Below are positions 1 through 64,000 of a DNA stretch of 64,000 nt, one piece after another (position 1 is the stretch's first letter; the number at the start of each line of letters is the position of its first letter). Origin of the DNA: a virus; the IMG/VR virus record IMGVR_UViG_3300024999_000073, positions 18,287 to 82,286 of that record; one strand, given 5' to 3'. Under the pieces are notes generated by a model, which had not been told where the DNA came from, did not search any database, and was given only the letters and a program-made list of their open reading frames with translations. The position numbers were made by a program, and so were the translations under genes.

Positions 1-1
1 G

Positions 2-763
2 TATTGGCGCGGATTAATCACGGGGGATGCCTCTCTTGCTCCATATAACAACGACGAGTGGTCTGACAATATTCGCATTCTCCTGGAGGCGGATCGAACG
101 GTAGCGTCTATCATTGGGGGTTATCTAAATAATCTTCAAGTTTATTATGCCTCAGGAACGACCGTCTATCTCTTTTCAGGTGCAGCAATAGTCGATGGGA
201 AACTATATGTAAATACCGACAACATTTCATTTGCTATAACCGTTCCAGGTGCAGGGGTAAATACATATAGGATCGTTCTCAGAAAATCTTGGGCAGCGCA
301 GACGATTGTGGCTGCTAGGCTTGAACTATTAGGCGGCCCCGGATATCCTGTGTTAACTCAAAATGATGGCGTGATATGGGAAGTTCCGCTGGCGAATATT
401 ACAGTCGCCCCTGGACCTGTTGTCACATTAGTGGATGCCAGAAGATATTTGAACACCAGTCAGTATCGCGATCTCAGTTCGATGAATCTTACCAAAGATA
501 ACCGGCAAAAAATGCAGTGTGGGGTAGTGCGTTGGACTGGCGGTGCATCATCCAATGGCAATGTGACAGTCACATTCCCACAACCGTATGATATTGCCGA
601 TTCAATAGTAGTGGTCAGTCATCTCGGTAATTTCAACGTCAACCTAGTAACCAATAGTCCAAATACTACACAATTTACGATATATTGGGAGGATCGAGAT
701 GGAGCAACACACACTCAGGTAGATATAGCCTGGATAGTTATGGGGATGAAGGAGCAGCTATGA
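2..763 (+). CDS. Baseplate/minor tail protein (BppU-like N-terminus, H-type-lectin-like C-terminus), 5'-truncated by window edge
   Basis: Frame is open from position 2 (YWRGLITGDASLAPYN...IGGYLN...YRIVLR) and aligns by eye with the next gene; C-terminus GNVTVTFPQPY...IAWIVMG. Confidence 0.65.
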   Translation, partial: YWRGLITGDASLAPYNNDEWSDNIRILLEADRTVASIIGGYLNNLQVYYASGTTVYLFSGAAIVDGKLYVNTDNISFAITVPGAGVNTYRIVLRKSWAAQTIVAARLELLGGPGYPVLTQNDGVIWEVPLANITVAPGPVVTLVDARRYLNTSQYRDLSSMNLTKDNRQKMQCGVVRWTGGASSNGNVTVTFPQPYDIADSIVVVSHLGNFNVNLVTNSPNTTQFTIYWEDRDGATHTQVDIAWIVMGMKEQL

Positions 764-1587
764 CTCAGCTAAGCTATTTTTGGGATGGCAGTACGATTGG
801 CGACGCCGCTCTGGCCCCATACAATATAGAAGACATCCATGCCCTGTTAGATATATTGTTTATGTCAGATAATACGCGCGAGGGAGTAATCGGCGGGTAT
901 CTCAATATGTTGGCCGTCACCAACACAGGCGGCCTGAATATGCAAGTAGACACCGGTGCAGCTTTAATCAAAGGATATTTCTATACCAATGACGCTGCTA
1001 AAGCATCAGCAGTAGTCATGCCAGGTGCGGGCTATAATTATTATACTTATGTATTGCGTTTGGACGTTGCCGCCCAAACTATTAGAGCAGTGGCGCTGGG
1101 GCCGAGTGCAAGTGGGTATCCTACAGTGACACAAACCGCGGCTACATGGGAGATAGAACTTGCCAGGGTGCGAGTAGACAATATTGGAACTGTATCAGTC
1201 ACAGACCGACGTATCCTACAACGCTGCAATGGGTATCAAACGATAAAACTGAGAGCGCGACAAGGTGGTAGCTCTGAAACAGCATATCTGGGAGGGTCGA
1301 ACAATTATGAGCCAAGCAAAGGTTGGCTGCTGATGGGTCTCAGCTATTTCTACTTTGGAGGGCCTGGCGCGCAATCTGGTGGAACACCACTGTCACAATA
1401 TTACACCGGAGAGCTTCCGAGTGGAAGCCTCATCACTATTATCGGCCAGGCGCGTACTACAGATGACAATATCTGCACTTATATTGAACCTTTCTGGCAA
1501 TGGTTGATATGGGTTGACGCAACAGGCGCTCTGCATAATGGTTTCTATATGCACTGGATTTGTGTTGGCATTTCTTGGGGGTATTGA
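760..1587 (+). CDS. Baseplate/minor tail protein (BppU-like), paralog of upstream gene
   Basis: ATG 760 after AAGGAG; SYFWDG...GDAALAPY...VDTGAALIKGYFYTN...WEIELARVRV. Confidence 0.65.
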   Translation: MTQLSYFWDGSTIGDAALAPYNIEDIHALLDILFMSDNTREGVIGGYLNMLAVTNTGGLNMQVDTGAALIKGYFYTNDAAKASAVVMPGAGYNYYTYVLRLDVAAQTIRAVALGPSASGYPTVTQTAATWEIELARVRVDNIGTVSVTDRRILQRCNGYQTIKLRARQGGSSETAYLGGSNNYEPSKGWLLMGLSYFYFGGPGAQSGGTPLSQYYTGELPSGSLITIIGQARTTDDNICTYIEPFWQWLIWVDATGALHNGFYMHWICVGISWGY

Positions 1588-2735
1588 TGACTGCTTCAAT
1601 AGCCGCCAGATATAACTTTGTTCTCAAAGACCAGGCGGGCGCATCGCTTGCTTTGTTCGATAACTTTAGCAGCCTCAATTTCGTGCGCGCAGTCGATGAC
1701 ATCGGGCAATTCCAGATCGCATTTGCAGACAATAGCGACAGCAGATTTGACCTTTTTGCCAAAGATTGCCTGAGCGAGATATGGAGAACAGTCCCAGGAG
1801 TAGGTCTTGATTGGTATTGTGAGTTTCGGGGATTTGTAAGACGTATTCGCAGGGAAACCGAAGAAACAGGGCACAAAATATTCCAGGTATCTGGATATGA
1901 TTACAATCATCTTCTCCAAAGGAGACAAATAGCCTATCGCCAGGGAACGACAAGAGCAGAGAAGGACAACTATATCGAAGACATCATGAAACAATACGTC
2001 GACGAGAATTGTGGCCCTGGTGCTAACCACGCATCAAGGATCCGCAATGGCGTCTTTACCAATTTCTCAATAGAAGCAATCAGCGCCTTACATACACAGA
2101 CTGCCAACTGGAAGGGCGACAGATCATTTCAACAGGTATTGTCAATTCTACAAGAGCTATCAAAGTTCAGCTTAACAACTGTACCAGCTTCCAGGTCTAT
2201 GGATTTTGGAGTCGAAGATAACGGCGCAGGCGCTTTCATCTTCAGGACATATATAGACCAGATGGGCGACGATAGGACAGCAGACTCGCTCACTGCAACT
2301 CCAGCAATCTTCTCCGTAGAACTCGGCAACCTTGCCAATATCGAACATGACCAGGATGGCTCCAAAGAGGCCAATGCAATGATCGTATTAGGCAAAGGGG
2401 AAAGGTCAACACGTAAGGTAATCTGCCGGGAAGACGCAACCGCGGGTGCATTATCGCCGTGGAACGATATAGAGACCATTGTCTCGGCCTCGTTGAACGA
2501 GTTTGAATATCAGTTGAATAACGCAGGAGATGCCGCCCTGCAGGAGCATGGCGCAATTGACTTATTTGCCGGAAAACCATTGCAGACTCCATCGACTCTA
2601 TATGGATTACATTACTTCCTCGGAGACATCATCACTATCCAACACGCAGGGATAGTTAGAGACAAGAAAATCAACAAGGTTTCTATATCGCTGGATGAAA
2701 AGGGTGATAAGATAGACATAGATTTCGAGGATTAG
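1587..2735 (+). CDS. Siphovirus minor tail protein (ReqiPepy6 Gp37-like)
   Basis: Coupled start (TGATG); N-x-x-IVLGKGE and YGLHYFLGDIITI motifs; tail context. Confidence 0.7.
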   Translation: MTASIAARYNFVLKDQAGASLALFDNFSSLNFVRAVDDIGQFQIAFADNSDSRFDLFAKDCLSEIWRTVPGVGLDWYCEFRGFVRRIRRETEETGHKIFQVSGYDYNHLLQRRQIAYRQGTTRAEKDNYIEDIMKQYVDENCGPGANHASRIRNGVFTNFSIEAISALHTQTANWKGDRSFQQVLSILQELSKFSLTTVPASRSMDFGVEDNGAGAFIFRTYIDQMGDDRTADSLTATPAIFSVELGNLANIEHDQDGSKEANAMIVLGKGERSTRKVICREDATAGALSPWNDIETIVSASLNEFEYQLNNAGDAALQEHGAIDLFAGKPLQTPSTLYGLHYFLGDIITIQHAGIVRDKKINKVSISLDEKGDKIDIDFED

Positions 2736-2745
2736 CAGGCAGATT

Positions 2746-4464
2746 ATGACACCAATTAGCAGCGATATTATCGAAGAAGTTGCGCGAGCAATATCTCATC
2801 TTTCTGATCGGATCCGCAATCTGGAATCTCAACAGACGCTCACCCCGGTAAGATATACCGTTTGGGGAGAAGGCTGGCTCACGACTAACACAGCCATTGG
2901 TGTAACAACTGTAACACTTTCAACACTTCCTCAAGGAATGGAGGCGCGCACCTTTTATATTATGATCGATGTCGGAACAAACGATTGTGAAGTCAGGAAA
3001 GTAGAAACCATATCTGATACTACAGTAACATTCGAGGCTACATTACAATATACTCACCTGGAAGGGGACCCTGTTAAATTCATCGATGCCGCCTGGCTAA
3101 ATGTAAAAGATTTCGGCGCGGTCGGGAACTCCGCCGTAAATGATGCTACGCCATTCCAGCGCGCTCTAAATCAAGTCCAGTACATCGCCACCACGTCGAA
3201 CAATAACACCGCCGTAGTCTACATACCATCCGGCTTCTACAAAATAACAACAGAACTGGCTGTCTACAACAATACCTCCATTATAGGCGACGGTTATGGA
3301 GTGCCAATCATCAAGAACCAGGCCGCCAGTGGGTCATACTTATTCAACTTCGGGACGGCAGCAGGCACTAGAATTAATATTACCATCAGAAATTGCGCTC
3401 TACAGGGAAATGGCAATGGCAGTGGAACATACGGCATAAAAATGCGGAATAGCAGCGCCATCAATATTCGGGACTGCGTCTTCTCGGCATTCGACGGATA
3501 TGCAATTAATGCAAGTTTCGCAGGAAATTCAAAAGCGCTGGTGCGTTGTTGCGAGTTCACAGGTATCTTTGGGGCATACGTTATCTACACTTTTATTGAC
3601 AGGTTCACCTTTATTGATAATCATATTATCTCCAACAGCAGTACCAGTAGTGCAATGCGCGTCTTAGGAGGCTACCACGTCACTATAGCCAATAATCACT
3701 TCGACACCAATAGCAATGCAAATTACGATTTGTATATCGTTGACGCCTATTATGTATCGATAACAGGCAATGTGTTTGACTCTGCCATAAGCTACGCAGT
3801 TCATATTGACGGATGCGTTGGAGTTTCACTCGCTGGAAACACGTCAGTTAACCATACCGATTATGCCTATAGGATAATAACGACAACGGATGTAGTAATG
3901 GGAGGCAATTCTATCGCGGAGCCGCAGAAAATTATTAGAACTGCGACTCCGAATAACGGTTTTATCAATTCTAATCGATGGGACAAATTCTTTAGTCCAG
4001 ATGAATTTGGCAACGTAAGTGGCATCCCGATGCTTGTACAATGGCTAGATGGAGGCTATGCGTGGTTGATGCCTCCCCTCGTAGATAGCTGGGTAGAGTT
4101 GTCTTATGCAATTCCATTTCGATTCGGGGATTATATACCCTGGAATTGGTGGATTTATTTTGCAATGGGTACTGGCGTGGGCGGGAACGTCAGACTAGTG
4201 CTCACGTCCAAGTTTTATCAAGATGGAGACAACATAGCATTTGGCGGCGATGTAATTCGTTATGATACCGTCCCTATATGGCCGGCTACACAGCTAAAAA
4301 CTTTTCGTATGCAAATGACACAATACAGCAATACAACCAATGGAGGGGCGGCGCAAGAATTGCATAGACTCAGGTTTGGGCGTCTTGGGAGTGATCCTTT
4401 AGACACATGCAATGCCAATGATTTATATTTCCTGGGTATAAATATGACCAACCCTAACTCGTAA
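2746..4464 (+). CDS. Tail spike / receptor-binding protein with pectate-lyase-like beta-helix
   Basis: NVKDFGAVGNSAVNDATPFQRAL...VYIPSGFY followed by beta-helix repeats (ITIRNC, VTIANNHF, VSITGNVF). Confidence 0.8.
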   Translation: MTPISSDIIEEVARAISHLSDRIRNLESQQTLTPVRYTVWGEGWLTTNTAIGVTTVTLSTLPQGMEARTFYIMIDVGTNDCEVRKVETISDTTVTFEATLQYTHLEGDPVKFIDAAWLNVKDFGAVGNSAVNDATPFQRALNQVQYIATTSNNNTAVVYIPSGFYKITTELAVYNNTSIIGDGYGVPIIKNQAASGSYLFNFGTAAGTRINITIRNCALQGNGNGSGTYGIKMRNSSAINIRDCVFSAFDGYAINASFAGNSKALVRCCEFTGIFGAYVIYTFIDRFTFIDNHIISNSSTSSAMRVLGGYHVTIANNHFDTNSNANYDLYIVDAYYVSITGNVFDSAISYAVHIDGCVGVSLAGNTSVNHTDYAYRIITTTDVVMGGNSIAEPQKIIRTATPNNGFINSNRWDKFFSPDEFGNVSGIPMLVQWLDGGYAWLMPPLVDSWVELSYAIPFRFGDYIPWNWWIYFAMGTGVGGNVRLVLTSKFYQDGDNIAFGGDVIRYDTVPIWPATQLKTFRMQMTQYSNTTNGGAAQELHRLRFGRLGSDPLDTCNANDLYFLGINMTNPNS

Positions 4465-4516
4465 ATATTCACGGAATTGGAGTATAATAACCTTACAAGA
4501 GTGAAAGGAGATCAAA

Positions 4517-4831
4517 ATGAACGAAATTGTGACTACAATAACTGCGATTACGGGGGCTGTATTGACAGTGTTGGCGTTCTTCGTACCAAAGTACGTCGAC
4601 GCAGAGCCACGCGTCAAGGCGCTGGTTATGATCGGCGCCAATCTTCTGGTGTCCGCGGTGATCTTTGTCGCCGGTTGTTATGGGTTCTCCAAAGCTCTGG
4701 AATTGCCGGAAGTGGTCTGTTCTACCGAGGGCGCGCTGACACTGGTACGCATTTTCCTGACCATGATCGCTGCAAACCAGGTCACGTACGTGGCGACTCG
4801 AAAAGTCCTCGAAAAAAACAAAGTAACCTGA
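4517..4831 (+). CDS. Holin-like membrane protein
   Basis: 104 aa, three hydrophobic segments, basic C-terminus, strong RBS, follows tail genes. Confidence 0.55.
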   Translation: MNEIVTTITAITGAVLTVLAFFVPKYVDAEPRVKALVMIGANLLVSAVIFVAGCYGFSKALELPEVVCSTEGALTLVRIFLTMIAANQVTYVATRKVLEKNKVT

Positions 4832-4859
4832 TCTCATAACTAAATAGCTGGAGGGATGC

Positions 4860-5189
4860 ATGACGCCTACACAACCACCCTCAGATGGCAACGCCGTCGA
4901 CAATCCTGGTGATGGCAATGTAACCATTGCTGTGGTAAAGAATGATCTATCACATCTGATAAGGATAGTCGAAGGATTCATTGCTGAACAGAAGTCCATC
5001 AATAAGAACCTAAATGACTCCGCTCTAGATCATACAATAAAGATCGAAAGAATCAAGACCAGAGTTTCATTGGTGATCGGCGTAAGCGGATTCTTGTTTG
5101 CAGGCATCACCACGATTTTGTTAGGTTTCTTCTGGCAACTCCTCACAAATCAAATTGCAATAGGAGCATCTCCGTCTCTAATTCCGTGA
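4860..5189 (+). CDS. Membrane protein (coiled coil plus C-terminal TM; holin/XhlA-like)
   Basis: Single C-terminal TM; lysis-type context. Confidence 0.45.
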   Translation: MTPTQPPSDGNAVDNPGDGNVTIAVVKNDLSHLIRIVEGFIAEQKSINKNLNDSALDHTIKIERIKTRVSLVIGVSGFLFAGITTILLGFFWQLLTNQIAIGASPSLIP

Positions 5190-5222
5190 ACATTCGCAGC
5201 ATTCATACACTTCTCCTCGAAA

Positions 5223-5255
5223 AGAACCGCGGCCCCCACCCCTGGCCGCGGTTCT
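5223..5255. terminator. Hairpin between convergent genes
   Basis: AGAACCGCGGCC-N9-GGCCGCGGTTCT. Confidence 0.7.
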
Positions 5256-5276
5256 GATTCCTGCTGAAATATATCT

Positions 5277-5534
5277 TTATGGGGACGGGGCAGGGTAAGG
5301 AGTAGGATTGTGATTATATTCGGGCACGCTGATGAGCGGATCGCTTTCGGTTGGATACAAGAACGAGCATATAGCGGCGTTCTGTTCGGTCTTATGAGCG
5401 CAGAACAAAACGCCGAACTGATTCGCTCTTGAAGTTGTGGGGACTGTAGAGGCTGTATTCATAGCGTTGCTACAGGCAAGCCCAGCAATCAAGAGGATGA
5501 ACAAAGCGCGGACAAAGTAGTGATCGAATTTCAT
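5277..5534 (-). CDS. Small lipoprotein
   Basis: Signal peptide with lipobox IAGLA-C. Confidence 0.55.
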   Translation of the reverse strand: MKFDHYFVRALFILLIAGLACSNAMNTASTVPTTSRANQFGVLFCAHKTEQNAAICSFLYPTESDPLISVPEYNHNPTPYPAPSP

Positions 5535-5578
5535 TGTGTATATTCCTTTCTAAGGACAGATTATCTACTTCCTCTCGA

Positions 5579-6211
5579 CTACTTCTGGCGGAACACACGT
5601 TTGACGTTCTTATAAGGCTTTCCACTCGCGCCAACTTCTTCTTTCCACTCGACCATGATGCCAGCCACGGAAGGCCCTTCGATAAGCAGTGGGGATTTCA
5701 GCATAGCCTCAGTCACACCGAGGTCTGCATCAAAGAGCTTGACCACTATATCAGCCCCACGATGGTCTTTCAAAGGCCATTTGAAAGGGCCAATATAGAA
5801 CTCAACGATGCCATCGGGCTGAACTATCAGCTTCTTGAGAGGCATCGTACCGGCATCGCTGGCGTGAGAAGTCGCCTGCGGCTCATGGGGAGCTTCGCCT
5901 TCCGGGGCCGGGGGTTGAGTCGCAGCGAACGCGCTCGGTTCTCTCGGTGCGGCCGGGGGAGGCGTCTGCAATGCTGTGGTTGAGGGCTTGCCTTCGGACT
6001 TGACTGCAGTCATCTTGTATCGCTCGAAGGCGTACATGATCGTGCTTACCAGGGTATCAATGGCAGACTTAGGATTACTGCCCTGGATGCTGAATTTCAC
6101 CCAAGCGCCGTTAGGTGAGAATAGGACGGTACTAAGCCAGGTAATCTCAGGCGTAGCGGGCGCTGTCTGCGACTCTTCTTCGCTGGGATTATCAGGGGGA
6201 ATTCCAAACAT
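5579..6211 (-). CDS. Hypothetical protein (two domains joined by a Pro-rich linker)
   Basis: 210-aa ORF with AAAGGAGAA RBS. Confidence 0.6.
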   Translation of the reverse strand: MFGIPPDNPSEEESQTAPATPEITWLSTVLFSPNGAWVKFSIQGSNPKSAIDTLVSTIMYAFERYKMTAVKSEGKPSTTALQTPPPAAPREPSAFAATQPPAPEGEAPHEPQATSHASDAGTMPLKKLIVQPDGIVEFYIGPFKWPLKDHRGADIVVKLFDADLGVTEAMLKSPLLIEGPSVAGIMVEWKEEVGASGKPYKNVKRVFRQK

Positions 6212-6214
6212 GTT

Positions 6215-6391
6215 TTATTCTCCTTTCGAGGGATCAATGAGGCGCTTTTCGAGCGACTCCATATAAGAATACAGAGCCAGGCGGATCATGGCAGAAACGT
6301 TTAGGTTCAATTTCTGTGAAAGTTCACGCAATTTTAACACCTGCTCTTTGGTGATCGTGATCGAGATACGTTCATATACATTTTTATCCAT
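6215..6391 (-). CDS. Ribbon-helix-helix (CopG/Arc-like) regulator, 58 aa, absent from ORF track
   Basis: Manual translation MDKNVYERISITITKEQVLKLRELSQKLNLNVSAMIRLALYSYMESLEKRLIDPSKGE; AGGAG RBS. Confidence 0.7.
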   Translation of the reverse strand: MDKNVYERISITITKEQVLKLRELSQKLNLNVSAMIRLALYSYMESLEKRLIDPSKGE

Positions 6392-6409
6392 AGATTTTCT
6401 CCTGGCCCG

Positions 6410-6535
6410 ATTATATCATTTAGTATGAGTGGATAAGAAGCAATTTTAGGGGCTAGTTGTTATCTTGTGAACATTCGCATAATTGGAAACTGGCCCTTGC
6501 CCGGTTAAAAACTGCCCCTAAATCTGTGTTAGAAT
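6410..6535. promoter_or_regulatory. Symmetric divergent promoter pair centred on palindrome TGTGAACATTCGCA (6466-6479)
   Basis: TG-A-TATAAT on - (6415-6410) and TG-T-TAGAAT on + (6530-6535), each 64 nt from the palindrome start on its own strand. Confidence 0.75.
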
Positions 6536-6565
6536 TGAACATGAGTTCAGAGAGAGAAAATCCCT

Positions 6566-7480
6566 ATGCTTCATAGTTATCCTTCAGTATATGCAATCGG
6601 CCATAAAGCAATCGAGGAAATATTTCTCGGTCCCGTATTAATCGAGGAGAAGATCGACGGGAGTCAATTTTCCTGGGGAATTATTGATGATGAATTGCAA
6701 TGCCGTAGTAAGGGCAAGCAGTTTATTCTTGACGCGCCAGAGAAGATGTTCCAGCGTGCGGTTGACTTTGTACAGGAAATCGCACCAATGTTAAAACCTG
6801 ATTGGGTTTACCGTGCCGAGTATCTACAGAAACCCCACCATAATACACTTGTCTATGATCGGGTCCCTGCACATAACCTGATTATCTATGACATCAACAC
6901 TGGCCTGGAAGATTACATGCCCTGGGAGAAGAAACGCGATGAAGCTGCGCGGCTGGGTCTAGAATGTGTGCCGTTTTTCTATCATGGCATAGTTCAGAAC
7001 TTCGATATGTTCAAAGATTTTCTTGACCATGTTTCTTGCTTGGGTGGTACAAAGGTGGAAGGCATTGTAGTAAAAAATTATGCGCTTTTCACCGCCGAGA
7101 AGAAAGTCGCGATGGGGAAATACGTCTCCGAGTCTTTCAAAGAAATCCATACCGGGGAATGGCGCAAGGCCAACCCAACAAGCGGCGACATTGTAGATAC
7201 GCTGATCGTAGCCTATCGGACGCCTGCTCGTTGGCAAAAGGCCGTTCAACACTTGCGCGACGCTGGAAATCTGGAATGGTCTACACGCGATATTGGCAAT
7301 CTTATCAAAGCCGTACCAGAGGATGTTCTCAAAGAATGTGAGGATGAAATCAAACAGAGACTTTTTTCTCATTTCTGGCCTAAAATTAGACGCGGCATCA
7401 CCGCAGGCCTGGCAAACTGGTATAAAGACGAATTGGCAAAATCTGCATTTGAATCTCACGATGAAAGTCCGAAACCGTGA
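6566..7480 (+). CDS. RNA ligase (Rnl2-like nucleotidyltransferase)
   Basis: Motif I EEKIDGSQF, motif IV EGIVVK, motif V KYVSESFKE. Confidence 0.75.
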   Translation: MLHSYPSVYAIGHKAIEEIFLGPVLIEEKIDGSQFSWGIIDDELQCRSKGKQFILDAPEKMFQRAVDFVQEIAPMLKPDWVYRAEYLQKPHHNTLVYDRVPAHNLIIYDINTGLEDYMPWEKKRDEAARLGLECVPFFYHGIVQNFDMFKDFLDHVSCLGGTKVEGIVVKNYALFTAEKKVAMGKYVSESFKEIHTGEWRKANPTSGDIVDTLIVAYRTPARWQKAVQHLRDAGNLEWSTRDIGNLIKAVPEDVLKECEDEIKQRLFSHFWPKIRRGITAGLANWYKDELAKSAFESHDESPKP

Positions 7481-7492
7481 TATACTACCTCT

Positions 7493-7603
7493 GGTTGCCG
7501 CCCACAAAGAAAACAATACCATTACTGTAGGAATCAGCCTCGTCGGATGGTGTTGTTTTTCCTGGGTGGCAATCTAGGAACATTAACTTCTACCGATGAG
7601 GCT
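7493..7603 (+). ncRNA. Structured leader (long hairpin plus potential pseudoknot) upstream of the replication initiator
   Basis: 7493-7504/7563-7574 (12 bp), 7510-7522/7547-7559 (13 bp), loop 7536-7546 pairs with 7593-7603 (11 bp); TGnTATACT at 7478-7486. Confidence 0.55.
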
Positions 7604-7633
7604 TTTCCATTTCTGGAAGAAAGGTATATCACC

Positions 7634-8767
7634 ATGAAAGGCTACCCTATGAATAGCAACGCGGTCGTAGAAGCGTTCGGAAGAAGGTCAATCACAGGCA
7701 ATGTGATTCCTATAGAGTGGTTCAAACATCTAAAGATGGATAGTGGTAAGCCGGATGTCAACGGCATGATGATCTTAGCGGACTTGGTTTACTGGTATAG
7801 ACCCATCGAAGTCAGGGATGAAATCACGGGGGAAATATCCTGGCGCAAGAAATTTGCAGGGAAGATTCTACAACGAAATTATCCACAACTTCAAAAGTTT
7901 TTCGGGTTTACTCGCGATCAAATTTACTTTGCCTTACAGCGCCTCAGTAAATTGGGAGTGATAATGGTTTCTCTTGAGAACATTAAAGTCGACGGAAGAT
8001 TTCTTGGAAACGTTATGTATATCGAATTGAACCCCGAAAAGTTTGATGAAATCACTTATCCCCCCCCCTCTTCTAATGCACTAGAAGAGGGGTATGCTAG
8101 TGCATTAGAAGACCCTCTTCTACTCCAGTCGCATACATATACAGAGACTACTGTACAGAGACTCCAGGATACAGAGAATTCTATTAAAGAGCGCCCGCTT
8201 TTTCCAGAAAAAACAGAACCAACAGCGGAAGAAATTCTAGGCGTAGAGGCTAAGCCGGTCCCGCCTCAACGACCTCCGCGTACAGCCGATGAAATCAAAG
8301 CTGAGGTTCGCGCATCCGTTGAGAAATTTCAAGAGCGCAGTAACGGCAAGAGCGCATTAGAATGCCAGGTTCACGATTACAGCCAAACAATACCTGAGAA
8401 CCTTCGCAACTTATTCACCGCCTTCTGCCTGAAATTTGGGCGCTTGCCTCTCAAGAACGAAAAGATTTATTGGATCAATGAGCTGGGAAAGCAGAAGGCA
8501 ATTGGGATCACACCACAGTTGATCGAGGCTGCTTTCGAGCATTGTGATAAAGAGGGCATTTGCATAAAATCGCCAGCCAGTATCACCGCATTTGCAGAGA
8601 ACATAAAACGTGTAAATGTTCACGCTGATACTCCTTACGCTGGTAAAACCGCCGATCAAGTCAAACGAGAGGCTATCATACATTATGGCGGGACATGGTC
8701 TGCGAGCCAACACAGGCTTATTCCTATTGCAGAATTAAAGGCCATGGGTAAGTGGAAAGATGACTGA
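7634..8767 (+). CDS. Phage replication initiator
   Basis: ITGNVIPIEWF...ILADLVYWYRP N-terminal wHTH-type domain; immediately upstream of DnaC-like ATPase; start 7634 or 7649. Confidence 0.7.
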   Translation: MKGYPMNSNAVVEAFGRRSITGNVIPIEWFKHLKMDSGKPDVNGMMILADLVYWYRPIEVRDEITGEISWRKKFAGKILQRNYPQLQKFFGFTRDQIYFALQRLSKLGVIMVSLENIKVDGRFLGNVMYIELNPEKFDEITYPPPSSNALEEGYASALEDPLLLQSHTYTETTVQRLQDTENSIKERPLFPEKTEPTAEEILGVEAKPVPPQRPPRTADEIKAEVRASVEKFQERSNGKSALECQVHDYSQTIPENLRNLFTAFCLKFGRLPLKNEKIYWINELGKQKAIGITPQLIEAAFEHCDKEGICIKSPASITAFAENIKRVNVHADTPYAGKTADQVKREAIIHYGGTWSASQHRLIPIAELKAMGKWKDD

Positions 8768-9590
8768 AGAATTTATCTCTGAATTCATAGATTTCGACGA
8801 GCATGGCAGAGTAAGGGAGAAACCTGCACTCCGTCATAAGTTAGAGGGATTGTTGCCCGAAGAACTAGATGCTATAAAACGGCGGCGCATGGAAGTGAAA
8901 TCGGGCCAATGCAAACCCGAATGTAGTATTTGTAACGGTAGCGGCTATTACAGGTGTGACGTGCCCATTGAACATCCCGATTTCGGTAAACTGTTTATTT
9001 GCCCAAACGTAGACAGGTGGAAACTACCGGGCGCGGTGCGTTATGGCATCACCGAAGAAGAAACCAGAAATCTAAGATGGGATGACCTGGATACATCTAT
9101 AGTCGGAGTCGAGCAGGCAATCCATGACATACGAGCGGTAATGGATCGAGGCTTTGGATGGGTAATGCTAAGCGGAAGCTATGGATTAGGCAAGACCATG
9201 ATGCTCAAGATAGCCATTGGTGCATCTATTAATGCTGGTAAAGACGCCGCTTACGTGCGCATGGCCGAAATCCTGGATAATTTGCGCGAAGGTTTTGATG
9301 AGCGCACGGGAGTATCGGAAACAGCCCGACTTGACTGGTGGACTGACCTCAAAATCCTGGCGATAGACGAAATAGATCGCATTCGGGAAACCGAATATGG
9401 AACAGAAAGGCGGTTTGTGTTATTGGATCGCAGATACGAGCAGGCGTGTAGACAACAAAGCATCACCCTACTTGCCAGCAATATCGAGCCGGAAAAACTA
9501 CCAGGATATTTATCGGATCGCATACTCGATGGTCGTTTTGCAGTTGTCAGATTTGCAGGAAAAAGCAAACGTTCGTCTATGGAGTGGTAG
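8760..9590 (+). CDS. DnaC/IstB-like helicase-loader ATPase
   Basis: Zn motif CSICNGSG...C, Walker A GSYGLGKT, Walker B LAIDE, LASN, SDRI. Confidence 0.85.
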   Translation: MTEEFISEFIDFDEHGRVREKPALRHKLEGLLPEELDAIKRRRMEVKSGQCKPECSICNGSGYYRCDVPIEHPDFGKLFICPNVDRWKLPGAVRYGITEEETRNLRWDDLDTSIVGVEQAIHDIRAVMDRGFGWVMLSGSYGLGKTMMLKIAIGASINAGKDAAYVRMAEILDNLREGFDERTGVSETARLDWWTDLKILAIDEIDRIRETEYGTERRFVLLDRRYEQACRQQSITLLASNIEPEKLPGYLSDRILDGRFAVVRFAGKSKRSSMEW

Positions 9591-9805
9591 GTGTGCATTG
9601 CAGAAAAGCGCGCCGCTTATTTTTGTTATGGCACCTTGATAAAGGCCATAGAGCAGGCTATCTGGCGCACGTCAAAGCCTGTCCAGATTGCCAGGCAGAA
9701 TTAAATCGCTTGATGGAACAGGAACGAGCAAGATTGCCGCTAAATCCATATACATTGGAGCAAGAAGCGACGCTAGACGAAGAATTGAAAGGAAATGAGG
9801 TATGA
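9584..9805 (+). CDS. Small zf-HC2 (anti-sigma-type) zinc-finger protein
   Basis: C...HVKACPDC (HxxxCxxC). Confidence 0.5.
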   Translation: MVGVHCRKARRLFLLWHLDKGHRAGYLAHVKACPDCQAELNRLMEQERARLPLNPYTLEQEATLDEELKGNEV

Positions 9806-10056
9806 GTCCAAGAAAAGAATATGAAACTGGTATTGAAGCACGCAAGAATATAGTTGCATACATTCGCAGATTTACAGCCGTAAATGGCTACTCTCCGAAT
9901 TTGCGTGAAATCATGGATGCATGTGATTTATGCAGCACATCTCTAGTCAGCCATCATCTTATAAGATTACGAGAAGCAGGCGTGATTTCGTATAAAGACA
10001 AATTAACAAGAACACTACGCGTAATCGAACGAGAGGCAGAAATTGGACAAACCTGA
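9802..10056 (+). CDS. LexA-type winged-helix DNA-binding protein (no peptidase domain)
   Basis: NGYSPNLREIMDACDLCSTSLVSHHLIRLREAGVI...RTLRV. Confidence 0.8.
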   Translation: MSPRKEYETGIEARKNIVAYIRRFTAVNGYSPNLREIMDACDLCSTSLVSHHLIRLREAGVISYKDKLTRTLRVIEREAEIGQT

Positions 10057-10270
10057 GACGAAAAACGTTGGTGCAGATGGTAGCATGAGAGGGCTATTGA
10101 TGTTCATGCTATCGAGCTATTTAGAGTGGGCAACCGTGCTTATGCTTGCGGGAATATTTAAGTGGATCCAGGCTGAACCGCTGGCGATATTGTGCATAAC
10201 CCTACTTGGTGGCACAGTTCAGGTGATCGTGACATTCTACGTGATGATGAAAATGTTCGAGGTGAAATAG
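10043..10270 (+). CDS. Small membrane protein
   Basis: Two hydrophobic helices. Confidence 0.5.
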   Translation: MDKPETKNVGADGSMRGLLMFMLSSYLEWATVLMLAGIFKWIQAEPLAILCITLLGGTVQVIVTFYVMMKMFEVK

Positions 10271-10271
10271 C

Positions 10272-10601
10272 ATGAAGGCTGCTGCAGAAGTTCGAGAGCA
10301 TATTTGGAATAAATCGAGAGCCATCGAAACCGGTGTCGTTGAGCGCAGAATAACCTCACGTGGAGAGAAAGGCGCGATCATAGGCTGGCTGAACAAGACC
10401 TGTGGCGGCAGCGATAACAGGCATTTGCTTCTAGGATTCCTGTTCTACGGTGACAACAACATGAGCACCTATGAGTTGACAGATGCGGAGTGGCAAGTCC
10501 TTTATGAGTGGTGTGGCTTCTTTGAAGAAGACAACACCTGGCATGTGGCGCAAACGTTTCTCGATAATGTCAAAACCGTGATGGAGGCTATGAGAACATA
10601 A
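10272..10601 (+). CDS. Hypothetical protein
   Basis: GAGGTG RBS, operon packing. Confidence 0.55.
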   Translation: MKAAAEVREHIWNKSRAIETGVVERRITSRGEKGAIIGWLNKTCGGSDNRHLLLGFLFYGDNNMSTYELTDAEWQVLYEWCGFFEEDNTWHVAQTFLDNVKTVMEAMRT

Positions 10602-10618
10602 GAGGCAAGTAGGATGTC

Positions 10619-10918
10619 TTGAATCGATATGCAGCTAAAGTTGACGCCAACCAGGCCGAGATCGTTGAAGCTGTCCGAAAGATTGGAGTCAGCGTTCTAC
10701 TCTTGCATACTGTTGGTAAAGGATGTCCCGATAATCTCTGGGGCATAGACATAGACAGTGAATTTAGTGTGAATATTCTGGTGGAAATCAAAACCGAGAA
10801 AGGCAAGTTGACTCCTGACGAGGAGATATTCTTTGATACCTGGCGTGGGCAGGTATGCATTATCAGGAGCGTAGAAGAGGCAGTAGAATTAGTCAATCAG
10901 ATCAGAAATAAGAGGTAA
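10619..10918 (+). CDS. VRR-NUC nuclease
   Basis: AAKVDANQAEIV...GCPD...VEIK...GKLT. Confidence 0.8.
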   Translation: MNRYAAKVDANQAEIVEAVRKIGVSVLLLHTVGKGCPDNLWGIDIDSEFSVNILVEIKTEKGKLTPDEEIFFDTWRGQVCIIRSVEEAVELVNQIRNKR

Positions 10919-10922
10919 AGAG

Positions 10923-11162
10923 ATGGACAACAATAGTGAAAATAAAGTGGAAGTGAAAAACGAAATGTCAATAATAGTATCCAGAGGTTCTCCTTGTATG
11001 GAGATTTCCCTATCAAACCAAGGTAGCATGAAAAGCATTTGGATGCTCACAATGCGGAAATCAAGCTCATGGATTGTGTTAAATTGGGATCATTGGCCTA
11101 TTCTAGTAGGTATGGTTGAGCAGGCCATTCAAGCACGTGACGATATATTAGCGGAAAAGTGA
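10923..11162 (+). CDS. Hypothetical protein
   Basis: GAGGT RBS, operon packing. Confidence 0.5.
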   Translation: MDNNSENKVEVKNEMSIIVSRGSPCMEISLSNQGSMKSIWMLTMRKSSSWIVLNWDHWPILVGMVEQAIQARDDILAEK

Positions 11163-11243
11163 TGAAGAAGTATATCGAGAAGGTCAATAAATATATAAAC
11201 GAGAACATCTATACGCTCTCATTTTATGCGTTGTTAGTCGTGA

Positions 11244-11597
11244 TTGTGCTATGTACCCCTACAGGAGTTCGTGGTGGCTAAGTTCAAAATCCTACGGATT
11301 GATGAGACTTTCGAGGTCCCATCAGAGGTGGCGAAGTGCCCGATATGCGGGTCTAAGTTATTCGCGTCCTTTGAGGAATGGAATCATGGCGGCGACGGAT
11401 TACTTATCGGAGTCGATGTCCATCTGGATTGCGAAGCCGAACCTGATGACATAAACTCACAAGAGTGGAAAAGCTGGTTTGCTGGTCACTATCAGACACC
11501 GTATGTATATTGGTTGCCAGTATGTATTGCAGTTGAAAAATGGACAACTGCAAACTTTCGTTTCTGCAACGAGAAAACAGATGCAGAAAACTGGTAG
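11244..11597 (+). CDS. Hypothetical Zn-ribbon protein
   Basis: CPICG motif; start probably a GTG near 11271. Confidence 0.5.
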   Translation: MCYVPLQEFVVAKFKILRIDETFEVPSEVAKCPICGSKLFASFEEWNHGGDGLLIGVDVHLDCEAEPDDINSQEWKSWFAGHYQTPYVYWLPVCIAVEKWTTANFRFCNEKTDAENW

Positions 11598-11664
11598 CCT
11601 GGAAAGCATCGGTAGCGATAATGGCAGATGAAATCTGCGAACATTCGCAGGAATAGAGGCTGAA

Positions 11665-11949
11665 ATGGCGGAGAAATATAAGTATCATTGTACTCCAGTA
11701 CCAGGAACGTTGTGCAAAGAAGAAGCACAATGGCTGGTTTGGTTCGAGAAATGTGGTAATTTATACACATACATGTGTACTCATCATGCAACGGAAGCGA
11801 TGAAAAACGGTGTGGATGGCTACGCTGTGATTTGTGTTCGCTCTTTTGAAGATGCTGTGTGCCTGTGTATGCCTGACATTGAGAAGGCCATAGAAATATT
11901 CCTGAATTCAGTTGAGAGCGCCGTAGGATTTCAAAAGCATGGACGATAA
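11665..11949 (+). CDS. Hypothetical Cys-rich protein
   Basis: GAGG RBS; overlaps the methyltransferase start. Confidence 0.45.
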   Translation: MAEKYKYHCTPVPGTLCKEEAQWLVWFEKCGNLYTYMCTHHATEAMKNGVDGYAVICVRSFEDAVCLCMPDIEKAIEIFLNSVESAVGFQKHGR

Positions 11950-14560
11950 AATCTTGCAAGACTTTTTAGAGCAATTCAAAGCCGAGGATTGGTATGGCCT
12001 ATATCATGGAGGCTGGAAGAACGAAGTAATACCGGCGTCTCAAAGCCATCCCGCGAAATTCAGCCGTCGCTTGATTCGTCGTATCTACGAACATGCCTTT
12101 GCGGAAGGCTGGTTGAAAAAAGGATTGCGAGTGCTGGATATTTTCGGAGGCGTCGCACTTGGAAGTTTGGACGCCATGCAGATGGGATTGAATTGGGTGG
12201 GCGTAGAGATAGAGCCGCGCTGGGTTGCATGTGGGATGGGCGGCCATTGCGACGGCCAACCCATCGTAGTTGAGGCCAAACCTGGGATTCGAGGTTGGTA
12301 TGTGGTGTACAGAGATGGCGAGAACGGAAACTTCAGCGAGTTCTACATCGGAGTAAACGGAGAACCCAGTCAAGACGAGCCGGATGGCGAGGGTTTCAAG
12401 TCACGCAAAATCGCGCTTGCATTTGCGCATGAACTTGACATGGACGGCCTGGAGCTACGCAAGGTCAGGGAGGGTCAGACTTTCGCCAAAGCCTCTTTAT
12501 GTGGGAACAAAGAAAAGCACGAAGCGCACGAGATCAAAGGCAATATCCAGCTTTGGAACGATAAATATGCGGGAATGCCACATTGGGGAACTGCGGTCTT
12601 ATTGAAAGGCGACTCTCGCAAGCTCAGGAAAGTATTGGCCGAGAATGGGCATCTAGGGAGCCAGGACATGAGCGCGAGTAGCCCTCCATTCCAGGAGACT
12701 AATGCCGATGGAGGCTGGCAAATGTTGGGAAAGTACGCCCGCCAGGGCCGCTTGACGGTAGACCAGGTGAAAGGTAAATCGGACAAATCCTACCCTTCTT
12801 GGGAAGAAAGCAGAGATACAGGCCCCGGAGACGCAGCCGAGAACCTGTCAAATTTTGACAACGGCGATTACCAGGCGATAGTTAGCTCACCCCCTTATGC
12901 TGAGACCGGATTGCGCAACATTGACGACAAGGCGGAGATAATCAATCAAGGACGTAGAGAGCGCGGGGAAGTGCAAGGTGGGACGGGCAGAAGCGGGGTG
13001 TTAGGGCAATCGCTGATACAGGGAGACGGGTATGGATTGGCGCCCGAAAATCTAGGCAATCTACAGCCCGATGGCTTCGATGCCTGTCTTGCGTCACCTC
13101 CATACGCCCAGGCCAGGATAGAAGGGCAAGGCGACGAGGGAGCGTCGGGGTTACGCAACGAAGACGGAAGTTTTGTACGTGGGTCTGAGGGCTGGCAGAA
13201 GCGAGTAGAACTTGGCGACCGCTACGGCGAAACCCCCGGCCAACTTGGAAGTCTAGAAGCTGAGCATTTTGATTTTGAGGTAGGGAGTCCGCCATTCATA
13301 GCGCAGGGTGGGGGTGGGAATGTTACATCCACAGGAGGCCCATTAGCAGATGCAAGTATGATAAAGCGACATGGGGCAGGAAATTCTGCATCGATGGCTT
13401 ATGGGGAGGACTCAGCTAACCTGGCGGCGATGGATGGCGAGGGCTTTGATGATGCTGTGGAGAAATCTTGCGAACATTCGCAGGATAATGGGCAGCCGGA
13501 TTTAGCCCTTAGCTCTCCACCCTATGTTTCCGGTGGGCATCACCCAGATCAAACCGGGGCTTGGGGAGGGCGACTCAACGTTATTGATGAGAGCGAGGCT
13601 AGTTACGGCAAACAGATCGGGCAAATGGGGCAAATGGATGTTAAGGACTTTGATTTAGCCGCAGCCAGTCCGCCATTTAGTGAGAGTTTGAGCGGGGATA
13701 GGGTGATACCTGAAATAAGAGTAGCCAGAGCACGAGCAATGGGTCTTATAAGCGCGGCGGATGTATCCCCCATTGATTCAGAGAAATTTGGGGAACGTTC
13801 GCAAGAAATAGGCGGGGAGGCAGCCCAGCTTTCTCATATGGCAAATACCGAAGCAGATTTCGACCTCTCCGCGACTTCTCCTCCATACGCGGACTCGGTG
13901 AACTCTGAGAAATCGGGGATAGATTTCAGCAAAGGCCAGTTGGATTATCCGGGCCGGAAACTACACGAATCACGTATTACCATGCAAAAGCGGCACCACA
14001 ACGACCGCAATTATGGACAAGAGCCGGGCCAGCTTGGAGCTATGGAAGACAAAGCATTCGAGGGTTCGGTGTCAAGTCCTCCATTCGAGGCCAGCACCGG
14101 CGACCGTCCTAGTGCGAGCATACGCGCTACTTTCGATAGAGGCGAAACCGTGTTCGGGCCAGCGATGTTGAACGACAGCGGGTATGGTGCAGATAGTGGC
14201 AACATCGGTAATGACAGCGGCATGGACTTCTGGTCGGCGTCCAAGCAGATACTCCAGGAGCTTTTTTCCGTACTTCGTCCTGGGGCAAAAGCCATCTTCG
14301 TTTTAAAGCGATATATCAAGGATTCCAAGATTGTTCAGTTCCCGGCGCAATGGGCCTATCTAGCTGCTACAGTTGGGTTTATACCCCTGCATTGGCACAA
14401 GTGCTGGATGATCGAAGACAGAGGCACACAATATGACCTATTCGGCGGCAAAATAGAGAAGATCACAGCCAGGTACTCATTCTTCCGCAGACTGCACGCC
14501 AAGAAATACCCGCACCTGGAAATTCAATACGAAGATGTGATTTGTTTTCTTAGACCGTAG
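11939..14560 (+). CDS. DNA amino-methyltransferase (N4C/N6A type) with eight repeated SPP(Y/F) modules
   Basis: HPAKF, motif I LDIFGGV, GVEIE, GDSR, 8x SPPY/F, C-terminal VLRPGAKAIFVLK. Confidence 0.75.
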   Translation: MDDKILQDFLEQFKAEDWYGLYHGGWKNEVIPASQSHPAKFSRRLIRRIYEHAFAEGWLKKGLRVLDIFGGVALGSLDAMQMGLNWVGVEIEPRWVACGMGGHCDGQPIVVEAKPGIRGWYVVYRDGENGNFSEFYIGVNGEPSQDEPDGEGFKSRKIALAFAHELDMDGLELRKVREGQTFAKASLCGNKEKHEAHEIKGNIQLWNDKYAGMPHWGTAVLLKGDSRKLRKVLAENGHLGSQDMSASSPPFQETNADGGWQMLGKYARQGRLTVDQVKGKSDKSYPSWEESRDTGPGDAAENLSNFDNGDYQAIVSSPPYAETGLRNIDDKAEIINQGRRERGEVQGGTGRSGVLGQSLIQGDGYGLAPENLGNLQPDGFDACLASPPYAQARIEGQGDEGASGLRNEDGSFVRGSEGWQKRVELGDRYGETPGQLGSLEAEHFDFEVGSPPFIAQGGGGNVTSTGGPLADASMIKRHGAGNSASMAYGEDSANLAAMDGEGFDDAVEKSCEHSQDNGQPDLALSSPPYVSGGHHPDQTGAWGGRLNVIDESEASYGKQIGQMGQMDVKDFDLAAASPPFSESLSGDRVIPEIRVARARAMGLISAADVSPIDSEKFGERSQEIGGEAAQLSHMANTEADFDLSATSPPYADSVNSEKSGIDFSKGQLDYPGRKLHESRITMQKRHHNDRNYGQEPGQLGAMEDKAFEGSVSSPPFEASTGDRPSASIRATFDRGETVFGPAMLNDSGYGADSGNIGNDSGMDFWSASKQILQELFSVLRPGAKAIFVLKRYIKDSKIVQFPAQWAYLAATVGFIPLHWHKCWMIEDRGTQYDLFGGKIEKITARYSFFRRLHAKKYPHLEIQYEDVICFLRP

Positions 14561-14627
14561 GAGACAAAAATGGCGCATAAAATGAATATGCCTATTATCG
14601 AAATTGTATTAAGGGAGCGAAACCATA

Positions 14628-14873
14628 ATGAGATACAAACTGACTGATGAAATCCGACAGAGTATTGAACCAATTATGTGGGGGAAACGTGCGCTAAAGA
14701 ACCTTGACGGAGAATACATAGACCTATGTGTAGATTGTTACTTCGATGCTGGCTTTGACGATGAACACGGCGATCATCCCGATCTCATCACAGGCGAGGC
14801 TATCTACAATCCGCGCAATGACCATTGTGCGGTATGTGGGAAGCCGCTTTTTGAGATAGACAATAGTGACTAG
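14628..14873 (+). CDS. Small Cys-containing protein
   Basis: CVDC...CAVC; ends EIDNSD like the next gene. Confidence 0.5.
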   Translation: MRYKLTDEIRQSIEPIMWGKRALKNLDGEYIDLCVDCYFDAGFDDEHGDHPDLITGEAIYNPRNDHCAVCGKPLFEIDNSD

Positions 14874-14901
14874 TCATAAAGGATATTGAAAGGGTATTGA
14901 A

Positions 14902-15168
14902 ATGACTGACAATATAATGTTGATTGATATAATGGACGCTCATTACTATAGGAATACCGACCGATTCTGCCCAAGCTGTGGAGACAAGACAGTTATAGTC
15001 CTCCCAGAGATTCAGGAAGAAAATGCGGGCGATCAATATTTGTGCTATTCTTGTAGGTTTGGTGCTTTTGGTATTGGTTCTGATTATTCTGATTTAAATG
15101 ATGGCGAAAAGGAATCTATCATTGTTCAAGTGACAAAACGGCTTATAGAATTCGACAATAGCGACTAG
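14902..15168 (+). CDS. Small Zn-ribbon protein
   Basis: CPSCG...CYSC. Confidence 0.5.
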   Translation: MTDNIMLIDIMDAHYYRNTDRFCPSCGDKTVIVLPEIQEENAGDQYLCYSCRFGAFGIGSDYSDLNDGEKESIIVQVTKRLIEFDNSD

Positions 15169-15390
15169 GTGACAACAATGAAATGTATAATCGAACGTTA
15201 TGGATATAAAACAATGTGGGAATTTGGTGACAGGGAGAAGTTTGAAGAATATGAATTAGAACTTCCAACATCAGTTTTATTGATTGGAAACAAACTTAGA
15301 CTTCCAGATAACCGAATAGTAGAGATTTTTGATACTCTATATGATGTCAATATAGCTACTCAAATCGTGCGTGTTTTTGCTACATTTTAA
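15169..15390 (+). CDS. Hypothetical protein
   Basis: Abuts the upstream stop. Confidence 0.45.
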   Translation: MTTMKCIIERYGYKTMWEFGDREKFEEYELELPTSVLLIGNKLRLPDNRIVEIFDTLYDVNIATQIVRVFATF

Positions 15391-15401
15391 TATGGCAGGC
15401 A

Positions 15402-16137
15402 CCGCGGGAAAACGAAGCGCGTTTGAAAAAACGGGTTTTAAGGGGTAAAATTGAGGCCTCGACAGAGAGGCAGAATTGCGGATTTAGAACCGGAGGCGAA
15501 GAATGAAAATCTCACAGCAAAAGATAAACGTGTTCTCGCAGGGGGATAACGGCCTGGAAGAACTGACATCTATTTCAATGCCGTTGGAGAAAGCATCGTC
15601 AACGTTCTTAGAGCGAGTCCTGATAGAACATTTGCATAAAGGGGATCATGATTTTATAAGCGAAACATTCTCATCGAAAAGTCTTTCACTTAGCGAAGCT
15701 GAAATAATACGCCATATCCTCAGAAATATTCCCCCAGTATCTTCTTATCAAACCCTGAACGAGCTTATGGGCGGTGATATTACCAATGAGGATGAACTCA
15801 GGATAGCAGCGATTGGGAAGATCAGCCAGGAATATCCTGGGGTAATTATCCGCGTAATTGACGTAAGCGAATTGGCTGGCGAGATGCGGGTGCGCTTTTT
15901 CAAGGATGGTTTTTACCAGGAGGAAAAAATCTTCCTGGACTTTAACACTAGATTTGACCCCAAAAAGATCGAAAAACCAACGAAAATCAATAAATTTGAT
16001 GGCCTTAAAGATGCCATTACTTCAAATAAGTAATGAAAGCGCGAATTGAAGATCAGGTTATAAACGATGTGATTTGAGGCTCAGAAAAATGATGTGAGCT
16101 AGAAAATTTCCAAAAATGTCATGTGGTTTCAATGTGA
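15402..16137. repeat. Fixed-length module copy 1 (left motif 15402-15445; right motif ~16112-16137)
   Basis: CCGCGGGAAAA-N20-GGGTTTTAAGGGG ... AAAAATGTCATGTGGTTTCAATGTGA; spacing 718. Confidence 0.7.
15503..16033 (+). CDS. Hypothetical protein
   Basis: 176 aa, GGAGG RBS. Confidence 0.6.
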   Translation: MKISQQKINVFSQGDNGLEELTSISMPLEKASSTFLERVLIEHLHKGDHDFISETFSSKSLSLSEAEIIRHILRNIPPVSSYQTLNELMGGDITNEDELRIAAIGKISQEYPGVIIRVIDVSELAGEMRVRFFKDGFYQEEKIFLDFNTRFDPKKIEKPTKINKFDGLKDAITSNK

Positions 16138-16159
16138 TTTAGAAAGCGGAGGCAAAGCG

Positions 16160-16933
16160 ATGGAAGTCCAGGTAGGAAGTCCTAATATAGGCATAGCGTG
16201 GCCGAAACAAGACTACGCCGTCTACCGGCTTAGCGACGCCGATATTGTCGCCGACGAAGACCAGGCGGTCTTGATAGCGTTGCGAGACTCGATGACCGCG
16301 TGTGCGTTTGGGATAGGGGACATCGTCACCAAAACCGTGATTGCCAACGCTAGCAAGGGCTACCAGGTGACGTCAGACCGCATATTTAGAGCGATAGCCA
16401 GGTTTTGTGGGCGGTCGGCCAGGACAGTTCGCTACTATTTCGAGACCGCCAGTTTCTTTGGGCCGGAGACGCGGGAGGAATTCGGGATACTTAGTTTCTC
16501 TCATTTCGTCTTTGCCAGGTCTTGCGGCGACAAATGGCGCGAAGTATTGGAGTACGCGGCCATAAATCCAGGCGCGACCGTAGGCGAGCTTATAGTCTTG
16601 TTCCAAGACGAAGCCCCAGTAGATACAGAGGCAAATAACGAAATGCGTGAACGTTCGCAGATTTACACAGGGGAGGCGGAGGATCTGGGAGAAGCCGACG
16701 CCGAAGAAATGTGTGAACGTTCGCAGGATTACATAAGGCAGCATGAGGCATACGGGATGATCGTCGAGCTTGGGGAAGTGAAGGAGAGTTTGACGGCATT
16801 AGCCAGGATAGTAGGTGGAGTCGCAGACCGGGAATTGCAACACCGGGCAGAGCGAGCGATAAAAGAACTGGACAGAGTATTGGGGGAATTGGTCAGAATA
16901 GCTGAGCGGAAGATGACCGTAGAAACAGGATAG
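16160..16933 (+). CDS. Hypothetical HTH-containing protein
   Basis: IFRAIARFCGRSARTVRYY helix-turn-helix-like segment; GGAGG RBS before 16160. Confidence 0.5.
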   Translation: MEVQVGSPNIGIAWPKQDYAVYRLSDADIVADEDQAVLIALRDSMTACAFGIGDIVTKTVIANASKGYQVTSDRIFRAIARFCGRSARTVRYYFETASFFGPETREEFGILSFSHFVFARSCGDKWREVLEYAAINPGATVGELIVLFQDEAPVDTEANNEMRERSQIYTGEAEDLGEADAEEMCERSQDYIRQHEAYGMIVELGEVKESLTALARIVGGVADRELQHRAERAIKELDRVLGELVRIAERKMTVETG

Positions 16934-16978
16934 AACGTGGTATAATTTTCGAGCCTCTTATGATCCCCTCACGGGGAA

Positions 16979-17013
16979 ATAGTCGGACGTTCCGCACGTC
17001 CGACTATCGTTTT
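16979..17013 (+). terminator. Intrinsic terminator-like hairpin
   Basis: ATAGTCGGACGT/ACGTCCGACTAT followed by CGTTTT. Confidence 0.6.
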
Positions 17014-17153
17014 AGGGGTATTTGAAGCCACTGGGAGAGATTGAGGCAACGATACAAAGGATACCGTGGTACATACATGTTAAATGAAGGAACCAAGCAT
17101 CAAAACCCGCCTGGCTTAGCACATTTGTTCTAAGAATGGCCTTCATAGAGACT

Positions 17154-17184
17154 AAAAAAGCCCGCGTGGTTAGCGCGGGCTTTT
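17154..17184. terminator. Bidirectional intrinsic terminator
   Basis: AAAAAAGCCCGCG-TGGTTAG-CGCGGGCTTTT at the convergence of + and - blocks. Confidence 0.8.
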
Positions 17185-17201
17185 GGTCTTATTCAATTAT
17201 T

Positions 17202-17636
17202 CTACCCCCAGCTTGCGTCTTCCCAATCTGGAAGAGCGTGTACTATCTTTGCACTCAAGTCGTTACAGAACTTGCCAAGTTCTTTGAACAACTTCGTCTT
17301 TGGAACGATGCCTTCTGCACACTGATACTGCAGGCATTCCGCAGACTTGAGGACTTTGATCAAAGAGTCGCATGGTGTGATGAGATATACGTAGTCTAGA
17401 GGGCGGAATTTCGGAGCTTCGCCGACTCCATAGCGCTGCTCGATGGCGGCGACGTTCATTGCAAACAGAGCCTTACCAAGCGCCTCGGCTTCTTTCTGGG
17501 TTTCGACGCCGAAATGACCAGGGGAATGGCTATAGTAGGGCGTCATGTGCTGGCCCTTGCTAGACAGCAAGAATGCCAGGATACGATTGATAGTTACATC
17601 TTCGACTATAGAAGCACTCATTTTCGTTTTCTCCAT
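17202..17636 (-). CDS. Hypothetical phage protein
   Basis: LFAMNVAAIEQRY...CLQYQCAE...W motif seen in phage early genes. Confidence 0.55.
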   Translation of the reverse strand: MEKTKMSASIVEDVTINRILAFLLSSKGQHMTPYYSHSPGHFGVETQKEAEALGKALFAMNVAAIEQRYGVGEAPKFRPLDYVYLITPCDSLIKVLKSAECLQYQCAEGIVPKTKLFKELGKFCNDLSAKIVHALPDWEDASWG

Positions 17637-17735
17637 TTCTCGATAACGGTTGCAACAGTCATCATGCCAATGATGATGAGCAGGGCCACGCCCTGCATTG
17701 TATTATTGAACATAGCTACGTTAACGTTATTCATG

Positions 17736-18017
17736 TCAATATTCTCCAGGTAAAAGCAGAGTTGTTGCACTATGGTCGGCCTCGGTGATGATCCACAACT
17801 TGCCATTGTGGGTGTCATAGGCGCTGAGAATGCGCAGAAAGCCGCACTCATAGGCGAGGTCATTCTCCATCTTGTCCATCGGAGTCATATCCCCCCAATC
17901 ACAGGAGGCGTGACGCTGGAGATAGTCCCCCAGCTCAACTCCCAGCGCGAAAGCGCCGGGAGTCGCAACGATCTGGCCTAGCTCGAAATTAGTGACGATA
18001 GTAGGTATAGTGTTCAT
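17736..18017 (-). CDS. Small conserved plasmid/phage early-region protein
   Basis: LGQIVATPGA...RHASCDWGD...ILSAY...LWIITEAD...TTLLLPGEY. Confidence 0.65.
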   Translation of the reverse strand: MNTIPTIVTNFELGQIVATPGAFALGVELGDYLQRHASCDWGDMTPMDKMENDLAYECGFLRILSAYDTHNGKLWIITEADHSATTLLLPGEY

Positions 18018-18021
18018 GGCA

Positions 18022-18618
18022 TTACTCCATCAACCGGGCCACAGCCACTTCTGCGTAGTCTTTCTTGAGATGCCAGGCCAGGTTTTCCTGTGCATCATCC
18101 ATGAGACCGCTTTTCTGGTTATCGCTCCCGTAGTAACCCCAGCAGGAGTCCACAGACTCGCCGTTCTTATCCAGCAAGTCGTAACCGAACACATATCCGT
18201 TGACGTAATTCCCATAGACCGCGACATCAGCCTCCAGGCAGCCGATGGCACGTCTGCGTGTTTTTGCGCTGATGATCTTGCAACTGTACTCCTTCAAGAC
18301 TTCTTCGCGTTCCACGAAAATCACACCGACTTGCCCGCTGTCCCACGGATCCCTAAAGCCTGTTGTATTCAGAGCAATGCCAGAATGCTCGTACATATAC
18401 ACAGGCAGCCATATAGCGCCAGTGTCTTTGATATGCTCCATCACTTTATCTGCATTGCGAAAGTGGTGCTTATCCCCCAAGTCATAGCGGCTATGGAAAC
18501 AGACCAGAGTACCCAGGTTATCCCACTCCTCGCGTGGGTTGACCGGATTATCGTCCGTGTACACCTTGAGAATGTAACCGGACCCCATTTCAATCGTTTC
18601 GACCAAATTCTCGTCCAT
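18022..18618 (-). CDS. Conserved mobile-element hypothetical protein
   Basis: NPREEWDNLG, LPVYMYEHSG, WDSGQVG, SCWGYYG motifs; AAGGAGTCT RBS. Confidence 0.65.
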   Translation of the reverse strand: MDENLVETIEMGSGYILKVYTDDNPVNPREEWDNLGTLVCFHSRYDLGDKHHFRNADKVMEHIKDTGAIWLPVYMYEHSGIALNTTGFRDPWDSGQVGVIFVEREEVLKEYSCKIISAKTRRRAIGCLEADVAVYGNYVNGYVFGYDLLDKNGESVDSCWGYYGSDNQKSGLMDDAQENLAWHLKKDYAEVAVARLME

Positions 18619-18654
18619 TTCAGACTCCTTATTATCTTGCGAATATTCACGGAT

Positions 18655-18858
18655 TTAGTGCTGGCAGGGCACTATGGGAAGCAGTCGACCAGGAAAATAC
18701 TTGGAGACTGCATCTTGGACTTCAGATGTACGCTGGCTTGCTTTGACGCTCATCCACTTTAGGCCCTGCTCAGACCAGTCTTGAAGTTCGTAAAGAGGCA
18801 TTTCTCCATGCTCTTTGTGTACGACGATGCGTGCTTTCCGTTCTGGTTTTGGGTTCAT
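18655..18858 (-). CDS. Hypothetical protein
   Basis: AAGGAGTCT RBS. Confidence 0.5.
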   Translation of the reverse strand: MNPKPERKARIVVHKEHGEMPLYELQDWSEQGLKWMSVKASQRTSEVQDAVSKYFPGRLLPIVPCQH

Positions 18859-19127
18859 AGAGACTCCTTTCTTTCAAACTCGTATTCAATGACCAAAATC
18901 GTATCTTTGCGTGGGTACATCATGGTGCTGCCGCCAAAGCTACACTCGTATGAGACGTAGAAATAACGGAATCGTGGAGTCGTATCATTACTTTCGTAAA
19001 TGATACTTCCGACGACATCCACGTTTCTGTCTGAGAATAGTTTCAGAAGCTCGTCATTTGTAGCCACATGGTCAAACTCATAAAGAGTCCAACCTGATGG
19101 GTTTCCCAACAACACTCTGCTAAACAT
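18855..19127 (-). CDS. Hypothetical protein
   Basis: AAGGAGTCT RBS before ATG 19127. Confidence 0.5.
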   Translation of the reverse strand: MFSRVLLGNPSGWTLYEFDHVATNDELLKLFSDRNVDVVGSIIYESNDTTPRFRYFYVSYECSFGGSTMMYPRKDTILVIEYEFERKESL

Positions 19128-19138
19128 AAGACTCCTTT

Positions 19139-20662
19139 CTACTTCCAACCTGAGAATGCGTGTTCGGCTATCATTCGAGAGAGTTGAGCGGTCAGCTCAG
19201 CCGGGTTAGTGATACCGGAGTCGAAGGCGATAAAGGCATCAGCGAGAGACTGCATACGCTCATTGTTATAGCGCCCCAATTGCACGTACATAAGGCGCGC
19301 GCCTGACTCCTTCTTGGTTTTCTCGAAGGCATCCATAACCTGAGGCGACGGGTTACAGATACCATCACTAATCATCATAATGTCGATAGCCTTATCTCCA
19401 TGTGACCATTCTTTGATCCTGGCAATGGCATGAGTGAGGACAGCGTCAAAGTTAGTGCCGCCGCCCCTGGAGTAACTCGCCCACTTGCAATGGGCTTTCC
19501 AGTCATCCTTGTCCGTAACGTGGTGATCGTCATCGACATCGGACTCAAAGGTATAGAGTTCATAACTCCTATCCTTCAAGTCTTCCATCGTAGCCTTAGC
19601 GACGCCCATGGCCACGCCCTTAGCCGCAACCGCATTACTGCCCTGGCCCCATCCCATGCTACCGGAGTCGTCGACGTAAGCAGCGAAGTTACCGCCTATC
19701 ACGCTTGACTCCAGGGGTTGCCAGCCTGGTAGACCGTCGCTCGCGAACCTCTGGATTCTCTTGGCGCGTACAGCCACGTGAACAGATGGGTGCATGAGCG
19801 CGATTTCGTGAGGAAAGATATGAGACACATCCTTTGTATTCTCCACCTTGGCGGCGGGTCCGAACTTACTGCGCTTGCAGTCCCGTATCGTCTGTTTTGC
19901 AATCCCCTTAGCGCGCCCTAACTGTAGAGCCAGCATAGAGAAATCGCTATCATTTGCCATCTCCAGAATTTCGGAGATGTCGTCAAGCTCTGTGGTAAGG
20001 CCGGGGTCGATCCCCCAGCCGCGCATAAACGCATTGACCTTATTTGCAGCTTGCCCTGCTTCATAAACAGCAGAGGCAACTACCTGGCCTTTGACCGGAT
20101 CCTGCCTAATCTTCTCAATACCTTCGACAGCTTCCCTGGCGACTTCAGTGGCCATTTGACGGATTTGTTCGGCGTTCTCGAACTTCTGAGTAGCGGCATT
20201 ACTCACCATTTCCTGACCGAGTTGATCCTCAGGCGCACTCTGTAGAGTCTCAGCGGCCTCCTGTTCCTCTTTCTTAGCGCGCTTTTCCAAGTCATCAGCC
20301 TGTCGCTGGCGATTTAGCGCATTCTGGATAGAGTCGTCGGTTCTCAGCGACTCCCAGAGCAGAGACGAAGCGGCTAAACTGGCCGGGATATTCCCTGCTG
20401 TGGACTGGACTGACTCCTTGAAGTCCTTATCGCAAAGAGTCCAATCCATAATAGCCTGGTTGACCTTGCGTTCAGGAGGCGCGTCGTCGATAACCTGAGC
20501 GCCGGACTTATAGAGGCCCAGGAAAGAGTCGCTGAGAAGATCATGTTCGCCGTCGTTGGACGGTGCAGAGTCTACCGTAGTCTGGAGAACACGGGTGATA
20601 GCTTTCTCACCCGTGCTCACCCTGACCGTATTGATCTTAGCTTTGAGAGGTATTTTTTGCAT
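19139..20662 (-). CDS. von Willebrand factor A (vWA) domain protein
   Basis: MIDAS VDDSGSM, GGGTNF, MISDG; N-terminal coiled coil. Confidence 0.85.
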   Translation of the reverse strand: MQKIPLKAKINTVRVSTGEKAITRVLQTTVDSAPSNDGEHDLLSDSFLGLYKSGAQVIDDAPPERKVNQAIMDWTLCDKDFKESVQSTAGNIPASLAASSLLWESLRTDDSIQNALNRQRQADDLEKRAKKEEQEAAETLQSAPEDQLGQEMVSNAATQKFENAEQIRQMATEVAREAVEGIEKIRQDPVKGQVVASAVYEAGQAANKVNAFMRGWGIDPGLTTELDDISEILEMANDSDFSMLALQLGRAKGIAKQTIRDCKRSKFGPAAKVENTKDVSHIFPHEIALMHPSVHVAVRAKRIQRFASDGLPGWQPLESSVIGGNFAAYVDDSGSMGWGQGSNAVAAKGVAMGVAKATMEDLKDRSYELYTFESDVDDDHHVTDKDDWKAHCKWASYSRGGGTNFDAVLTHAIARIKEWSHGDKAIDIMMISDGICNPSPQVMDAFEKTKKESGARLMYVQLGRYNNERMQSLADAFIAFDSGITNPAELTAQLSRMIAEHAFSGWK

Positions 20663-20671
20663 GGCAACCTC

Positions 20672-21844
20672 CTAGAACGGCGGCGGCTCGTCATCGTGTT
20701 GAGGCTGAGGGCCGCGCACGAACTCAGACAGAGACCGCAAAAGCGCGTTATGAGCTTCGAGATAACGCTCATCTTTATCATCGCCGCCGACCAAAGCCAG
20801 GATATTAGGAACTTCTTGGTTCAAGACCTTACCAAGCTCAATCGAAGCCAGGCGGCGGTCAGTTATAGAGGCGGCCAGTTGTTTCATCTTAGCGTAAGCA
20901 TACTTCATTGCAGTCTCGATAGCAGCGGTAACGGGGTCGAGCAGAGAAGCGCCGACCAACTCCGCCCAATCGCGAGCTTCTTCCGGAGTCTTTGTGGCCC
21001 AGGCGTATTTAATCATATCCATGGCTTCAGGACTGACCCGATTGAAGTCCTCGGCGTCCTGATAGAACGCAGACAGTCTATAGAGCATCCAGTTCCAGAT
21101 CGTCATACGGCGAGGGTTAGGATGTCCAAAAGCGCGGACAATCTTACCGTCAGAACCCTTGAGTCCCTCGCAGGCGGTGTTAGCTATGTCTCTACCAGCC
21201 TCCGAGACGCATTTTACGGCATTAGGTCCCGGATTGAAGTGGCGCACCCTATAAATCACGGCGGCGTCTGGAACTCCATCGACGACCATTTCAGAGTTCA
21301 TGGCAGCGAGGGCGTTTACGCCTACTGCGATAGGATCGAGTTTGACGTCAGGAACGTGGTAGTAGAGACCGATACGATCCAGCAGCGCCTCAGTTCTTGC
21401 GCTATCGGGTAAAGAGTTGGCTGTGCATATAGTCGAGGGAACATCTTGAAGTGGTATATCGAGTCTATCCATAACATCCATGAGAATGTCATAGACAGCA
21501 TCAGAAGGGCGACCGAATTCATCTGCGATATAAGCGCCAATGCTCTTTTGATATGGAGTACCGGCGACGATCATATTCCACTCACTCTTAGTCGTGAAAG
21601 CTGGCACATCCAGATAGCCCGTCATTTTTTCTGTGGGCGTAGTTGGGTTGAACCTGGTCATGACATAATTGTCGCCGAAGGCAGCTTTAGTGACTGCTCT
21701 TGCCATGCGAGTTTTACCCAGGCCAGGTCCACCAACCATGACGACATGCACGCCAGCCAAGAAACCGGCGATGCAGACCTGTTTCATTTCCTCGGCATAT
21801 GCGCCGACGAAATGACCGAAACCGTTATTACTTGGTGTGTTCAT
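20672..21844 (-). CDS. MoxR/RavA-like AAA+ ATPase
   Basis: GGPGLGKT, IADEFGR, TAN, ALLDR, NPRR. Confidence 0.85.
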   Translation of the reverse strand: MNTPSNNGFGHFVGAYAEEMKQVCIAGFLAGVHVVMVGGPGLGKTRMARAVTKAAFGDNYVMTRFNPTTPTEKMTGYLDVPAFTTKSEWNMIVAGTPYQKSIGAYIADEFGRPSDAVYDILMDVMDRLDIPLQDVPSTICTANSLPDSARTEALLDRIGLYYHVPDVKLDPIAVGVNALAAMNSEMVVDGVPDAAVIYRVRHFNPGPNAVKCVSEAGRDIANTACEGLKGSDGKIVRAFGHPNPRRMTIWNWMLYRLSAFYQDAEDFNRVSPEAMDMIKYAWATKTPEEARDWAELVGASLLDPVTAAIETAMKYAYAKMKQLAASITDRRLASIELGKVLNQEVPNILALVGGDDKDERYLEAHNALLRSLSEFVRGPQPQHDDEPPPF

Positions 21845-21856
21845 TGATAGACTCCT

Positions 21857-22381
21857 TTAGTTGAGCTTGTCTTTATCTTCTTCGCGCCGAACGACGTCAT
21901 TGGCGTGTTTGAGAGTATTGGCGAGGTTGAGAATCTTGTCCTTGTTCTCGACGAAAAACTGCATTCCACCAACCATTTCCTCGACAAGGAGGCGTCGGGC
22001 TTCGTCTTCGTCTTTGATGCCTTCTTCCCGCATAAAGCGGGCGACATCTTCGTCTGCTCTACGTTGTTCGGCCTCTACGATTCTTTTTCCCTCTTTGCCG
22101 AAAACATTCGCGAACATCTGGTCGCGTTTCTTGATGGGGATGCCATTGAGATTATCATCGTACCAGACAATGGAAAACGCAGATTCTATCAAATCAGCCT
22201 GCACAGCCGCAGCCGCGGGTCTGTGCGCGTACTCAGGCGAGGCGTCGAACCATGCTTTCAGTTCGACGAGCATTTTGCGGTGGGCATTTTCAATGCCGAC
22301 CTCGGCGATAGCCTCGCGATAATTATCTTTGGAGGCGACTGCCGATGGATAGCCATTGACGATCTTCACGATCTTGTTCAT
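21857..22381 (-). CDS. Hypothetical protein
   Basis: AAGGAGTCT RBS before ATG 22381. Confidence 0.6.
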   Translation of the reverse strand: MNKIVKIVNGYPSAVASKDNYREAIAEVGIENAHRKMLVELKAWFDASPEYAHRPAAAAVQADLIESAFSIVWYDDNLNGIPIKKRDQMFANVFGKEGKRIVEAEQRRADEDVARFMREEGIKDEDEARRLLVEEMVGGMQFFVENKDKILNLANTLKHANDVVRREEDKDKLN

Positions 22382-22397
22382 TGATAGACTCCTTTCT

Positions 22398-22604
22398 TTA
22401 TCCAATATCAGCCAATTGTTGCAGGCGTTCTTCTATCCAACGTCTGCGCAGTGGCAGAACATTATCTCGCGTCAAAGCCGCGAGTTCATTAGTCAGGAAG
22501 AACTTTTCCGAGACCAGGGACATGTGCAGTAATTCCATGTATGCGGACTGGTATTTTTCTGCAAAGTCCGACCATTGTTGTGGGGTGACATAGTGAACTT
22601 GCAT
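22398..22604 (-). CDS. Hypothetical protein
   Basis: AAGGAGTCT RBS. Confidence 0.55.
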   Translation of the reverse strand: MQVHYVTPQQWSDFAEKYQSAYMELLHMSLVSEKFFLTNELAALTRDNVLPLRRRWIEERLQQLADIG

Positions 22605-22605
22605 A

Positions 22606-23547
22606 TCAGACTCCTTTACTTCTGCAATATTGCAGCCACATAGCCGCCACCTTTGGCGTCTCTATCGAGGCTGCATCTAAGAGGTCAACGCGATCGCGTT
22701 TCTCCATAAAGCTGATTTCAGTCGGCTCCACGTTATTAGCGTAGAGATCGACGCATACGCGCATTCTTGCCTCCCTCAGGGCGTCGGCTGATAGATACGT
22801 TCTACTTGCAAAGACCGCATCGAGAATAGCGCAGGCAGTCTTACGGCGCATATTCTTGAGGACAGCGAGGAAGTCGGGGCTATTCTCGATAGTCCTGACA
22901 GTTTCGGCTTCTTTCATATCGGCGAGCAAAGCCGTAGCAGGTGGTGAGTTCTCGCCGTCGACAGGCACCTCGAACAGACCTGAGGCAAAGCGATTGCGTT
23001 TCCAGGCTTCGACGACGTCGCCATCTGGCAGAGCCAGGGGCGAAAGTTCACCGGGTCTAGAGCGGATTTTAGGGCAGCCGCAGGACGGGCAAGAGACAAC
23101 GTGATAAGCCTCTTCCACTTGAGAGCTAATTGCCTCCTCCAAACAAGTGCAGACCCAGGTTTCCTTAGGGCCAGCGGGTCTACCGCGTCGCCCCAATTTA
23201 TCCTCAATAGCATCGTGGATATGTTGATCTTCAGCAGACAGCTTGAACTCTTTAGGTTCGGCGTGATACAATTCTACAGTCTGCGCGCCTTCGCCAAGAG
23301 CTATCTGATAGACCTCATGAGCGAGTTGTTCGGACTTGCACAAAAACACACCTTCCTGAAAGACGACGCGGTCGGTTGAGACCGTATTACGTCCGGCGAG
23401 ATTGACACGGCGTTGGAGAGGACTGTCCTCGAAGCTGGTTGAATCCTTACGCCGTTTACCGACGTGAAAGCCAGCGATGCGCTTCACGCGGTTATAGAAA
23501 GTCGTGGGCGGCTTCCTGCCGTCCCATTCTATTAGGACTTGCCACAT
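22606..23547 (-). CDS. Hypothetical protein, possible Cas2/VapD-like N-terminus plus Zn finger
   Basis: MWQVLIEWDG...FQEGVF resembles Cas2 (YD...QxSVF); CTC...CPSCG. Confidence 0.4.
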   Translation of the reverse strand: MWQVLIEWDGRKPPTTFYNRVKRIAGFHVGKRRKDSTSFEDSPLQRRVNLAGRNTVSTDRVVFQEGVFLCKSEQLAHEVYQIALGEGAQTVELYHAEPKEFKLSAEDQHIHDAIEDKLGRRGRPAGPKETWVCTCLEEAISSQVEEAYHVVSCPSCGCPKIRSRPGELSPLALPDGDVVEAWKRNRFASGLFEVPVDGENSPPATALLADMKEAETVRTIENSPDFLAVLKNMRRKTACAILDAVFASRTYLSADALREARMRVCVDLYANNVEPTEISFMEKRDRVDLLDAASIETPKVAAMWLQYCRSKGV

Positions 23548-23549
23548 AG

Positions 23550-23909
23550 TTAGACTCCTTCATCGTTTTTGATACGTTCCAATTCATATTGAGCCGTAGT
23601 CTTGAGCGGGATGCCGCGCGCCTGCAAGCCCAGTTGCCAGGCGTCGACAAAGTCTTGTAGGCTTTTTCCAGACTGTTTAGGCATAGCGGGGGCGAACTTA
23701 TGAGCGTCGGTACGTTTAGGTCGGATAGCCACGTAGGTAGCGTCATCGATCAAAACCGTAACCAAAGTATAGAGATAGTCATCGATAACCAGCACGCCGG
23801 GGCTGAAATCATGGGCGTCGACGAATTCGCGCACACGTTCAACGGCGTCGATAGAGGCTATCAAAAAAAGATTGCCATGTTTCTTGAGACCATCCAAGAT
23901 TTCGCTCAT
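23550..23909 (-). CDS. Hypothetical protein
   Basis: Operon packing. Confidence 0.55.
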   Translation of the reverse strand: MSEILDGLKKHGNLFLIASIDAVERVREFVDAHDFSPGVLVIDDYLYTLVTVLIDDATYVAIRPKRTDAHKFAPAMPKQSGKSLQDFVDAWQLGLQARGIPLKTTAQYELERIKNDEGV

Positions 23910-24139
23910 GGCATCTCCGGCATAGAAATCCAGGGGTGTTGATCGTCGTATGTATACGACACAACTTCGAGAGAGATTTTACGACAATTCGGTAGCCACA
24001 AACCCGCTATTCTGTCGAACTGATTGCAGATAGCGATACTTCTATTCGTAAAATCAACAGTTGTTATTGTGATTTCCACAATTTTGACGACACTGCCATC
24101 TTTCAGGAAGCAAACGGGGTGTTGACTGTAGTCGATCAT
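23906..24139 (-). CDS. Hypothetical protein
   Basis: AAGGAGTCT RBS. Confidence 0.5.
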   Translation of the reverse strand: MIDYSQHPVCFLKDGSVVKIVEITITTVDFTNRSIAICNQFDRIAGLWLPNCRKISLEVVSYTYDDQHPWISMPEMP

Positions 24140-24367
24140 AGCAGACTCCTTTCGTTGAACGTTGATTGAATTGACACCTTGAGTCTATGGCAGATATACG
24201 ATCTGTCGTAGACGCCAGGGGGCGAGTCGCGTGTAAAGCGGCTCGCCCATTGCAGTTTACGTCGATTCGCGATTGATCGATTCGTCGTCCTGCGGTTCAT
24301 CCACGTTTCTTCAAAGCTGACAGCAAGAACAAAATGAACAGCAGGAGTTCCACAGTCTACCTCCTTT

Positions 24368-24619
24368 CTATCTTTTCATTAACTCTTCTACATCCTTCGC
24401 CAGGGCGACGTAAGTGCGGCCAAGGCGTTTATGGCCTACTTTTGTAAAGAAGGCTTTATGGAAGGTCAGGATGAGGGTAAAATTTGCGTCTGGATTAGCT
24501 TGGATAGCATCTCGCAGAGCTTGTTCGGCCTTATCGCCATTGCTGTCGAAATCAGCGCTTTCGACCGGGCGGGGCAAAGTAGCGGCCAAAGCTACAAATG
24601 TCACTTCGGTATCATTCAT
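24368..24619 (-). CDS. Hypothetical protein
   Basis: GGAGG RBS, coupled to upstream gene. Confidence 0.55.
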   Translation of the reverse strand: MNDTEVTFVALAATLPRPVESADFDSNGDKAEQALRDAIQANPDANFTLILTFHKAFFTKVGHKRLGRTYVALAKDVEELMKR

Positions 24620-25215
24620 TTAGAACCTCCGTAGAATAGTTTCATAATTTCACCGAATCTATGTTCGTCTTCTTCGGTGATGGGAGTACAAGGTACTTCA
24701 GGTGTGGCGTCCGTGTTGTTCTGTTGTTCTGTCGCTGATCGAGCGAAAGTATTGGCGATCCCACGCAAAGCGCGCTGTTCTAGAGCTTGCATGACGACGC
24801 TGATAGACTCGACGGCAGATGCGGATTGATTATCCGGGCACAACAGAGCCGTTAGAAGTGCAGCCACTGCCCTGACAGCATCTCCTGCACGTGTTTCGTC
24901 TTTGGCGACGCCGATAGTGACGATAGCCATCGTGCCATGCTCATTGGATGGCACCGTAGCCGCGAAAGAAAGCTCGACTTGTTCCGAGGTAAAGGTTTCA
25001 AGGCGAGTGACATTCTTGTTGTGGATATGGGCGGCGCACAGGAGCTTAATCAGAATGGCTTCCTTGCGTCCATCGGAGTTGCCGGTAAGCACAGCGAAAA
25101 GAGCGTCGATAGTTTCAGCAAAGACACGTGTTTGCTCCTTTTCTTTACTGTTACTACAGTCGCTCACGATTTTGAGGACGCTATCTGAGGTGTCGTACGA
25201 GAGATTGATCTTCAT
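24616..25215 (-). CDS. Hypothetical protein
   Basis: AAGGAGTCT RBS before ATG 25215. Confidence 0.6.
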   Translation of the reverse strand: MKINLSYDTSDSVLKIVSDCSNSKEKEQTRVFAETIDALFAVLTGNSDGRKEAILIKLLCAAHIHNKNVTRLETFTSEQVELSFAATVPSNEHGTMAIVTIGVAKDETRAGDAVRAVAALLTALLCPDNQSASAVESISVVMQALEQRALRGIANTFARSATEQQNNTDATPEVPCTPITEEDEHRFGEIMKLFYGGSK

Positions 25216-25240
25216 AGCAGACTCCTTTCTATGGTAGGTA

Positions 25241-25966
25241 CCGCGGGAAAATGCGGGCGTTATTAAAAAAGGGGTTTTAAGGGGGCATTTTGTCAATTTT
25301 TGACTCATGCTCCCTCACATATTATTAGGCGTCGACTACTTTTACGCCAGGGAAGGCTTCGGCGTACGAGACCTCGTGTTCGGACAGACAGGTCTCGAAC
25401 AAGTCAATAGCCTCATCCTGAGAGACAGGGATGAGCGTGTCCTGTTCGCCCTGCCAGCAGGTGAGATTGACTATGAAGTAATTGCCGTTTGGGGTGCGGT
25501 ACAGGAATTCATTGCGCCCGTGACGCTCGAAGTTATGACCGTCCCAGTATGCGTCATGGGCGATCAAAGTCGCCGTTTGGACGCTATAGCGTTTGCGGTC
25601 GATTATTCTTACAAAAGACTTAGGTGCGTGCATTACAACATCCTTTCGTTAGTTTGGTCTATGCCTGAATTGGACTGTGCCACTGGATTGAGTATATATC
25701 GCTACCGCCAGTTCGATAGCAGCGACAAGAAGTCGAAAGCATATTTTTGTATTAATCCATAAGCGCCTCCATATTCCAGTATCCGCATGGTGTTATTGTA
25801 TCACATTTACGAGAGGTTGTCAATTTATTGCCAGGTCTGGTTTTGCGGCATAAGCCAGGGGCAGAGGCAAACCACGGATCACGCAGATTACACAGATTTT
25901 TCTATTGATGTAGGTTCAATGTGATGTGGTCTCGAAAGCATGTGCGCCAAAAAATTTCATGTGGTT
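25241..25966. repeat. Fixed-length module copy 2
   Basis: Left motif 25241-25284; AAAAATTTCATGTGGTT at 25950-25966; spacing 717. Confidence 0.7.
25325..25633 (-). CDS. Conserved phage hypothetical protein
   Basis: IIDRKRYS...LYRTPNGNYF motif; AAAGGA RBS. Confidence 0.6.
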   Translation of the reverse strand: MHAPKSFVRIIDRKRYSVQTATLIAHDAYWDGHNFERHGRNEFLYRTPNGNYFIVNLTCWQGEQDTLIPVSQDEAIDLFETCLSEHEVSYAEAFPGVKVVDA

Positions 25967-26186
25967 GATGCTTCTATTAAAGCGAAAAGCCGCCAGGGGT
26001 AAAACTGGCGGCTTTACGTTCCATACGCGAGGCATTTCCCCTGATTTTTGAGACAAAAAAACCGCCGAACCCGTGACCGTGTGGTCTTGGGATCGGCGGC
26101 TTTTCGCAAAAGCACGCAAAAGCGTCTTACAGCCCCAGTTGGGGCCAAGAGTCGGGCAGGTCCCGACTAGATTACCAGTTAGTCTC

Positions 26187-26546
26187 CTACAGTCCGGCTC
26201 CGCGAAGCCTGTCAACAATCTCGGCTAACTGCCAGAGGTAATTGTCGGCTTTGAGTGTGGCGCTCATACGTTTGATGGTCTGGAAAGGGACCTGCTTTTT
26301 GAGGAATTTATCAAGCAGGTATGTGACCATAGCTCGAATAGCCACAGAGTCTGTGGCTAGAGTAGCTTTGCGGTTGACCAGCCATTCCTCGCCCCTGGCG
26401 AGGATTACGGTATAGTTCTCGTCCGCCTTCTCATCGAAGGCAACGAAAACGTCGCCGCTTGGGACTTCGCCAACCTGGAAGAAGTCATTCTCGTCAAGGT
26501 GCAGCATGGCGAGGATGTTGGAGAAGTAGACCGGAGTGGCGTTCAT
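26187..26546 (-). CDS. Hypothetical protein
   Basis: GAGGAG RBS before MNATPVYF. Confidence 0.55.
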   Translation of the reverse strand: MNATPVYFSNILAMLHLDENDFFQVGEVPSGDVFVAFDEKADENYTVILARGEEWLVNRKATLATDSVAIRAMVTYLLDKFLKKQVPFQTIKRMSATLKADNYLWQLAEIVDRLRGAGL

Positions 26547-26800
26547 CGTCTCCTCTCCACTGCCAGGGTTCCACCGCCCCTGGCGGCTCGATTCCAAGTT
26601 TCAGCGCGCATCATAGTCAGCGCCCATTGTCGCTCGGACGCAGGTCTGATGACCAAGTTCCAGTGCCCCTCGCAAGAGGGAAGCACAGAACCGTCACCAT
26701 CTACACACCATTCCACAGATCCTTCGATCCGCGAAATGGCGACGCCGAGGTACCCCGCCCATCGGCGTTTTCCGAAACCGGTTAGGTTCTCAGTTATCAT
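26543..26800 (-). CDS. Hypothetical protein
   Basis: AAGGAGTCT RBS. Confidence 0.5.
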   Translation of the reverse strand: MITENLTGFGKRRWAGYLGVAISRIEGSVEWCVDGDGSVLPSCEGHWNLVIRPASERQWALTMMRAETWNRAARGGGTLAVERRR

Positions 26801-26964
26801 TAGACTCCTTTTGCCCGTATAGGGCGAATGGGTGCGGCTGGAGTCGGCCAGCCCCGATGAGTAGATTGTCTACCCATGTGCGCCCTGGAGTTTACTGCGG
26901 TCACTCCAGCTACTCCACGTTTGATGACGCAGTGGGATAGCGCATGTCGGTATACAATCGAGAT

Positions 26965-27700
26965 CCGCGGGAAAATGAATCACGACACGAAAAAGGGGTT
27001 TTAAGGGGCCTTTTGAAGGATGAGGGATGAAGGATGAAGGACGACAGGGGAGTCTTAGCGTAGTGCCATTCTTAGAACGATTGTGCTAAGAACGGAGGGA
27101 TGGAAAGGACAAACATATTATATGAAGGACAATACGCTTGGAGGCGTACAGAATCGGGTATCCTGGGGTAACTGGGGGATTCTGGCGGATACCTGGCGTG
27201 ATACCGGTATTCTGGCGGATAATGCCAAATGAGGGAAAAAAGCGCGTCTGTAGAAACTGAGACGACAAAAAGCCTATGATTGGGCTGTTTTATTTGTGCT
27301 ATAACTCCCGACCCCTCGCAACGAAGCGCCGGTGTTGCAGGTTCACCATACGTCTATAGAGGATACGACTCGGCTGATATAGCGCAGTGGGCAAGTGCGT
27401 GGGCTTGTCTTGCACGCTACGCGTGCAGTTTCAAGCCATTAGCCTTGTGCATAAGCAAATATCAGTCATGGTTGTTGAGACAAAGCGGCAATCTGTGGCC
27501 GGTGTGCGCCACGCTGCTATGCGTGTATGATGGTATGTCTCAACAGAGTCGCAGGCAAAGCTAAGACTGTTTTCCTGGGTTCAAGTTCACCAAGCAGGAG
27601 TTGGTCGAGGTTGGGAGCGCCGATGTTAAAGATCGTCTCACGGATGTGAGATCGAGCGATTTCGTCATCTCGGAAAAATTTCATGTGGTTTCAAGTGTGA
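26965..27700. repeat. Fixed-length module copy 3
   Basis: Left motif 26965-27008; AAAAATTTCATGTGGTTTCAAGTGTGA at 27674-27700; spacing 717. Confidence 0.7.
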
Positions 27701-27862
27701 GTCGCCACACGTGAGGGCCGGTGAGACCAGGTGGTCTCATAAGCCCTCACGCGAGGCGTCTTGCTTTTCTTAGAACGCCCGTTCTAGTCTGCCCTGGCGG
27801 GCTGTAGGCTATCCTTGGCGGGCTATTGAGTCAGTGGTAAGGTACAAAAATGAGCTTTAAAC

Positions 27863-27899
27863 CGTTACCCCCTGCGGGTTGGGACCGCAGGGGGTAACG
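27863..27899 (-). terminator. Strong hairpin downstream of the 27926-28588 gene
   Basis: CGTTACCCCCTGCGG/CCGCAGGGGGTAACG 15-bp stem. Confidence 0.65.
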
Positions 27900-27925
27900 T
27901 TGCTATGCAGTTGTAGAGTCTGGTA

Positions 27926-28588
27926 TTAGCTGGTTGCGGGTGCCAGGCTTGCGCGGATATCCTCAGGCAACGCCAGGACAAACGCCGCGCGCATGGCCTC
28001 AGGCAATGCAGCGATGGCGGTCTGCATGGCGGAGAGCGTTTCTTCTGCCTTGCTCAGTTTTTCGCTGAGCATGGCTTTCGTCTCGCCCTGCGGAGCATGC
28101 TCCGCAGGATACCAGTCGCGTACCACATGGCTAATCGCCTGGCTAAAAGCCAGGCCAACATTGTGTACCTTGCCTACTTTGGTGACTTGCAGCCCTCCAA
28201 TGCCCCAGGGTACGGCGGGCACGTCATTGCCGTTTGCCTTGCTGAGAATCTGCAAAGTTGACTCCTCGATGCCGGGTTCGGTTTTTTTCCAACCCTCATC
28301 GGGGGTGATAAGGGTGAGGCTTGCGTTATGCGCGCCTGAGTCAATGTTGATCTTGCTGATTGACTCAAACCCGTGTGCTGCTTGGCGGAGGCATTCACGC
28401 TTGTATGCCTCCACGCGTGGAAGGGAAAAGTTGATTGTGGGTGAAACAGTCACTTTCGCCCATGTGCACTTGCCGGTGAGGGTAATCAGGATTGACTCCG
28501 CTACGATCGCGGAGGGTTGTACCTCGGTGGAGGGTCGCGCCTCAATGGGCGCGGGTACGGTTGTCGGGGTAGTGCTTTTTGTGGACAT
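27926..28588 (-). CDS. Hypothetical protein (first large gene of the leftward early block)
   Basis: AAGGAGTCT RBS before ATG 28588. Confidence 0.6.
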   Translation of the reverse strand: MSTKSTTPTTVPAPIEARPSTEVQPSAIVAESILITLTGKCTWAKVTVSPTINFSLPRVEAYKRECLRQAAHGFESISKINIDSGAHNASLTLITPDEGWKKTEPGIEESTLQILSKANGNDVPAVPWGIGGLQVTKVGKVHNVGLAFSQAISHVVRDWYPAEHAPQGETKAMLSEKLSKAEETLSAMQTAIAALPEAMRAAFVLALPEDIRASLAPATS

Positions 28589-28649
28589 TGTTAGACTCCT
28601 TTGGGTTATTGGGTATGGGTTGCGATAGGGTGAGAGGCTTGACTCAGTG

Positions 28650-28715
28650 CTACTTTGCGAGTAGCACGGACAGGCCAAACAAGATAAAAAATCCGATCAA
28701 AATTAGGTAAATCAT
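28650..28715 (-). CDS. 21-aa hydrophobic peptide
   Basis: MIYLILIGFFILFGLSVLLAK with AAAAGGAGTC RBS. Confidence 0.4.
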   Translation of the reverse strand: MIYLILIGFFILFGLSVLLAK

Positions 28716-29542
28716 TTTCGACTCCTTTTGAAATGGGAATGGGTAAGCGCACGCGTAGAGTCTCAATCCACGCGTACATGCTTGCCAATAGGGTGAAAAA
28801 ATACAACATGGTACAATTTTACCCTGTTTGAATTTGTGCCCTTTAAGCGTGAATGATACCCCAACCTGTAGCCAAAATCTGCTTTAATTTGCTATTACCC
28901 CCCATCTATGGGGTACTGTGCCTTGCCCTATGTTAATGTATTCATGTATTTTATAGATCACTATATGAGTTTTACTCATATAGTGCTACCAGGTGATACT
29001 TGGTGATACTGTTTTTCTCCAATACTCTAATCTTTCGTTCTATGGATTATACGTAGTTTGGCATATCACACCCGTTTTCTTTAACAATCACGCTTTTCTC
29101 GATCTTGTGGCTGTTTGACTCTCGTGTGTGCCTGTGTGCCTGGTACGTCGGCCCTGTGTGCTCCCCTCTTCTGTGTATGCTTGTGACCCTGTGACTCACC
29201 GAAACCCGTGAACGTTCGCACATATCGAACGAGTCATGCCACTATGGTGGCATTGACGCCGCACGCACAGCGCCCGCGCCCGTGCAGACAAGGGAGTCGG
29301 AGGCTAGGCCGCCCATGCGCATAGCACGAGTTAAAAACCAGGTCGAGAAAGCAAGCAAAGACCCTATAGAACGCCCTTGCGCATAGCGTGAGTCAATTTG
29401 GGGGTCAAAAAGCCAGAAGCGGGTATCACAGATCGCCCTTGTGCGTAGCGTGGATCGATTCTAGCATCAGAAAGGGGAAAGCACAACCTACAGTCGCCCA
29501 GAGAAGCAATCGCGGTAGAAAAGTGAGAGCAAGTCGGGTATA

Positions 29543-30295
29543 ATGAGAGTAGAGGAAGAGAGAATGGCGCAAAGAATAGGTCACGAGGTAAAGGAAGACG
29601 GGACACCCGTGTACTTAGCGAGCAACGGGAGACCCATCTTACAACCGCAGAAATATAAAGTAGGGAGAGGGGAGTTCAAACGGTCAAAAGCAGATCAAGA
29701 GAGAGATCGGGGGAGGATAGAGGAGCTATATTTAGAGGGAAAGTCACACCAGGAGATAGCGGATATACTTAGTTCAGAGAGAGAATATCCTGTTAGTCGA
29801 GCAATCATATCGAACGAGACACAGGCGTTACTAAAATATTGGAGAGAGAGAGCAGTCACAGCGACAGAGCAGAAAGTAGCGTTAGAGCTTGCGAAGCTAG
29901 ACAACCTAGAGAAAGTGTATTGGGAGGCGTGGGAGAGGTCATTACAGGTACAGAGCATCATAGAGAAGACAGAGCATGATGACAGCGAGGACAGGAGTTT
30001 AGGAGAGGAGGAAAAGGAGGATGGGAGATACAGGAAGGGGAAGAAAAAGCGAGAGAAGCGAGGCGTCAAGACAACCCTACTTACAACCGTAGGAGAGCCA
30101 AAGTTCCTGGCTGGAGTAGAGCGGTGCATACTTTTGCGATTGAAGATATTTGGAGTAGGAGAGACCAAGACCATTACAATCAACTGGAAGAAACAAGCTG
30201 AGGATGTGGGCTTGGATCCAGGAGAGTTGAAACAAGTTTTGATCGGGCATTTCGTAGAAAGTGGAAGGAAAGAATTAGAATCAGGAGAGGAATAA
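29543..30295 (+). CDS. terS: Terminase small subunit (HTH)
   Basis: ELYLEGKSHQEIADIL...SRAIISNE HTH; shortly upstream of TerL. Confidence 0.65.
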   Translation: MRVEEERMAQRIGHEVKEDGTPVYLASNGRPILQPQKYKVGRGEFKRSKADQERDRGRIEELYLEGKSHQEIADILSSEREYPVSRAIISNETQALLKYWRERAVTATEQKVALELAKLDNLEKVYWEAWERSLQVQSIIEKTEHDDSEDRSLGEEEKEDGRYRKGKKKREKRGVKTTLLTTVGEPKFLAGVERCILLRLKIFGVGETKTITINWKKQAEDVGLDPGELKQVLIGHFVESGRKELESGEE

Positions 30296-30448
30296 CATGG
30301 GAATACCGATGTATCCTGACGGAGAAGGCTACGAGCTATACCAGTTGAGAAAGTACAGGAAGCGTTGGTGGATCATACTCCTGATTGGTATCGTCCTTAG
30401 TATACCAATCGGCTTATTCATATTTACATTATTTTAGAGGTCACGTCA

Positions 30449-32164
30449 ATGAGCAACATCGCAGTACCTGCCGATGAGCAGACCCTGACCATAGTAAGGG
30501 AGAAATTAGGATTAAGTTCTAATGATTTAGAGCAGATCATGGAACAACCCTGGTTTGGGGCTGCGGTAAAGGAAGCCTGGCGTGAGAGTCAAAAAATTGC
30601 AAAGGTGGAGAGGATTAGTTCCAATCTCAGTAAATATATTCATAATCCTATCGGATTCTGCACAGATTATCTAGGAGTAACCTTTACCGATGACATCTTG
30701 AAACTTATCGAAGCCGTACAGAAGTCTCCAGTTGTAATCGCGAAATCCGGGAACGCCGTTGGCAAGAGCCACTCGGCAGCCAGAATAGCGGTCTGGTATT
30801 ATCTTGTGCATAAGGATGCCAAAGTGTTCATGACCGCAGCGCCGCCACTAGAGAACCTGATGAAAATCTTATGGGCGCAGGTTATGGGCATCTCCCGCAG
30901 ACATCCAGAGTTATTCATAGGTCATCGTATCAGGGCTATGGACATTCGTAGACACGACGAGAGCTTTATGACCGCAGTCGCAATACCAATCACAGGCGAT
31001 AGCCACGAAAGAGAAAGTAAATTTAGTGGCAAGCACTCCGGACATCTGATGTTTGTGGTAGACGAAGGCGATGCCGTCCCAGATGAGGTCTACAAAGGCA
31101 TCGAAAGTTGTATGTCTGGAGGCGACACAAAACTATTGATTATGTTCAATCCCAGGGCTAAGTCTGGTGCAGTCTATATCAAAGAAACCAGTGGAGAAGC
31201 TCATATCGTCGAGATTTCTGCCATAAATCATCCTAATGTGATTACAGGTGCAGATGTCATCCCTGGCGCTGTTAGCCGGGAAACCGTGATAAGAAGGATC
31301 AACCAGTGGTCTAGACCACTGCACAGGGACGAAAAACCAGATGAGAACTGCTTTGAAATGCCTGAATTCCTGGTCGGGATATCGGCTGTGGGTCAGGATG
31401 GTAGAGAGTACCCGCCATTGCAAGCGGGATGGAGAAAGGTTACTCAAGCCGAGCTTTGGTATATGGTCTTTGGCAGGTATCCCGCTCAGTCCGAACAACA
31501 CCTGATCTCAGAAGCCTGGATTACGTTGGCGAGAGCGAGATGGGATCAATACGTCGCCGATCACGGAGAATTGCCTCCACCTGGTAAACGTCCAATCGCT
31601 GGTTTGGATTTAGCTGAGTTCGGCGGCGATTATAACTTTCTTGCGCTGAGATATGGGGGCTGGGTGCCTAATATGGAATTCTGGGCTGGTATGGACACTG
31701 ACGCCAGCGCAGATAAAGCATTAGAGATGTGCCTGAAAAAGAACGTAGACATTTGTAACGTCGACGGCAATGGCATCGGTAGCGGAGTCGCTCCCGCTAT
31801 GGCAAGAAGGAAAGGCATCGACGACGATCTTATCACAGTCGCAGTCAAAACCAGCGAGAAACCTTCGCCTATTTATAGAGTAGACGAAGGTGAGTTCGGG
31901 ATTTTGAGGGATCAACTGGCATGGAGACTCAGAGACTGGTTAAAGGATGATCCTCAGGCTATGCTGCCTCCAGATCAGATGCTATTGGAGGAGCTTAGGA
32001 TAGCGAAGTACCACCCCCAAACTAAGACCAGGAAAATCACACTCATGGATAAGGATATGATGCGTAAACTCCTAAAAAGAAGCCCGGATAGATTCGACGC
32101 ACTTTGCCTTACCTTTAATTTCTATACTCGCCCTACCTGGAGCTTCGTCGACGAAACTAAGTGA
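30449..32164 (+). CDS. terL: Terminase large subunit
   Basis: Walker A SGNAVGKS, Walker B VVDE, nuclease GLDLA...D, SPDRFDAL. Confidence 0.9.
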   Translation: MSNIAVPADEQTLTIVREKLGLSSNDLEQIMEQPWFGAAVKEAWRESQKIAKVERISSNLSKYIHNPIGFCTDYLGVTFTDDILKLIEAVQKSPVVIAKSGNAVGKSHSAARIAVWYYLVHKDAKVFMTAAPPLENLMKILWAQVMGISRRHPELFIGHRIRAMDIRRHDESFMTAVAIPITGDSHERESKFSGKHSGHLMFVVDEGDAVPDEVYKGIESCMSGGDTKLLIMFNPRAKSGAVYIKETSGEAHIVEISAINHPNVITGADVIPGAVSRETVIRRINQWSRPLHRDEKPDENCFEMPEFLVGISAVGQDGREYPPLQAGWRKVTQAELWYMVFGRYPAQSEQHLISEAWITLARARWDQYVADHGELPPPGKRPIAGLDLAEFGGDYNFLALRYGGWVPNMEFWAGMDTDASADKALEMCLKKNVDICNVDGNGIGSGVAPAMARRKGIDDDLITVAVKTSEKPSPIYRVDEGEFGILRDQLAWRLRDWLKDDPQAMLPPDQMLLEELRIAKYHPQTKTRKITLMDKDMMRKLLKRSPDRFDALCLTFNFYTRPTWSFVDETK

Positions 32165-32220
32165 GATTATTATGGATGAGCGCAGCGGAATCCCAATGTC
32201 CGAGCGTAGTGAGGTGAAAT

Positions 32221-33978
32221 ATGGATGAGCGAACTGTTGCTACTATCGCCCGCAGCCGCGTTCTCAGCGTGGAAGTCACCGATAAACCTGTTGAAGGCGC
32301 CGGCAATGTCTTTCTCGTGTCATGGCTGGCTAAGGGCGAAACTACTATTCCAATGTGGTGGAGTCCGAGCCGGGATATTAGACTCAGGTGGTTCTGGAAG
32401 GAAAGCAACCACCTTTCCGGCGCCATCTATACTATGCAGTCGAAACTCACCGCTATCCCGGTTAGAGTCGAAGCCAGAAACATGGGCAGTAAACAGTCCG
32501 TCGCCGACGCCTATTGGTACACGGATTTAATTAACAGACTCGCTGGCTATGGCCGCGGCTGGGCATCTGAATATGGTAAGTTCGTAGAAGACCTCTTGTG
32601 CACCGATAATGGCGGATTCTTGCAGGTGATCGGAGAAGGCGACGTCACCGGCCCTATCAAGGGCATGGCGATTTCATTCTCGCACCTGGATTCGTGCCGA
32701 TGTCAACGTACAGGTAATGCTATCTATCCCGTGATCTATACCGACGAGCATGGAAAACGTTGGAAGTTGCACTTTACCCGTATCATGGAGTCGTCGCAGA
32801 TGCCTTCAACAGCGGCAGAAATGAACGGCGTTGGTTTCTGTAGTATTTCGCGCTGCGCTCAAGTAGCACAAACTCTGATCGATATTCTCACTTATAAACA
32901 GGAGAAACTAGGGTCTAGACCCCATCGTGAGCTTATCATTACCAGGGGAGGTTTGGATCCGAAAGATATAGCAGCCGCTTTTGGCCTGGCCGAACAAAAA
33001 CAGGATCAGGTAGGCTTGACCAGGTACTCGAAAATAGTAGTCGGCGGTAGCGCGGCTCTACCTGAAGCCGATATAAGAGAGGTCAAACTCTCGGAACTCC
33101 CCGATGGATTTGATGAAGAAAGTAGCACGACTCTGGGCATGGCTGTCATCGCTATGGCCCTCGGTACCGATCCACGCGAGCTTTTCCCGGCTCTAACATC
33201 AGGAGCTACTCGCGCCGATGCTCTATTACAACATTTGAAGCAAAGAGGTAAGGGACCTGGACAGATTTTACAGGCTACTGAGGTCATGTTCAATTTCAAG
33301 TTTTTGCCCGCTCATCTTAGATTCGCCTCTGACTTCCAGGACGATGCCCAGGATCGTCAGTCCGCGGAAATAAAGATGGTCAGGGTTAATAAGAGAGTCC
33401 AGGATTTAGCCAGCGGCGTCATGGATGATCGCGTTCAGCACGAGCAAATGCTCAACGACGGCGACATCGATCAAGCTCAATTCGATAGACTTGAGTTGTC
33501 GGATGGGCGACTCCCGGAAGGCATTCCTGTGATCGCTCTTTTCTTCTCGAAGGAGAAGAATGTCAGACAATACCTGGATATGGGTGTAGAGAACCCATTG
33601 GACGTCAATAAGAATAATCCTGAGCTAATGCTGGCTAAGATTACAGATAAAAGACAGAGTGTGTACACCGCGCTCGCCAATACCAATAATCCAGATGAAC
33701 GTTGGTTGGCTTATAAGGCCGATTCCGCTCTCAATCAGTTGGAAGTCTTGTATCTGCCTACTCAAGTCCAGGTTGAGGAAGGAATGCCCAAGACCAGCGT
33801 GCCCGGCAAGAATGGCAATGGAACCAAACCCGCACCCCCTAATAAAGGCGATCTCAGAAGCGTAGCCGGGAGTGATTATATCGATCCCAGAAATAGGAGA
33901 GTTGATCTTACGCAACCTTCTCATGCCGAAACTAGCTATGGTGAGGCTATGGATGCAGCCTCAGGAGGCGAGTCTTGA
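32221..33978 (+). CDS. Portal protein
   Basis: 585 aa directly after TerL; EDLL...DNGGF and IAMALG features. Confidence 0.75.
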   Translation: MDERTVATIARSRVLSVEVTDKPVEGAGNVFLVSWLAKGETTIPMWWSPSRDIRLRWFWKESNHLSGAIYTMQSKLTAIPVRVEARNMGSKQSVADAYWYTDLINRLAGYGRGWASEYGKFVEDLLCTDNGGFLQVIGEGDVTGPIKGMAISFSHLDSCRCQRTGNAIYPVIYTDEHGKRWKLHFTRIMESSQMPSTAAEMNGVGFCSISRCAQVAQTLIDILTYKQEKLGSRPHRELIITRGGLDPKDIAAAFGLAEQKQDQVGLTRYSKIVVGGSAALPEADIREVKLSELPDGFDEESSTTLGMAVIAMALGTDPRELFPALTSGATRADALLQHLKQRGKGPGQILQATEVMFNFKFLPAHLRFASDFQDDAQDRQSAEIKMVRVNKRVQDLASGVMDDRVQHEQMLNDGDIDQAQFDRLELSDGRLPEGIPVIALFFSKEKNVRQYLDMGVENPLDVNKNNPELMLAKITDKRQSVYTALANTNNPDERWLAYKADSALNQLEVLYLPTQVQVEEGMPKTSVPGKNGNGTKPAPPNKGDLRSVAGSDYIDPRNRRVDLTQPSHAETSYGEAMDAASGGES

Positions 33979-33992
33979 AGGTAACACAAATG

Positions 33993-34088
33993 CAACCACG
34001 GATTTCACGAATTACACAGATTTCTTTATTATAAAAACAAATCCGTGAAATCTGTGAAAGTCGAGCAAAGCTCGACAATCCGTGGTTG
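33993..34088. repeat. REP-like palindromic element built from 9-nt (CACGGATTT-like) units
   Basis: CAACCACGGATT...AATCCGTGGTTG inverted ends; half-copies at 25870-25899 and 35514-35533. Confidence 0.65.
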
Positions 34089-34105
34089 TTCTTTAGGAGA
34101 TTGCT

Positions 34106-34426
34106 ATGATTAAGGAAATGGGCTTGCCCAGAGGCACGAAGGGCGAAAAGCGCCCACGAATAAAAGAAAAGAAAGATAAATCAGGCGTCATCGCAAAGAT
34201 CATAAAAGCGATCACTCCTAGAACTGAGTATGATTACGCATACGCTTATTGCGAAGCCTGGAAGTGGCACATATTCTGGTGCAATGCTTATCTGTCTTAT
34301 CTTATACAACGTAGTAAAATCACCGCAGAAGAAGCCGAAGATATTGCCCAAAAAGTCGGTATAATCAGGAGCAAAGACAGTTACGATGTGGTCTACAGGA
34401 AAGCAAGCGATGCTGTCAAAAATTGA
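34106..34426 (+). CDS. Hypothetical basic protein
   Basis: AGGAG RBS. Confidence 0.45.
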   Translation: MIKEMGLPRGTKGEKRPRIKEKKDKSGVIAKIIKAITPRTEYDYAYAYCEAWKWHIFWCNAYLSYLIQRSKITAEEAEDIAQKVGIIRSKDSYDVVYRKASDAVKN

Positions 34427-35027
34427 CATGGATTTCAAACAGGGATATGAGGCTGATTTCGGCGTCAATGTCCGCAACTGCGTGCGCAGCCTTTGGGCTG
34501 AGCTTTCGGATTCGTTCACGTTTGTAAATGATATGGCCGGTATCATTCGCAGAGGCTATGTCAATGCCTGGCGTGAAGGCGCGACCGCCTGCGGCATCCA
34601 ACAATCCGAGTTTACCGACGAAGAACGCTTTGCCATCGAAGATGCTATCAATAGCGAACTCGTGTATCTGCCCGGTTTCGCCAGCGACGTTGCCAAAGGC
34701 ACGAAATCAAGTGGCGCTAAACTAGGTCACTGGCTTAGACGCGCTGAGATGTGGACTAATAGATACTCTGCGATCAAAAGCCAGGCTATGACAATGGCCT
34801 GTAAGGATCGCAAGCTGATGTGGTCTATAGACTCCGTAGGCTGTATCGAGCATTGTCGAGATTGCCTGCGACTCAATAACAGAGTCTATCGAGCTAGTAC
34901 ATGGAGGCGTTATAATATTTTCCCGAGAATGTGGGCGCTTGCCTGCAAAGGCCGAAATTGCTGCTGCAGTTTTTCGCCTACCACCGCACCCGCGACCAAA
35001 GGCCGCCCTCCGAGTATAGGCAGGTGA
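34410..35027 (+). CDS. Head morphogenesis (MuF/gp7-like) protein
   Basis: W...EHCRDCLRLNNRV...C...NCCC motif after portal. Confidence 0.65.
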   Translation: MLSKIDMDFKQGYEADFGVNVRNCVRSLWAELSDSFTFVNDMAGIIRRGYVNAWREGATACGIQQSEFTDEERFAIEDAINSELVYLPGFASDVAKGTKSSGAKLGHWLRRAEMWTNRYSAIKSQAMTMACKDRKLMWSIDSVGCIEHCRDCLRLNNRVYRASTWRRYNIFPRMWALACKGRNCCCSFSPTTAPATKGRPPSIGR

Positions 35028-35030
35028 AAC

Positions 35031-35513
35031 GTGGCAAGACATATCACCGCCGCCGAAGCTGACCGCATCCTTAGAAAAGTTCTCAAGGATGTGGCGAAGT
35101 TGGCTAAGAAAAGAATGCTACAACCAACATCCACCTGGAAACATAGCGTTGATTTCAATGTCTCAGAGCCAGCGGTTGTCGCCGGTGATTTGAAAACCGA
35201 GGTTATTACTCATGATCCCCCTTATTATTTTCTAGACGAAGGCACAAAGACTCCTCGTCATGCTGCAATGACAGAAGACTTCTCACCTAAAACTAGCGTA
35301 AGATCGTTCAAGGCAAGTGCGGGATCGGGAGGTCTTTTATTCGTTCATAGGAAAATTCAAAAACCTGGCATCGAAGCTCGTAAATGGACGGAGATGACTG
35401 CTCTTGAGTATGGCCCGATCCTGCAATCGGCTATAGATCAGGCTATCGCCGGTATCGCCCATAAAGGGCTGTTTGGCCTCGCCAGGCAACGCCGTGGTGT
35501 TATTGGTGAATAA
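35031..35513 (+). CDS. Virion morphogenesis protein (HK97 gp10-like)
   Basis: YYFLDEGT...PG...R motif. Confidence 0.5.
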   Translation: MARHITAAEADRILRKVLKDVAKLAKKRMLQPTSTWKHSVDFNVSEPAVVAGDLKTEVITHDPPYYFLDEGTKTPRHAAMTEDFSPKTSVRSFKASAGSGGLLFVHRKIQKPGIEARKWTEMTALEYGPILQSAIDQAIAGIAHKGLFGLARQRRGVIGE

Positions 35514-35639
35514 AAATCTGTGAAATCGTGGTTAAAACCCGTGAATGTTCGCAGATTTCACTCTTGTCGCTTGCGCTTTTAGACTATTCTTGTTACAATC
35601 ATACACAGACGTGGCGCGCCCACGGAAAGGTTGACTCCT

Positions 35640-37322
35640 ATGCCTTATAGAATGCGTAAGCAAGGCGATAAGAAATACTGCATCTTCAACTCAGAGACAG
35701 GGGAAAATAAGGGTTGTAGCGACACCGAGAAGATGGCCGCCGCTCACATGCGTGCTCTTTACTCTCATAGTGACGATAAGAAAGAGCTTGCGGAGATCGA
35801 AACTGAGTTCCTTTCTGCTATCGCAGACTATGAAAAGGAGTCTGAAACTCCTTTCGATCCTGTAGTTCTCAAAGAAATCATCGACGCCAGTCCCGAAGAC
35901 CTGGAGAAGATGTCTCTTTTAGCTGACGCTTATATACCCTGGGCCCCGGCTAAGTCCTACTCTGAACTTGAGGAACAGGAGTCAGCTAGAGAACGTCTCT
36001 CTAAAGCCCTTAAACTCATTGCCCAGTTTCCTGATATGGCCCGCGAGCTTATTTTTGATCCCGAAACCCCGCAGAAGGCCGCCGCTATCGAAGACCTGGC
36101 CTCCCAACTCGCAGACCGTCTGGATAAACTCGAAACTCAACCAGCCGCTATAGAAGAGGATGGTTATGGGGAAAACAAGGAAACTCCGAGAAAGAAACAC
36201 AAATCCATCCAAGAGAATCTCGAAGAAGCTGTTATTGCTGTTTTGAAATCCGTGGGGTTGTACAAAGAAGCCCCTGCAGATGGCCTGATGGTCTGGAAAG
36301 ATACAGACTCCGGCCAATATCGTTGGTTCGCCCGCTATTCAACTAATTTTCGCGACAACGATAACCCTCCTGAGATTATTTCCGAACAGAGTCATCGCCT
36401 GTTCGTAGATAAAGTTGAAAAGGGACTCGCTCCCTTCCCCGAACTGTGGATTTGGCATGGTAAGTCACTTCGCATTGGCCGCTCTGCCTGGGTCGGTTAT
36501 GACGACGCTGGTTTTGCTATGTCCGCAGGAGCTTTCCTTCCGGGTTGCGAGGATGCCGCCGATTTCCTGGCGCATCAAAAGGATGTCGCTCTCAGTCATG
36601 GGATGCCCGTATCTACGATTAGGAGAGACCCATCCGATCCTACCATCATCATCGAGCACGAGACCAGGGAAATAAGCGTACTTCCGCGTTACGCTGCGGC
36701 CAATAAGCTCACAAGTTTTCACGCCTTGAAAGAGGAGGCAAACATGGCAATTCCTACTGAGCAAAGAAAAAAGCTAATCAACTGGGGTCTTCCTGAGGAT
36801 GTGATCGCGAAGGTCGAAGGTGTTAATCTCACCATCGCCGACAAGGCTGTCGAAGCTGGCGTCGAGCATAAAGAGAATAAGGACGCTGTTCCTCCAGACG
36901 CTGTCGCTGCACCCGTGGTTACAGAGACTATCGAAACTACGGGGTCTATAGACCACATCATTCCTGAGGCTGAGACTGTCCCCGATGAACTTCCGCCTTC
37001 TCGCAGGGAAGTCGCTGAAACTCTGGCGACTATCCTGACCGAGCAGACGAAAGTAATCGAGGCTCTGGCTATTCAAACCAAAGAGATGAATGCGCGTGTT
37101 GAGGCCCTGGAGATCTCCAATAAGGAGGCTGCGAGCAATCGCTTTACTCCATTGGCGTCTATTATGACCTCGCTCGGCCTGGATAAGCAATCTCCAATCG
37201 GCGCGGCTGGTGCAGAAGTAAAACCTGACGACCCACTCGCAAATCAGAAACCGAAGGAAGCCGCAGATGGGAACGCCGGTAAAATCGGCATCCCATTCAT
37301 TGACCAAATGTTGGTGGGGTAG
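35640..37322 (+). CDS. Prohead protease / scaffold
   Basis: N-terminal MPY...CSDT domain; WH...G, LSHG, EISVLP...AAN protease motifs; precedes MCP. Confidence 0.7.
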   Translation: MPYRMRKQGDKKYCIFNSETGENKGCSDTEKMAAAHMRALYSHSDDKKELAEIETEFLSAIADYEKESETPFDPVVLKEIIDASPEDLEKMSLLADAYIPWAPAKSYSELEEQESARERLSKALKLIAQFPDMARELIFDPETPQKAAAIEDLASQLADRLDKLETQPAAIEEDGYGENKETPRKKHKSIQENLEEAVIAVLKSVGLYKEAPADGLMVWKDTDSGQYRWFARYSTNFRDNDNPPEIISEQSHRLFVDKVEKGLAPFPELWIWHGKSLRIGRSAWVGYDDAGFAMSAGAFLPGCEDAADFLAHQKDVALSHGMPVSTIRRDPSDPTIIIEHETREISVLPRYAAANKLTSFHALKEEANMAIPTEQRKKLINWGLPEDVIAKVEGVNLTIADKAVEAGVEHKENKDAVPPDAVAAPVVTETIETTGSIDHIIPEAETVPDELPPSRREVAETLATILTEQTKVIEALAIQTKEMNARVEALEISNKEAASNRFTPLASIMTSLGLDKQSPIGAAGAEVKPDDPLANQKPKEAADGNAGKIGIPFIDQMLVG

Positions 37323-37356
37323 TAATACGCTCGTACCAACAGAAGGAAGGTTTTAC

Positions 37357-38805
37357 ATGGACGAACAATTGCTTCAAGTTCTGCAAAATCAACAGGCTTT
37401 GCTTGAGGCCCTGGCGGAGAAGTCGGCTGGCGTCCAGTTGAATGCCGGTTATCACCAGAAAGTCCCGGCTCAATTCCGCACGGCCAACCCTCTCCACGGT
37501 AGCAGCGGTCTGTTCAGCACTCCTGGCCTGGAGCGCGATATCATCACCGCCCATATCCGCCCCTACGGTATTGGCGCCAGTCTGCCTTTGATCCCCAGTG
37601 TCTACCAAGACCCTCGCTTTGGCAGTATCACTGGCTTTACCGCACCCGTTGGCAATCAACCTGTTCATGCCTGCGACGACGCCCCCTATGCTTACATGAA
37701 AGGGTGTAATCTCACCGCGCGCTTTGGCCGCATCCGCTATGACACTAACACTATCGACATCAACGAAGTCATGCTGAAATTGCACCGCGGCGATTTCACC
37801 GATCTGCGCTTGCGCGGGCAACTCCTGGGTATGACTGACATCGGCCCCAAAAATATCGATCAGGGCCAGGTTCTCAATGTGATGACCGCCGCAGAAATGG
37901 TGACGGTTGGCGTATTGTTCGAACGCGAACTCAGCCGCCAAATCTGGCAGGGGTCTTTCTTGATCGCCAATGAGTTCCCCGGCCTCGACGTTCAAATCGC
38001 AACCGGCCAGCGCGATGCCGACACTAACGCGCTTTGCACCGCTCTCGATTCTGACGTCAAGAACTTCAACTACCGCATGATCGAGACTAACTGCAATCTC
38101 ATGGTCACGTATCTGAGTATGCTCGAAGCCTATCTGCATACCAACGCCGAACGCATGGGTCTCATGCCCGTGCAGTGGATCATAGCCATACGCCCCGAAC
38201 TCTGGGAGCAACTCACGGCTTGCTGGCCGTGCGCTTATAACACCAATAAGTGCGCGAGTCAGTCTGAAACTGGCGCTACGACTGTGATCGATGGCCGTGA
38301 GATGGTAACTTTACGCGATGCTATGCGTAATGGCCTGTTCATCGACATCAATGGCCGCCGCTATCCTGTGATAAAGGATGTGGGCATCTTCGAGCACAAT
38401 AACGTCAATAACGAACACTTGCTCCCCGGCCAGTACGCATCCTCGATCTATATGGTCCCGCTCACTATCATCGGCGGAATGCAGGTGGCGTACCGCGAGC
38501 ACGTGGACTACCGCGAAGCTCAGCCCGATATCGCATTCATGCGCGGTATGGAAGGTTTCTGGACTGACGGCGGCGCCTATAACTGGGCGCTTGAGCAGAT
38601 CAAGTGGTGCTATAAGTTCGCCGCTAAGACTGAACAACGTGTGGTCTTGCGCACCCCGCAACTCGCGGGCCGCATCGACGCCGTTGGCTATCAGCCGCTG
38701 CAGCACTTCCGCGACAGCGATCCCACCTCAGCTTACCACTTCGATGGAGGCGTAAGTGTACGACCTGGTATGAGTACACCATACGCTATCTGGTCTGGGA
38801 GGTAA
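37357..38805 (+). CDS. Major capsid protein
   Basis: 482 aa after protease; C-ending codon bias of a highly expressed gene; EFPGLD...I and R...LAGRI motifs; followed by terminator. Confidence 0.8.
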   Translation: MDEQLLQVLQNQQALLEALAEKSAGVQLNAGYHQKVPAQFRTANPLHGSSGLFSTPGLERDIITAHIRPYGIGASLPLIPSVYQDPRFGSITGFTAPVGNQPVHACDDAPYAYMKGCNLTARFGRIRYDTNTIDINEVMLKLHRGDFTDLRLRGQLLGMTDIGPKNIDQGQVLNVMTAAEMVTVGVLFERELSRQIWQGSFLIANEFPGLDVQIATGQRDADTNALCTALDSDVKNFNYRMIETNCNLMVTYLSMLEAYLHTNAERMGLMPVQWIIAIRPELWEQLTACWPCAYNTNKCASQSETGATTVIDGREMVTLRDAMRNGLFIDINGRRYPVIKDVGIFEHNNVNNEHLLPGQYASSIYMVPLTIIGGMQVAYREHVDYREAQPDIAFMRGMEGFWTDGGAYNWALEQIKWCYKFAAKTEQRVVLRTPQLAGRIDAVGYQPLQHFRDSDPTSAYHFDGGVSVRPGMSTPYAIWSGR

Positions 38806-38854
38806 TTTACTCAAATAGTCCGATTTACACTGTAATAGTAATGACGACTGCAAT

Positions 38855-38949
38855 AAAGAGGGCCTGGAAAACCAGGCCCTCTTTTTCTGTTATTCTATTT
38901 CTATCACAGATCAGTTCTAAAAGAGCCTGGATTTCTCCAGGCTCTTTTT
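38855..38949. terminator. Two tandem bidirectional terminators
   Basis: AAAGAGGGCCTGG/CCAGGCCCTCTTTTT and AAAAGAGCCTGGA/TCCAGGCTCTTTT. Confidence 0.8.
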
Positions 38950-39421
38950 ATTCTGCGAATGTTCCCGCTATACTTGCAAAGAACAAAAAAATCGCTACGC
39001 CGCCTAAACCGAAACACACGCTTGCGCCCACGATCAGCAATATCCCAGGTATCTTGTCTCGAAAACGGCATAAGTGTTCGAGTTCGTGTCTCCCAAAAAG
39101 CCATAGAGAAAATCCATTGACTAGTAACGCTAACCCAGAAAACAAGAATGCTATTATCATTGCGCCTCCATATTCGGGTACGCTCTCACCAGCTTGCGTG
39201 CCTTTTTCATAACCTCCGCGCCGAATGGCCCGTTCTCGTCGTCGCTAGCTTTGGTGGTGAACGCAAAGAAGATCAGACATGATAGGCAACTACAACTATA
39301 TAAGTGATCGGCGGCGGTGAATGTTGCGTCTCTGAGAAGTTGACTGGAAGATATACCGTTTTTACGACAAGTCTTTAGTAAGCCTTCCAGTTCCTCGATG
39401 TATTCACGTGTCCAACCAGAG

Positions 39422-40015
39422 TTAGACGGAGGGGTTATTGAGAACATTTTTGACCTCCTCTGACTTCGGTTCGAACTCCGTGGCCTTCTTGTAGGGCAGG
39501 AACGGGTCCTTGTCCTCATAGTTCATCGGCATGATGAGCGCAAAGCAGCGCGCTCCCGGAATTCCACCACCAGCATCGATGCGCCCAACGATCTCTATAG
39601 GGGATTCTTTTGTGAAAACCCTCAGCAACACTGGGCCTGTCATGCCAGATATGGTCTCCCTGAGAAACTTGACGTCCACGGCGACGACGATCGGTTCTTC
39701 TTTCCGCTGCGCTATCCTGGCAATGTTCGGGTATTCCATACTATACATGCTGTAATCATAGGTCTCCAAGTACCTGCCTATGCAAAGAACCCTTTGTGTA
39801 CCGTTCTGGAGAAGCGATGGGGGTAGTAATGCCTTCGTCTCGACAGCGTGGACGAAAAATCCATTCGTTGACTCTGCGATACCTTTCTCGCAATTTATGT
39901 TCACGCATTCCAAACGTGGACGGTAATGATCTTTTGATGTTGCTTTCAATAGCCAGCGCATAATACGCGCCGCTACCGGACTTAGCTTTACAATACTCTT
40001 GAGTTCGTGTTCCAT
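39422..40015 (-). CDS. DNA polymerase III beta-clamp-like protein
   Basis: RPRLECV...STNGF...YPNIARI...VDVKFL...ALIMPM. Confidence 0.55.
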   Translation of the reverse strand: MEHELKSIVKLSPVAARIMRWLLKATSKDHYRPRLECVNINCEKGIAESTNGFFVHAVETKALLPPSLLQNGTQRVLCIGRYLETYDYSMYSMEYPNIARIAQRKEEPIVVAVDVKFLRETISGMTGPVLLRVFTKESPIEIVGRIDAGGGIPGARCFALIMPMNYEDKDPFLPYKKATEFEPKSEEVKNVLNNPSV

Positions 40016-40051
40016 TTTTGTTTGCCTCTTATCTTGCGAATGTTCCCGCAT

Positions 40052-40492
40052 TTAGTGGATTGGTTCGTACCTGCACCAGATTACATCTGGGCATAATTTC
40101 TCTATGATCGGGTGCAGCACTTCCCAATTGCCGCCGCCTAATCCACAACCGATTTTCCACGGCGCGTAGACCTCAAGCTCGCTTATCATGGCATATTCCG
40201 CAACTTTCGGCCACACCATCTTGTGAGCCTGGTAGTTTGTGTATCTGCGTTGCCATCCAACGTCGCGCTGGCAAAACAGATTTGCTACTACAATCGATGG
40301 AAATATCTGAACAAATTGCACATCTCCGAGATGAAACGTCCCAAAATACTCCTGATATGCCCAGTACACAGAAGGCCATTTATTCTTGATTTGCAAGGCT
40401 AGACCAGCACCCATTACCCCATCCATGTTTACCTGGTGCGCGATCAAGCCAATTTCTATGGTGAGAATGTCTTTCTTGATTACTTGTGCCAT
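40052..40492 (-). CDS. Macro-domain (ADP-ribose hydrolase-like) protein
   Basis: IAHQVN..GVMGAGLALQI, PWKIGCGLGGGNW. Confidence 0.85.
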   Translation of the reverse strand: MAQVIKKDILTIEIGLIAHQVNMDGVMGAGLALQIKNKWPSVYWAYQEYFGTFHLGDVQFVQIFPSIVVANLFCQRDVGWQRRYTNYQAHKMVWPKVAEYAMISELEVYAPWKIGCGLGGGNWEVLHPIIEKLCPDVIWCRYEPIH

Positions 40493-40493
40493 A

Positions 40494-40814
40494 TCAATCT
40501 GTTACACGACGTGGTGCAGCTGGGGTATATTCGCGTTGGCGCACAACCCAATACTCGCCAGGCACAATTTCAACAGCATTATGCTCCTGATGATCGACTG
40601 TGGTTGGTTCTGCAACCACTAACAGCATACGCTCATCAACTTGAAAAAGCTGAGCGCAAGCAGCGTCGATGCTGTGGTGGTGTCCTGTGGCCTCGCCACG
40701 CGCCAGGATTAGCCGGGCGTTTTCTGGTGCAATGACTTTCATGTTTCCACGTTGTTCTTTCCTCGTCCTCACGGAGATAAGTAGAACATCGCCTTGCCTT
40801 AGTTGTTTCTTCAT
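40494..40814 (-). CDS. His-rich cupin-like partner of DUF6745 protein
   Basis: RQGDV, GEATGHHH, HQEH, PG.Y...RQREY. Confidence 0.7.
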   Translation of the reverse strand: MKKQLRQGDVLLISVRTRKEQRGNMKVIAPENARLILARGEATGHHHSIDAACAQLFQVDERMLLVVAEPTTVDHQEHNAVEIVPGEYWVVRQREYTPAAPRRVTD

Positions 40815-40828
40815 TTCGATCTCCTTTT

Positions 40829-42316
40829 CTATGACTGAACTTCTGGCTTATACTCATGTTCTTGTAAGCCGAACGTCCAGGCAATCGCTTGCCTGGGAGT
40901 CGCCATATCAGGTGGGACACGTAAATAATAATTCTTGTACGTTCCATCTTGTTCGGGCGTTGAATTCTTAACCTCAACAATGACGATTAGCTCATCATTA
41001 GCTACTTCGCGCCGAAAGAGTGTACCAAAATCATCTTCGATGTATATTTTTGATCCAGAAGCGAAAAGATAATTCTCTGCACCAATCTGATCTATCATCA
41101 CACGCCTGATCTCAACATTAGTCTCGGCGTCAATCTTTGACACAGTGATCTCTTGTGGTCTCTCAATCACGTATTCTGGCACCATAACGCCATGCACGGC
41201 ATAGATTTTCCACCCATCTGAGAATGTGACTGCGGGTCCAGAATCGTTGTGCATTCGCCAACGATCATCCATACCAATGAATATTGGTCTATCGCAAACA
41301 AAGCATACATTCTCGAATGGATACCACCAAAATGAATTCTCTGCCAGATTTTTCCAATGATTCAAAATTATCATCTGGTCATCGGTGTGCATTGGGCGTA
41401 ATTTTTCATGGGGATAAAGGTAAAATGAAATCCAATTTGAATCTAAACTTCCCCATAAACTTGTTGGGATAAATTCTATTTTGCTGTTATCCCGCAGGTT
41501 ATCCCCCAGGTTAGCCCACAGGTTATTCTCCAGGTTCTCCCCCAGGTTAGCCCCCAGGTTATCCCACAGGTTATCCCGCAGGTTATCCCCCAGGTTAGCC
41601 CGCAGGTTATCCCCCAGGTTAGCCCGCAGGTTATCCCCCAGGTTAGCCCCCAGGTTAGCCCACAGGTTATTCTCCAGGTTCTCCCCCAGGTTATCCCCCA
41701 GGTTATCCCCCAGGTTCTCCCCCAGGTTATCCCGCAGGTTATCCCACAGGTTAGCCCGCAGGTTATCCCGCAGGTTAGCCCCCAGGTTAGCCCACAGGTT
41801 AGCCCGCAGGTTATCCCCCAGGTTCTCCCACAGGTTAGCCCGCAGGTTATCCCGCAGGTTAGCCCGCAGGTTATCCCGCAGGTTAGCCCCCAGGTTAGCC
41901 CACAGGTTAGCCCGCAGGTTATCCCCCAGGTTATCCCACAGGTTAGCCCCCAGGTTAGCCCGCAGGTTCTCCCCCAGGTTATCCCACAGGTTAGCCCGCA
42001 GGTTATCCTCCAGGTTATCCCCCAGGTTATCCCACAGGTTATTCTCCAGGTTCTCCCCCAGGTTATCCCCCAGGTTAGCCCACAGGTTATCCCACAGGTT
42101 AGCCCACAGATTGATGACTACAACAGCAGTCAATGGACTTTTACAATGCCATATAATCGGCGGCTTTTTATTTATCGTCATGTAGAATTTGTCTATCGTT
42201 GGCCTGATCGCTCTCAGATTGGCTGGACCCGTAGATAAGCCGATCTTTCGCCATTTCTCTCGGAAGGCGATCATTTCAAGTTCTTGTTCAGGCGTTAATG
42301 ATTGTATTTTGCTCAT
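40829..42316 (-). CDS. DUF6745-like protein with tetrapeptide repeat tract
   Basis: WWYPFENVCFVCDRP, H...GPAV.FSDGW, N.EIRRVMI, YYLRVPP, AIAWTF. Confidence 0.75.
   Translation of the reverse strand: MSKIQSLTPEQELEMIAFREKWRKIGLSTGPANLRAIRPTIDKFYMTINKKPPIIWHCKSPLTAVVVINLWANLWDNLWANLGDNLGENLENNLWDNLGDNLEDNLRANLWDNLGENLRANLGANLWDNLGDNLRANLWANLGANLRDNLRANLRDNLRANLWENLGDNLRANLWANLGANLRDNLRANLWDNLRDNLGENLGDNLGDNLGENLENNLWANLGANLGDNLRANLGDNLRANLGDNLRDNLWDNLGANLGENLENNLWANLGDNLRDNSKIEFIPTSLWGSLDSNWISFYLYPHEKLRPMHTDDQMIILNHWKNLAENSFWWYPFENVCFVCDRPIFIGMDDRWRMHNDSGPAVTFSDGWKIYAVHGVMVPEYVIERPQEITVSKIDAETNVEIRRVMIDQIGAENYLFASGSKIYIEDDFGTLFRREVANDELIVIVEVKNSTPEQDGTYKNYYLRVPPDMATPRQAIAWTFGLQEHEYKPEVQS
41490..42110 (-). 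repeat. ~50 tandem 12-bp repeats encoding NL(W/G/R/E)(A/D/E/N)
   Basis: CAGGTTATCCCC-type unit repeated in frame. Confidence 0.95.
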
Positions 42317-42317
42317 C

Positions 42318-42572
42318 TTAGGTCTCTTCTTTATAGTGGTAGAAAGTCTCCGCTACTAGGTGGAAATAGGCCAGTACCTTGACGGGAATTGTGGGGATGC
42401 GCCCTCTGACATAATCGTTGAGGAACTGGACGCTCATCCCGCAGGCTTTGGCAAACTTGCGCTGAGACCCCATCTTTTCGATCTCAAGCCAAACCATAGC
42501 AGCGACATCGACAGTGGACAGAATAACGTCAACAAGTACCTTTTCTTCAGCTTCGGTATGTGTATGCGCCAT
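42318..42572 (-). CDS. XRE-like HTH protein
   Basis: SQRKFAKACGMSVQFLNDYVRGR. Confidence 0.65.
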   Translation of the reverse strand: MAHTHTEAEEKVLVDVILSTVDVAAMVWLEIEKMGSQRKFAKACGMSVQFLNDYVRGRIPTIPVKVLAYFHLVAETFYHYKEET

Positions 42573-42578
42573 ATTACC

Positions 42579-43043
42579 TCACTCGTCATCGTTGGCTATG
42601 ATCTGGCAGGCGAAGTTCAAAGCCCGCCCAAGAGCAATTTCACGGCCAATCTTGCAATTGTAACTATCCTTAACAGAGCAGACCGCGGTTCCGCCATACA
42701 CATATTGGCCTTGATTTCCAACAATGATCGAGACTTCAGTCAAGCCGCCTCTGGTTTGCAAAGTGCCACTATTGTCGTGTTTTGTCTTTTTGCAGCGCAT
42801 CTGGCGCTGAAGCATAAAGACTGGACGCCCTTTGGTATCCACTCCAATGCCATATCGCCGGTAATGTTCGACAGTAATATTCCAGATCACGCAGTCCGAT
42901 GGAATTCGTCTCAACAGGCGTGTCTCTTGGGTATACAGCGGAATGACTCTACGCAGCATTTGGTGTCCATCGAATGTTACGATTTCATTCTTGTCTTTCT
43001 TTACTAGCTCAGGTTGCTCGTCCACTTCTTTCTCCTTTATCAA
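42579..43043 (-). CDS. Hypothetical phage protein
   Basis: GTAVCSVKDSYNCKIGREIALGRA motif. Confidence 0.55.
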   Translation of the reverse strand: MIKEKEVDEQPELVKKDKNEIVTFDGHQMLRRVIPLYTQETRLLRRIPSDCVIWNITVEHYRRYGIGVDTKGRPVFMLQRQMRCKKTKHDNSGTLQTRGGLTEVSIIVGNQGQYVYGGTAVCSVKDSYNCKIGREIALGRALNFACQIIANDDE

Positions 43044-43333
43044 CTGTCTCCATACTCTTGAGGATGTCCTGGATGCCCTTCGATTCTTTCACTCAAATCT
43101 TCACTCTGATTGTCTTGCGAAGCCTTGATGAGTGTTCGAGTCCATTCGATCTTTCGAGACGCCTCGAAGTTTCCACATTTGTCGCAGAACATCATGAACG
43201 TCTTTGGCGGCACAAAGCCATATACGCTGACATGTTCTCTCGAATGCCCATACGGGCATCCTGGAAGATAATAGAGATAATGATCTCCCAAGTATTGCTT
43301 TATCAGGGTGTCCAATTCACTAAAATAGCCCAT
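43040..43333 (-). CDS. Hypothetical Zn-binding protein
   Basis: CPYGH...CDKC. Confidence 0.5.
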   Translation of the reverse strand: MGYFSELDTLIKQYLGDHYLYYLPGCPYGHSREHVSVYGFVPPKTFMMFCDKCGNFEASRKIEWTRTLIKASQDNQSEDLSERIEGHPGHPQEYGDS

Positions 43334-43384
43334 AGCTCACCTAATTTAATTATGCGAATGTTCGCATATTATCATTCGAGATGC

Positions 43385-43639
43385 TCACTCCAGCGTCGCT
43401 TCTTCGTCGGCGTTTTTGAGTTGCTCTCCGCTCAACTCTCGCTCGCGCCAGACTTTCAGGGTTTGGATATCAATCATGGCGGCCTGGATGTCCAGGTTCC
43501 GTGCGTTGATGAGCGCGGTTTTATGCTCGATCATGCGAGTAATAGCAGACTCTAGAGACTCGAAATACTCGAACTCATCTTTCTTGAGGATAGACCGGTA
43601 TGTTAGGCCATCTCCAAAGAGACACTTCTCGTGTTTCAT
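43385..43639 (-). CDS. Hypothetical coiled-coil protein
   Basis: Operon packing. Confidence 0.45.
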   Translation of the reverse strand: MKHEKCLFGDGLTYRSILKKDEFEYFESLESAITRMIEHKTALINARNLDIQAAMIDIQTLKVWRERELSGEQLKNADEEATLE

Positions 43640-44114
43640 GATTGTTCATCCGGCTTTGTCAGGTACGCACTCAGGTCTGATGCGATCTGCGCGCGCATCT
43701 CTGTTTTCTTGACCACGAATGGCAACTCCAAGACTTTTGCAGCCTTCCCAAAAGCAGACTTGTTGAGGGTCAATGCCGATGGGCAGTTCTGAGATGCCCA
43801 CCATTCTGCCCTAAGCGCCCCGTCCCCGAATGGCATTAATGCCACGAAGGGTCGGCCATGTTGGATAGAGGGTCGCACTATCCCCAATGAACGTTTGACA
43901 TGGCGAATTTCAGTTCATTGGTAGAGCATCGACCTTGTCCAGCGGGCGCATTGGGCAAAGCAGAATCCCCACGCCAGTCTGCCATACGGAGGACAATCAA
44001 TGTCCGACCCGTGCCAGTTATACCCATTTTAGCCTGGGTTATAGGCCCGTCACCCATAGGTCGCACGGCGCATGTTGGCAGGTGATTCTGCGAACGTCTT
44101 AGGTTATAAAGGTG

Positions 44115-44357
44115 CTATCCGTCTCTAGATTCTCGTACATAAGCTGGTTGTCGTGTAACTTCCATAGCGAGTTTCACACGCGGGCACGTCATCCGGTCTT
44201 GCTTGAAGCCTAACTTCTTGTAGATCGCACTCATGTGGTTCTTGACTGTGCCAGGCTGGATATTCAATATCTCAGCGATTGCATTGTTGGAATATCCATA
44301 AGCTACCAGGCCCGCAATCTGGTGCTCGCGCTTAGATAAATCGGTGAAGTCGCTCAT
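44115..44357 (-). CDS. LuxR/GerE-type HTH protein
   Basis: LSKREHQIAGLVAYGYSNNAIAEILNIQPGTVKNHMSAIYKKLG. Confidence 0.85.
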   Translation of the reverse strand: MSDFTDLSKREHQIAGLVAYGYSNNAIAEILNIQPGTVKNHMSAIYKKLGFKQDRMTCPRVKLAMEVTRQPAYVRESRDG

Positions 44358-44476
44358 TATAGCTTGGCGACGATATACTTCAGGGTGTCGATCAACTCGC
44401 GGAGATCGTTGACCTGGCTCCGCTGTTGAGTTCGACTGCAACAGAAAGTATTGGTTTCAGTTTTAGTTCTGCCATC

Positions 44477-44686
44477 TTATGATCTTTTAGACTTAATTCC
44501 AGGGCGATAAAAGAATATTGACGATAAAAGCAATAGCCCGAAAGCCTGCCAGAAATCGATTAATGGCAGACCAAAGATATCAGGGCATAACGCATTCCAA
44601 AGTAACATGGTTATCCATGATGTCAGTGCAGCTAGACCTATTGCCGCGGCTATTATTACTACAAAATCAAAGAGTACGATTTTCAT
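44477..44686 (-). CDS. Small membrane protein
   Basis: LWNAL.P.IFGLP.I.FWQAFGL motif; AGGAG RBS. Confidence 0.6.
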   Translation of the reverse strand: MKIVLFDFVVIIAAAIGLAALTSWITMLLWNALCPDIFGLPLIDFWQAFGLLLLSSIFFYRPGIKSKRS

Positions 44687-44712
44687 CTTATAATCTCCTG
44701 TGTATGCTATCT

Positions 44713-44782
44713 ATCATATCACAATAACAGGCGGGTTTCAGGCCAGTTTCTGATCTCCCGCACAATCTTGCGAATGTTCACC
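44713..44782 (-). promoter_or_regulatory. Palindrome-associated promoter
   Basis: Palindrome 44769-44782; TG-A-TATGAT starting at 44718 on - (offset 64). Confidence 0.65.
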
Positions 44783-45195
44783 GATTACATCTCCGGCTGT
44801 AAGTTGTGGCAAGTCCGCATCCCGCCAGGTGCCATCGATGATATTCATGGCTTCATCCATCGCAGCCAGAACCGCTTTCATTGTTGCTGTTTTTCCACAT
44901 GCGCGTTCATAAACTACGTGAATGCGAATGTTCACGGGTTTGTTCTCCGGCTGATAGCTGGGGCACATCCGCATCTCTACATGTGCCTTCAATGATAACA
45001 AATGTGTCTTCAATGATAACAAAACCTTCCCGTATTGCAGCTCCTACCGGCGATACTCCCCATCGAATATGAAGATCGGGTTGCTGATCCCATCGATATA
45101 TAGTCGGATCATCTGTATCTGGTACAGCCCAAAATTTTTCAAAGAAATATGAGGGAATGCCGAAAGAACGGGCAATGAGTTCTCTGCAAATTTCA

Positions 45196-46002
45196 TCAAA
45201 ATCCATTGGGGAACTCCTGTACGCGCAAATCCTCAGGCCATTCAGCGGGATCGGTGCGCTGATCCGGCCAGCCCCCAAGCTGTTTAACGTATGCTTTGAC
45301 TTGCGCCTCCCTACATTGGTTAAGGATACTCCGCGCCCAATCCAAGTTCATCGGACGCGCGCCAGGGCCACTCTCTCCGCCAATAAGAATCCAGTCTATC
45401 GAGGCATCGGGATCAGAGACGAAACTTTGAAATGTCATCGTCATTGGCCCGTTGTTCTCAAAACCGTCTGGCTGGATGTATGACCAGTTCTCTGGAAGTT
45501 TTACCAGCCCCAACATCGGCTCGACGCTCACGAACCTAACCAATGCTGGGGTTTGTAGCAACAATGGTATGCGCTCATCTGCCCGTTTTTGATTCTCTGC
45601 GGTAACTCCTAACCAAACATTAGGCTGACCATTACTCCAATCAGGAGGCAAACAAGTATCCATACGCTCTGGCCTCTTGGTGAGAATGAGGAACAAATGT
45701 TGTGAACATTCACGGATTATGTCCCAGGCCTCTTCCCGCCAGGGATCAGCCTCTTCGATAAAGAAATCGCTCCAAGAGCACACAAACCAGCTATGCGGTT
45801 CCTTTGTTCGTAAGGGTAAATTGAATGTGGCAGGCTTCGAGCGCACTACCACCGATGGGTCTTGCCCATAACGTTTCTTCTCGCGATACATGTAACATTT
45901 TTCACAGGCAGGGCTGATTGGATGACAACCCTGCCAGCAATTCCAAGTGCCGCCGATATAACCCGGTACGTTTGCCCATCCGATACTGGTCACTTTACCC
46001 AT
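45196..46002 (-). CDS. DUF5131 (phage Gp37/Gp68, radical-SAM-like) protein
   Basis: GCHPISPACEKCY, ILTKRPER, WLGVTAENQ, SVEP, GGESG, KQLG. Confidence 0.85.
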   Translation of the reverse strand: MGKVTSIGWANVPGYIGGTWNCWQGCHPISPACEKCYMYREKKRYGQDPSVVVRSKPATFNLPLRTKEPHSWFVCSWSDFFIEEADPWREEAWDIIRECSQHLFLILTKRPERMDTCLPPDWSNGQPNVWLGVTAENQKRADERIPLLLQTPALVRFVSVEPMLGLVKLPENWSYIQPDGFENNGPMTMTFQSFVSDPDASIDWILIGGESGPGARPMNLDWARSILNQCREAQVKAYVKQLGGWPDQRTDPAEWPEDLRVQEFPNGF

Positions 46003-46153
46003 TATAGCCTCGATATCCACACGCAGCAGGCAGCAGGTAAGATTATTAACACTGCCAGTCCAACCAGGATGGAGAAACAACCGTATAGAAAACGGCCAAC
46101 GGGTTCAGCCAGGTTTAGCAACGCTATGTCAAATTCGGTATAGTCGCGGTTCT

Positions 46154-46717
46154 TCATTGCTGGACACCTTTAGAAGGCGCGTCTGGGAATAGCCCCGCCG
46201 GGACCAGGATCACCGAACACCAACTCACACCAGCCGTAGCCAATTGAGTCGCTCCTGCCGCGATAGCGCGCACCATGTTCACGAAATCGGATGGCAATTG
46301 ATCTTTCGTCACTACCTTCCAGCCAGCTTCTCTCAGGCCATTTTCGAGATATGCCATACTCTGAGAGTCAGTAAGCATAGCCTTACCGTTAGATGCGTAG
46401 CGCCACACACCGACGGGATCCGCAGCATTGATCTTCATGCCAGTCATGCCATAACCTTGTCCCTGTTGCCACCAGTAGAACAGTACGTTCCGGCCATCAC
46501 TGAGCATCTTCCCACATTGACAGCTTTCCAGGGCTTTCATGATGCCTAGCACGGTTGTACCAGGATGTAGCTCCAGGACATCACCGATCAGGCGCGCCGG
46601 TTGTTCGACGGTGATTGGCTGGCCGACGCAGCCGACCAAAATTGCGATCATGAGCAGGCCGTACATGAAATGCAAATAGGCTTCGTTCAAGAAATGACTT
46701 GCAAATTTGGTTTTCAT
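46154..46717 (-). CDS. Putative lipoprotein
   Basis: Hydrophobic segment ending ILVG-C. Confidence 0.5.
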   Translation of the reverse strand: MKTKFASHFLNEAYLHFMYGLLMIAILVGCVGQPITVEQPARLIGDVLELHPGTTVLGIMKALESCQCGKMLSDGRNVLFYWWQQGQGYGMTGMKINAADPVGVWRYASNGKAMLTDSQSMAYLENGLREAGWKVVTKDQLPSDFVNMVRAIAAGATQLATAGVSWCSVILVPAGLFPDAPSKGVQQ

Positions 46718-47112
46718 TAGAGCCTCCGTTCTCCTTTCAATATTTCTTCTTTCTTTTGTTACTGTTGTATATCTAATTTCTCGGTTGTTTCAGGAGTCCC
46801 AAGATATTCATCCGGGTTCATTTCACGCCAATATTTATCGGCTCCATTTGCAGCTAGTTCGATGATCCACTGTTTATGACAATCCGGGCATTCCCAGACC
46901 GTACCAGCATAATATCTCCCGGTGCTTGGTTTGTGACATTTATGGGGTATTCTGCGAATCCTCAAGAATGGCATTGTTACTCCGTCAATTTTTGACATAC
47001 GAACGCGAACACCAGAATTATCAGGGCCACGCACAGTCTAACTACTACGGCGCCGCCCTCTGACGAGAACCAACATCTTAGCGGAGAGTTGACTTAGCCA
47101 ATGGCTCCCGTC

Positions 47113-47355
47113 TCATTTGGGGGACTCCGCGGTTGCTGTAACCTTCGCGACTGCGGTCTGCATTATGTGGAATTGCTCAGCGCCGAAAGCGGCTGTCGCG
47201 TTCGCTGCTTGAGTGGCGCTAATAGTCTGGCAATCACAAGGGCATGATTGTGTATTCCAGAAAACGATAGTCATAATTAGGCCAATAAACACAAGTAATA
47301 TCAAGATAAGCAATGCCAGATCAACAGTATATTTGAATAAGCTGAACCTGGTCAT
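47113..47355 (-). CDS. Small membrane protein
   Basis: TM LALLILILLVFIGLIMTIVF; GAGG RBS. Confidence 0.45.
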   Translation of the reverse strand: MTRFSLFKYTVDLALLILILLVFIGLIMTIVFWNTQSCPCDCQTISATQAANATAAFGAEQFHIMQTAVAKVTATAESPK

Positions 47356-47545
47356 CGCCGCCTCACTCTGATCTGCCCCAAAATATAGCCATAGATTGCC
47401 AGGCATACGAAAATGAATATAGCAATTAAAAAGACTGCTACTGACGCCATAATATCCTCCGCAGTGAACCTGACTTGATCGCAAACTGTCACCATTGTAA
47501 TAAATGCCAGGAATGCTGTAATGCCGTAGACGAATCCTCTATATC

Positions 47546-47809
47546 TCATTGCCTATCTCCATATTCATCAAAGTTATAATCATAAGCAGCCGCGCCTGGA
47601 GTCTCTTTCTCCTCCAATTCGCCGCTCTTGAATGCTTCTACGGCCCGGACGTAATCCGGGAAGATCGAACGCAGTAGCTCTTTATTGCCTTTATCGGCAT
47701 ACAGAATTGCGCGAATGATATGCTCGAAGAAACCGCCAGGCATAAAACCGCGTGGAACACCTATAACATATAATACGTTACGTTCTACCATCGATAGAAT
47801 TTTCGGCAT
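47546..47809 (-). CDS. Hypothetical phage protein
   Basis: GGFF..II.A...AD..N motif; GGAGG RBS. Confidence 0.55.
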   Translation of the reverse strand: MPKILSMVERNVLYVIGVPRGFMPGGFFEHIIRAILYADKGNKELLRSIFPDYVRAVEAFKSGELEEKETPGAAAYDYNFDEYGDRQ

Positions 47810-47964
47810 AGGGCCTCCTATTCATTCTGCCTCTCTTTGATTGATTTCCGCACTCCCTCTGGCTCGGCGGCATTATGTACGCTCTCATTTAGTTTGCACG
47901 GCTATTTGGAGGTTCGCCGCCGAGCCATCACCAAAGGAGTCTATCCGATTGCTCGGACAGTGGC

Positions 47965-48090
47965 ATTATAGCCGAAAAGTACGGCGATTTTCAGATGAAT
48001 TTCCACGAGTTTTTCAATTCTGCGAATATTCCCACAATTATAAAATTACCCCAGATTTCCTCTTTTGATGTTCGCTTTCTCCTGTATAAT
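47965..48090. promoter_or_regulatory. Symmetric divergent promoter pair centred on TGCGAATATTCCCA (48021-48034)
   Basis: TATAAT on - at 47970-47965 and on + at 48085-48090, both offset 64. Confidence 0.75.
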
Positions 48091-48097
48091 AGCCGCT

Positions 48098-48805
48098 ATG
48101 AGCGGATTAATGGTTTATGTGGAGGTTTCAGAAAAATACAATTGGGCATTATTGCCTTTCTCTTATTTGTTCAATATTTTCTGGGGCGAACTGCAAGAAG
48201 TAATTATCATTGGTTTCACTCCTCCATCATTCCGGTTGCCCTCGAATTTTTATTTCTATTCTGTGGCTCCAAGCAATTGGCCGCCTGAAAAATGGTCGGA
48301 TGCTATGATTCAATTTTTCTCAGAGCAGCCAGAGGAGCATTTTGTGTTCCTGCTATGTGATTATTGGTTATCGCGCCTGGTAGACGTGCGCGGAGTCGCA
48401 GCTTGCTATGATTATATTCGCAACAGGCCAGAAGTGCTGAGAATAGACCTTACCACGGATCGTTTATACGCCGGTGGAATGTTCGACGTAGAAGCCTGGG
48501 GCTGTTATGACGTCATCGAAACCCCTCATGGGACGCCTTACCAGATGAGCATTCAAGCCGCGATCTGGAACCGCAAATTATTTCTATCGCTTCTGCAACC
48601 AGGAAAATCTCCGTGGGAAGTGGAGACGCATATCCAACCACCAGAAACTATGCGGGTGCTCGGAACTCGTCAATGCCCGATCAGATATGCCAATGCGATC
48701 TTGAAAGGTAAACTAGACTTTCCGCAAATTCGCACACTTCCCTCTCCTCACAAAGAGCGGGTTTTCGATATGATACCATCCGAATATTTGCAGGAGCAAT
48801 CATGA
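48098..48805 (+). CDS. Putative glycosyltransferase (GT-A-like), possibly leaderless
   Basis: LLCDYWL, SIQAAIWN, SPWEVE motifs; ATG 7 nt after TATAAT. Confidence 0.5.
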   Translation: MSGLMVYVEVSEKYNWALLPFSYLFNIFWGELQEVIIIGFTPPSFRLPSNFYFYSVAPSNWPPEKWSDAMIQFFSEQPEEHFVFLLCDYWLSRLVDVRGVAACYDYIRNRPEVLRIDLTTDRLYAGGMFDVEAWGCYDVIETPHGTPYQMSIQAAIWNRKLFLSLLQPGKSPWEVETHIQPPETMRVLGTRQCPIRYANAILKGKLDFPQIRTLPSPHKERVFDMIPSEYLQEQS

Positions 48806-48866
48806 CACAACACATTCAAGTTCCTGAGTTGATGGATTCGTAAAGATGGAATAATAGGAGTCGGAT

Positions 48867-49415
48867 TTGACTACAGTCGCTCATGATATAGGTCACGCGT
48901 TTGGATATCTTACCCAGGCTGAGATTACTTGTTTGCAAGGCTTAGCGGAGTCATTGCCCAAAGATGCAATTGTTATAAATATTGGGGCCGGGGCTGGAAC
49001 GAGCGGTCTTGCATTTGCTTGTGCACGTTCTGATATTCATATCATCACAATTGACATATCTTCAGGAGGCTCGCTTGGCGGTCTTGAGAATGAGCGCAAC
49101 GCGTTCGATGGTAAAGGATTTCAACTTCCCGAACAAATACTTGGAGATAGTGTAAAAATCGGAAAGGCTTGGAAACGTGGAAAAGTCAATATTGTTTTCA
49201 TAGATGGAGATCACACTGAGAATGGTGTGCGTCGCGATATCGAAGCCTGGATAGATCATATTCTGCCGGGAGGAATCATCATTTTTCATGATTATGATTC
49301 GGTTTATTGGGGCGCCATTAAAGATGTCGTGGACGTTATCTTTCAAAAAGATAAAGCCATCGCATTGATAGATACTTTGATTGCATTTCGAGTCAATGAG
49401 GCGACAAAAAAATGA
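48867..49415 (+). CDS. Class I SAM methyltransferase (Methyltransf_24-like)
   Basis: NIGAGAGTS, FIDGDH, FHDY. Confidence 0.8.
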   Translation: MTTVAHDIGHAFGYLTQAEITCLQGLAESLPKDAIVINIGAGAGTSGLAFACARSDIHIITIDISSGGSLGGLENERNAFDGKGFQLPEQILGDSVKIGKAWKRGKVNIVFIDGDHTENGVRRDIEAWIDHILPGGIIIFHDYDSVYWGAIKDVVDVIFQKDKAIALIDTLIAFRVNEATKK

Positions 49416-49738
49416 CAGAACAGATACCGATCAAACAACTCGCGAAGCTGATGAAAAAGATGCGCATTGACAATAACACCCTCGTCGCCATAAAATCTGG
49501 CACAGCATTAGCCGAGATGGGCACGCTTGCAGACATCAAGTTTATTATCGAAAAGTTGAAACTACAGAAAATCGCGTTTATCGTCGTCGATAATCTTGAT
49601 GACATTCGCACATTCCCGGAGGCTGATCTACAACGTGCGGGGTATTTTCGGGCATCGTTTATGCAACGTCTGACCGACAAGCGCGAGACAAATGTTCCGT
49701 CTCTTCATCCACCTATGTCAACGCCAGAACCACAATGA
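49412..49738 (+). CDS. Hypothetical protein
   Basis: Coupled ORF. Confidence 0.5.
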   Translation: MTEQIPIKQLAKLMKKMRIDNNTLVAIKSGTALAEMGTLADIKFIIEKLKLQKIAFIVVDNLDDIRTFPEADLQRAGYFRASFMQRLTDKRETNVPSLHPPMSTPEPQ

Positions 49739-50364
49739 AACACACAAGGATAGTTTTCGACGTTGGCGCTCACATCGGCGAGGGCATTGATTGGTATCTG
49801 GGGCATGGATTCTCGCATGTGGTAGCAATAGAACCGCTTCCATCGGCATTGGAAGAATTACACCACAAGTATGACGGTAATGAGCGCGTTATCATTGTTC
49901 CCAAAGCTGTTTCGGATGCGGTGGGTAAGGTTGTATTGCATTACGGGTTCAATACTTCTCTCTCGACTATTGAGACTCATTGGATGCAAGGACGTTTCAA
50001 GGGTTTTTCTTGGCCGAATTCGATAGGAGTAGAAGCAACGACTCTAGATTTACTCATCGCCGAGTTTGGTATTCCTGATCTGATTAAAGTTGACGTGGAA
50101 GGGCATGAGCTATTTGTATTCGCTGGTCTGAGCACTCCTGTCGAGTATATCATGTTCGAATATGTAGGAGAGTTTATCGATGACTCATTGGAAGTTGTGG
50201 AGGTGATCGCGGAACTGGGTTCGTATGAGTTCTGTCTTTATTTAGGAGAAAATGCGCGTATGGTAATCGACTACTTGCCATTCTCTAAGTTCGTTGAGGA
50301 ATTACGGAAATGGACAGGTGACAATTACGGCATGATTCATGCAAGATTAAAGGAAAAATCATGA
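49735..50364 (+). CDS. FkbM-family methyltransferase
   Basis: FDVGAHIG, IEP, TTLD, IKVDVEGHE. Confidence 0.85.
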   Translation: MKHTRIVFDVGAHIGEGIDWYLGHGFSHVVAIEPLPSALEELHHKYDGNERVIIVPKAVSDAVGKVVLHYGFNTSLSTIETHWMQGRFKGFSWPNSIGVEATTLDLLIAEFGIPDLIKVDVEGHELFVFAGLSTPVEYIMFEYVGEFIDDSLEVVEVIAELGSYEFCLYLGENARMVIDYLPFSKFVEELRKWTGDNYGMIHARLKEKS

Positions 50365-51248
50365 GAGACATAGGATTGTTCGACGGCACGTTTATGCACC
50401 AGGTTTCCTGCGGATTGGGCGGGGACTTAAATGGCGAAGGTTCACGCAATATAAGATGGATGCGCGGCCAGCATTTACCGATCACTTTTTACACCGATAC
50501 CAATCTCGAATTGGCGATTGATAAGCCTTCTGATGAACGCTCCATTGCATGGCTTTTAGAACCGCGCTGTTTCTCCGAAACCCATTACGAAAATGCCGAA
50601 AGAATGTTGGAGCATGGTTACTTTCAGTATGTTATTACCCATGAATACTATTTGGCTATGAATTTTCCTGGTTTTTTGTGGTGCCCAGTAGGTGGAGCAT
50701 GGGTTTACTCCGATCCTCTGGTAGTGAAATCTGAGAATATCTCTATGATTATTTCTGAGAAGGTTCGCACAGAAGGACATAAGCTGCGCCTGGAAATCAA
50801 GAAAGCTATTGAAGAGGTTGGATTGCCAGTTGATTTTTGGGGTCGTGGCGTGAAGCCCATGAAGTCCAAAGATGAGGCGCTCAAACCATATCGCTTCTCA
50901 ATTGTAGTAGAATCTTGTAAAATAGATGGTTATTTCACTGAAAAGCTAATAGATTGTTTTTTAAGTAGAACAGTTCCGCTATATTGGGGCGATAATACTA
51001 TTTCACAAATCTTCAATCCAGGGGGTATGTTTGAGCTTAGCGCCGACTTTGAATTTCACTCTATAAATGAATTGTTAGAGTTAATTCGAATATTGGACAC
51101 TCACAACCCCATAGCCAGAGAAGCTCATGATTATTTCTATCGTCGGGCACATCCAAGTCTTCTCGAAAACGCGATCATCGCACAAGATTATATGTGCCCA
51201 GAAGACTGGATGTGGAAGAACTTGCCGCAGGTATTTGACCATGATTGA
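50361..51248 (+). CDS. GT10 (alpha-1,3-fucosyltransferase-like) glycosyltransferase
   Basis: YRFSIVVES...YFTEKLIDCF...VPLYWG. Confidence 0.75.
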   Translation: MRDIGLFDGTFMHQVSCGLGGDLNGEGSRNIRWMRGQHLPITFYTDTNLELAIDKPSDERSIAWLLEPRCFSETHYENAERMLEHGYFQYVITHEYYLAMNFPGFLWCPVGGAWVYSDPLVVKSENISMIISEKVRTEGHKLRLEIKKAIEEVGLPVDFWGRGVKPMKSKDEALKPYRFSIVVESCKIDGYFTEKLIDCFLSRTVPLYWGDNTISQIFNPGGMFELSADFEFHSINELLELIRILDTHNPIAREAHDYFYRRAHPSLLENAIIAQDYMCPEDWMWKNLPQVFDHD

Positions 51249-51453
51249 AAACCGATACGCGGAAAAGGCGAATTATTGGGATACTACTGTACATCCCTCG
51301 AAGTCTCAGGCCGAAATCGTGGAGATGTTAGAGGAATTCGGTGCAGACTCCATCATGATCGCACAAGGACAGTCTAATCCGAACTAGATGTGTCTGTCTT
51401 CCAAGATGCCACACCTTTGCTTCCTCCTTTTATAGAGGGCAACTATGATTGAA
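51241..51453 (+). pseudogene. Probable internally deleted or frameshifted small gene
   Basis: MIENRY...KSQAEIVEMLEEFGA stops at 51387; an out-of-frame tail ELDVSVFQDATPLLPPFIEGNYD couples to the next ATG. Confidence 0.35.
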
Positions 51454-52227
51454 ATCTCTCCTGACCGCGCTGTTGTAGTGGTAGGTTATCCACGCTCTGG
51501 AAATACCTACCTGACTCGCATCCTCGGAGACGTTTTGAATTCTCCCATTGTTCCTTATAGAAACGCGAAGCCATTATCTACAGAAGGCGCAGATAGGCGT
51601 GGCCTTTTCAGAGTAATGCAACTTCACCTTCGCCCGATGATGGAAAAGGCCGACACTGGCCTGGTAGATGGTTGGACGTTCAGTATCCCCGCTGCGTCAG
51701 GTGAGCGTATTATTTCGATCATACGCGACCCACGTGACATAGCGGTTTCGAGCATGTTTTATTGGGATTTATCATCTATTGAAGCTACGATAATTGCTAT
51801 GAGAGATGGAACACCCCCGCTCAATGGCGTCGGCCCGTGGCATAAGTTTGTGGAGAGTTGGTTATCTGATGAAGTCTATAAAGCCACTAATTTCAGACAT
51901 GTTTCTGTTTGCTTTGAGACTCTCTTGCAAAGTCCATCTTTTACTATTCAGATCATTCTTAATCAACTGGATTTATCTTATGCACATGATAGACTTCCAG
52001 GTGTGATTGCGCGCCAGGCATTCTCAAACAGGCGCGCCGCCATCGAGAAGAACGGCGACTCTTTGGTATACGGAAAGTCTATACAACTAAAGGCAATGCG
52101 CAAGGGCGTCATTGGCGACTGGAAGAACTACTTTACGCCGAAAGACCACGATTTGATGGTAACTGCCTTTGGTGAAACTATGCAATGGCTTGGATATGAT
52201 AATTGGGAAGGATTGAAAGAGGCATGA
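51445..52227 (+). CDS. PAPS-dependent sulfotransferase
   Basis: 5'-PSB GYPRSGNT, 3'-PB RDPRDIAVS, RKGVIGDWKNYF. Confidence 0.9.
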   Translation: MIEISPDRAVVVVGYPRSGNTYLTRILGDVLNSPIVPYRNAKPLSTEGADRRGLFRVMQLHLRPMMEKADTGLVDGWTFSIPAASGERIISIIRDPRDIAVSSMFYWDLSSIEATIIAMRDGTPPLNGVGPWHKFVESWLSDEVYKATNFRHVSVCFETLLQSPSFTIQIILNQLDLSYAHDRLPGVIARQAFSNRRAAIEKNGDSLVYGKSIQLKAMRKGVIGDWKNYFTPKDHDLMVTAFGETMQWLGYDNWEGLKEA

Positions 52228-52671
52228 AATGGACGACAAACAAGGATGGACAAAGATCGGATTCACAGTCGACCTTCCGGCATTATTCGAGGAAATCTCC
52301 ATGAATGACCCGATAAGGTCTAATCGTGGAGCTCTTATGGGACTGAACCAAATCAAAGTAAAGCTGGATAAGATTGCAAAAAGAGCTATCGAAATCAACG
52401 ACTTCTATATTCTAGAACAGTTAGAGGCAATCGGAGTCGTCAATAGAGAGAAAGAACCGAAGGATGGTTAGAATGGAAATCCACACCAGGGACGGCATCA
52501 CAGTCCAATGGTATCTTGATCGTAGCTGGCACGTATGCGAAGAAGTCTTCGACATGGTGCCAGGTGCCATAGCAGAATTTGAGAAACTGCAAAAACAAGG
52601 CAATGTCGTTCGCACTGCTTATGTCGAAAAGAAGTTCCGAGTATTTTATATGAGTCACGAGGAGTATAAAA

Positions 52672-53223
52672 ATGTCACTAAAGGCATATCAGTTGGCCGG
52701 GCCGAATCCGTGCCCGATGACAATAGCAGAAGTTGATGCTCTGGCAGAGATCGCCAAGAAACTACCGCCATGGCCAGTCATCATAAATATTGGTGCAGAC
52801 GTAGGGTGCTCTACACTTACCCTGTTGGAAACCTGCCCGGACGCCACGATCTTCTCAATCGATGTGCGCCCATGCGAAGCCGAGAAAAGAAACATTTCTT
52901 TGGCAGGATTACCTGAAAGTCAAGTTATCCGAATTCTTGGTAAAAGCGAGTCCACTGGTTTCCTTTGGGAGAATGTCTGTAAAGTTAACCTTGTTTTTGT
53001 CGACGGCGATCACAGCAAGGAAGGTGTTCTCGCAGATATAAGAGCCTGGTGGGATCATATCAAAAAGGGTGGATACCTGGTATTCCATGACTACATTCCC
53101 GAACCTATTCCTCCTGAAATATTAGGACGTGTGGTCTATGCTGTCGACGATAATCCTATCTTGGAGCAGAACTTCAAAGAGGTATTATGGGTAGAAAGAC
53201 TCAAGGCGTTTCAAAAGAAATAG
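52672..53223 (+). CDS. Class I SAM methyltransferase (Methyltransf_24-like)
   Basis: NIGADVGCS, FVDGDHS, FHDY. Confidence 0.8.
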   Translation: MSLKAYQLAGPNPCPMTIAEVDALAEIAKKLPPWPVIINIGADVGCSTLTLLETCPDATIFSIDVRPCEAEKRNISLAGLPESQVIRILGKSESTGFLWENVCKVNLVFVDGDHSKEGVLADIRAWWDHIKKGGYLVFHDYIPEPIPPEILGRVVYAVDDNPILEQNFKEVLWVERLKAFQKK

Positions 53224-53822
53224 ACGCCATTATCCAGGCTGATAAGGGTTTCCAGAGAGTTCTAACGGCGCTCCGCCCATTCGATGAACTCCCGCTTCCG
53301 CGCGTACACAAGCTCTGGTCGTTCTATACTCTTGCTAAGATTGCATATCACAGAGGTGTTATCGTAGAGTTAGGCACATGGCGCGCCTTTGGTCTGGTTG
53401 CTTTATCCTACGGTAGCTTGGCTGGAAGTGAAGTCCAGGTCTTCTCTGTGGATAATTACAATATGAAAGATTGGGCAGGCGTTGAATATACCAATGCTGA
53501 CTATGAGATTGCACAAAAGGTTCTGCTGAGTGCAGGTATAGAAGATGATAGGATTTTCCGCGGAGATTTCATACAAATCGCTGAGAGATGGAAAGCGCCT
53601 GTGAGTTTACTTGTGTGGGACGGAGGTAATCACAATATTTTTGCAGAGATAATGGCCTGGGAACATTTTGTAATTCCTGGCGGTATCATAGCCTTGCACG
53701 ATACCTATGCTAATGATCTGGATAGCCGTTCGATTTCGCTCCACCTCGTAGACAAACATGGTTATATCTGTGATCCAGAACCAATGTCGGGCTGTGTGAT
53801 TATACTGGAAAAATGCCAATGA
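53187..53822 (+). CDS. Class I SAM methyltransferase (Methyltransf_24-like)
   Basis: VELGTW, LVWDG, PGGIIALHD. Confidence 0.75.
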   Translation: MGRKTQGVSKEIDAIIQADKGFQRVLTALRPFDELPLPRVHKLWSFYTLAKIAYHRGVIVELGTWRAFGLVALSYGSLAGSEVQVFSVDNYNMKDWAGVEYTNADYEIAQKVLLSAGIEDDRIFRGDFIQIAERWKAPVSLLVWDGGNHNIFAEIMAWEHFVIPGGIIALHDTYANDLDSRSISLHLVDKHGYICDPEPMSGCVIILEKCQ

Positions 53823-54565
53823 GAGCCATCATTTATATTGCAGACAAAGACCGTTATTATGCTCAGGCGGCGTGCTCCGCTGAAAGTGTGCGAAAGTTCA
53901 CGCCTAATGTGAAAATTTTCTTGTTCACGCCTAAAGCGCATATCGACTCGCCCCATTTCGGAAAGTTTGATAAGGTGATACCGGTTGCTTTTCAAGGCCA
54001 GGATCGCCATAATTGGTATTATAAACAGACCGTTTACACCATCATTGCCTGCCAGGATTTGATAGCAATGGGGATCGAGCGGGCATTGTATCTGGATTGT
54101 GATACTTATGCGTGTGCACCTATAGCCGATCTGTTCAACCTGACTACAATGTTCAACTTTGCAGGTGCGCAAGCCCCGCGCAGGTTCACAGCTAAGACCG
54201 CTGATGTGGTCCCGGACTGGTTTCCAGAGTTCAACATCGGTGTAAACCCCATGCGCATCGATGCGGCTATGGTGGACTTCTGGAGCGCAGTAGCAGAGGA
54301 GTATGATAAGAACGAAGAACGTTATGGCGCAGACGATCAACATGCTTTGCGGGTAACGCTCTGGAATTATGCCTGTAGTAAACCAGAATTCAGGGTTCAC
54401 ACCTTACCGGATGAATATAATTGCCGGTTCTGCTTCCCGGTCTCTGTTGGGAAAGAAGTGAAAATATTGCACGGCATACCCGCAGAAACTAATTACGAGA
54501 ACATTCGCAGCATTATCAACGAACATCCTGGAGCTATTCGTGGATGGGCGGAGGGATTAAAGTGA
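53813..54565 (+). CDS. GT8-like glycosyltransferase
   Basis: YLDCD (DxD), FNIGV, DQHALR, LPDEYN. Confidence 0.75.
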   Translation: MPMRAIIYIADKDRYYAQAACSAESVRKFTPNVKIFLFTPKAHIDSPHFGKFDKVIPVAFQGQDRHNWYYKQTVYTIIACQDLIAMGIERALYLDCDTYACAPIADLFNLTTMFNFAGAQAPRRFTAKTADVVPDWFPEFNIGVNPMRIDAAMVDFWSAVAEEYDKNEERYGADDQHALRVTLWNYACSKPEFRVHTLPDEYNCRFCFPVSVGKEVKILHGIPAETNYENIRSIINEHPGAIRGWAEGLK

Positions 54566-55032
54566 GCGAATACGAAACTGCGAGTGAGATCGAAATCGCA
54601 ATTGCACGTCATTTTGGCATTCCCTCACATCTGTCTATACCTAATGTGAGTTGGGGTTTCTTTATCCATGAATGTGACGTCGCTGTTGTGACTCCATCAC
54701 ACTATTTTTATGAAGTAGAAATTAAGATATCAAAACAAGACCTGATTAGGGATAAAGAGAAACATCATGGGCATGAAGATGAAAGGATAAAGCAACTTTG
54801 GTTTGCAATTCCAGAAAAGTTACTGCCTTATATCGAACACATCCCCGACCATGCAGGCATTCTTATGGTTTCAAAGAAAGGTTACATCAAACGCATTAAG
54901 CCTGCCAGAATCAATAAATATGTGCAACCTCTGACAGAGAAAGACTGCTATAGACTTGCAAGGCTTGGAGCTATGCGCATTTGGAGTTTGAAGGAACGTA
55001 TTAAGGAACTAGAAACGAGAGTGAACAAATGA
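54562..55032 (+). CDS. PD-(D/E)XK nuclease-like (MmcB-related) protein
   Basis: HECDV...YEVEIKISKQDL. Confidence 0.6.
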   Translation: MSEYETASEIEIAIARHFGIPSHLSIPNVSWGFFIHECDVAVVTPSHYFYEVEIKISKQDLIRDKEKHHGHEDERIKQLWFAIPEKLLPYIEHIPDHAGILMVSKKGYIKRIKPARINKYVQPLTEKDCYRLARLGAMRIWSLKERIKELETRVNK

Positions 55033-55313
55033 CCATCAAACCGCAGGGAAACATCGAAAGATATAACAAGCCTCGGCCAGGAACAATGTATGCAATTGAG
55101 CCAGTCATTGAGATTGCATCTTGGTGTCGTGATAAAGAGGCCAAATTACCGCCAGAACAACTGCACTTGATTATGCATGTTGATTTTCTTGAACATCCAA
55201 TCCTGGCTAGATTCAAGTCTCCCGACACCTTAGGTTTTATGATTGAAGAACTCACTCGATATCGCCGTGAAATATGGCCTGATTCAGACTTGATAACGGG
55301 AGAAAAGCCATGA
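55029..55313 (+). CDS. Hypothetical protein
   Basis: Coupled ORF. Confidence 0.5.
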   Translation: MTIKPQGNIERYNKPRPGTMYAIEPVIEIASWCRDKEAKLPPEQLHLIMHVDFLEHPILARFKSPDTLGFMIEELTRYRREIWPDSDLITGEKP

Positions 55314-55717
55314 GTCAAATATTGACAATCGAAACGCATGTTGATGAGCGCGGCAAGCTCGGCGTGGTTGAGGATTTCAATATCTTCCCGATCAAGCGCG
55401 TGTTCTGGGTGTATGGCATGAAAGGGACTCCGCAGCGTGGAAAGCATTTGCATAAATCTTGCAGTCAATTCTTGGTGTGTTTGCAGGGATGGGTGCGTGT
55501 GAACATCTCCATAGACCCACCCCTCACCCCCCATCTTTTTTCTACGCATCACGTTCTTGAAGCCGATAAGAACAAAGGTCTATTGCTAACGCCTGGGGAA
55601 TTCCTGGAATATACTCTAAGCGAAGACGGGATTTTGCTGGTGTTAGCATCCGAATATTATATGCCTGAAGAATGCGTTTCCTACGCCCAAGAAGATATTG
55701 TGTATTCCATTAATTGA
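55310..55717 (+). CDS. fdtA: dTDP-sugar 3,4-ketoisomerase (FdtA/QdtA cupin)
   Basis: DERGKL, IKRVFWVY, RGKHLHK, LLVLASEYY. Confidence 0.8.
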   Translation: MSQILTIETHVDERGKLGVVEDFNIFPIKRVFWVYGMKGTPQRGKHLHKSCSQFLVCLQGWVRVNISIDPPLTPHLFSTHHVLEADKNKGLLLTPGEFLEYTLSEDGILLVLASEYYMPEECVSYAQEDIVYSIN

Positions 55718-55726
55718 GAGGCTACT

Positions 55727-56842
55727 ATGAGAGTAAAAATGCACGATCTGACCTTGTTAGAGAAGGACATTAACGAGGAGTTTCTCTCCACGATTGCGGC
55801 TGAGAGGACTTGTAACGTCATCAAGAACGGCGTTTACTTGAAAGGCCCGCAGAACGCGGCTTTCGAGCAAGAGTTCCTACAAACCATCCTCGACTTCAAT
55901 GGGACCGGGATTTCTGCTATGGGCGTAGGCAATGGTTTCGATGGCCTGCAGATCGCCTTGCGTTCGCTTGGAATCGGGCGCGGCGACGACGTACTCGTGC
56001 CCTGGAATGCGCCGCTGCCTGTATGGATGGCGGTGACGATCACCGGCGCTCGTCTTATTCCATTGTACGCAAACGTTTGGGGCGTAATTGATGAAGATAG
56101 CATTCAGAAGATTACCCAACGTGTTCAAGCGATCATCGTTGTTCACATGTATGGTTATCCCGCGGATGTAGATACTATTCGATCTGTTTTACCAAAAGAG
56201 GTAACAATCATCGAAGATTGTAGCCATGCTCATGGGGCTGAGATCAACGGTAAAAAGGTGGGAACATTCGGAGATATTGCTGTGTTCTCATGCTATCCCA
56301 CAAAGCCATTAGGCGCGCTCGGAGACGCGGGAGTGATCGTTGCTCCCACCAAGCAGATTGAAACTATGCGAATGATCGCAGAATATGGTGGCGGCTATTT
56401 CAGGGGCATTAACTCACGCCTGGATGAACTACAGGCGGTCTATCTGCGCCTCAAGCTCCCCTATGTTGAGAAGTGGAATGCAATGCGCGCTCATAACGCC
56501 GAATTCTACTGGGGACGTCTGAAAGACCTTTACAATTCCATCAGCATGATTTTGCCAGCAAAACACCCCGGCCACGTATGGCACCAATTTGTGATACTTC
56601 ATGAGAAGCGTGATGAGTTGAGGCGGTTCCTGTCCGAGCGCGGTATTGAGACAGGAATCCATTACGATCCGTTCCCGCCTAACACGCCTGTTTACCGGCA
56701 TTCTGTATCAGCCAATGTAAAGAAAGATGCAGCATTCCTGTCATCTAAGGTACTCAGCCTTCCCGTAGGCCAGCATCTTGATGATGAGGATTTAGAATAC
56801 GTTTGCCAGGCGATTCTAGACTTCGAGGCGAAAGGCCACTAA
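55727..56842 (+). CDS. fdtB: DegT/DnrJ/EryC1/StrS aminotransferase (FdtB-like)
   Basis: GVGNG, EDCSHAHGA, SCYPTKPLGALGDAG, NSRLDELQA. Confidence 0.85.
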   Translation: MRVKMHDLTLLEKDINEEFLSTIAAERTCNVIKNGVYLKGPQNAAFEQEFLQTILDFNGTGISAMGVGNGFDGLQIALRSLGIGRGDDVLVPWNAPLPVWMAVTITGARLIPLYANVWGVIDEDSIQKITQRVQAIIVVHMYGYPADVDTIRSVLPKEVTIIEDCSHAHGAEINGKKVGTFGDIAVFSCYPTKPLGALGDAGVIVAPTKQIETMRMIAEYGGGYFRGINSRLDELQAVYLRLKLPYVEKWNAMRAHNAEFYWGRLKDLYNSISMILPAKHPGHVWHQFVILHEKRDELRRFLSERGIETGIHYDPFPPNTPVYRHSVSANVKKDAAFLSSKVLSLPVGQHLDDEDLEYVCQAILDFEAKGH

Positions 56843-57786
56843 TGGAAAATCTACGTGTACTCATGTTGCCACAGTTAGCCAGATTTGCGGGAGATGAATC
56901 TGGGATCAAAAGAGTTGTAGAGCATTACCACGCTCTTTCCCATGAGTTCTCTATCGAGTTCGTTGATATTCCTGTGGAAGAGGAAGAAAACTATGATGTG
57001 ATGGCTGTCCACGCCGGTTCTACGGACAGATGGCCCAAACACAAGCCTTTACTTTCGATCTGTCACGGCTTGTACTGGGATGCAGATTCTACAGCGGCGT
57101 GGCAATTCGACGCCAATGTGAATGTGATAGAATGTCTCCGCAGGGCTACGGTTATAACCGTGCCTAGCAATTGGGTTGCTGAAACGCTCAGGCGCGAACT
57201 GCGTGTGCAGCCTGTGATTCTTCCTCATGGCATAGACTGGGAGGCCTGGCAGCACTCAGAACCTAATGACGGCTACGTGCTCTGGAATAAAAACCGGCCT
57301 GGGGATGTGTGTGATCCAAAACCAGTGGCTGAATTGGCGGGAATGTTCACGGATTTACGCTTTATCACTACTTTTGCTCCAGAAGGAACTGAGTTGCCAA
57401 ACCTGGTAATCACGGGCGTGATCGGCCATGCGGTAATGAGAACGATGATACAACGCGCTGGAGTTTACCTGTCATCCACGAAAGAAACTTTTGGTATCGG
57501 TATCCTTGAAGCAATGGCCGCCGGAATTCCAGTATTAGGGTACGCATGGGGTGGTAATCTAGACCTGGTGAAACATGGGATCACGGGTTATCTGGCGGCT
57601 CCCAACAACCCGGATGATCTCGCTCAGGGGTTGCGGTTCTGCCTGAAACATCGGGGAATCTTGGGGCATAATGCCAGAATTGATGCCAAGAACTTCACCT
57701 GGCGCAACTCCATGACCATCTTGCGCTCAGCCCTCGATCAGTGTATGGCTATTTACCGAGACTATCAGCGCCCGATGTTCCTTTAG
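56842..57786 (+). CDS. GT4 glycosyltransferase
   Basis: ETFGIGILEAMAAGIPV. Confidence 0.85.
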   Translation: MENLRVLMLPQLARFAGDESGIKRVVEHYHALSHEFSIEFVDIPVEEEENYDVMAVHAGSTDRWPKHKPLLSICHGLYWDADSTAAWQFDANVNVIECLRRATVITVPSNWVAETLRRELRVQPVILPHGIDWEAWQHSEPNDGYVLWNKNRPGDVCDPKPVAELAGMFTDLRFITTFAPEGTELPNLVITGVIGHAVMRTMIQRAGVYLSSTKETFGIGILEAMAAGIPVLGYAWGGNLDLVKHGITGYLAAPNNPDDLAQGLRFCLKHRGILGHNARIDAKNFTWRNSMTILRSALDQCMAIYRDYQRPMFL

Positions 57787-58492
57787 AGCAAATATCAAAG
57801 AGGGGTTGTAGGTCGCTTTCGTCAAGCGAACGCCTGAACTCAATATCAAACTCGATCGCAGACGCTCTCGCAGACGCTCTACGAATGCTAAGCCACGCCT
57901 CGAACAACTGTCTGAGAAGTGCGCCGCCTATCCTTACGTTCGTGAATATGGTGTCGATGCCCATCATAGACATCTGATCCCCGAAGGTCTTGAGTTCCAT
58001 AATTTCTGTGTTCTCGATAAAGCTGCCAACGTCGAAGGCCACGCAGTCGATAAGTCCAGCCCTTATCAGAGTCCCGATCCTGGCGCTGATTGCCATCGTA
58101 ATATGGCTGGTAGAGTAGACAATCTTGATACAATCATTTGGGCAAAACCCGTTTGCAATATTACCTGCCGATGTGTAGGCATGGTCTAGGTAGCTATCTC
58201 CAATGGTGTAAGACCACAGGCACGGCACCAATAGGCCATCGCAGTCGTGGGCATCATGGGTAACGATCATGTATTGCGGCTGTTTTCGGACTTCTCTAAC
58301 AAGCATCTCAAGAGTCCAAGCAACATATTTGTTTACTACCTTATCGCCATCGGCCTTACGCTCCTTGCGCCATTCCCGGATTTTTGCCTGAGTTGGGTAA
58401 CGATCAAACTCAGATAGAGGCACACGCCCGATCCTGGGCTTGCAGGTGCGCCCGATCTCCTGTAGTTTTGTATCCAGATCATCAATATTCAT
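57749..58492 (-). CDS. Hypothetical protein inserted antisense in the glycosylation cluster
   Basis: 247 aa, GGAGG RBS, own promoter at 58516. Confidence 0.6.
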   Translation of the reverse strand: MNIDDLDTKLQEIGRTCKPRIGRVPLSEFDRYPTQAKIREWRKERKADGDKVVNKYVAWTLEMLVREVRKQPQYMIVTHDAHDCDGLLVPCLWSYTIGDSYLDHAYTSAGNIANGFCPNDCIKIVYSTSHITMAISARIGTLIRAGLIDCVAFDVGSFIENTEIMELKTFGDQMSMMGIDTIFTNVRIGGALLRQLFEAWLSIRRASARASAIEFDIEFRRSLDESDLQPLFDICSKGTSGADSLGK

Positions 58493-58510
58493 ACGAAGCC
58501 TCCGCCAGAG

Positions 58511-58636
58511 ATTATACAGGCAATCGGGAGATAAAAAGAGTGGGTTTTTGGGCTGTTTACTAATCCTGCGAATATTCCCACAATTAGAAGATTGCCTGTC
58601 TTAGCAGATAAAATTCATGCCTCAACCGAGTATAAT
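58511..58636. promoter_or_regulatory. Symmetric divergent promoter pair centred on TGCGAATATTCCCA (58567-58580)
   Basis: TATAAT on - at 58516-58511 and on + at 58631-58636, both offset 64; 21 nt identical to the 48020-48040 site. Confidence 0.75.
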
Positions 58637-58652
58637 GTGGGTGGAGGACATC

Positions 58653-60752
58653 ATGCCCGACGTCAAACCTATTGTAGCAGTTGTAGTGCCGTTATTCAAT
58701 TACAAGGATAAGATCGAAAGAGCGATCAATTCCGTAAAGGCTCAAACCCTGACTAACTTTTCTTGCATCATCGTAGATGATGGATCAACCGACGACCCCA
58801 AAGAAACCGTGGAGGCGCTCATAGCCGGTGATGACCGTTTTCGGTTCATCCAAAAGCCGAATGGGGGGGTAGCAACTGCTCGCAATCTCGGAGTATTCAC
58901 CAGCACAACGCCATACGTGTGTTGTCTGGATGCTGACGATGCCATTGCTCCTGAATTTTTAGAAGCCTGTGTGCGTGCTCTCGAAGAAGACCCAAGTCTC
59001 GCCATCGCCTATACCGGTCTATGGTATATCAGGAAAGATGGGCAAGAGGGGCTATCGGAATGGCCCGGTCAGTGGAATTTCGATGCGCAGTTGAGAGTCG
59101 AGAATCAAATCTCGACATGCAATGTTGCTCGGAGAGAAGCTTGGGAACGATTAGGCGGCCAGCGCCAGCGTTTTTGTCCCGAAGGCGCGGGGGAGGAAGA
59201 CGCTGAGTTATGGCTGAGAGCTGGAGCTTATGGTTTCAAAGCCAGGAAAGTAACCGACGCCGGTCTATTCTTGTATTCATTTCTCAGTGGACGCGTAAGC
59301 GGAGATCGAATGCACAGACCCACAGATTACATGGCCTGGCATCCGTGGGTAAAAGATGGGAAGCATCCGTTTGCATCCTACGCGACTCCCAAGCGCGCCT
59401 CTCATCCTGTCAGACAATATGACCGGCCCCTGATAAGCGTCATCATCCCTGTTTCTGATGCTCACGCTCGCAATCGTATGTACATCAATGCTCTGGATAG
59501 CCTGGACGCGCAAACGTTTCGCAATTGGGAAGCCATTGTAGTGTTTGACACCGATTACAAAGATGAACGCCTGATGATCGAATATTCTTACGCGCGCCTG
59601 TCAAAGATTGACAAGTCTCCAAAAGGAGCAGGCATGGCGCGTAATCAAGGCGCTGAACTTGCTCGCGGCAAATTCTTGATATTTCTAGATGCCGACGATT
59701 GGCTGATGCCACACGCGCTTGAAATGATGTTGAGGGGCTGGGCTAATGAGGAAGCGATTATCTACACAGATTACGTGAGCAAGTCTGTCATCGATGAGAA
59801 TATGGCAGATGAGCTGAAGCTTTCCAATAAGCTCCTGGATTACGACGAAAAGACTGGCATGGCGGCCATCGACAGCCACACATTGAACTATGAGTATGAG
59901 CGTGCGATCAAACAACCACATCCTGATCTTTATATTTGGAATCTGGTAACGTGTTTGGTGCCGAAAGCCTGGCACAATGCCATTGGAGGTTTTGACGAAA
60001 ACATGCCATCCTGGGAAGATTGGGATTACTACATACGCATGGCGCGTGCAGGTTATTGTTTCAGGCGCGTGCCTATGCGTTTAGTCATCTACCGGTTTTA
60101 TTCGGGCGAACGCAGGGAGAAAGGCATACAGGAGCATAAGTCCCTGATAGAATATATGCTAAACAAGTACGCGAAAGAAGGTGTCAAGATGTGTGAATGT
60201 TCACAAAGTTCGCCCACAATAAACATTCCGCAGAATGTAGAGCGATCTGAGCAAATGAAAGGAGCGCAAGTACAGGCTATGAGCGATGACAATTTTGTAA
60301 TGATCGTGTACCAGCCCATGAACACTGGTATGCACAGAGTAGTCGGCCAGGCTTCGGGCTACGATTATGGCTATCGAGGCAGTGGAGAACCATTCTTGGT
60401 GGACGCTCGTGACGCCGCTTTATATCCAGAAGTGTTTATAATCATGGAAGCGCCGAAGACAGAAACGCCTCCAGAGAACAGCGTTCCACAGGCTGTTCAG
60501 CCAGAGCCGCCAACGCCGGTGAAGATTGACGAAGAACTTAAAGAACTCAAGGAGATTATTCCAGAACCAGAGAACTTCCTGGATAGCGTTTCTGGACTTA
60601 CCCCGGCATCGAAGTCGGCGCTGATCGAACATGGCGTGACCACAGCATCCAAAGTGCGCGCAGTTGGAGTCGCGGGTTTACGTCAGATTAAAGGCATCGG
60701 TCCCAAACGGGCGCTTGAAATCTACGGTAGGGCAGTTTCTTATGTGGGATGA
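58653..60752 (+). CDS. Tandem GT2-GT2 glycosyltransferase with C-terminal unknown domain and HhH motif
   Basis: IVDDGSTD/LDADD; second VIIP...FLDADD...WEDWD; C-terminal LRQIKGIGPKRA. Confidence 0.85.
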   Translation: MPDVKPIVAVVVPLFNYKDKIERAINSVKAQTLTNFSCIIVDDGSTDDPKETVEALIAGDDRFRFIQKPNGGVATARNLGVFTSTTPYVCCLDADDAIAPEFLEACVRALEEDPSLAIAYTGLWYIRKDGQEGLSEWPGQWNFDAQLRVENQISTCNVARREAWERLGGQRQRFCPEGAGEEDAELWLRAGAYGFKARKVTDAGLFLYSFLSGRVSGDRMHRPTDYMAWHPWVKDGKHPFASYATPKRASHPVRQYDRPLISVIIPVSDAHARNRMYINALDSLDAQTFRNWEAIVVFDTDYKDERLMIEYSYARLSKIDKSPKGAGMARNQGAELARGKFLIFLDADDWLMPHALEMMLRGWANEEAIIYTDYVSKSVIDENMADELKLSNKLLDYDEKTGMAAIDSHTLNYEYERAIKQPHPDLYIWNLVTCLVPKAWHNAIGGFDENMPSWEDWDYYIRMARAGYCFRRVPMRLVIYRFYSGERREKGIQEHKSLIEYMLNKYAKEGVKMCECSQSSPTINIPQNVERSEQMKGAQVQAMSDDNFVMIVYQPMNTGMHRVVGQASGYDYGYRGSGEPFLVDARDAALYPEVFIIMEAPKTETPPENSVPQAVQPEPPTPVKIDEELKELKEIIPEPENFLDSVSGLTPASKSALIEHGVTTASKVRAVGVAGLRQIKGIGPKRALEIYGRAVSYVG

Positions 60753-61077
60753 AATTAGAGAAACGATCACGCTCACTCTGGTGGTGTGGCGGTTGACCTC
60801 ACTTTTGGTGAGGGAGGATGGGCCATTCGACGTATTTGCCAAACTCAGAATGTTCCTGGGAGTGCGGTTCAACCAGGCATCGCAAATGTATGGCGTCAAC
60901 GTACTTTCGCGGGGCATAATTTGTTTCTGGTGTTGCTCGATGTGGGTGAGCCTGGCAGTAGCTCTATTCGCCAGTTATTCTGTGAACATTCACACATTTA
61001 TAGCTGCTGTCCTGGTTCTTAGCAGCCTTGCAATCTTGTTAGATAATCTGATTGCTTTTCTTGGGAGAGCGAAATGA
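60742..61077 (+). CDS. DUF1360-like membrane protein
   Basis: WRLT.L...DGPF, CFWCCSMW. Confidence 0.7.
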   Translation: MWDEIRETITLTLVVWRLTSLLVREDGPFDVFAKLRMFLGVRFNQASQMYGVNVLSRGIICFWCCSMWVSLAVALFASYSVNIHTFIAAVLVLSSLAILLDNLIAFLGRAK

Positions 61078-61349
61078 TTAATGCAGACGATTATCTATTG
61101 ATTGATTTCGGAATATTGCAGGAGGGGGAATTCGACGCCAATGGCGGAATCAATGGCTGGAAAATAGAAGGTGGCACAATAAGCAAATATCTGCCTATAT
61201 TCTGTCGGAATGAACCTGTAATTCATCTTGATCCTGCTCCTGGATATGAGGTGTATCTGCACGGTCTTTACAGCGAGCGATTATCCAAAAAAGGAGAAAA
61301 GCTGTTTATAGTCACATGTCAGGCAAAGTGGATTAGAATTGTAATATAA
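61074..61349 (+). CDS. Hypothetical protein
   Basis: Coupled ORF. Confidence 0.45.
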   Translation: MINADDYLLIDFGILQEGEFDANGGINGWKIEGGTISKYLPIFCRNEPVIHLDPAPGYEVYLHGLYSERLSKKGEKLFIVTCQAKWIRIVI

Positions 61350-61403
61350 TCATAGTGAGTGCGAATTCCATCTAAAGTTCCACCACTGTGATATAATCAT
61401 ATT

Positions 61404-61505
61404 AATTCGCCTGGTAGAGATTGTGTTAACCAGCGTAAATCAGGCGAAGGTGGGTAGACCGTGAGGACTACCGGAAAAAGCCCTGTTCCACTCAGGGCTT
61501 TTTTT
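61404..61505 (+). ncRNA. Putative ~100-nt small structured RNA
   Basis: TG-A-TATAAT 61389-61397, two hairpins, then terminator AAAAGCCCTG/CAGGGCTTTTTTT. Confidence 0.45.
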
Positions 61506-61602
61506 GTCTACTCAGCCTACCATGACGTTGATTACAACCTGGTTTTGTGATAAACTCTATAGTACACCCAGCGCGTTCCGCTCGGTGGTCTCGGAGGCAA
61601 TC

Positions 61603-62292
61603 ATGGGTGAGTCAGAGGTTTTTGGGCTAACCTGGGTTTTAGACCCGTCTCTGCTTTGTCAGGGATGGAATAAAAATCCAAAACAATATCCAATTTGGGG
61701 AGGACATAAAGGGTACGACTTTTTATTGACTTATCAGCCAGTCCCTAATTTTTGCCGTGGAAAGGTAAAGACTGTTGCTACATCTAAATCATGGGGGAAG
61801 TACATCATCGTAGCCTTCGATGCTAAGCATGAGATCATCTATGCTCACTTGAGCGAGTTCAAAGTCAAAGTTGGGCAGGTTGTAGAAGTCAGAGACATTC
61901 TTGGCATTTCAGGAGCGACGGGTTCGACATGGCGTGCCGATGGCAGTAAAGAACCGTTCCCACATCTCCACGTAGGAGTAATGGTCAATGGCGTGTGGGT
62001 GGATCCAGGGCCGTTGTTTGTTGCCCGGGTCCCAACTATTGTCGTACAACCTATCGTTGCTCTCACGCCAGGACAGGGGCGTATCATTGCCCGTGATGGA
62101 TTGAAGATTAAGAGTGTACCTGAAAAGTTAGCCAAGGAATTCGGCGTCCTAAACTTTGGAGCAATAGTGACGATCAAGCCCGAAACCAAGATAGATGGTG
62201 GCATAAAATATCGCCGTGTGCTAGTCGAAGGTTGGATGGGTGAGAGCCAAGATGGTGAAGTATTTCTGGAGATGAACGATGAGAATCGTTGA
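61603..62292 (+). CDS. M23 peptidase (endolysin-like) with SH3-like C-terminus
   Basis: HKGYD, YAHL, SGATG, PHLH; GGAGG RBS before 61603. Confidence 0.8.
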   Translation: MGESEVFGLTWVLDPSLLCQGWNKNPKQYPIWGGHKGYDFLLTYQPVPNFCRGKVKTVATSKSWGKYIIVAFDAKHEIIYAHLSEFKVKVGQVVEVRDILGISGATGSTWRADGSKEPFPHLHVGVMVNGVWVDPGPLFVARVPTIVVQPIVALTPGQGRIIARDGLKIKSVPEKLAKEFGVLNFGAIVTIKPETKIDGGIKYRRVLVEGWMGESQDGEVFLEMNDENR

Positions 62293-62459
62293 AGTTGCAG
62301 AACTTCCAGATGGGTTCGACGCTACTGTGGACGGCGACGGCGGTAGGCGTGTTTTACATTTCCTGAATAGCGAGCCTAGTGAAAAGGAAATTGAACAGAT
62401 GTATTTGATTGTTACTGCTCCAGTCATTGTTGAATCGCCGTATGAAATCGAGGCCGAAA

Positions 62460-62666
62460 ATGGCAAAATTGTCTAAAGAATGTAGATCACTCAAGCTCAC
62501 GCCCGGAAAGGTTACTCAACTGACAAAGGCACTGGATGACATCGAGTCACATGTTGGTAAAGTGGCCGATATTTGGCGGTCTTTACCACAAACACAACGC
62601 GATGAAGTTTTGGCAAACAGCCCGATATTTGCCAAGTTTTTAGAGATTGCCAAGAGGTTTTTCTAA
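62460..62666 (+). CDS. Hypothetical protein
   Basis: GAGG RBS before MAKLSK. Confidence 0.4.
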   Translation: MAKLSKECRSLKLTPGKVTQLTKALDDIESHVGKVADIWRSLPQTQRDEVLANSPIFAKFLEIAKRFF

Positions 62667-62872
62667 TGAACAGACCTGATTATATTTGTTGTGTTTTACA
62701 TACCAGCGCAGAGCGAAAAGACCAAACTTGGTGCGGTCGAGATTTGAGTGGGACATTCGAATTTGCCTTTACGAATATAGATCATGCTGCCTATGCCAGT
62801 ATCAGTGGGGATCGTCTAAGAATATGTCCTAAGTGCCTACGAGTCATAAAGGAAGCATTTAATGGCAGTTAG
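62666..62872 (+). CDS. Small Zn-binding protein
   Basis: H...TWCG...CPKC. Confidence 0.45.
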   Translation: MNRPDYICCVLHTSAERKDQTWCGRDLSGTFEFAFTNIDHAAYASISGDRLRICPKCLRVIKEAFNGS

Positions 62873-64000
62873 AACCTTTGCCACTGCTGGTATAAATAAT
62901 CTCTGGTCGAATGCCGCCAATTGGGATACCGGCGTCCCTGTTAATAATGATAGTGCAATAATTCCTGCTGGACAAACATGTGAGTTCGATGCAAATCAAT
63001 CGGCATGGGCAAACGGTCTAGTGGGACTAACGCTAAACGGAGAACTTTATGCCAGTTTGACGCCTGGTTCGTATTATCTCAAACTGGCGGGGAGCATCAC
63101 CGCTACTGTCACTGGCGGCATCTTACGTGCAGGATCCAGTGGGGCAAGGTATCCAAGCAATTGTGTTTTTACAATTTACTCCACTGGCAACTATCAGATC
63201 GACAATAATATTAGTAGTTACATAACCGACCAATTCTGGTGTTACGCACCCGTGGTGCAGTATGCTCAGGCGATCTCAGCCACAGCAAAGGCAATCACAT
63301 CAGTTACAGTTGGAGCAACTACGACTATCGGCTGTACCGGGCATGGCTATGTGGCAGGTAACGCGATCTATTTGGCGAATGTTGGGGGGTTTACGGATGC
63401 ACAGCTCAATAATCGCATTTTCGAGGTGGAGACTGTACCAAATGTGGATAGTTTCACAATCCGTTATCCTGATCCTGATACAACCGTTGTTTCGACGGGA
63501 TGGGGGCCTTATACAGGGGGTGGGCTGGTCTGCCCATCGCAGGCAGAGGCAGCAGGTGCTACAGTTATTGAAATAGATCAGGATGCGTCTACTGATCCCG
63601 AATGGCTACGTGCAGGAGCGATGGTACGGATCGACAATATCAATCGGAATGTCCAAAGTGAAGTGCGAATAATAGCAAGTGTGGCTGCAGGGTCGATCAC
63701 CATCACGGCGGGATTGACATCGGCGAAACTCAGTGGATCAAAAGTAATCCTGGTCACCAGAAATGTAAAACTCAACTCAAGTGCAACTGCAATCTCTAAT
63801 GGCATGATCCGCTATGGCACCGGACATCAACTAGACGCGGAGATCAGGCCTGGTTCGACATCTACAAGTGGAGTACAAGATGCCACAAATTCTGTGTTCA
63901 GCGGAGGCGTGATCTCCGGGTGCACCTACGGCGTCAACTCCGGCAGCGGGCATACGTTCAGCGGGGGTGCGATCTCCGGGTGCACCTACGGCGTCTACTC
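62862..64000 (+). CDS. Large virion spike/fibre protein (G8-like N-terminus, beta-helix), 3'-truncated, absent from ORF track
   Basis: Frame open from ATG 62862 to the window end: MAVRTF...WSNAANWDTGVP...HGYVAGNAI...; 60-nt repeats FSGGxISGCTYGV at the end. Confidence 0.75.
   Translation, partial: MAVRTFATAGINNLWSNAANWDTGVPVNNDSAIIPAGQTCEFDANQSAWANGLVGLTLNGELYASLTPGSYYLKLAGSITATVTGGILRAGSSGARYPSNCVFTIYSTGNYQIDNNISSYITDQFWCYAPVVQYAQAISATAKAITSVTVGATTTIGCTGHGYVAGNAIYLANVGGFTDAQLNNRIFEVETVPNVDSFTIRYPDPDTTVVSTGWGPYTGGGLVCPSQAEAAGATVIEIDQDASTDPEWLRAGAMVRIDNINRNVQSEVRIIASVAAGSITITAGLTSAKLSGSKVILVTRNVKLNSSATAISNGMIRYGTGHQLDAEIRPGSTSTSGVQDATNSVFSGGVISGCTYGVNSGSGHTFSGGAISGCTYGVY

Follow-up and report, generated by a model that had tools for sequence, protein, structure and literature searches.

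What reads a 24-base palindrome that is present in some 20 to 33 copies in the 82,286-bp genome of an uncultured groundwater phage? We addressed this in a 64,000-nt stretch of that genome (the window, to which all coordinates refer) and, where stated, in the complete genome. The repeat is real. Its strict consensus, YGYGAAYRTTCRCR, matches the window 14 times (at 5185, 6466, 11636, 13469, 16646, 16712, 18638, 29207, 35540, 43353, 44923, 45701, 60192 and 60981) as compared with 0.01 expected from dinucleotide shuffles. A symmetric 24-bp scoring matrix built from these 14 sites and run over the 82,286-bp genome returns 19 sites of at least 22 bits, 27 of at least 17 bits and 33 of at least 15 bits, whereas simulations return 0.0, 0.04 and 0.1, respectively. 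The element is a 24-bp dyad, AAWYY-YGYGAAY|RTTCRCR-RRWTT, symmetric flanks having lengthened the site to this size, and its enrichment is well above that in dinucleotide, synonymous-codon and codon-order shuffles. No relative carries the motif.

The first-pass annotation had listed 24 copies. All 14 strict matches are found at the coordinates it gave, and the other ten (6315, 13790, 38954, 40035, 44769, 48021, 53889, 54496, 57338 and 58567) deviate from the strict consensus at one or two positions yet are real members. Of the near-matches it added, 4460 scores 20.9 bits in the matrix, 56259 17.0 and 8611 14.0, but the fourth, 10768, scores below 10 bits and is unsupported. Missing from that list were a site at 56367 and four degenerate ones in the 18 kb upstream of the window.

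The two arms of the palindrome vary independently and fold poorly, most predicted hairpins reaching only −1 to −5 kcal/mol, an indication that the element is a protein site and not a hairpin. Across the sites, 60 of 180 possible stem pairs are mismatched, and no compensatory arm changes, G-U strand bias or strand asymmetry were seen among them. With arms that mismatch freely and fold weakly, the hairpin reading was rejected. A wider family of proposals takes the element for a hairpin in RNA or DNA (a processing site, translational operator or cruciform), for a small mobile palindrome, or for the target of a methylase or nuclease. This family could point to the start codons found 15–19 nt downstream of four copies, to one copy in an inserted segment and two in a tandem duplication, and to an unusual multi-module methylase-like protein encoded by the phage. 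We consider it extremely unlikely given the pairing data, the origin of the DUF5131 site by substitution and not insertion (see below), and a search for target-site duplications and longer conserved element bodies that found neither. The repeat instead behaves as a predicted binding site for a single symmetric protein, dimeric or tetrameric, in agreement with the original proposal of a single dimeric protein.

The copies are placed at transcription-unit boundaries. They cluster in a 56-kb region of regulatory, replication and accessory genes, and the 26.5-kb tail/structural block, from 60981 through the genome start to 5185, contains no strong site; the description of the repeat as genome-wide thus fits the non-structural 56 kb but not that block. 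The non-coding 8% of the genome holds 10 of the 19 strong sites, all four divergent gene junctions carry a site, and other copies precede start codons by 15–19 nt, cover a promoter, or lie at operon ends or within genes. It had also been suggested that the copies are nucleoid or segregation marks. Some genome-organisation systems do use 13–16-bp palindromes and tolerate intragenic positions, MatP is itself a ribbon-helix-helix (RHH) protein, and the dispersed KorB sites of RK2 also regulate transcription. Centromere or condensation marks (ParB-parS, Noc, SlmA, MatP or KorB-like) or packaging or replication landmarks are nevertheless very unlikely here, as the strong sites avoid the ~26-kb structural block (a gap with an estimated chance of ~0.02 for 19 random sites), gather at the boundaries of transcription units and follow promoters to the exact base pair, and ParB, ParA and SMC-like proteins were not found among the ~80 proteins scanned.

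A first group of sites, listed with two of the −10 boxes, is as follows:

6466 to 6479, class A site (28.3 bits) midway between the divergent RHH-operon and replication-operon promoters, −10 box at 64 nt on both sides
6530 to 6535, plus strand, TGn-extended −10 box TAGAAT of the replication operon promoter, ATG at 6566
6410 to 6415, minus strand, TGn-extended −10 box TATAAT of the RHH gene promoter, ATG 18 nt downstream
48021 to 48034, class A site TGCGAATATTCCCA (27.3 bits), divergent TATAAT boxes at 48085–48090 (plus) and 47965–47970 (minus), both at 64 nt
58567 to 58580, class A site (26.6 bits), divergent TATAAT boxes at 58631–58636 (plus) and 58511–58516 (minus), ATG 16–18 nt after each
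44769 to 44782, class A site (24.9 bits), leftward TGn-extended −10 box TATGAT at 44713–44718, GerE/LuxR solo operon
35540 to 35553, upstream site (32.3 bits), TGn-extended −10 box TACAAT at 35594–35599, 54 nt from the site start, before a 560-aa structural gene
29207 to 29220, divergent-region site (28.6 bits) in a 1-kb non-coding region upstream of the terminase operon
60981 to 60994, perfect site TGTGAACATTCACA (31.0 bits) near the end of a 111-aa ORF

We assumed sigma-70-type promoters with a −10 box and a start ~7 nt downstream, from which the host may differ. On this model the −10 box of seven promoters begins exactly 64 nt from the palindrome start, placing the dyad centre at about −69.5, and that of one further promoter begins at 54 nt (about −59.5), one helical turn closer. 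The 64-nt offset is used in 7 of 38 site-directions, with 0.15 expected, and other offsets at most twice. Six of the seven offset-64 boxes have a ribosome-binding site and a called gene's ATG within the next 16–30 nt. The site-linked promoters have near-consensus −10 boxes and no −35, their best −35 match averaging 3.0 of 6 as compared with 2.46 at random positions; genome-wide, promoters with two hexamers show no enrichment. A palindrome 54 or 64 nt upstream accompanies four of the five well-placed promoters with a TGn-extended −10. The 24-nt cores of sites 48021 and 58567 are near-identical, and site 44769 also lies in frame 0 of a 65-aa ORF. A promoter at a phased distance was not found for several intragenic sites or for 29207, where a −10 box was sought at both 54 and 64 nt, and the GATAAT box ahead of gene 61074 lies 61 nt downstream of site 60981, a spacing out of helical phase.

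This is activator-type geometry. Class I CRP promoters have a symmetric dimer site near −61.5 or −71.5, one or two turns upstream of a weak −35; the sites depend on helical phase and can serve divergent promoters. The half-sites differ, being spaced N4 in this phage and N6 for CRP, and no CRP/FNR-family protein was found in the phage. At the eight promoters with a good −10 and no −35, a protein bound at about −69.5 or −59.5 may recruit RNA polymerase in the manner of a class I activator or of phi29 p4, and a single site may serve both promoters of a divergent pair. The p4 protein is needed at the late A3 promoter because of its poor −35 and acts via the RNA polymerase alpha subunit (PMC3100819). 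The systems are alike in that p4 (at A2c/A2b/A3) is a small phage dimer that binds an inverted repeat upstream of a poor −35 promoter, activates through contact with RNA polymerase, sits between divergent promoters and represses other promoters from nearby sites (PMC3100819). They differ in that p4 has four sites in one region, A-tract inverted repeats ~15 bp apart that are bound with p6, and phi29 is without intragenic copies, whereas this phage has ~30 copies dispersed over its genome. No p4-like protein was recognised in this phage.

A second group of sites is positioned differently:

11636 to 11649, class B site (30.8 bits), 15 nt upstream of ATG 11665 and 13 nt downstream of a GATAAT −10-like box
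18638 to 18651, class B intercistronic site (28.4 bits) in a minus-strand operon, 3 nt after a stop codon and 19 nt (with the ribosome-binding site) before an ATG
40035 to 40048, class B intercistronic site (22.7 bits), layout and flanks as at 18638 (CACTAAATS-site-AGATAA)
43353 to 43366, class B site and perfect dyad (29.0 bits), 19 nt upstream of ATG 43333 (minus), heading the XRE-gene operon
4460 to 4473, degenerate site (20.9 bits) over the −35/spacer of a TATAAT promoter for gene 4517–4831, overlapping the tail-spike stop codon
5185 to 5198, operon-end site (29.9 bits) on the stop codon of the last gene of a long plus-strand operon, at a convergent junction
38954 to 38967, weaker site (19.5 bits) at a convergent junction, just past tandem terminators (terminator 38855–38884)
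57338 to 57351, degenerate site (19.6 bits) in the last gene before a convergent junction

Site 43353 begins 1 nt downstream of a GATAAT box and would therefore cover the transcription start. The promoter-overlapping copies (4460 and 43353), those that follow a −10-like box or an upstream cistron and precede a ribosome-binding site (11636, 18638 and 40035), and the operon-end (5185, 16646/16712 and 38954) and intragenic copies could all be repressor or roadblock sites. Could repression explain the whole set? A global immunity repressor or early shut-off factor, comparable to those acting at L5 stoperators, SPbeta SPBRE (MrpR) or P1 C1 operators, would occupy promoter regions, intercistronic gaps and gene bodies, possibly with looping or spreading. 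The many dispersed copies (intercistronic, intragenic and at operon ends), the two overlapped promoters, the RHH gene lying between two sites 151 bp apart in a gal-operon-like loop geometry, and the known precedents, all repressors (PMC6550527, PMC10516654), speak for such a factor. We nonetheless judge it unlikely: RNA polymerase cannot be occluded from a site at −69.5, a second site near enough to loop is present for just one of the seven class A promoters, activation is the better fit to the missing −35 and the exact 64-nt spacing, and integrase, partition and other lysogeny genes were not found among ~80 proteins scanned.

The precedents themselves differ from this system. Cluster A mycobacteriophage stoperators (L5 gp71, Bxb1) likewise number tens of short copies per genome under one phage regulator, and many lie in short intra-operon gaps where they block transcription (PMC6550527), as intercistronic copies do lie here. 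Stoperators are, however, asymmetric, oriented with transcription and part of a temperate immunity system (PMC6550527), whereas the present site is a dyad whose most regular use is ~70 bp upstream of −35-less promoters, and the stoperator analogy drawn earlier is unsupported in the features that define stoperators. The SPbeta SPBRE began as an in silico prediction for many intergenic promoter regions, and ChAP-seq and EMSA then showed that a single master regulator, MrpR, binds it (PMC10516654). It too is a repeated phage element in promoter regions, but with ~10 copies, all in promoters, and a recombinase-fold binder; in this phage one copy in three lies within a gene, and the −10 box is at a fixed distance.

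The intragenic copies are as follows:

6315 to 6328, near-consensus site in the RHH gene (23.6 bits), frame 0 (R-E-L-S-Q), 151 bp from site 6466
13469 to 13482, site in the gene of an 873-aa SPP[YF]-repeat protein (29.4 bits), frame 0 (C-E-H-S-Q)
13790 to 13803, weaker site in the same gene (16.2 bits), frame 0 (G-E-R-S-Q)
16646 to 16725, paired sites 16646 and 16712 (32.1 and 32.6 bits), 66 bp apart, frame 0 (RERSQ, CERSQ)
44923 to 44936, weaker site (17.3 bits), frame 0 of a 99-aa ORF, 154 bp from site 44769
45701 to 45714, site in the DUF5131 / gp37 gene (26.8 bits), frame 0 (R-E-C-S-Q)
54496 to 54509, site in frame 2 (23.3 bits), gene end 56 nt downstream
56367 to 56380, degenerate site (21.8 bits)
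60192 to 60205, site in a 699-aa glycosyltransferase gene (24.3 bits), frame 0 (C-E-C-S-Q)

The earlier observation that these copies imprint a common peptide on unrelated proteins holds for the best of them, seven of nine strong ones reading x-E-x-S-Q. The weaker ones use all three frames, one of which is partly closed because YGA becomes TGA. Selection at the DNA level, also proposed earlier, is borne out by the seven strict sites in coding sequence, where synonymous-codon shuffles give 0.69 and codon-order shuffles 0.007. In the DUF5131 protein, IRECSQH aligns without gaps to the IIRxTPxH of 19 homologs, and since the site replaces the family's conserved T-P without a gap it was made by substitutions, not insertion. 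The intragenic copies are written into codons by substitution. Site 13469 lies within a ~17-aa segment that sister modules are without, and sites 16646/16712 within a tandem duplication of 22 aa towards the end of a plus-strand operon. Activation alone does not explain the intragenic copies.

Four small stand-alone DNA-binding proteins are candidate binders:

44115 to 44357, minus strand, 80-aa stand-alone GerE/LuxR-type HTH (Pfam GerE, E=1.4e-15)
6215 to 6391, minus strand, 58-aa ribbon-helix-helix protein (Pfam RHH_1, E=2e-5)
42318 to 42572, minus strand, 84-aa XRE-type HTH (Pfam HTH_3, E=2e-5)
9802 to 10056, plus strand, 84-aa LexA-type winged helix without a peptidase domain (Pfam LexA_DNA_bind, E=8.8e-12)

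Pfam confirms the RHH and LexA-type domains that had been called from the sequence. The argument from a LexA-box half-site is weak, as the spacing is N0 and not N4 and the 84-aa protein, whose recognition helix differs, is only weakly like solved LexA (Thermotoga LexA matching best, E=0.0017). The RHH protein, whose gene is bracketed by sites 6466 and 6315, stays a good candidate, and the GerE/LuxR solo and the XRE protein are at least as good. Our tentative first choice is the GerE/LuxR solo, whose nearest solved structures are the DNA-binding domains of LiaR, VraR and NarL; B. subtilis GerE, of the same size class, both activates and represses. The RHH protein comes second, possible but doubtful; RHH proteins are usually repressors. 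Another phage protein or a host protein is an unlikely binder, and the XRE and LexA-type proteins are each improbable. The RcsAB box of the GerE/LuxR-type regulator RcsB, consensus TaAGaatatTCcta (PMC4325325), is also a 14-bp dyad with a GAAT|ATTC centre and matches the "late" sites 48021 and 58567 (TGCGAATATTCCCA) at 11 of 14 positions, but it is without the invariant G at positions 2 and 4 of the phage motif, and this resemblance, noted by eye, is non-specific. The motif resembles the RcsAB, lac/PurR, Rex and LexA boxes only in part and in mutually inconsistent ways, and none of them identifies the protein family.

A host global regulator, for example a LacI/CcpA-, Rex- or CRP-like dimer, might instead read the sites and couple phage transcription to host physiology. 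The core resembles cellular operators, including the Rex half-site TGTGAA, the PurR centre AACGTT and the symmetric lac operator core TGTGAGCGCTCACA, which differs at 2 of 14 positions; CRP-like host activators typically sit in class-I-type positions, and a host activator would explain how the first promoters are fired. The spacing is unlike that of these families, however, with N4 versus N6 for CRP, N2 versus N4 for Rex and, compared with LacI/cre, a shifted AA. Host-factor sites do occur in phages, such as the Spo0A boxes of phi29 and Nf (PMC2731898), but in known cases they are far sparser than 33 in 82 kb, and this phage encodes four small DNA-binding proteins adjoining sites. We regard a host regulator as quite unlikely.

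To the more specific reading, that the palindrome is the operator of one sequence-specific, twofold-symmetric regulator (dimer or dimer of dimers), most likely phage-encoded, that organises transcription of the non-structural two thirds of the genome, we give about an even chance. The best reading of its action is dual, activator-like upstream and roadblock-like elsewhere. In such a cascade, the TGn-extended −10 promoters (those of the RHH, replication and GerE-solo operons and at 35540) would fire unaided and produce the regulator, on which the non-extended pairs at 48021 and 58567 would depend to drive the glycan and virion/tail operons. The SPBRE/MrpR case warns that the binder need not show an obvious HTH. 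Most likely, one regulatory protein docks at the palindrome and switches phage promoters, a control network of a well-known phage kind with an unusually exact layout.

The palindrome's strict consensus, YGYGAAYRTTCRCR, matches exactly at 14 positions, compared with an expectation of 0.01, and because the flanks of the aligned matches are themselves symmetric and A/T-rich, the unit is a 24-bp dyad, AAWYY-YGYGAAY|RTTCRCR-RRWTT. Scored with a symmetrised matrix, 19 sites reach at least 22 bits (strong sites), 27 at least 17 and 33 at least 15, compared with means of 0.0, 0.04 and 0.1 in 200 first-order Markov simulations. The matrix recovers the sites of the first-pass annotation apart from two near-matches, 10768, for which it gives no support, and 8611, which is marginal at 14.0 bits; it adds 56367 inside the window, plus four degenerate sites in the sequence upstream of it. 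Genome-wide, as the distribution had been described, is accurate only in part, as strong sites are absent from the 26.5 kb after 60981 and the 10.6 kb after 18638.

Each arm independently matches the half-site consensus, the signature that a site for a twofold-symmetric protein would carry. A hairpin reading was rejected: over the ten outer potential pairs of 24 sites there are 105 Watson-Crick pairs, 15-16 G-U pairs and ~60 mismatches on either strand, the transcribed strand is not favoured in pairing, and folding of most copies is predicted to be weak (−1 to −5 kcal/mol). We also dropped CpG deamination as the source of the Y/R positions, since transversion variants (TTCCCA, GGGGAA) are present too. 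Outside this phage, an IMG/VR scan with the motif and flank returned 75 single matches, about the chance number, with a second copy at no locus. A 20-mer of the ‘late’ variant, the near-identical sites 48021 and 58567, is absent from 596 Gb of genomes, and its 19-mer has 9 metagenome matches that share no protein or DNA similarity with the phage and are probably chance. Searching the literature for the core sequence brought up CpG-oligonucleotide papers only.

The window spans bases 18287-82286 of a single 82,286-bp virus record and has a G+C content of 48%; on the full record our own caller (codon usage plus ribosome-binding site) gave 124 genes on 92% of the genome, the majority without a family; no tRNA or Rfam family is present in the sequence. 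The genes fall into the following blocks.

Gene blocks of the phage genome (window coordinates)
58653 through the genome end/start to 5189, plus strand: block with glycosyltransferase, M23 peptidase, tape-measure-size protein and tail spike
6391-5579, minus strand: short operon, RHH and a 210-aa protein
6566-16933, plus strand: replication block
28588-17202, minus strand: minus-strand block
29564-38805, plus strand: packaging and head block
47809-38948, minus strand: small-gene block
48110-57786, plus strand: glycan block
58492-57749, minus strand: single gene

The phage belongs to a distant lineage: its terminase shares 40% identity with Salinibacter phages, the best tblastn matches, and 50-57% with numerous proteins from metagenomes. 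At the nucleotide level, megablast with the terminase region gave no match among phage records, and no relatives emerged from IMG/VR when the terminase, the LexA-type protein and the RHH protein were each used as the query. With an alignment of terminases, 80 IMG/VR loci were reached at ~50% identity, and the palindrome is absent from their 760 kb. We also searched the records of five larger relatives allowing one mismatch: the motif is missing from G001 (83.5 kb) and matches once, probably by chance, in G003 (62.6 kb); neither complete sequence contains an equivalent iterated palindrome. The sequencing runs that contain phage sequence are exclusively groundwater and soil metagenomes, with no RNA run listed; contigs from four runs are nearly identical to the window where they cover it, and site conservation is not informed by population variation.

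On both sides of the 19 strong sites, every offset from 20 to 119 was scored for −10-like hexamers (TAnnnT with five or more of six positions matching). A −10 box occurs at offset 64 seven times, against 0.15 expected, and at every other offset no more than twice. The sites concerned (class A) are 6466, 48021 and 58567, each with boxes in both directions, and 44769, with a leftward box; at 35540 the promoter is nearer by one helical turn, at offset 54. The hexamer is TATAAT in five of the seven boxes, and six are followed within 16-30 nt by a called gene's ribosome-binding site and ATG, which validates them as predicted promoters with very short leaders. Their −35 regions are no better than random DNA (3.0/6 match to TTGACA versus 2.46), and canonical two-hexamer promoters are not enriched anywhere in the genome. 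If the −10 box is taken as −12 to −7, the dyad centre lies at −69.5 at seven predicted promoters and at −59.5 at 35540. Moreover, the palindrome stands at offset 54 or 64 in four of the genome’s five well-placed TGn-extended −10 promoters. Downstream of the leftward class A promoter at 48021, gene 47546-47809 is preceded by a leader of ~150 nt (47810-47964), which may contain an attenuator or a small RNA; leaders at the other class A promoters are 10-20 nt.

Class I CRP sites are centred near −61.5 or −71.5 at promoters with a weak −35, and the CRP/FNR dyad is TGTGA-N6-TCACA or TTGAT-N4-ATCAA. The phage site resembles the former in position, with its centre at −69.5 (n=7) or −59.5 (n=1) from predicted starts and a −35 at the random level, but differs in sequence: TGYGA-N4-TCRCA is 2 bp shorter than the CRP box and falls outside the CRP definition. 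Class I CRP sites are one precedent for an upstream activator. The phi29 p4 protein, acting at the A3 promoter with its poor −35, is another (PMC3100819). An activator that touches RNA polymerase from upstream would need the exact, two-sided and helical-phase-consistent spacing to −35-less promoters found here. A simple occluding repressor reading the class A sites, by contrast, is hard to reconcile with an exact 64-nt spacing to promoters of this kind, and for repression by looping a second site lies within looping distance at one class A promoter only.

All four divergent junctions have a site, with no phased −10 box at 29207, and each of the four convergent junctions has one no more than ~450 bp from where the unit ends (5185, 16646/16712, 38954 and, weaker, 57338). 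Intercistronic sites are 11636, 18638, 40035, 43353 and 35540; the first four (class B) precede start codons by 15-19 nt, exactly 19 nt in three. Junctions 18619-18654 and 40016-40051, around 18638 and 40035, share a 39-nt layout and flanks, in the order TAA stop, 3 nt, palindrome, AGATAA and ribosome-binding site, with the ATG exactly 19 nt past the palindrome. Site 43353 adjoins a GATAAT box whose predicted transcription start would be covered, and 4460 lies over the −35/spacer region of a TATAAT promoter. Strong intrinsic terminators, with 12-13-bp G+C-rich stems followed by T runs, occur at two convergent junctions (17156-17184 and 38855-38884). At the end of the plus-strand operon (5189) the palindrome sits on the stop codon, and a nearby downstream hairpin has its T run on the minus strand only.

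Non-coding DNA, 8% of the genome, holds 10 of the 19 strong sites. The proposal that the copies inside genes reflect selection on the DNA is borne out by a codon-shuffle control, in which the seven strict coding sites compare with 0.69 under synonymous and 0.007 under codon-order shuffling. The accompanying idea of a shared peptide holds for the best copies, seven of nine strong intragenic sites reading x-E-x-S-Q, but not for weaker ones, which spread over frames: with these included, frame occupancy is 9, 5 and 8, and the frame-0 preference is limited to the strongest sites. YGA turning into TGA partly closes one frame, so that the shared peptide arises incidentally when a good site is accommodated in codons. 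In the DUF5131/gp37 protein the site peptide IRECSQH aligns ungapped to IIR-x-T-P-x-H in 19 homologs, which points to substitution and not insertion; the site appears to have been written in against the residues usual in the family. A mobile palindromic element (RPE/MITE-like) was rejected on this ungapped alignment and because conservation stops at 24 bp. Sites 16646 and 16712 lie inside a 22-aa tandem duplication. An 873-aa protein (11939-14560) contains eight SPP[YF] motifs at intervals of 51-76 residues, with a weak N-terminal N6_N4_Mtase match (E=3e-4), and a metagenome scan with it found no relative. Its inter-module loops contain two palindrome copies, one within a ~17-aa loop segment missing from sister modules.

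Other repeats are also present. A second iterated palindrome, GTCAA-WWW-TTGAC, has eight exact copies, each equivalent to two back-to-back TTGAC (−35-like) boxes, at 12847, 25292, 34415, 41129, 46984, 55314 and 59600 and 6.5 kb upstream of the window; those at 25292 and 46984 are intergenic and the others intragenic, and it may be the site of another phage regulator. Three direct repeats of ~45 nt at 62-bp spacing (29306-29474), in the 1-kb non-coding region from site 29207 to the terminase operon, look iteron- or pac-like. Within the minus-strand gene 40829-42316 (DUF6745), ~40 copies of a 12-bp GGMTAACCTGNGGG-like unit (41496-42100) encode a long tetrapeptide repeat in the 495-aa protein. 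The relative G001, whose terminase is 48% identical, has ~8 copies of a palindrome CCCCATGGGG (up to TCCCCATGGGGA) with flanks mostly not conserved.

We favour a single dual-function regulator as the probable reader of the sites, because the phased upstream sites suit activation and the others suit repression or roadblock; these others lie inside genes, in gaps separating cistrons, at the ends of units, and over promoters or downstream of them. The RHH, replication and GerE-solo operons and the structural gene after 35540 would be headed by extended −10 promoters. The non-extended pairs at 48021 and 58567, with the near-identical variant TGCGAATATTCCCA and the same flanks, would drive the glycan and virion/tail operons. 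That the two kinds of promoter front different operons suggests a cascade, in which self-sufficient promoters would make the regulator and the regulator would turn on the dependent ones. We give only a slim chance to the more sweeping proposal that one small phage protein sets a promoter-and-boundary code, with the equidistant dyad (~−69.5) as a bidirectional activator hub, codon and intercistronic copies insulating or terminating every unit, and dyad occupancy setting the whole early-to-late programme.

Pfam identifies four small stand-alone DNA-binding proteins in the phage, each of fewer than 90 residues.

Candidate binders (Pfam)
6215-6391: RHH
9802-10056: LexA_DNA_bind-only protein, 84 aa
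42318-42572: XRE
44115-44357: GerE/LuxR solo (GerE, E=1.4e-15)

Site density makes it unavoidable that each candidate gene lies near sites. The GerE solo gene is downstream of a class A promoter, and its family contains frequent activators; the RcsAB box of the GerE/LuxR-type family, TaAGaatatTCcta (PMC4325325), matches the ‘late’ variant, a candidate operator, at 11 of 14 positions, a resemblance only. The RHH gene is bracketed by two sites, one at −69.5 from its predicted promoter and the other within the coding region, a layout that would suit autoregulation. The 24-mer might be divided into two pseudo-symmetric 11-bp sub-sites (ATTC-N3-GAAT) with centres 11 bp apart, though the outer arms are conserved at only ~50%. 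In RHH operators of the Arc/Mnt/CopG type, a dimer of dimers occupies two sub-sites spaced by roughly a helical turn; RHH proteins are usually repressors. The XRE operon begins downstream of the perfect site 43353. The suggested kinship with the LexA box is not supported by comparison: the SOS (Cheo) box is CGAAC and GTTCG with 4 bp between, whereas the phage half-sites abut (GAAY|RTTC). An SOS-box reader LexA comprises a wHTH domain and an S24 peptidase/dimerisation domain; the phage protein has the LexA_DNA_bind domain alone, a weak best match among solved structures, to T. maritima LexA (E=0.0017), and a different recognition helix, which speaks against it as such a reader.

For neither the GerE solo nor the RHH protein was any homolog detected beyond the protein itself, and the scan of relatives called for earlier found none that carries the palindrome, so that the binder is not assignable by comparison. 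As SPBRE-MrpR illustrates, the true binder may be a protein without an obvious HTH (PMC10516654). A host regulator is also a possible reader of the sites.

Dispersed operator networks include the phiC31 CIRs, P1 C1 operators and RK2 KorB sites. They are also established for the L5 and Bxb1 stoperators (PMC6550527) and SPbeta SPBRE (PMC10516654). The likeness to stoperators that was first noted extends to tens of copies (19-33) and intercistronic gaps, but the phage site is a symmetric 24-bp dyad without orientation, whereas stoperators of Cluster A mycobacteriophages are asymmetric and mostly point one way with respect to transcription (PMC6550527). Stoperators belong to a temperate immunity system, a repressor together with an integrase or parABS; no integrase or partition protein was found among the ~80 phage proteins scanned with Pfam and PHROGs. 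Nucleoid or segregation marks (ParB-parS/Noc/SlmA/MatP type), the other early suggestion, are made unlikely by the failure to find a cognate protein among those scanned and by sites that track promoters with base-pair precision and stay out of the structural block. The palindrome is best filed under phage-wide operators of one regulator, a general kind already known; what stands out is one dyad placed exactly midway between paired −35-less promoters, a site at every strand-switch junction and protein sequence that has demonstrably been overwritten.

Operator networks that span a phage genome have been described in a few cultured models, and this is a clean, testable case from an uncultured groundwater lineage with almost no annotated genes. 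In the DUF5131 enzyme a conserved T-P has become C-S, which shows directly that a regulatory site in the DNA can prevail over protein sequence. The spacing to −35-less promoters, two-sided and exact to the base pair, defines a phage promoter set with no need of expression data, and it predicts a bifunctional regulator, for which there are four concrete candidate proteins. If the activator reading is true, a 24-bp site and a bare −10 box would make a compact bidirectional switch.

Follow-up and report, generated by a model that had tools for sequence, protein, structure and literature searches.

The question raised by this locus is what a 14-bp palindrome, present in about 20 copies in the 82 kb genome of an uncultivated groundwater phage, does at the promoters it adjoins and elsewhere. 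In the window, i.e. the whole stretch of 64,000 nt that was analysed, the palindrome TGYGAAYRTTCRCA was found at 18 sites with at most one mismatch, where 0.20 would be expected (an enrichment of about 90-fold). When two mismatches are allowed, the count rises to 32, against 2.8 expected. Where the 8-bp core is not part of the 14-mer, its frequency is that expected by chance. Our answer, to which we give slightly less than an even chance, is that a dimeric, probably phage-encoded activator acts in a class I-type manner from an operator of about 24 bp.

An earlier sequence-only reading had placed seven -10 boxes at exactly 64 nt from the start of a palindrome. All of its palindrome and -10 coordinates proved correct when the sequence was read again, and seven -10-like hexamers do lie at this distance, where 0.26 would be expected per offset. 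When offsets from 14 to 139 were scanned on both sides of all sites, the sole peak was found at 64, with eight hexamers against the same expectation of 0.26. Seven of these belong to good sites; the eighth, AATAAT at an intragenic site with two mismatches, is probably there by chance. For 19 random positions, the highest peak at any offset in 2000 trials was 4, compared to the 7 observed. The proposed arrangement of one central site with two outward promoters is found at three loci, which carry one outward -10 box on each side, and a fourth site (44769) is one-sided. Since the arms of a divergent region are in no case inverted repeats of one another, the symmetry does not simply follow from one long palindrome.

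At the first symmetric locus, the palindrome TGTGAACATTCGCA (6466..6479) lies in the middle of the divergent region between a leftward ribbon-helix-helix (RHH) gene and a rightward RNA ligase gene (6566-7480, + strand; PF09414/phrog_548). The rightward box TAGAAT (6530..6535, +) is preceded by TGT, which makes it an extended -10, and the ligase ATG follows 30 nt downstream. The leftward box TATAAT (6410..6415, -) is preceded by TGA, with an SD AGGAG and the ATG of the RHH gene 18 nt downstream. At the second locus, TGCGAATATTCCCA (48021..48034, in the divergent region 47810-48067) has a TATAAT on either side. The box at 48085..48090 (+) heads a glycan cluster, and since an in-frame ATG (48098) lies 7 nt downstream of it, the message from this promoter may be leaderless. 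The box at 47965..47970 (-) heads a leftward block of small genes, with a leader of about 155 nt to an 87-aa gene (47546-47809, -). The same palindrome, TGCGAATATTCCCA, recurs at 58567..58580 in the divergent region 58493-58652, again between two TATAAT boxes: one at 58631..58636 (+), with SD GGAGG and the ATG (58653) of a 699-aa GT2/HHH protein 16 nt downstream, and one at 58511..58516 (-), with SD GGAGG and the ATG (58492) of a 247-aa protein 18 nt downstream. At the one-sided locus, TGCGAATGTTCACC (44769..44782) is located inside the 3' part of a small leftward ORF; its box TATGAT (44713..44718, -) is preceded by TGA and followed by SD AGGAG and an ATG (44686) 26 nt downstream. Behind this promoter lie a 69-aa gene, which starts at that ATG, and then a GerE-type regulator gene. 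The seven boxes named so far all have the offset of 64. The extended TGn that had been claimed for three of them is present at 6530, 6415 and 44718, whereas at 48085 and 58516 the TG lies immediately next to the hexamer and so out of register.

An additional box is found at offset 54, one helical turn closer, as the coordinates confirm: at CGTGAATGTTCGCA (35540..35553), upstream of a 560-aa ORF (35640-37322), the box TACAAT (35594..35599, +) is preceded by TGT and has a TTGCGC 17 nt upstream. Among the gene blocks thought to be controlled by the sites, the RNA ligase/replication block, the leftward small genes, the glycan cluster and the GT2 gene can be retained. The tentative inclusion of head genes after site 35540 is not confirmed, as the genes there have no Pfam or PHROG match.

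The palindrome has the half-site arrangement TGTGA-N4-TCACA. Its flanks, which were not part of the criterion for picking sites, are also symmetric and informative and extend it to an operator with two-fold symmetry that measures about 24 bp, AAWYn-TGYGAAYRTTCRCA-nRWTT; the flanks of site 6466 (TTATCT and TAATTG) agree with this. Such a palindrome could also be a nucleic-acid structure (RNA hairpin or DNA cruciform) or a DNA-modification target, and no regulator site at all. Hairpins of -8 to -11 kcal/mol are possible at the copies at 11636, 13469 and 43353, and a very large methyltransferase-like gene holds two copies of the site. However, covariation of the half-sites was not seen in the list of 18 sites, in which positions 3 and 12 form 7 Watson-Crick, 6 T/G and 5 mismatched combinations. 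Because the halves vary independently, the pattern is that of a protein site and not of a hairpin. No RNA hairpin is formed at the promoter-linked sites 48021 and 58567, and the promoter-linked copies are located upstream of the presumed start sites. Restriction/modification targets are normally short and avoided by selection, unlike an enriched site of 14 bp. We consider this explanation highly improbable and infer that the palindrome is likely to be bound by a protein.

The seven offset-64 promoters have a strong, near-perfect -10, which in five of them is followed by an SD and ATG within 16-30 nt. A consensus -35 was looked for at all seven and found at none. Other putative promoters of the phage likewise have no -35; its absence may therefore be the norm in the host, as in Campylobacter (PMC3656092), and need not point to an activator. 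Directly downstream of the palindrome the sequence is A/T-rich, and between palindrome and -10 all seven promoters share A/T blocks near -59/-53, -42.5, -31.5 and -19.5 in the same phase. The period is 11-12 bp, and this phasing was reached by none of 2000 shuffles. The transcription start is assumed to lie 7 nt after the -10 hexamer, and all positions of sites given here follow from that.

These blocks could mean that we are dealing with ordinary host promoters in which a -10 and periodic A/T tracts replace the -35, as in Campylobacterota, and that the palindrome is no switch but has an architectural role, bending the DNA or marking a boundary, in helical phase, between two polymerases that move apart. 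Sigma-70 promoters of C. jejuni have TGnTATAAT after phased A/T-rich blocks and no -35 box (PMC3656092). Phased blocks likewise stand in for the -35 at the seven phage promoters, and the A/T-rich centre of the palindrome, AAYRTT, is in phase with them. However, the C. jejuni pattern is found genome-wide in host promoters without an upstream palindrome, whereas in the phage it is strong only in the palindrome-linked promoters and weak in the other -10-only promoters. Pure architecture would also require neither 14 conserved positions nor intragenic copies, and the 48% G+C of the phage and its strong ribosome sites (GGAGG) give no pointer to a Campylobacterota host. We regard this explanation as improbable.

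The centre of the site had been estimated to lie near -70, and it is indeed found at about -69.5 (-59.5 for site 35540). Judged by this geometry, class I-type activation is the best reading. In E. coli, class I activation is maximal at -61.5, -71.5 etc.; with an UP element directly after the activator site it becomes stronger, and the tolerated positions widen to -68.5 to -72.5 (PMC4132738). Like the phage promoters, class I CRP-dependent promoters have an A/T-rich UP-like stretch at this place, and extended -10 elements (PMC4132738). The comparison with CRP made in the sequence-only reading is thus appropriate as to position, but not as to half-site spacing, which is N4 here and N6 for CRP, and no CRP-family protein was found in the phage. 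The distance between site and promoter differs within CRP regulons, whereas it is identical in the seven phage promoters. Known class I regulons are less strict in their spacing than these seven promoters, which do not vary at all, and this speaks against a class I reading.

In the mechanism that we propose, a dimeric DNA-binding regulator, most likely phage-encoded, would occupy the operator, next to which, on the downstream side, an A/T-rich stretch could accommodate the alpha C-terminal domains of the host RNA polymerase. Working like a class I activator, it would recruit polymerase to promoters with a near-perfect -10 and without consensus -35. Due to the symmetry of the operator, one dimer would serve an outward promoter on each side at the three loci. 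Its targets would be the RHH operon, the RNA ligase/replication block, the leftward small genes, the glycan cluster, the 247-aa gene and the GT2 gene. Such a system resembles TraR and the tra boxes of Agrobacterium Ti plasmids, in which a dimer with a LuxR-type HTH binds a palindrome (as proposed for the phage) and activates from about -65 (class I-type) or about -45 (class II-type), one box drives two divergent operons, and TraR controls its own circuit (PMC3907764). The tra box differs from the phage site in its length of 18 bp, its sequence and its number (four vs about 20). The divergent traA/traC pair driven by TraR is class II-type (about -45), not at about -70, and TraR has an N-terminal signal-binding domain, unlike the HTH-only candidate of the phage described below.

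A reading as activator only omits 14 of the 19 good sites, which have no -10 box at any fixed offset and are found between cistrons, within genes or beside terminators; a second role (e.g. roadblock or repression) is required. Since most sites are not at promoters, the binding protein probably has two purposes. Four sites lie in short intergenic gaps. One (11636..11649) is 15 nt before the ATG of gene 11665-11949 (+), and three are exactly 19 nt before a start codon: 18638..18651 (gene 18022-18618, -), located 3 nt past the stop of the upstream gene, 40035..40048 (gene 39422-40015, -), with two mismatches and also 3 nt past a stop, and 43353..43366 (gene 43040-43333, -). About ten palindromes are intragenic, among them 13469..13482 in an 873-aa methyltransferase-like gene and those at 16646, 16712, 44923, 45701, 56367, 60192 and 60981. 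The copy at 5185..5198 is at a convergent gene junction and adjoins a GC-rich terminator-like hairpin. All four large divergent intergenic regions contain a palindrome; for the one in the fourth region (29207..29220 in 28810-29563), neither offset 54 nor offset 64 holds a -10 box.

At the intercistronic and intragenic sites, the proposed activator would probably act as a roadblock, or have little effect. The preponderance of such sites also suits a global repressor or silencer, which would shut the divergent promoters through polymerase contacts or site bridging and block elongation between and inside genes. The four sites in short gaps lie between a stop and the next ribosome site, where a roadblock would naturally be placed. 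Proteins of repressor type are present among the phage genes (RHH, HTH_3 and a LexA DNA-binding domain). Of these, the RHH protein is encoded in first position behind the leftward promoter at site 6466, where genes of autoregulated repressors are usually found. Numerous dispersed sites on a mobile genome, from which one protein coordinates several transcription units, are also known for the C1 repressor of phage P1 and for KorB of plasmid RK2. C1 and KorB both repress; the operators of P1 lack symmetry and overlap with promoters, and KorB belongs to the ParB family, no member of which was found in the phage. However, at the seven promoters the palindrome spans -76 to -63, outside the core promoter, and simple occlusion does not require the exact helical register that is seen here, in which the single exception is closer by one full turn. 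Integrase or partition genes were not found among the proteins scanned, which were part of the gene set. We thus consider a repressor unlikely, with a modest chance of being right.

For the activator that we favour, the best candidate would be an 80-aa GerE/LuxR-type HTH-only protein (44118..44357, -; PF00196, E 1.4e-15) with a complete GerE-type domain. Its best solved relatives are the DNA-binding domains of LiaR, VraR, NarL and DosR, and the 14-bp frame of the palindrome agrees with the boxes of LuxR/GerE-type dimers. Its gene is the second behind the palindrome-linked promoter at 44718, so that a basal start would be required. Relatives carrying the palindrome were searched for and not found, nor did homologues of any candidate co-occur with the motif in other genomes, and the link between protein and site is therefore one of analogy only.

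The activator might also be a recruited host regulator, e.g. a LuxR/FixJ-type response regulator acting from about -70, which would tie phage transcription to a host signal. The phage would then not need to express an activator from promoters that themselves require it; no phage protein is linked to the site, and the frame of the site agrees with host RcsB-type boxes. The RcsB box of enterobacteria, TN(G/A)GAN4TC(T/C)NA, is found not only in promoters but also in 5'UTRs and coding regions, and both activation and roadblock effects are known for it (PMC7913699). It is bound by a FixJ/NarL/LuxR-type HTH dimer and is likewise a 14-bp pseudo-palindrome with the frame T1, G4, A5, T10, C11, A14. However, positions 3/12 are Y/R in the phage and R/Y in the RcsB box, the phage motif is conserved far more strictly, and RcsB, unlike the phage candidate, carries a receiver domain and is a response regulator of the host. 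We know of no fixed position near -70 for RcsB. About 20 copies, some of them intragenic, would be a heavy investment for a borrowed factor. A search of 185,579 genomes for the site followed by 50 nt and TATAAT gave 14 matches without clustering by taxon, against about 17 expected by chance (our own estimate). We judge a borrowed regulator to be distinctly unlikely.

As phage-encoded binders of the palindrome, three further proteins are alternative candidates: the RHH protein (58 aa; 6215..6391, -; PF01402, E 2e-5), an HTH_3 (Cro/CI-type) protein (84 aa; 42318..42572, -; PF01381, E 2e-5) and a protein of 84 aa that consists of a LexA DNA-binding domain without the protease domain (9802..10056, +; PF01726, E 8.8e-12). 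The last of these matches LexA of PDB 3k2z with an E value of 0.0017.

The 14-bp palindrome TGYGAAYRTTCRCA occurs 18 times in the window with at most one mismatch (0.20 expected) and 32 times with at most two (2.8 expected). Its 8-bp core GAAYRTTC, taken apart from the 14-mer context, is found at chance frequency only. Around every site, both sides were scanned at offsets of 14-139 nt for TATAAT-like hexamers, allowing one mismatch and requiring that A2 and T6 be retained. The only peak was at 64 nt, where eight hexamers were found and 0.26 were expected; in a control with 19 random positions and 2000 trials, the highest peak was 4 and was never exceeded. Seven of the eight are the boxes that the sequence-only reading had placed 64 nt from the palindrome, and all of its coordinates proved correct: 6530(+) and 6415(-) on the two sides of site 6466, 48085(+) and 47970(-) at site 48021, 58631(+) and 58516(-) at site 58567, and the single box 44718(-) at site 44769. 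The eighth, AATAAT beside an intragenic site with two mismatches, is probably a chance occurrence. Site 35540 carries TGT-TACAAT at an offset of 54 (box at 35594(+)), also as described.

The boxes at offset 64 look like real promoters, judging by their sequence. They are near perfect, and three (6530, 6415 and 44718) are true extended -10 elements, the number originally claimed; at 48085 and 58516 a TG abuts the hexamer, out of register. A consensus -35 is absent from the seven promoters, as it is from other putative promoters of the phage, and a generic promoter scan revealed no excess of -35/-10 pairs over shuffled sequence. In five of seven cases, a Shine-Dalgarno sequence and a start codon follow within 16-30 nt past the box. 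The 47970 box has a leader of ~155 nt downstream, and at 48085 an in-frame ATG lies at 48098, 7 nt past TATAAT, so that the first gene of the glycan cluster may have a leaderless message; the gene caller had chosen a start at 48068, upstream of the box. A site is present in each of the window's four large divergent intergenic regions. A long inverted repeat was rejected as the source of the symmetry, as the left and right arms of the divergent regions are not mutual inverted copies, and the two boxes have thus been placed independently at equal distance. If transcription is assumed to start 7 nt past the hexamer, the site centre falls at -69.5 for seven promoters and at -59.5 for the remaining one, positions that bear out the proposed location near -70 and match that of the activator in class I-type activator-dependent promoters.

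When the seven promoters are aligned on the -10 box, A/T-rich blocks alternate with G/C-rich ones all the way from the palindrome to the -10. The A/T peaks lie at about -59 to -53, -42.5, -31.5 and -19.5, and the G/C troughs at about -47.5, -37.5, -25.5 and -15. The blocks recur every 11-12 bp, in phase across all seven promoters, with a spectral power that 2000 shuffles never attained. The pattern is weak in nine further putative promoters of the genome, most of which consist of a -10 only. Two of the A/T blocks, near -42 and -52, fall where promoters of E. coli have the proximal and distal UP subsites. In that species, an UP element immediately downstream of a class I activator site boosts activation and widens the tolerated window to about -68.5 to -72.5 (PMC4132738). 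An alternative is offered by Campylobacter, where periodic A/T tracts replace the -35 in normal sigma-70 promoters (PMC3656092); the host of the phage could by analogy have promoters of this kind.

The flanks of the sites, which played no part in site selection, are symmetric and informative as well, with AA at -4/-3, TT at +18/+19, and W, Y and R between, giving an extended operator of ~24 bp, AAWYn-TGYGAAYRTTCRCA-nRWTT. The two half-sites vary independently: positions 3 and 12 form seven Watson-Crick, six T/G and five mismatched combinations. An RNA hairpin was rejected because the promoter-linked copies at 48021 and 58567 fold into none. Taken together, the independent half-sites and the lack of a hairpin at these two copies are the pattern of a dimeric protein reading two half-sites and not of a conserved stem. 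The central YR step and the A/T-rich centre would fit bending upon binding. A reading of the palindrome as a restriction or modification target was also rejected.

Several operator families were compared with the site. The sequence-only reading had likened the system to CRP. This likeness holds for the position of the site and fails for the rest: CRP sites have the form TGTGA-N6-TCACA and FNR sites TTGAT-N4-ATCAA, whereas the half-sites here are TGYGA-N4-TCRCA, 2 bp closer together than those of CRP, each half-site being 1 bp nearer the centre than in CRP or FNR sites (shifted, in the case of FNR). Of the proteins scanned, none has a cNMP-binding or CRP-type domain or belongs to the CRP family. 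Known LexA boxes include CTGT-N8-ACAG and GAAC-N4-GTTC; the phage site has a GAA-YR-TTC core without a spacer, and the LexA-like protein of the phage consists of the DNA-binding domain only, so that we do not regard the site as an SOS operator. LacI-family proteins have ~330-360 aa with a hinge helix and bind palindromes with a central CG step. The phage site is similar to the symmetric lac operator (TGTGAGC|GCTCACA), with a YR step at its centre, but the proteins scanned include no LacI or periplasmic-binding-protein domain, and a phage-encoded LacI-family protein was thus rejected. A LacI-type protein of the host may be the binder.

Four small DNA-binding proteins are encoded in the window: a GerE/LuxR-type protein of 80 aa consisting of the HTH only (44118-44357, minus strand; PF00196, E 1.4e-15), a LexA DNA-binding domain of 84 aa without the cleavage domain (9802-10056, plus strand), a ribbon-helix-helix protein of 58 aa (6215-6391, minus strand) and an HTH_3 protein of 84 aa (42318-42572, minus strand). 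By analogy, we rank the GerE-type protein first as candidate binder, on three grounds. The RcsB box TN(G/A)GAN4TC(T/C)NA shares its 14-bp frame with the phage site, T1, G4, A5, T10, C11 and A14 coinciding. TraR, which has a LuxR-type HTH, activates from about -65 or -45, and a single box drives divergent operons. Finally, the GerE-type gene comes second after the promoter at 44718, one of those linked to a palindrome, an arrangement that would provide positive feedback. The site also has the form of LuxR/GerE-type operators, palindromes of 14-20 bp with outer half-sites ~10 bp apart, and is accompanied by a GerE-domain protein, whose nearest solved relatives are the DNA-binding domains of LiaR, VraR, NarL and DosR. 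Homologue searches returned only the protein itself and generic GerE domains for the GerE-type candidate, and for the LexA-like protein one relative with 78% identity on a 981-bp contig; a homologue of any candidate adjoining the motif elsewhere was not found.

Linkage to a promoter at offset 64 or 54 applies to only five of the genome's 19 good sites. Four sites (11636, 18638, 40035 and 43353) lie in short gaps between co-directional genes. Three of them (18638-18651, 40035-40048 and 43353-43366) lie exactly 19 nt 5' of the next start codon, two (18638 and 40035) are 3 nt past the preceding stop, and 11636 is 15 nt 5' of a start codon. The surroundings of 18638 and 40035 are alike over ~45 nt (CACTAAAT-site-AGATAA..GGAG), and the downstream proteins are unrelated. 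Sites 5185 and 38954 are located at convergent junctions, next to terminator-like hairpins. Site 29207, which has no box at offset 54 or 64, lies in a gene-free divergent region of 754 nt (28810-29563), flanked by TGTG/CACA-rich repeats; this region may be an origin or packaging region. About ten sites are intragenic, and seven of the ten (13469, 16646, 16712, 44769, 44923, 45701 and 60192) share one codon phase, encoding x-Glu-x-Ser-Gln/His on either gene strand. Two pairs, 16646/16712 (66 bp apart) and 44769/44923 (154 bp apart), belong to diverged local tandem duplications with flanks of ~62% identity. The ORFs 44738-44935 and 44907-45206 have a similar C-terminal peptide. The 18-kb tail block and the leftward block at 18.7-29.2 kb contain almost no sites.

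The single reading that best explains the exact 64-nt register, and the one case a helical turn closer, is an activator; it is built on geometry and on analogy. The underlying observation was confirmed and is stronger than first stated, because two independent layers of structure, the A/T phasing and the flank symmetry, have been added to it. Activation as the only role fails for the sites away from promoters, and most copies need a second function. By analogy, a position-dependent regulator would cover them: RcsB activates from upstream and acts as a roadblock in 5'UTRs and coding regions (PMC7913699). The regulator may also be a repressor instead of an activator, or a host factor instead of a phage protein, and the palindrome may have an architectural role. 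In either of the first two cases the regulon would still be a useful marker for the phage group, and the finding would be ordinary. In its fullest form, the activator reading has a small HTH-only phage protein as the master switch of a lineage without known relatives. A dimer would sit at the centre of a twin-promoter unit with phased A/T tracts on each side, sending polymerases outward from starts 139 bp apart; this unit would be used three times for nearly all non-structural operons, and selected cistrons would be throttled through the sites exactly 19 nt 5' of their starts. We offer this complete scheme tentatively and consider it unlikely to hold in every part.

A position-dependent regulator with a dispersed operator is a known kind of system; here the layout shows unusual rigidity and symmetry, in a phage without characterised relatives. 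One operator with about 20 sites and eight fixed-distance promoters points to a single regulator as the coordinator of replication, accessory and glycan-modification genes. Almost nothing is known of how uncultivated phages programme their transcription, and here a testable wiring diagram could be drawn from the sequence alone. The strictly symmetric twin promoter, repeated and with its A/T tracts in phase, is a compact design by nature for control in both directions, and it could be rebuilt in E. coli without the host. Should the 80-aa GerE-type protein prove to be the regulator, it would represent a minimal activator of the class I type.

The window is the terminal 64 kb of one contig of 82,286 bp with a G+C content of 48%. 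The DNA is that of a phage, with TerL-like and tail genes, RNA ligase, a replication initiator and a DnaC-like loader. The glycan cluster comprises GT2, GT8, GT10 and GT1/4 transferases, a sulfotransferase, several methyltransferases and a DegT aminotransferase. The gene map consists of our own heuristic gene calls, in which the start codons of small genes are provisional; no tRNA genes were found. A megablast search of INPHARED with a 20-kb query yielded no near relative, the best TerL relative (40% identity) is from Salinibacter phages, and for the putative capsid gene IMG/VR gave no relative. Five large ORFs past TerL (585, 213, 160, 560 and 482 aa; 32221-38805) match no Pfam or PHROG family; they occupy the position of portal and head genes, and the virion module is very divergent. 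For the 247-aa and 210-aa proteins, Atlas look-ups gave no usable lead and PHROGs no match. According to the sequencing runs, the phage DNA occurs in metagenomes from groundwater, soil and sediment; an RNA run that contains it was not listed. The population is near-clonal, with four differences in 18.5 kb in other samples. One of the four, 60201 T>C, alters a conserved T of the intragenic palindrome 60192-60205 in a single low-depth contig of one run.

The motif was also sought in other genomes. RNA ligase has thousands of homologues, the closest of them with 68-72% identity; at 160 loci taken from IMG/VR and metagenomes (at most 66% identity, not syntenic), there were no sites in 1.39 Mb, and one site with one mismatch in 0.54 Mb. 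The pattern site+50 nt+TATAAT had no match in viral contigs, and the two-armed pattern none in metagenomes. A search of 185,579 genomes for site+TATAAT gave 14 matches, approximately the chance expectation, none of them related to this phage. The exact 14-mer was found in IMG/VR only as single chance-like matches, on contigs that encode none of the candidate regulators. One unrelated IMG/VR contig, L190, has three loosely similar copies within 9.8 kb (TGCGAACATTCGCA once and TGCGATTATTCGCA twice, at its positions 2149, 2402 and 8556), which may represent another TGCGA-N4-TCGCA operator family.

A second dispersed palindrome, GTCAANNNTTGAC, is present in seven copies in the window (12847, 25292, 34415, 41129, 46984, 55314 and 59600; 0.08 expected), with one more 6542 nt before the window start. 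Two copies are intergenic, the remainder intragenic, and their distance from -10 boxes is not fixed. This palindrome probably serves as operator for another of the small DNA-binding proteins of the phage. With two dispersed palindromes, there are at least two regulator-operator pairs to match. Perfect TATAAT boxes with neither a -35 nor a palindrome were found at 4483, 29539, 29051(-) and 61392, and 8797 nt before the window start; they may form a separate, possibly late, promoter class. These boxes precede genes for a small membrane protein, a small-terminase-like protein, the tail block and an M23 peptidase. The heptamer GAACGTG stands just 5' of two palindrome-less boxes, the one that precedes the window by 8797 nt and another at window position 16941. 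A near-consensus sigma-70 promoter occurs only once in the window, TTGACA-17-TGn-TACAAT (11/12), on the minus strand at 25795-25823, in a 282-nt gap before the gene 25325-25633. It is likely an early promoter independent of the activator.

Follow-up and report, generated by a model that had tools for sequence, protein, structure and literature searches.

Eight tandem motif-IV cassettes in a putative, circularly permuted amino-methyltransferase of a phage

The gene at nucleotides 11939-14560 (plus strand) of the window, a stretch of 64,000 nucleotides from the virus record IMGVR_UViG_3300024999_000073, is an open reading frame of 873 amino acids plus a stop codon. As read from its motifs and alignments, the product is a circularly permuted amino-methyltransferase in which the catalytic motif IV is carried by eight tandem cassettes. 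The explanation that we tentatively favour, at a probability of about 0.42, is that it represents an orphan DNA amino-methyltransferase of the phage, made multispecific by eight loop cassettes that serve a single core. The anatomy of the protein and the behavior of the cassettes across its family are matters of observation; we infer that the methylated substrate is DNA, that the chemistry is directed at N4-cytosine, that each cassette confers one specificity and that docking of the cassettes is mutually exclusive. A single enzyme is probably used in this manner for methylating many target sequences.

The tetrapeptide SPP[YF] occurs eight times in the protein, at aa 248, 317, 386, 450, 526, 577, 647, and 713 (starting at nt 12680, 12887, 13094, 13286, 13514, 13667, 13877, and 14075), with gaps of 69, 69, 64, 76, 51, 70, and 66 aa between successive motifs. 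The number expected by chance from the protein composition is 0.012, and no more than one was seen in any of 20,000 shuffles. The original prediction, made from the nucleotide sequence, had described a recurrence of motif IV at these eight positions together with one SAM-binding region and one C-terminal set of strands. The positions matched exactly in the 873-aa open reading frame, in which both the SAM-binding region (HPAKF, aa 37-41; LDIFGGV, aa 66-72) and the C-terminal core (aa 757-873) are present only once. The proposed unit pattern, (F)D-x3-SPP[YF] followed by a variable loop and the anchor YGxxxG(Q/N)LGxM, was likewise borne out, with a degenerate anchor in units 1 and 6; all eight loops are distinct, seven of them falling into seven family-wide loop types and one being unclassified. 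At the DNA level, TRF and a repeat finder detected only 14-16 nt, encoding SPPY, that are shared between units and no repeat longer than 16 nt within the gene. Since this SPPY-coding stretch is all that the units have in common as DNA, they constitute an old protein-level repeat and not a recent DNA repeat. The DNA of the gene was identical across contigs of four runs from three studies, with no differences, joints or indels, in a comparison of contigs at low depth from which rare variants could escape. The suggestion of a switch in specificity through recombination between the repeats was therefore not upheld for this gene, and phase variation or a tandem repeat of recent origin in the DNA was rejected on the same two grounds. 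An identical protein is present in a public protein collection (P0002).

All parts of the protein are encoded on the plus strand. Part 1 of the N-terminal core (aa 1-97, nt 11939-12229) contains the only SAM-binding site, as delineated by PF01555, the alignment to TTHA0409 and AF2; it includes motif X (HPAKF, nt 12047-12061), motif I (LDIFGGV, nt 12134-12154) and motif II (VGVEIE), has AF2 pLDDT values above 90 and aligns to TTHA0409 residues 192-271. It is followed by an inserted β-rich domain (aa 98-200, nt 12230-12538; AF2 pLDDT 78-96) that is missing from the family consensus, has no Pfam match and found structural neighbors in the atlas only at TM values below 0.5. Part 2 of the N-terminal core (aa 201-237, nt 12539-12649) consists of the helix NIQLWN, the strand AVLLKGD and the helix SRKLRKVL; it aligns to TTHA0409 residues 17-55 and is the counterpart of the "GD" segment that lies N-terminally, ahead of motif IV, in β-class enzymes. 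The cassettes then succeed one another. Cassette 1 (aa 238-306, nt 12650-12856; SPPF at nt 12680) has a type F loop, a weak β4 (DMSAS) and the degenerate anchor mentioned above, and cassette 2 (aa 307-375, nt 12857-13063; SPPY at nt 12887) bears the unclassified loop, which belongs to a rare type. The type R loop of cassette 3 (aa 376-439, nt 13064-13255; SPPY at nt 13094) is internal here and forms the terminal unit in the homologue P0204, while cassette 4 (aa 440-515, nt 13256-13483; SPPF at nt 13286) carries type A (GGxNVT...RHxAGN), the commonest loop type across the family. Cassette 5 (aa 516-566, nt 13484-13636; SPPY at nt 13514), with a type S loop, is the shortest unit; cassettes 6 (aa 567-636, nt 13637-13846; SPPF at nt 13667) and 7 (aa 637-702, nt 13847-14044; SPPY at nt 13877) are of types D and E, respectively. 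The loop of cassette 8 (aa 703-756, nt 14045-14206; SPPFE at nt 14075) is of type V, a terminal-position type, and its anchor, YGADSGNIGND, runs into a core helix. The C-terminal core (nt 14207-14557) comprises the helix FWSASKQILQELF, the strand AKAIFVL and the other strands (motifs V-VIII), followed by SFFRRL...ICF; its AF2 pLDDT is above 90 and it aligns to TTHA0409 residues 54-100.

Several comparisons place the enzyme with the β-class DNA methyltransferases. A segment of the protein (P0001, aa 35-94) matches positions 160-214 of the Pfam profile PF01555 (N6_N4_Mtase) with a score of 21.1 bits, which is below the gathering threshold of 26.7 bits and counts against the favoured explanation; the homologues P0003, P0163, P0328, and P0204 exceed that threshold (37.4, 47.1, 31.5, and 28.5 bits, respectively). 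With the family profile, three permuted segments of TTHA0409 were matched at E 3e-10, ahead of CcrM (9e-6), M.PvuII (6e-5) and N4CMT (2e-4); PADLOC matches are to Type II DNA methyltransferase models. The features common to these proteins and the β class (PF01555; TTHA0409/2zie, M.PvuII, CcrM, and rotifer N4CMT) are the motif X/I/II sequence HPAxF...DPFGG...GxELE and a motif IV of the form SPP[YF] on β4, which is followed by Y(G)xxxGQ(L/I)G, helix D and strand β5; in the present protein each of the eight SPP[YF] motifs stands after a β4-like segment. The linear order of motifs is X-I-II-III-IV(n)-V...VIII and not the order that defines the β class, IV...VIII-TRD-X-I-II-III, in that the SAM half comes first, a separate target-recognition domain is absent, and, in alignments with TTHA0409, CcrM and M.PvuII, the N-terminus corresponds to their C-terminal end and the C-terminus to their N-terminal end. 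Homology to β-class DNA methyltransferases and the circular permutation are thereby demonstrated. The repeated element is present once in ordinary enzymes, for instance as "...VHLVVTSPPYW..RYEDTPGQLGHIED" in TTHA0409 (PDB 2zie), in contrast to eight times here and 1-12 times in the family, and the loops are 20-55 aa long compared to about 4-17 aa in TTHA0409 and N4CMT. A serine at motif IV is a hallmark of N4-cytosine methylation, and SPP[YF] suggests N4-cytosine as the target atom. The consensus of motif IV in amino-methyltransferases is D/N/S-P-P-Y/F/W (PMC7544214). The loop that directly follows SPPY in N4CMT is disordered when DNA is absent, and its equivalents in CcrM recognize the DNA sequence (PMC10406627). 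Foldseek with the full model returned only weak Rossmann matches (E about 0.02) because the comparison is thrown off by the permutation and by the disorder of the array, and an NCBIfam search matched no family. We also considered methylation of the enzyme's own anchor Gln/Asn, in the manner of the GGQ substrate of PrmC; this idea was set aside because GQ(L/I)G occurs once in ordinary DNA methyltransferases (TTHA0409 and N4CMT).

About 800 clusters, nearly all of them viral, make up the family of this protein (787 clusters at E<=1e-10 with a family-specific query). Repeat number across homologues, a check that the original prediction had proposed, ranged from 1 to 12 units with a median of 4, and of the 61 complete proteins sampled by means of the C-terminal core alone, 58 had three or more. 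The eight copies that had been regarded as unusual are real; multiple copies are no peculiarity of this gene and are the norm in this large viral family. At least 30 conserved loop types were distinguished. The same type recurred within one protein in only 10 of 209 cases, whereas 1000 shuffles gave 43.4 +/- 4.7 such cases and never fewer than 31, and loop types were found in first, internal and last positions alike. Where cores are less than 70% identical, shared loop types are arranged in a near-random order (54-61% concordant); the Jaccard index of type sets is 0.39 at 80% core identity or more and about 0.1 below 60%. Loop types thus turn over faster than the core, and 13% of same-type loop pairs exceeded their cores in identity by more than 20 points. 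The catalytic tetrapeptide is kept in 98% of first, about 93% of internal and 94% of last units; the β4 pattern FDAA[IV]SS is retained too. The aromatic residue of SPP[YF] is 94% pure within a loop type, with SPPF in 107 of 111 type A units and SPPY in all 41 of type C. A glutamate follows SPP[YF] in 65% of last units and in the single-unit member P0328; because last units bear this position-specific signature, array positions are not fully equivalent. Among cultured phages, a tblastn search of 50,697 records gave no match to the protein, a scan of a genome collection yielded only six MAG contigs, and a full-text literature search returned no paper on methyltransferases with tandem or multiple motif IV. 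This large, undescribed viral family thus combines some 30 loop cassettes as if they were exchangeable modules. The non-redundant loop types, their order-free arrangement and their exchange between lineages support independently acting specificity cassettes, which could be used in more than one manner.

Structure prediction of the full protein, which had been suggested as a check, gave confident cores and a confident insert; the whole array had pLDDT values below 50 and no cassette was confidently docked. In the AF2 model of the natural two-unit homologue P0204, unit 1 was fully docked (β4 pLDDT 86, anchor 73-82) and unit 2 had a pLDDT below 50. The models accordingly lend no support to an equivalence of the units. 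β4 is a central strand of the Rossmann sheet, and its exchange needs partial unfolding; we know of no natural precedent for such an exchange. The loops are Gly/Ser/Pro-rich and mildly acidic family-wide (-2.4 per 100 aa), with a net charge of -38 for the array of the present protein; such a charge is unusual for DNA-contacting elements and counts against the favoured explanation.

The explanation that we favour would account for the anatomy as follows. The enzyme would have been derived from the β class by circular permutation and, having no separate target-recognition domain, would use the loop directly after motif IV as its specificity element. Since both ends of this loop are anchored in the active site, it could be exchanged only together with β4 and SPP[YF], and therefore the whole element would have been multiplied into cassette arrays. 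One cassette at a time would occupy the single β4 slot beside the SAM site, the choice being either fixed at folding or slowly exchanged, and the enzyme population would methylate several sequences, by which the genome of the phage would be shielded against several restriction systems of its hosts. The original prediction of strand-plus-loop cassettes in a multispecific anti-restriction enzyme fared well in that the element does consist of the catalytic strand and its adjoining loop (the DNA-recognition loop in solved β-class enzymes), in the independent, non-redundant and order-free cassettes of the family and in the palindrome avoidance described below; its swapping of cassettes onto one core found no backing in the AF2 models, which docked none of the units here and only unit 1 in P0204. 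We regard as doubtful the bolder proposal that up to a dozen copies of β4, each with its own tetrapeptide and recognition loop, compete for one Rossmann slot so that a single polypeptide folds into, or interconverts between, enzymes of different DNA specificity while phages reshuffle the cassettes to track host restriction.

Unlikely, yet deserving of weight, is that only one cassette is catalytic, namely the first, contiguous as it is with helix C, and that the others extend as a long, flexible excursion from the active site to helix D. The excursion might act as a composite DNA-binding or recognition element, as an active-site lid or regulator, or as tentacles holding DNA or partner proteins. 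The docking of unit 1 next to a disordered unit 2 in P0204 fits this explanation, as do co-translational folding, which would favor the first β4, the 98% conservation of motif IV in the first units, and the predicted disorder of a Gly/Ser/Pro-rich array with a hydrophobicity of 15% compared to 32% in the cores. However, it offers no reason for the complete β4, the intact SPP[YF] (about 93-94%) and the type-specific aromatic residue in units that are not docked. The same loop types act as first, internal and last units, a composite reader should be order-dependent whereas the order of cassettes is scrambled, and the choice made by AF2 may merely reflect a deeper alignment beside the core. Even with a single catalytic cassette, a new explanation would have to be found for the strict conservation of hundreds of catalytic motifs that seemingly go unused.

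That the enzyme is not a DNA methyltransferase, acting instead on RNA (e.g., forming m2G in tRNA or rRNA, like Trm11, Trm14, and RsmD) or on another amino-group substrate that the cassettes select, appears improbable. The best structural neighbors of the homologue model were Trm14/TrmN, Trm11 and RsmD (VIA-align Z 17-20, about 176 residues, rmsd 2.0-2.7), which share the Rossmann fold and the motif order, I before IV; these enzymes rank first because this common linear order favors a sequential aligner. They differ in having D/NPP[YF], a single motif IV, and THUMP or other RNA-binding domains. The atlas clusters nearest P0204 carry PF01170 and PF03602 on some members (PF01170 on 17-92%, presumably an overlapping weak match), and one homologue was named "tRNA G10 N-methylase Trm11" by JGI; yet no match to PF01170, PF03602, THUMP or any other RNA-binding domain was obtained in P0001, nor to PF01170, PF03602 or THUMP in four homologues. 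Sequence homology favors the DNA enzymes listed above over RNA methyltransferases of the PDB, which the family profile matched at E 0.02-0.09, and the Type II models of PADLOC, the serine of motif IV, and the viral family with a gene in the replication module also speak against an RNA substrate. Still less probable is an array unrelated to catalysis; a methyltransferase scaffold would then carry a disordered, acidic region for display or as a decoy, for example one that mimics DNA or binds defense proteins of the host. The net charge and the predicted disorder of the array would suit a decoy, and turnover as rapid as that of the cassettes is typically seen at conflict interfaces, but the loops are just mildly acidic across the family, and a decoy has no need of a tetrapeptide, a β4 pattern and an active-site anchor in every unit. 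A variant of equally low standing, with all β4 strands side by side in an extended solenoid, was rejected since such a sheet parts motif IV from motifs V-VIII and is not predicted by AF2.

Multispecific C5-cytosine methyltransferases are known from the Bacillus phages SPR, phi3T, rho11s, and H2 (Walter et al., 1992; Trautner et al., 1996, cited in PMC7544214). These are likewise phage-encoded, with one core, several tandem exchangeable specificity modules and a presumed role in protection from multiple restriction systems, but they belong to a different enzyme class with C5 chemistry and PCQ/ENV motifs; no Pfam match to a C5-cytosine core (PF00145, with PCQ and ENV) was obtained in our protein, the core of which is of the amino-methyltransferase type. 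The SPR/phi3T-type modules are recognition domains only, located between motifs VIII and IX and served by one common catalytic loop, unlike the modules here, each of which carries its own catalytic strand and tetrapeptide. The problem of many strands for one slot is absent in the m5C enzymes. The behavior of the cassettes across the family is what a multispecific enzyme comparable to the multi-TRD m5C methyltransferases predicts. If each cassette confers its own target, the family would be the amino-methyltransferase counterpart of the m5C enzymes on a different principle, one in which the catalytic strand itself is multiplied, posing an unusual folding problem. Engineered "alternate frame folding" proteins, in which a duplicated segment competes for one place in the fold, are two-frame laboratory constructs; they similarly hold duplicated structural segments usable one at a time, whereas here a natural family would have up to 12 putatively competing segments. 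With one target per cassette, the family would also provide a catalogue of at least 30 short specificity loops (30-60 aa) with targets readable from methylomes, of use for understanding DNA reading by the β class and for methyltransferase engineering, and would account for the way in which phages in the environment meet many restriction systems via one small gene when their host ranges are broad or shift.

The source is an uncultivated phage from groundwater. The gene is located in the replication/early module, and no other PF01555 gene was found in the phage genome. When loop types were compared with avoidance of 4-bp palindromes at 19 usable viral loci, one nominal association emerged, that of type A with TTAA, for which composition or phylogeny is a probable confounder. 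Some hexamer palindromes, for example GGATCC, CCGCGG and TCGCGA, are not avoided by this phage. As a group, however, palindromic hexamers are under strong avoidance, with an observed/expected ratio below 0.2 in 28% of them as compared to 0.15% of other hexamers (p 4e-14), showing that the phage is under heavy restriction pressure.

The gene at 11939–14560 on the plus strand encodes an 873-aa methyltransferase-like protein, and its sequence was identical in four metagenome runs. Eight copies of the SPP[YF] motif IV were found in the protein, at aa 248, 317, 386, 450, 526, 577, 647 and 713 (nt 12680, 12887, 13094, 13286, 13514, 13667, 13877 and 14075), with a spacing of 51–76 aa between successive copies; composition predicts 0.012 copies, and at most one was present per sequence in 20,000 shuffles. 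All eight units have in common the pattern (F)D-x3-S-SPP[YF], a variable loop and an anchor, YGxxxG(Q/N)LGxM, the anchor being degenerate in units 1 and 6 and the strand weak in unit 1. The motif IV positions and unit pattern of the original prediction were hence borne out in every detail. At the nucleotide level, recurrence among the units is limited to the 14–16 nt coding for SPPY.

A Pfam match was confined to aa 35–94, corresponding to positions 160–214 of 221, the C-terminal part, of PF01555 (N6_N4_Mtase). A search of the PDB identified TTHA0409 (2zie), an ordinary β-class SPPY enzyme that has one copy of '...VHLVVTSPPYW..RYEDTPGQLGHIED'. The family profile matched TTHA0409 (E 3e-10) in three segments, with profile positions 6–92 aligned to residues 194–275, 106–139 to residues 18–53 and 277–322 to residues 54–100; CcrM, M.PvuII and the rotifer N4CMT were also matched. 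These alignments show the 873-aa protein to be a circularly permuted form of the β class that begins with the SAM half. Each repeat spans, without interruption, strand β4, motif IV, the loop that follows it and the lead-in to helix D. The post-SPPY loop of N4CMT is disordered when DNA is absent, and the equivalent loops of CcrM read the DNA sequence (PMC10406627). The best structural neighbours were the RNA methyltransferases Trm14, Trm11 and RsmD (Z 17–20), which rank highest because the linear motif order is common to both; against the family profile, RNA methyltransferases reached E≥0.02 at best. The SAM-binding half also carries a confidently modelled β-rich insert (12230–12538, aa 98–200) with Cys/His pairs (GGHC ... 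CGNKEKHEAH), which had no Pfam match and no clear structural match and is missing from the family consensus. No second PF01555 gene was found in the phage genome.

A word-index search retrieved 446 relatives of comparable length, together with a further 1040 that were shorter. When the C-terminal core alone was used as query against 1.84 billion cluster representatives, 787 clusters were obtained at E≤1e-10, a sample unbiased as to unit number; its 61 complete proteins contained one unit (2 proteins), two (1), three (14), four (17), five (12), six (7), seven (6), eight (1) or ten (1). In the family, each added unit lengthens a core of ~273 aa by ~55 aa. Relatives are encoded at 72 IMG/VR viral loci and in only six contigs, all MAG-derived, among 185,579 species genomes; a tblastn search of 50,697 phage records gave zero matches to the protein in cultured phages. 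The atlas clusters closest to P0204, a natural two-unit homologue, are 76–100% viral, and where homologues are named at all in their sources, it is nearly always as 'hypothetical protein'.

To compare the cassettes across the family, 903 loops were excised from 209 complete proteins and clustered, resulting in at least 30 conserved loop types. The same type occurred twice within one protein in only 10 of the 209 proteins, compared with 43.4 ± 4.7 in shuffles (minimum 31 in 1000). Types were not tied to position: the first/internal/last counts were 9/87/15 for type A, 6/18/16 for D and 11/19/7 for E, and type R is terminal in P0204 and internal in the 873-aa protein. The 209 proteins represent 196 distinct architectures; similarity of the type sets was 0.39 at core identities of ≥80% and ~0.1 below 60%, and the relative order of shared types was near random once core identity fell below 70%. 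Exchange of cassettes between lineages is indicated by the 13% of same-type loop pairs in which loop identity exceeded core identity by more than 20 points (up to 92% vs 47%).

Motif IV was canonical in 98% of first, ~93% of internal and 94% of last units, and internal and last units retain 'M[KP]xG[GD]FDAA[IV]SSPP[YF]'. Its aromatic residue is type-specific (94% purity). A positional signal was seen in last units, 65% of which have E directly after the motif; the single-unit member P0328 likewise has SPPYE. About 5–7% of non-first units have a degenerate motif IV, so catalytic competence may be eroding in a minority of them. One-residue changes (SPAY, SSPF, SHPY, SPPA) occur in some cassettes of the homologues P0005, P0007, P0009 and P0042, and SPAY is present in some copies of the 'QSGGTxGLKEHGTGL' loop type.

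The original prediction was that alternative catalytic strands may swap onto one core. In an AlphaFold2 model of the 873-aa protein built with a 120-sequence alignment, both halves of the core (aa 1–240, including the insert, and aa 760–873) had pLDDT >90, and no β4 copy was confidently docked: the array (aa 242–750) was below 50 throughout, except for two loop helices near 70. In the P0204 model (368 aa, mean pLDDT 81), unit 1 was docked (β4 residues 134–139, pLDDT 86; anchor, 73–82), whereas unit 2, which carries loop type R like cassette 3 of the 873-aa protein, was below 50. This docking of unit 1 alone, together with the undocked array, is the main evidence against equivalence of the units and favours an enzyme in which only the first unit is catalytic; such an enzyme, however, leaves the conservation of the remaining motif IV copies unexplained, and the preference of AlphaFold for unit 1 may reflect alignment depth beside the core.

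A single SAM site combined with many complete catalytic-strand/loop elements, of types that are non-redundant, order-free and of fast turnover, is best accounted for by specificity cassettes. The post-motif-IV loop is fixed to the active site at both its ends, so a new loop could be imported solely with its own β4-SPP[YF], which would account for the many copies of the catalytic motif here, in contrast to multispecific m5C enzymes. Topologically, any unit could fill the slot, units preceding the docked one presumably hanging off the sheet's lower edge and later ones off its upper edge, with the choice of unit made either at folding or through exchange. In our literature search, no paper described a methyltransferase carrying more than one motif IV; the 873-aa protein may be a variant of the known multispecific phage methyltransferases, and its mechanism would be new if alternative strand docking is true.

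The phage genome is an 82,286-bp IMG/VR record, about 95% complete, and the gene occurs in metagenome runs from groundwater and soil. Upstream are a 276-aa ORF matching DnaC-like helicase loaders (8760–9590) and a 99-aa ORF matching endonuclease/Holliday-junction-resolvase PHROGs, a small resolvase-like nuclease (10619–10918); the methyltransferase gene therefore lies in the replication/early module. Within window positions 1–64000, 28% of palindromic hexamers, compared with 0.15% of the others, had observed/expected ratios <0.2 (p 4e-14), including CTCGAG (0 observed vs 14.2 expected), TGATCA (1 vs 30.4) and AAGCTT (2 vs 18.9). About 20 hexamer palindromes escape avoidance, among them GGATCC, CCGCGG, TCGCGA and GAATTC, and 4-bp palindromes are merely mildly low. 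The strong avoidance of hexamer palindromes argues that restriction is a major pressure on this phage.

Just downstream of the methyltransferase are two adjacent small ORFs of 81 and 88 aa (14628–14873 and 14902–15168), both with CxxC pairs and with near-identical C-terminal tails (...LFEIDNSD and ...LIEFDNSD), which gives them the look of zinc-ribbon-like paralogues. In one run, X8, a separate 218-nt contig matched the motif-I region only (12143–12179), with five differences and unrelated flanks; that sample probably contains another, related methyltransferase gene as well.
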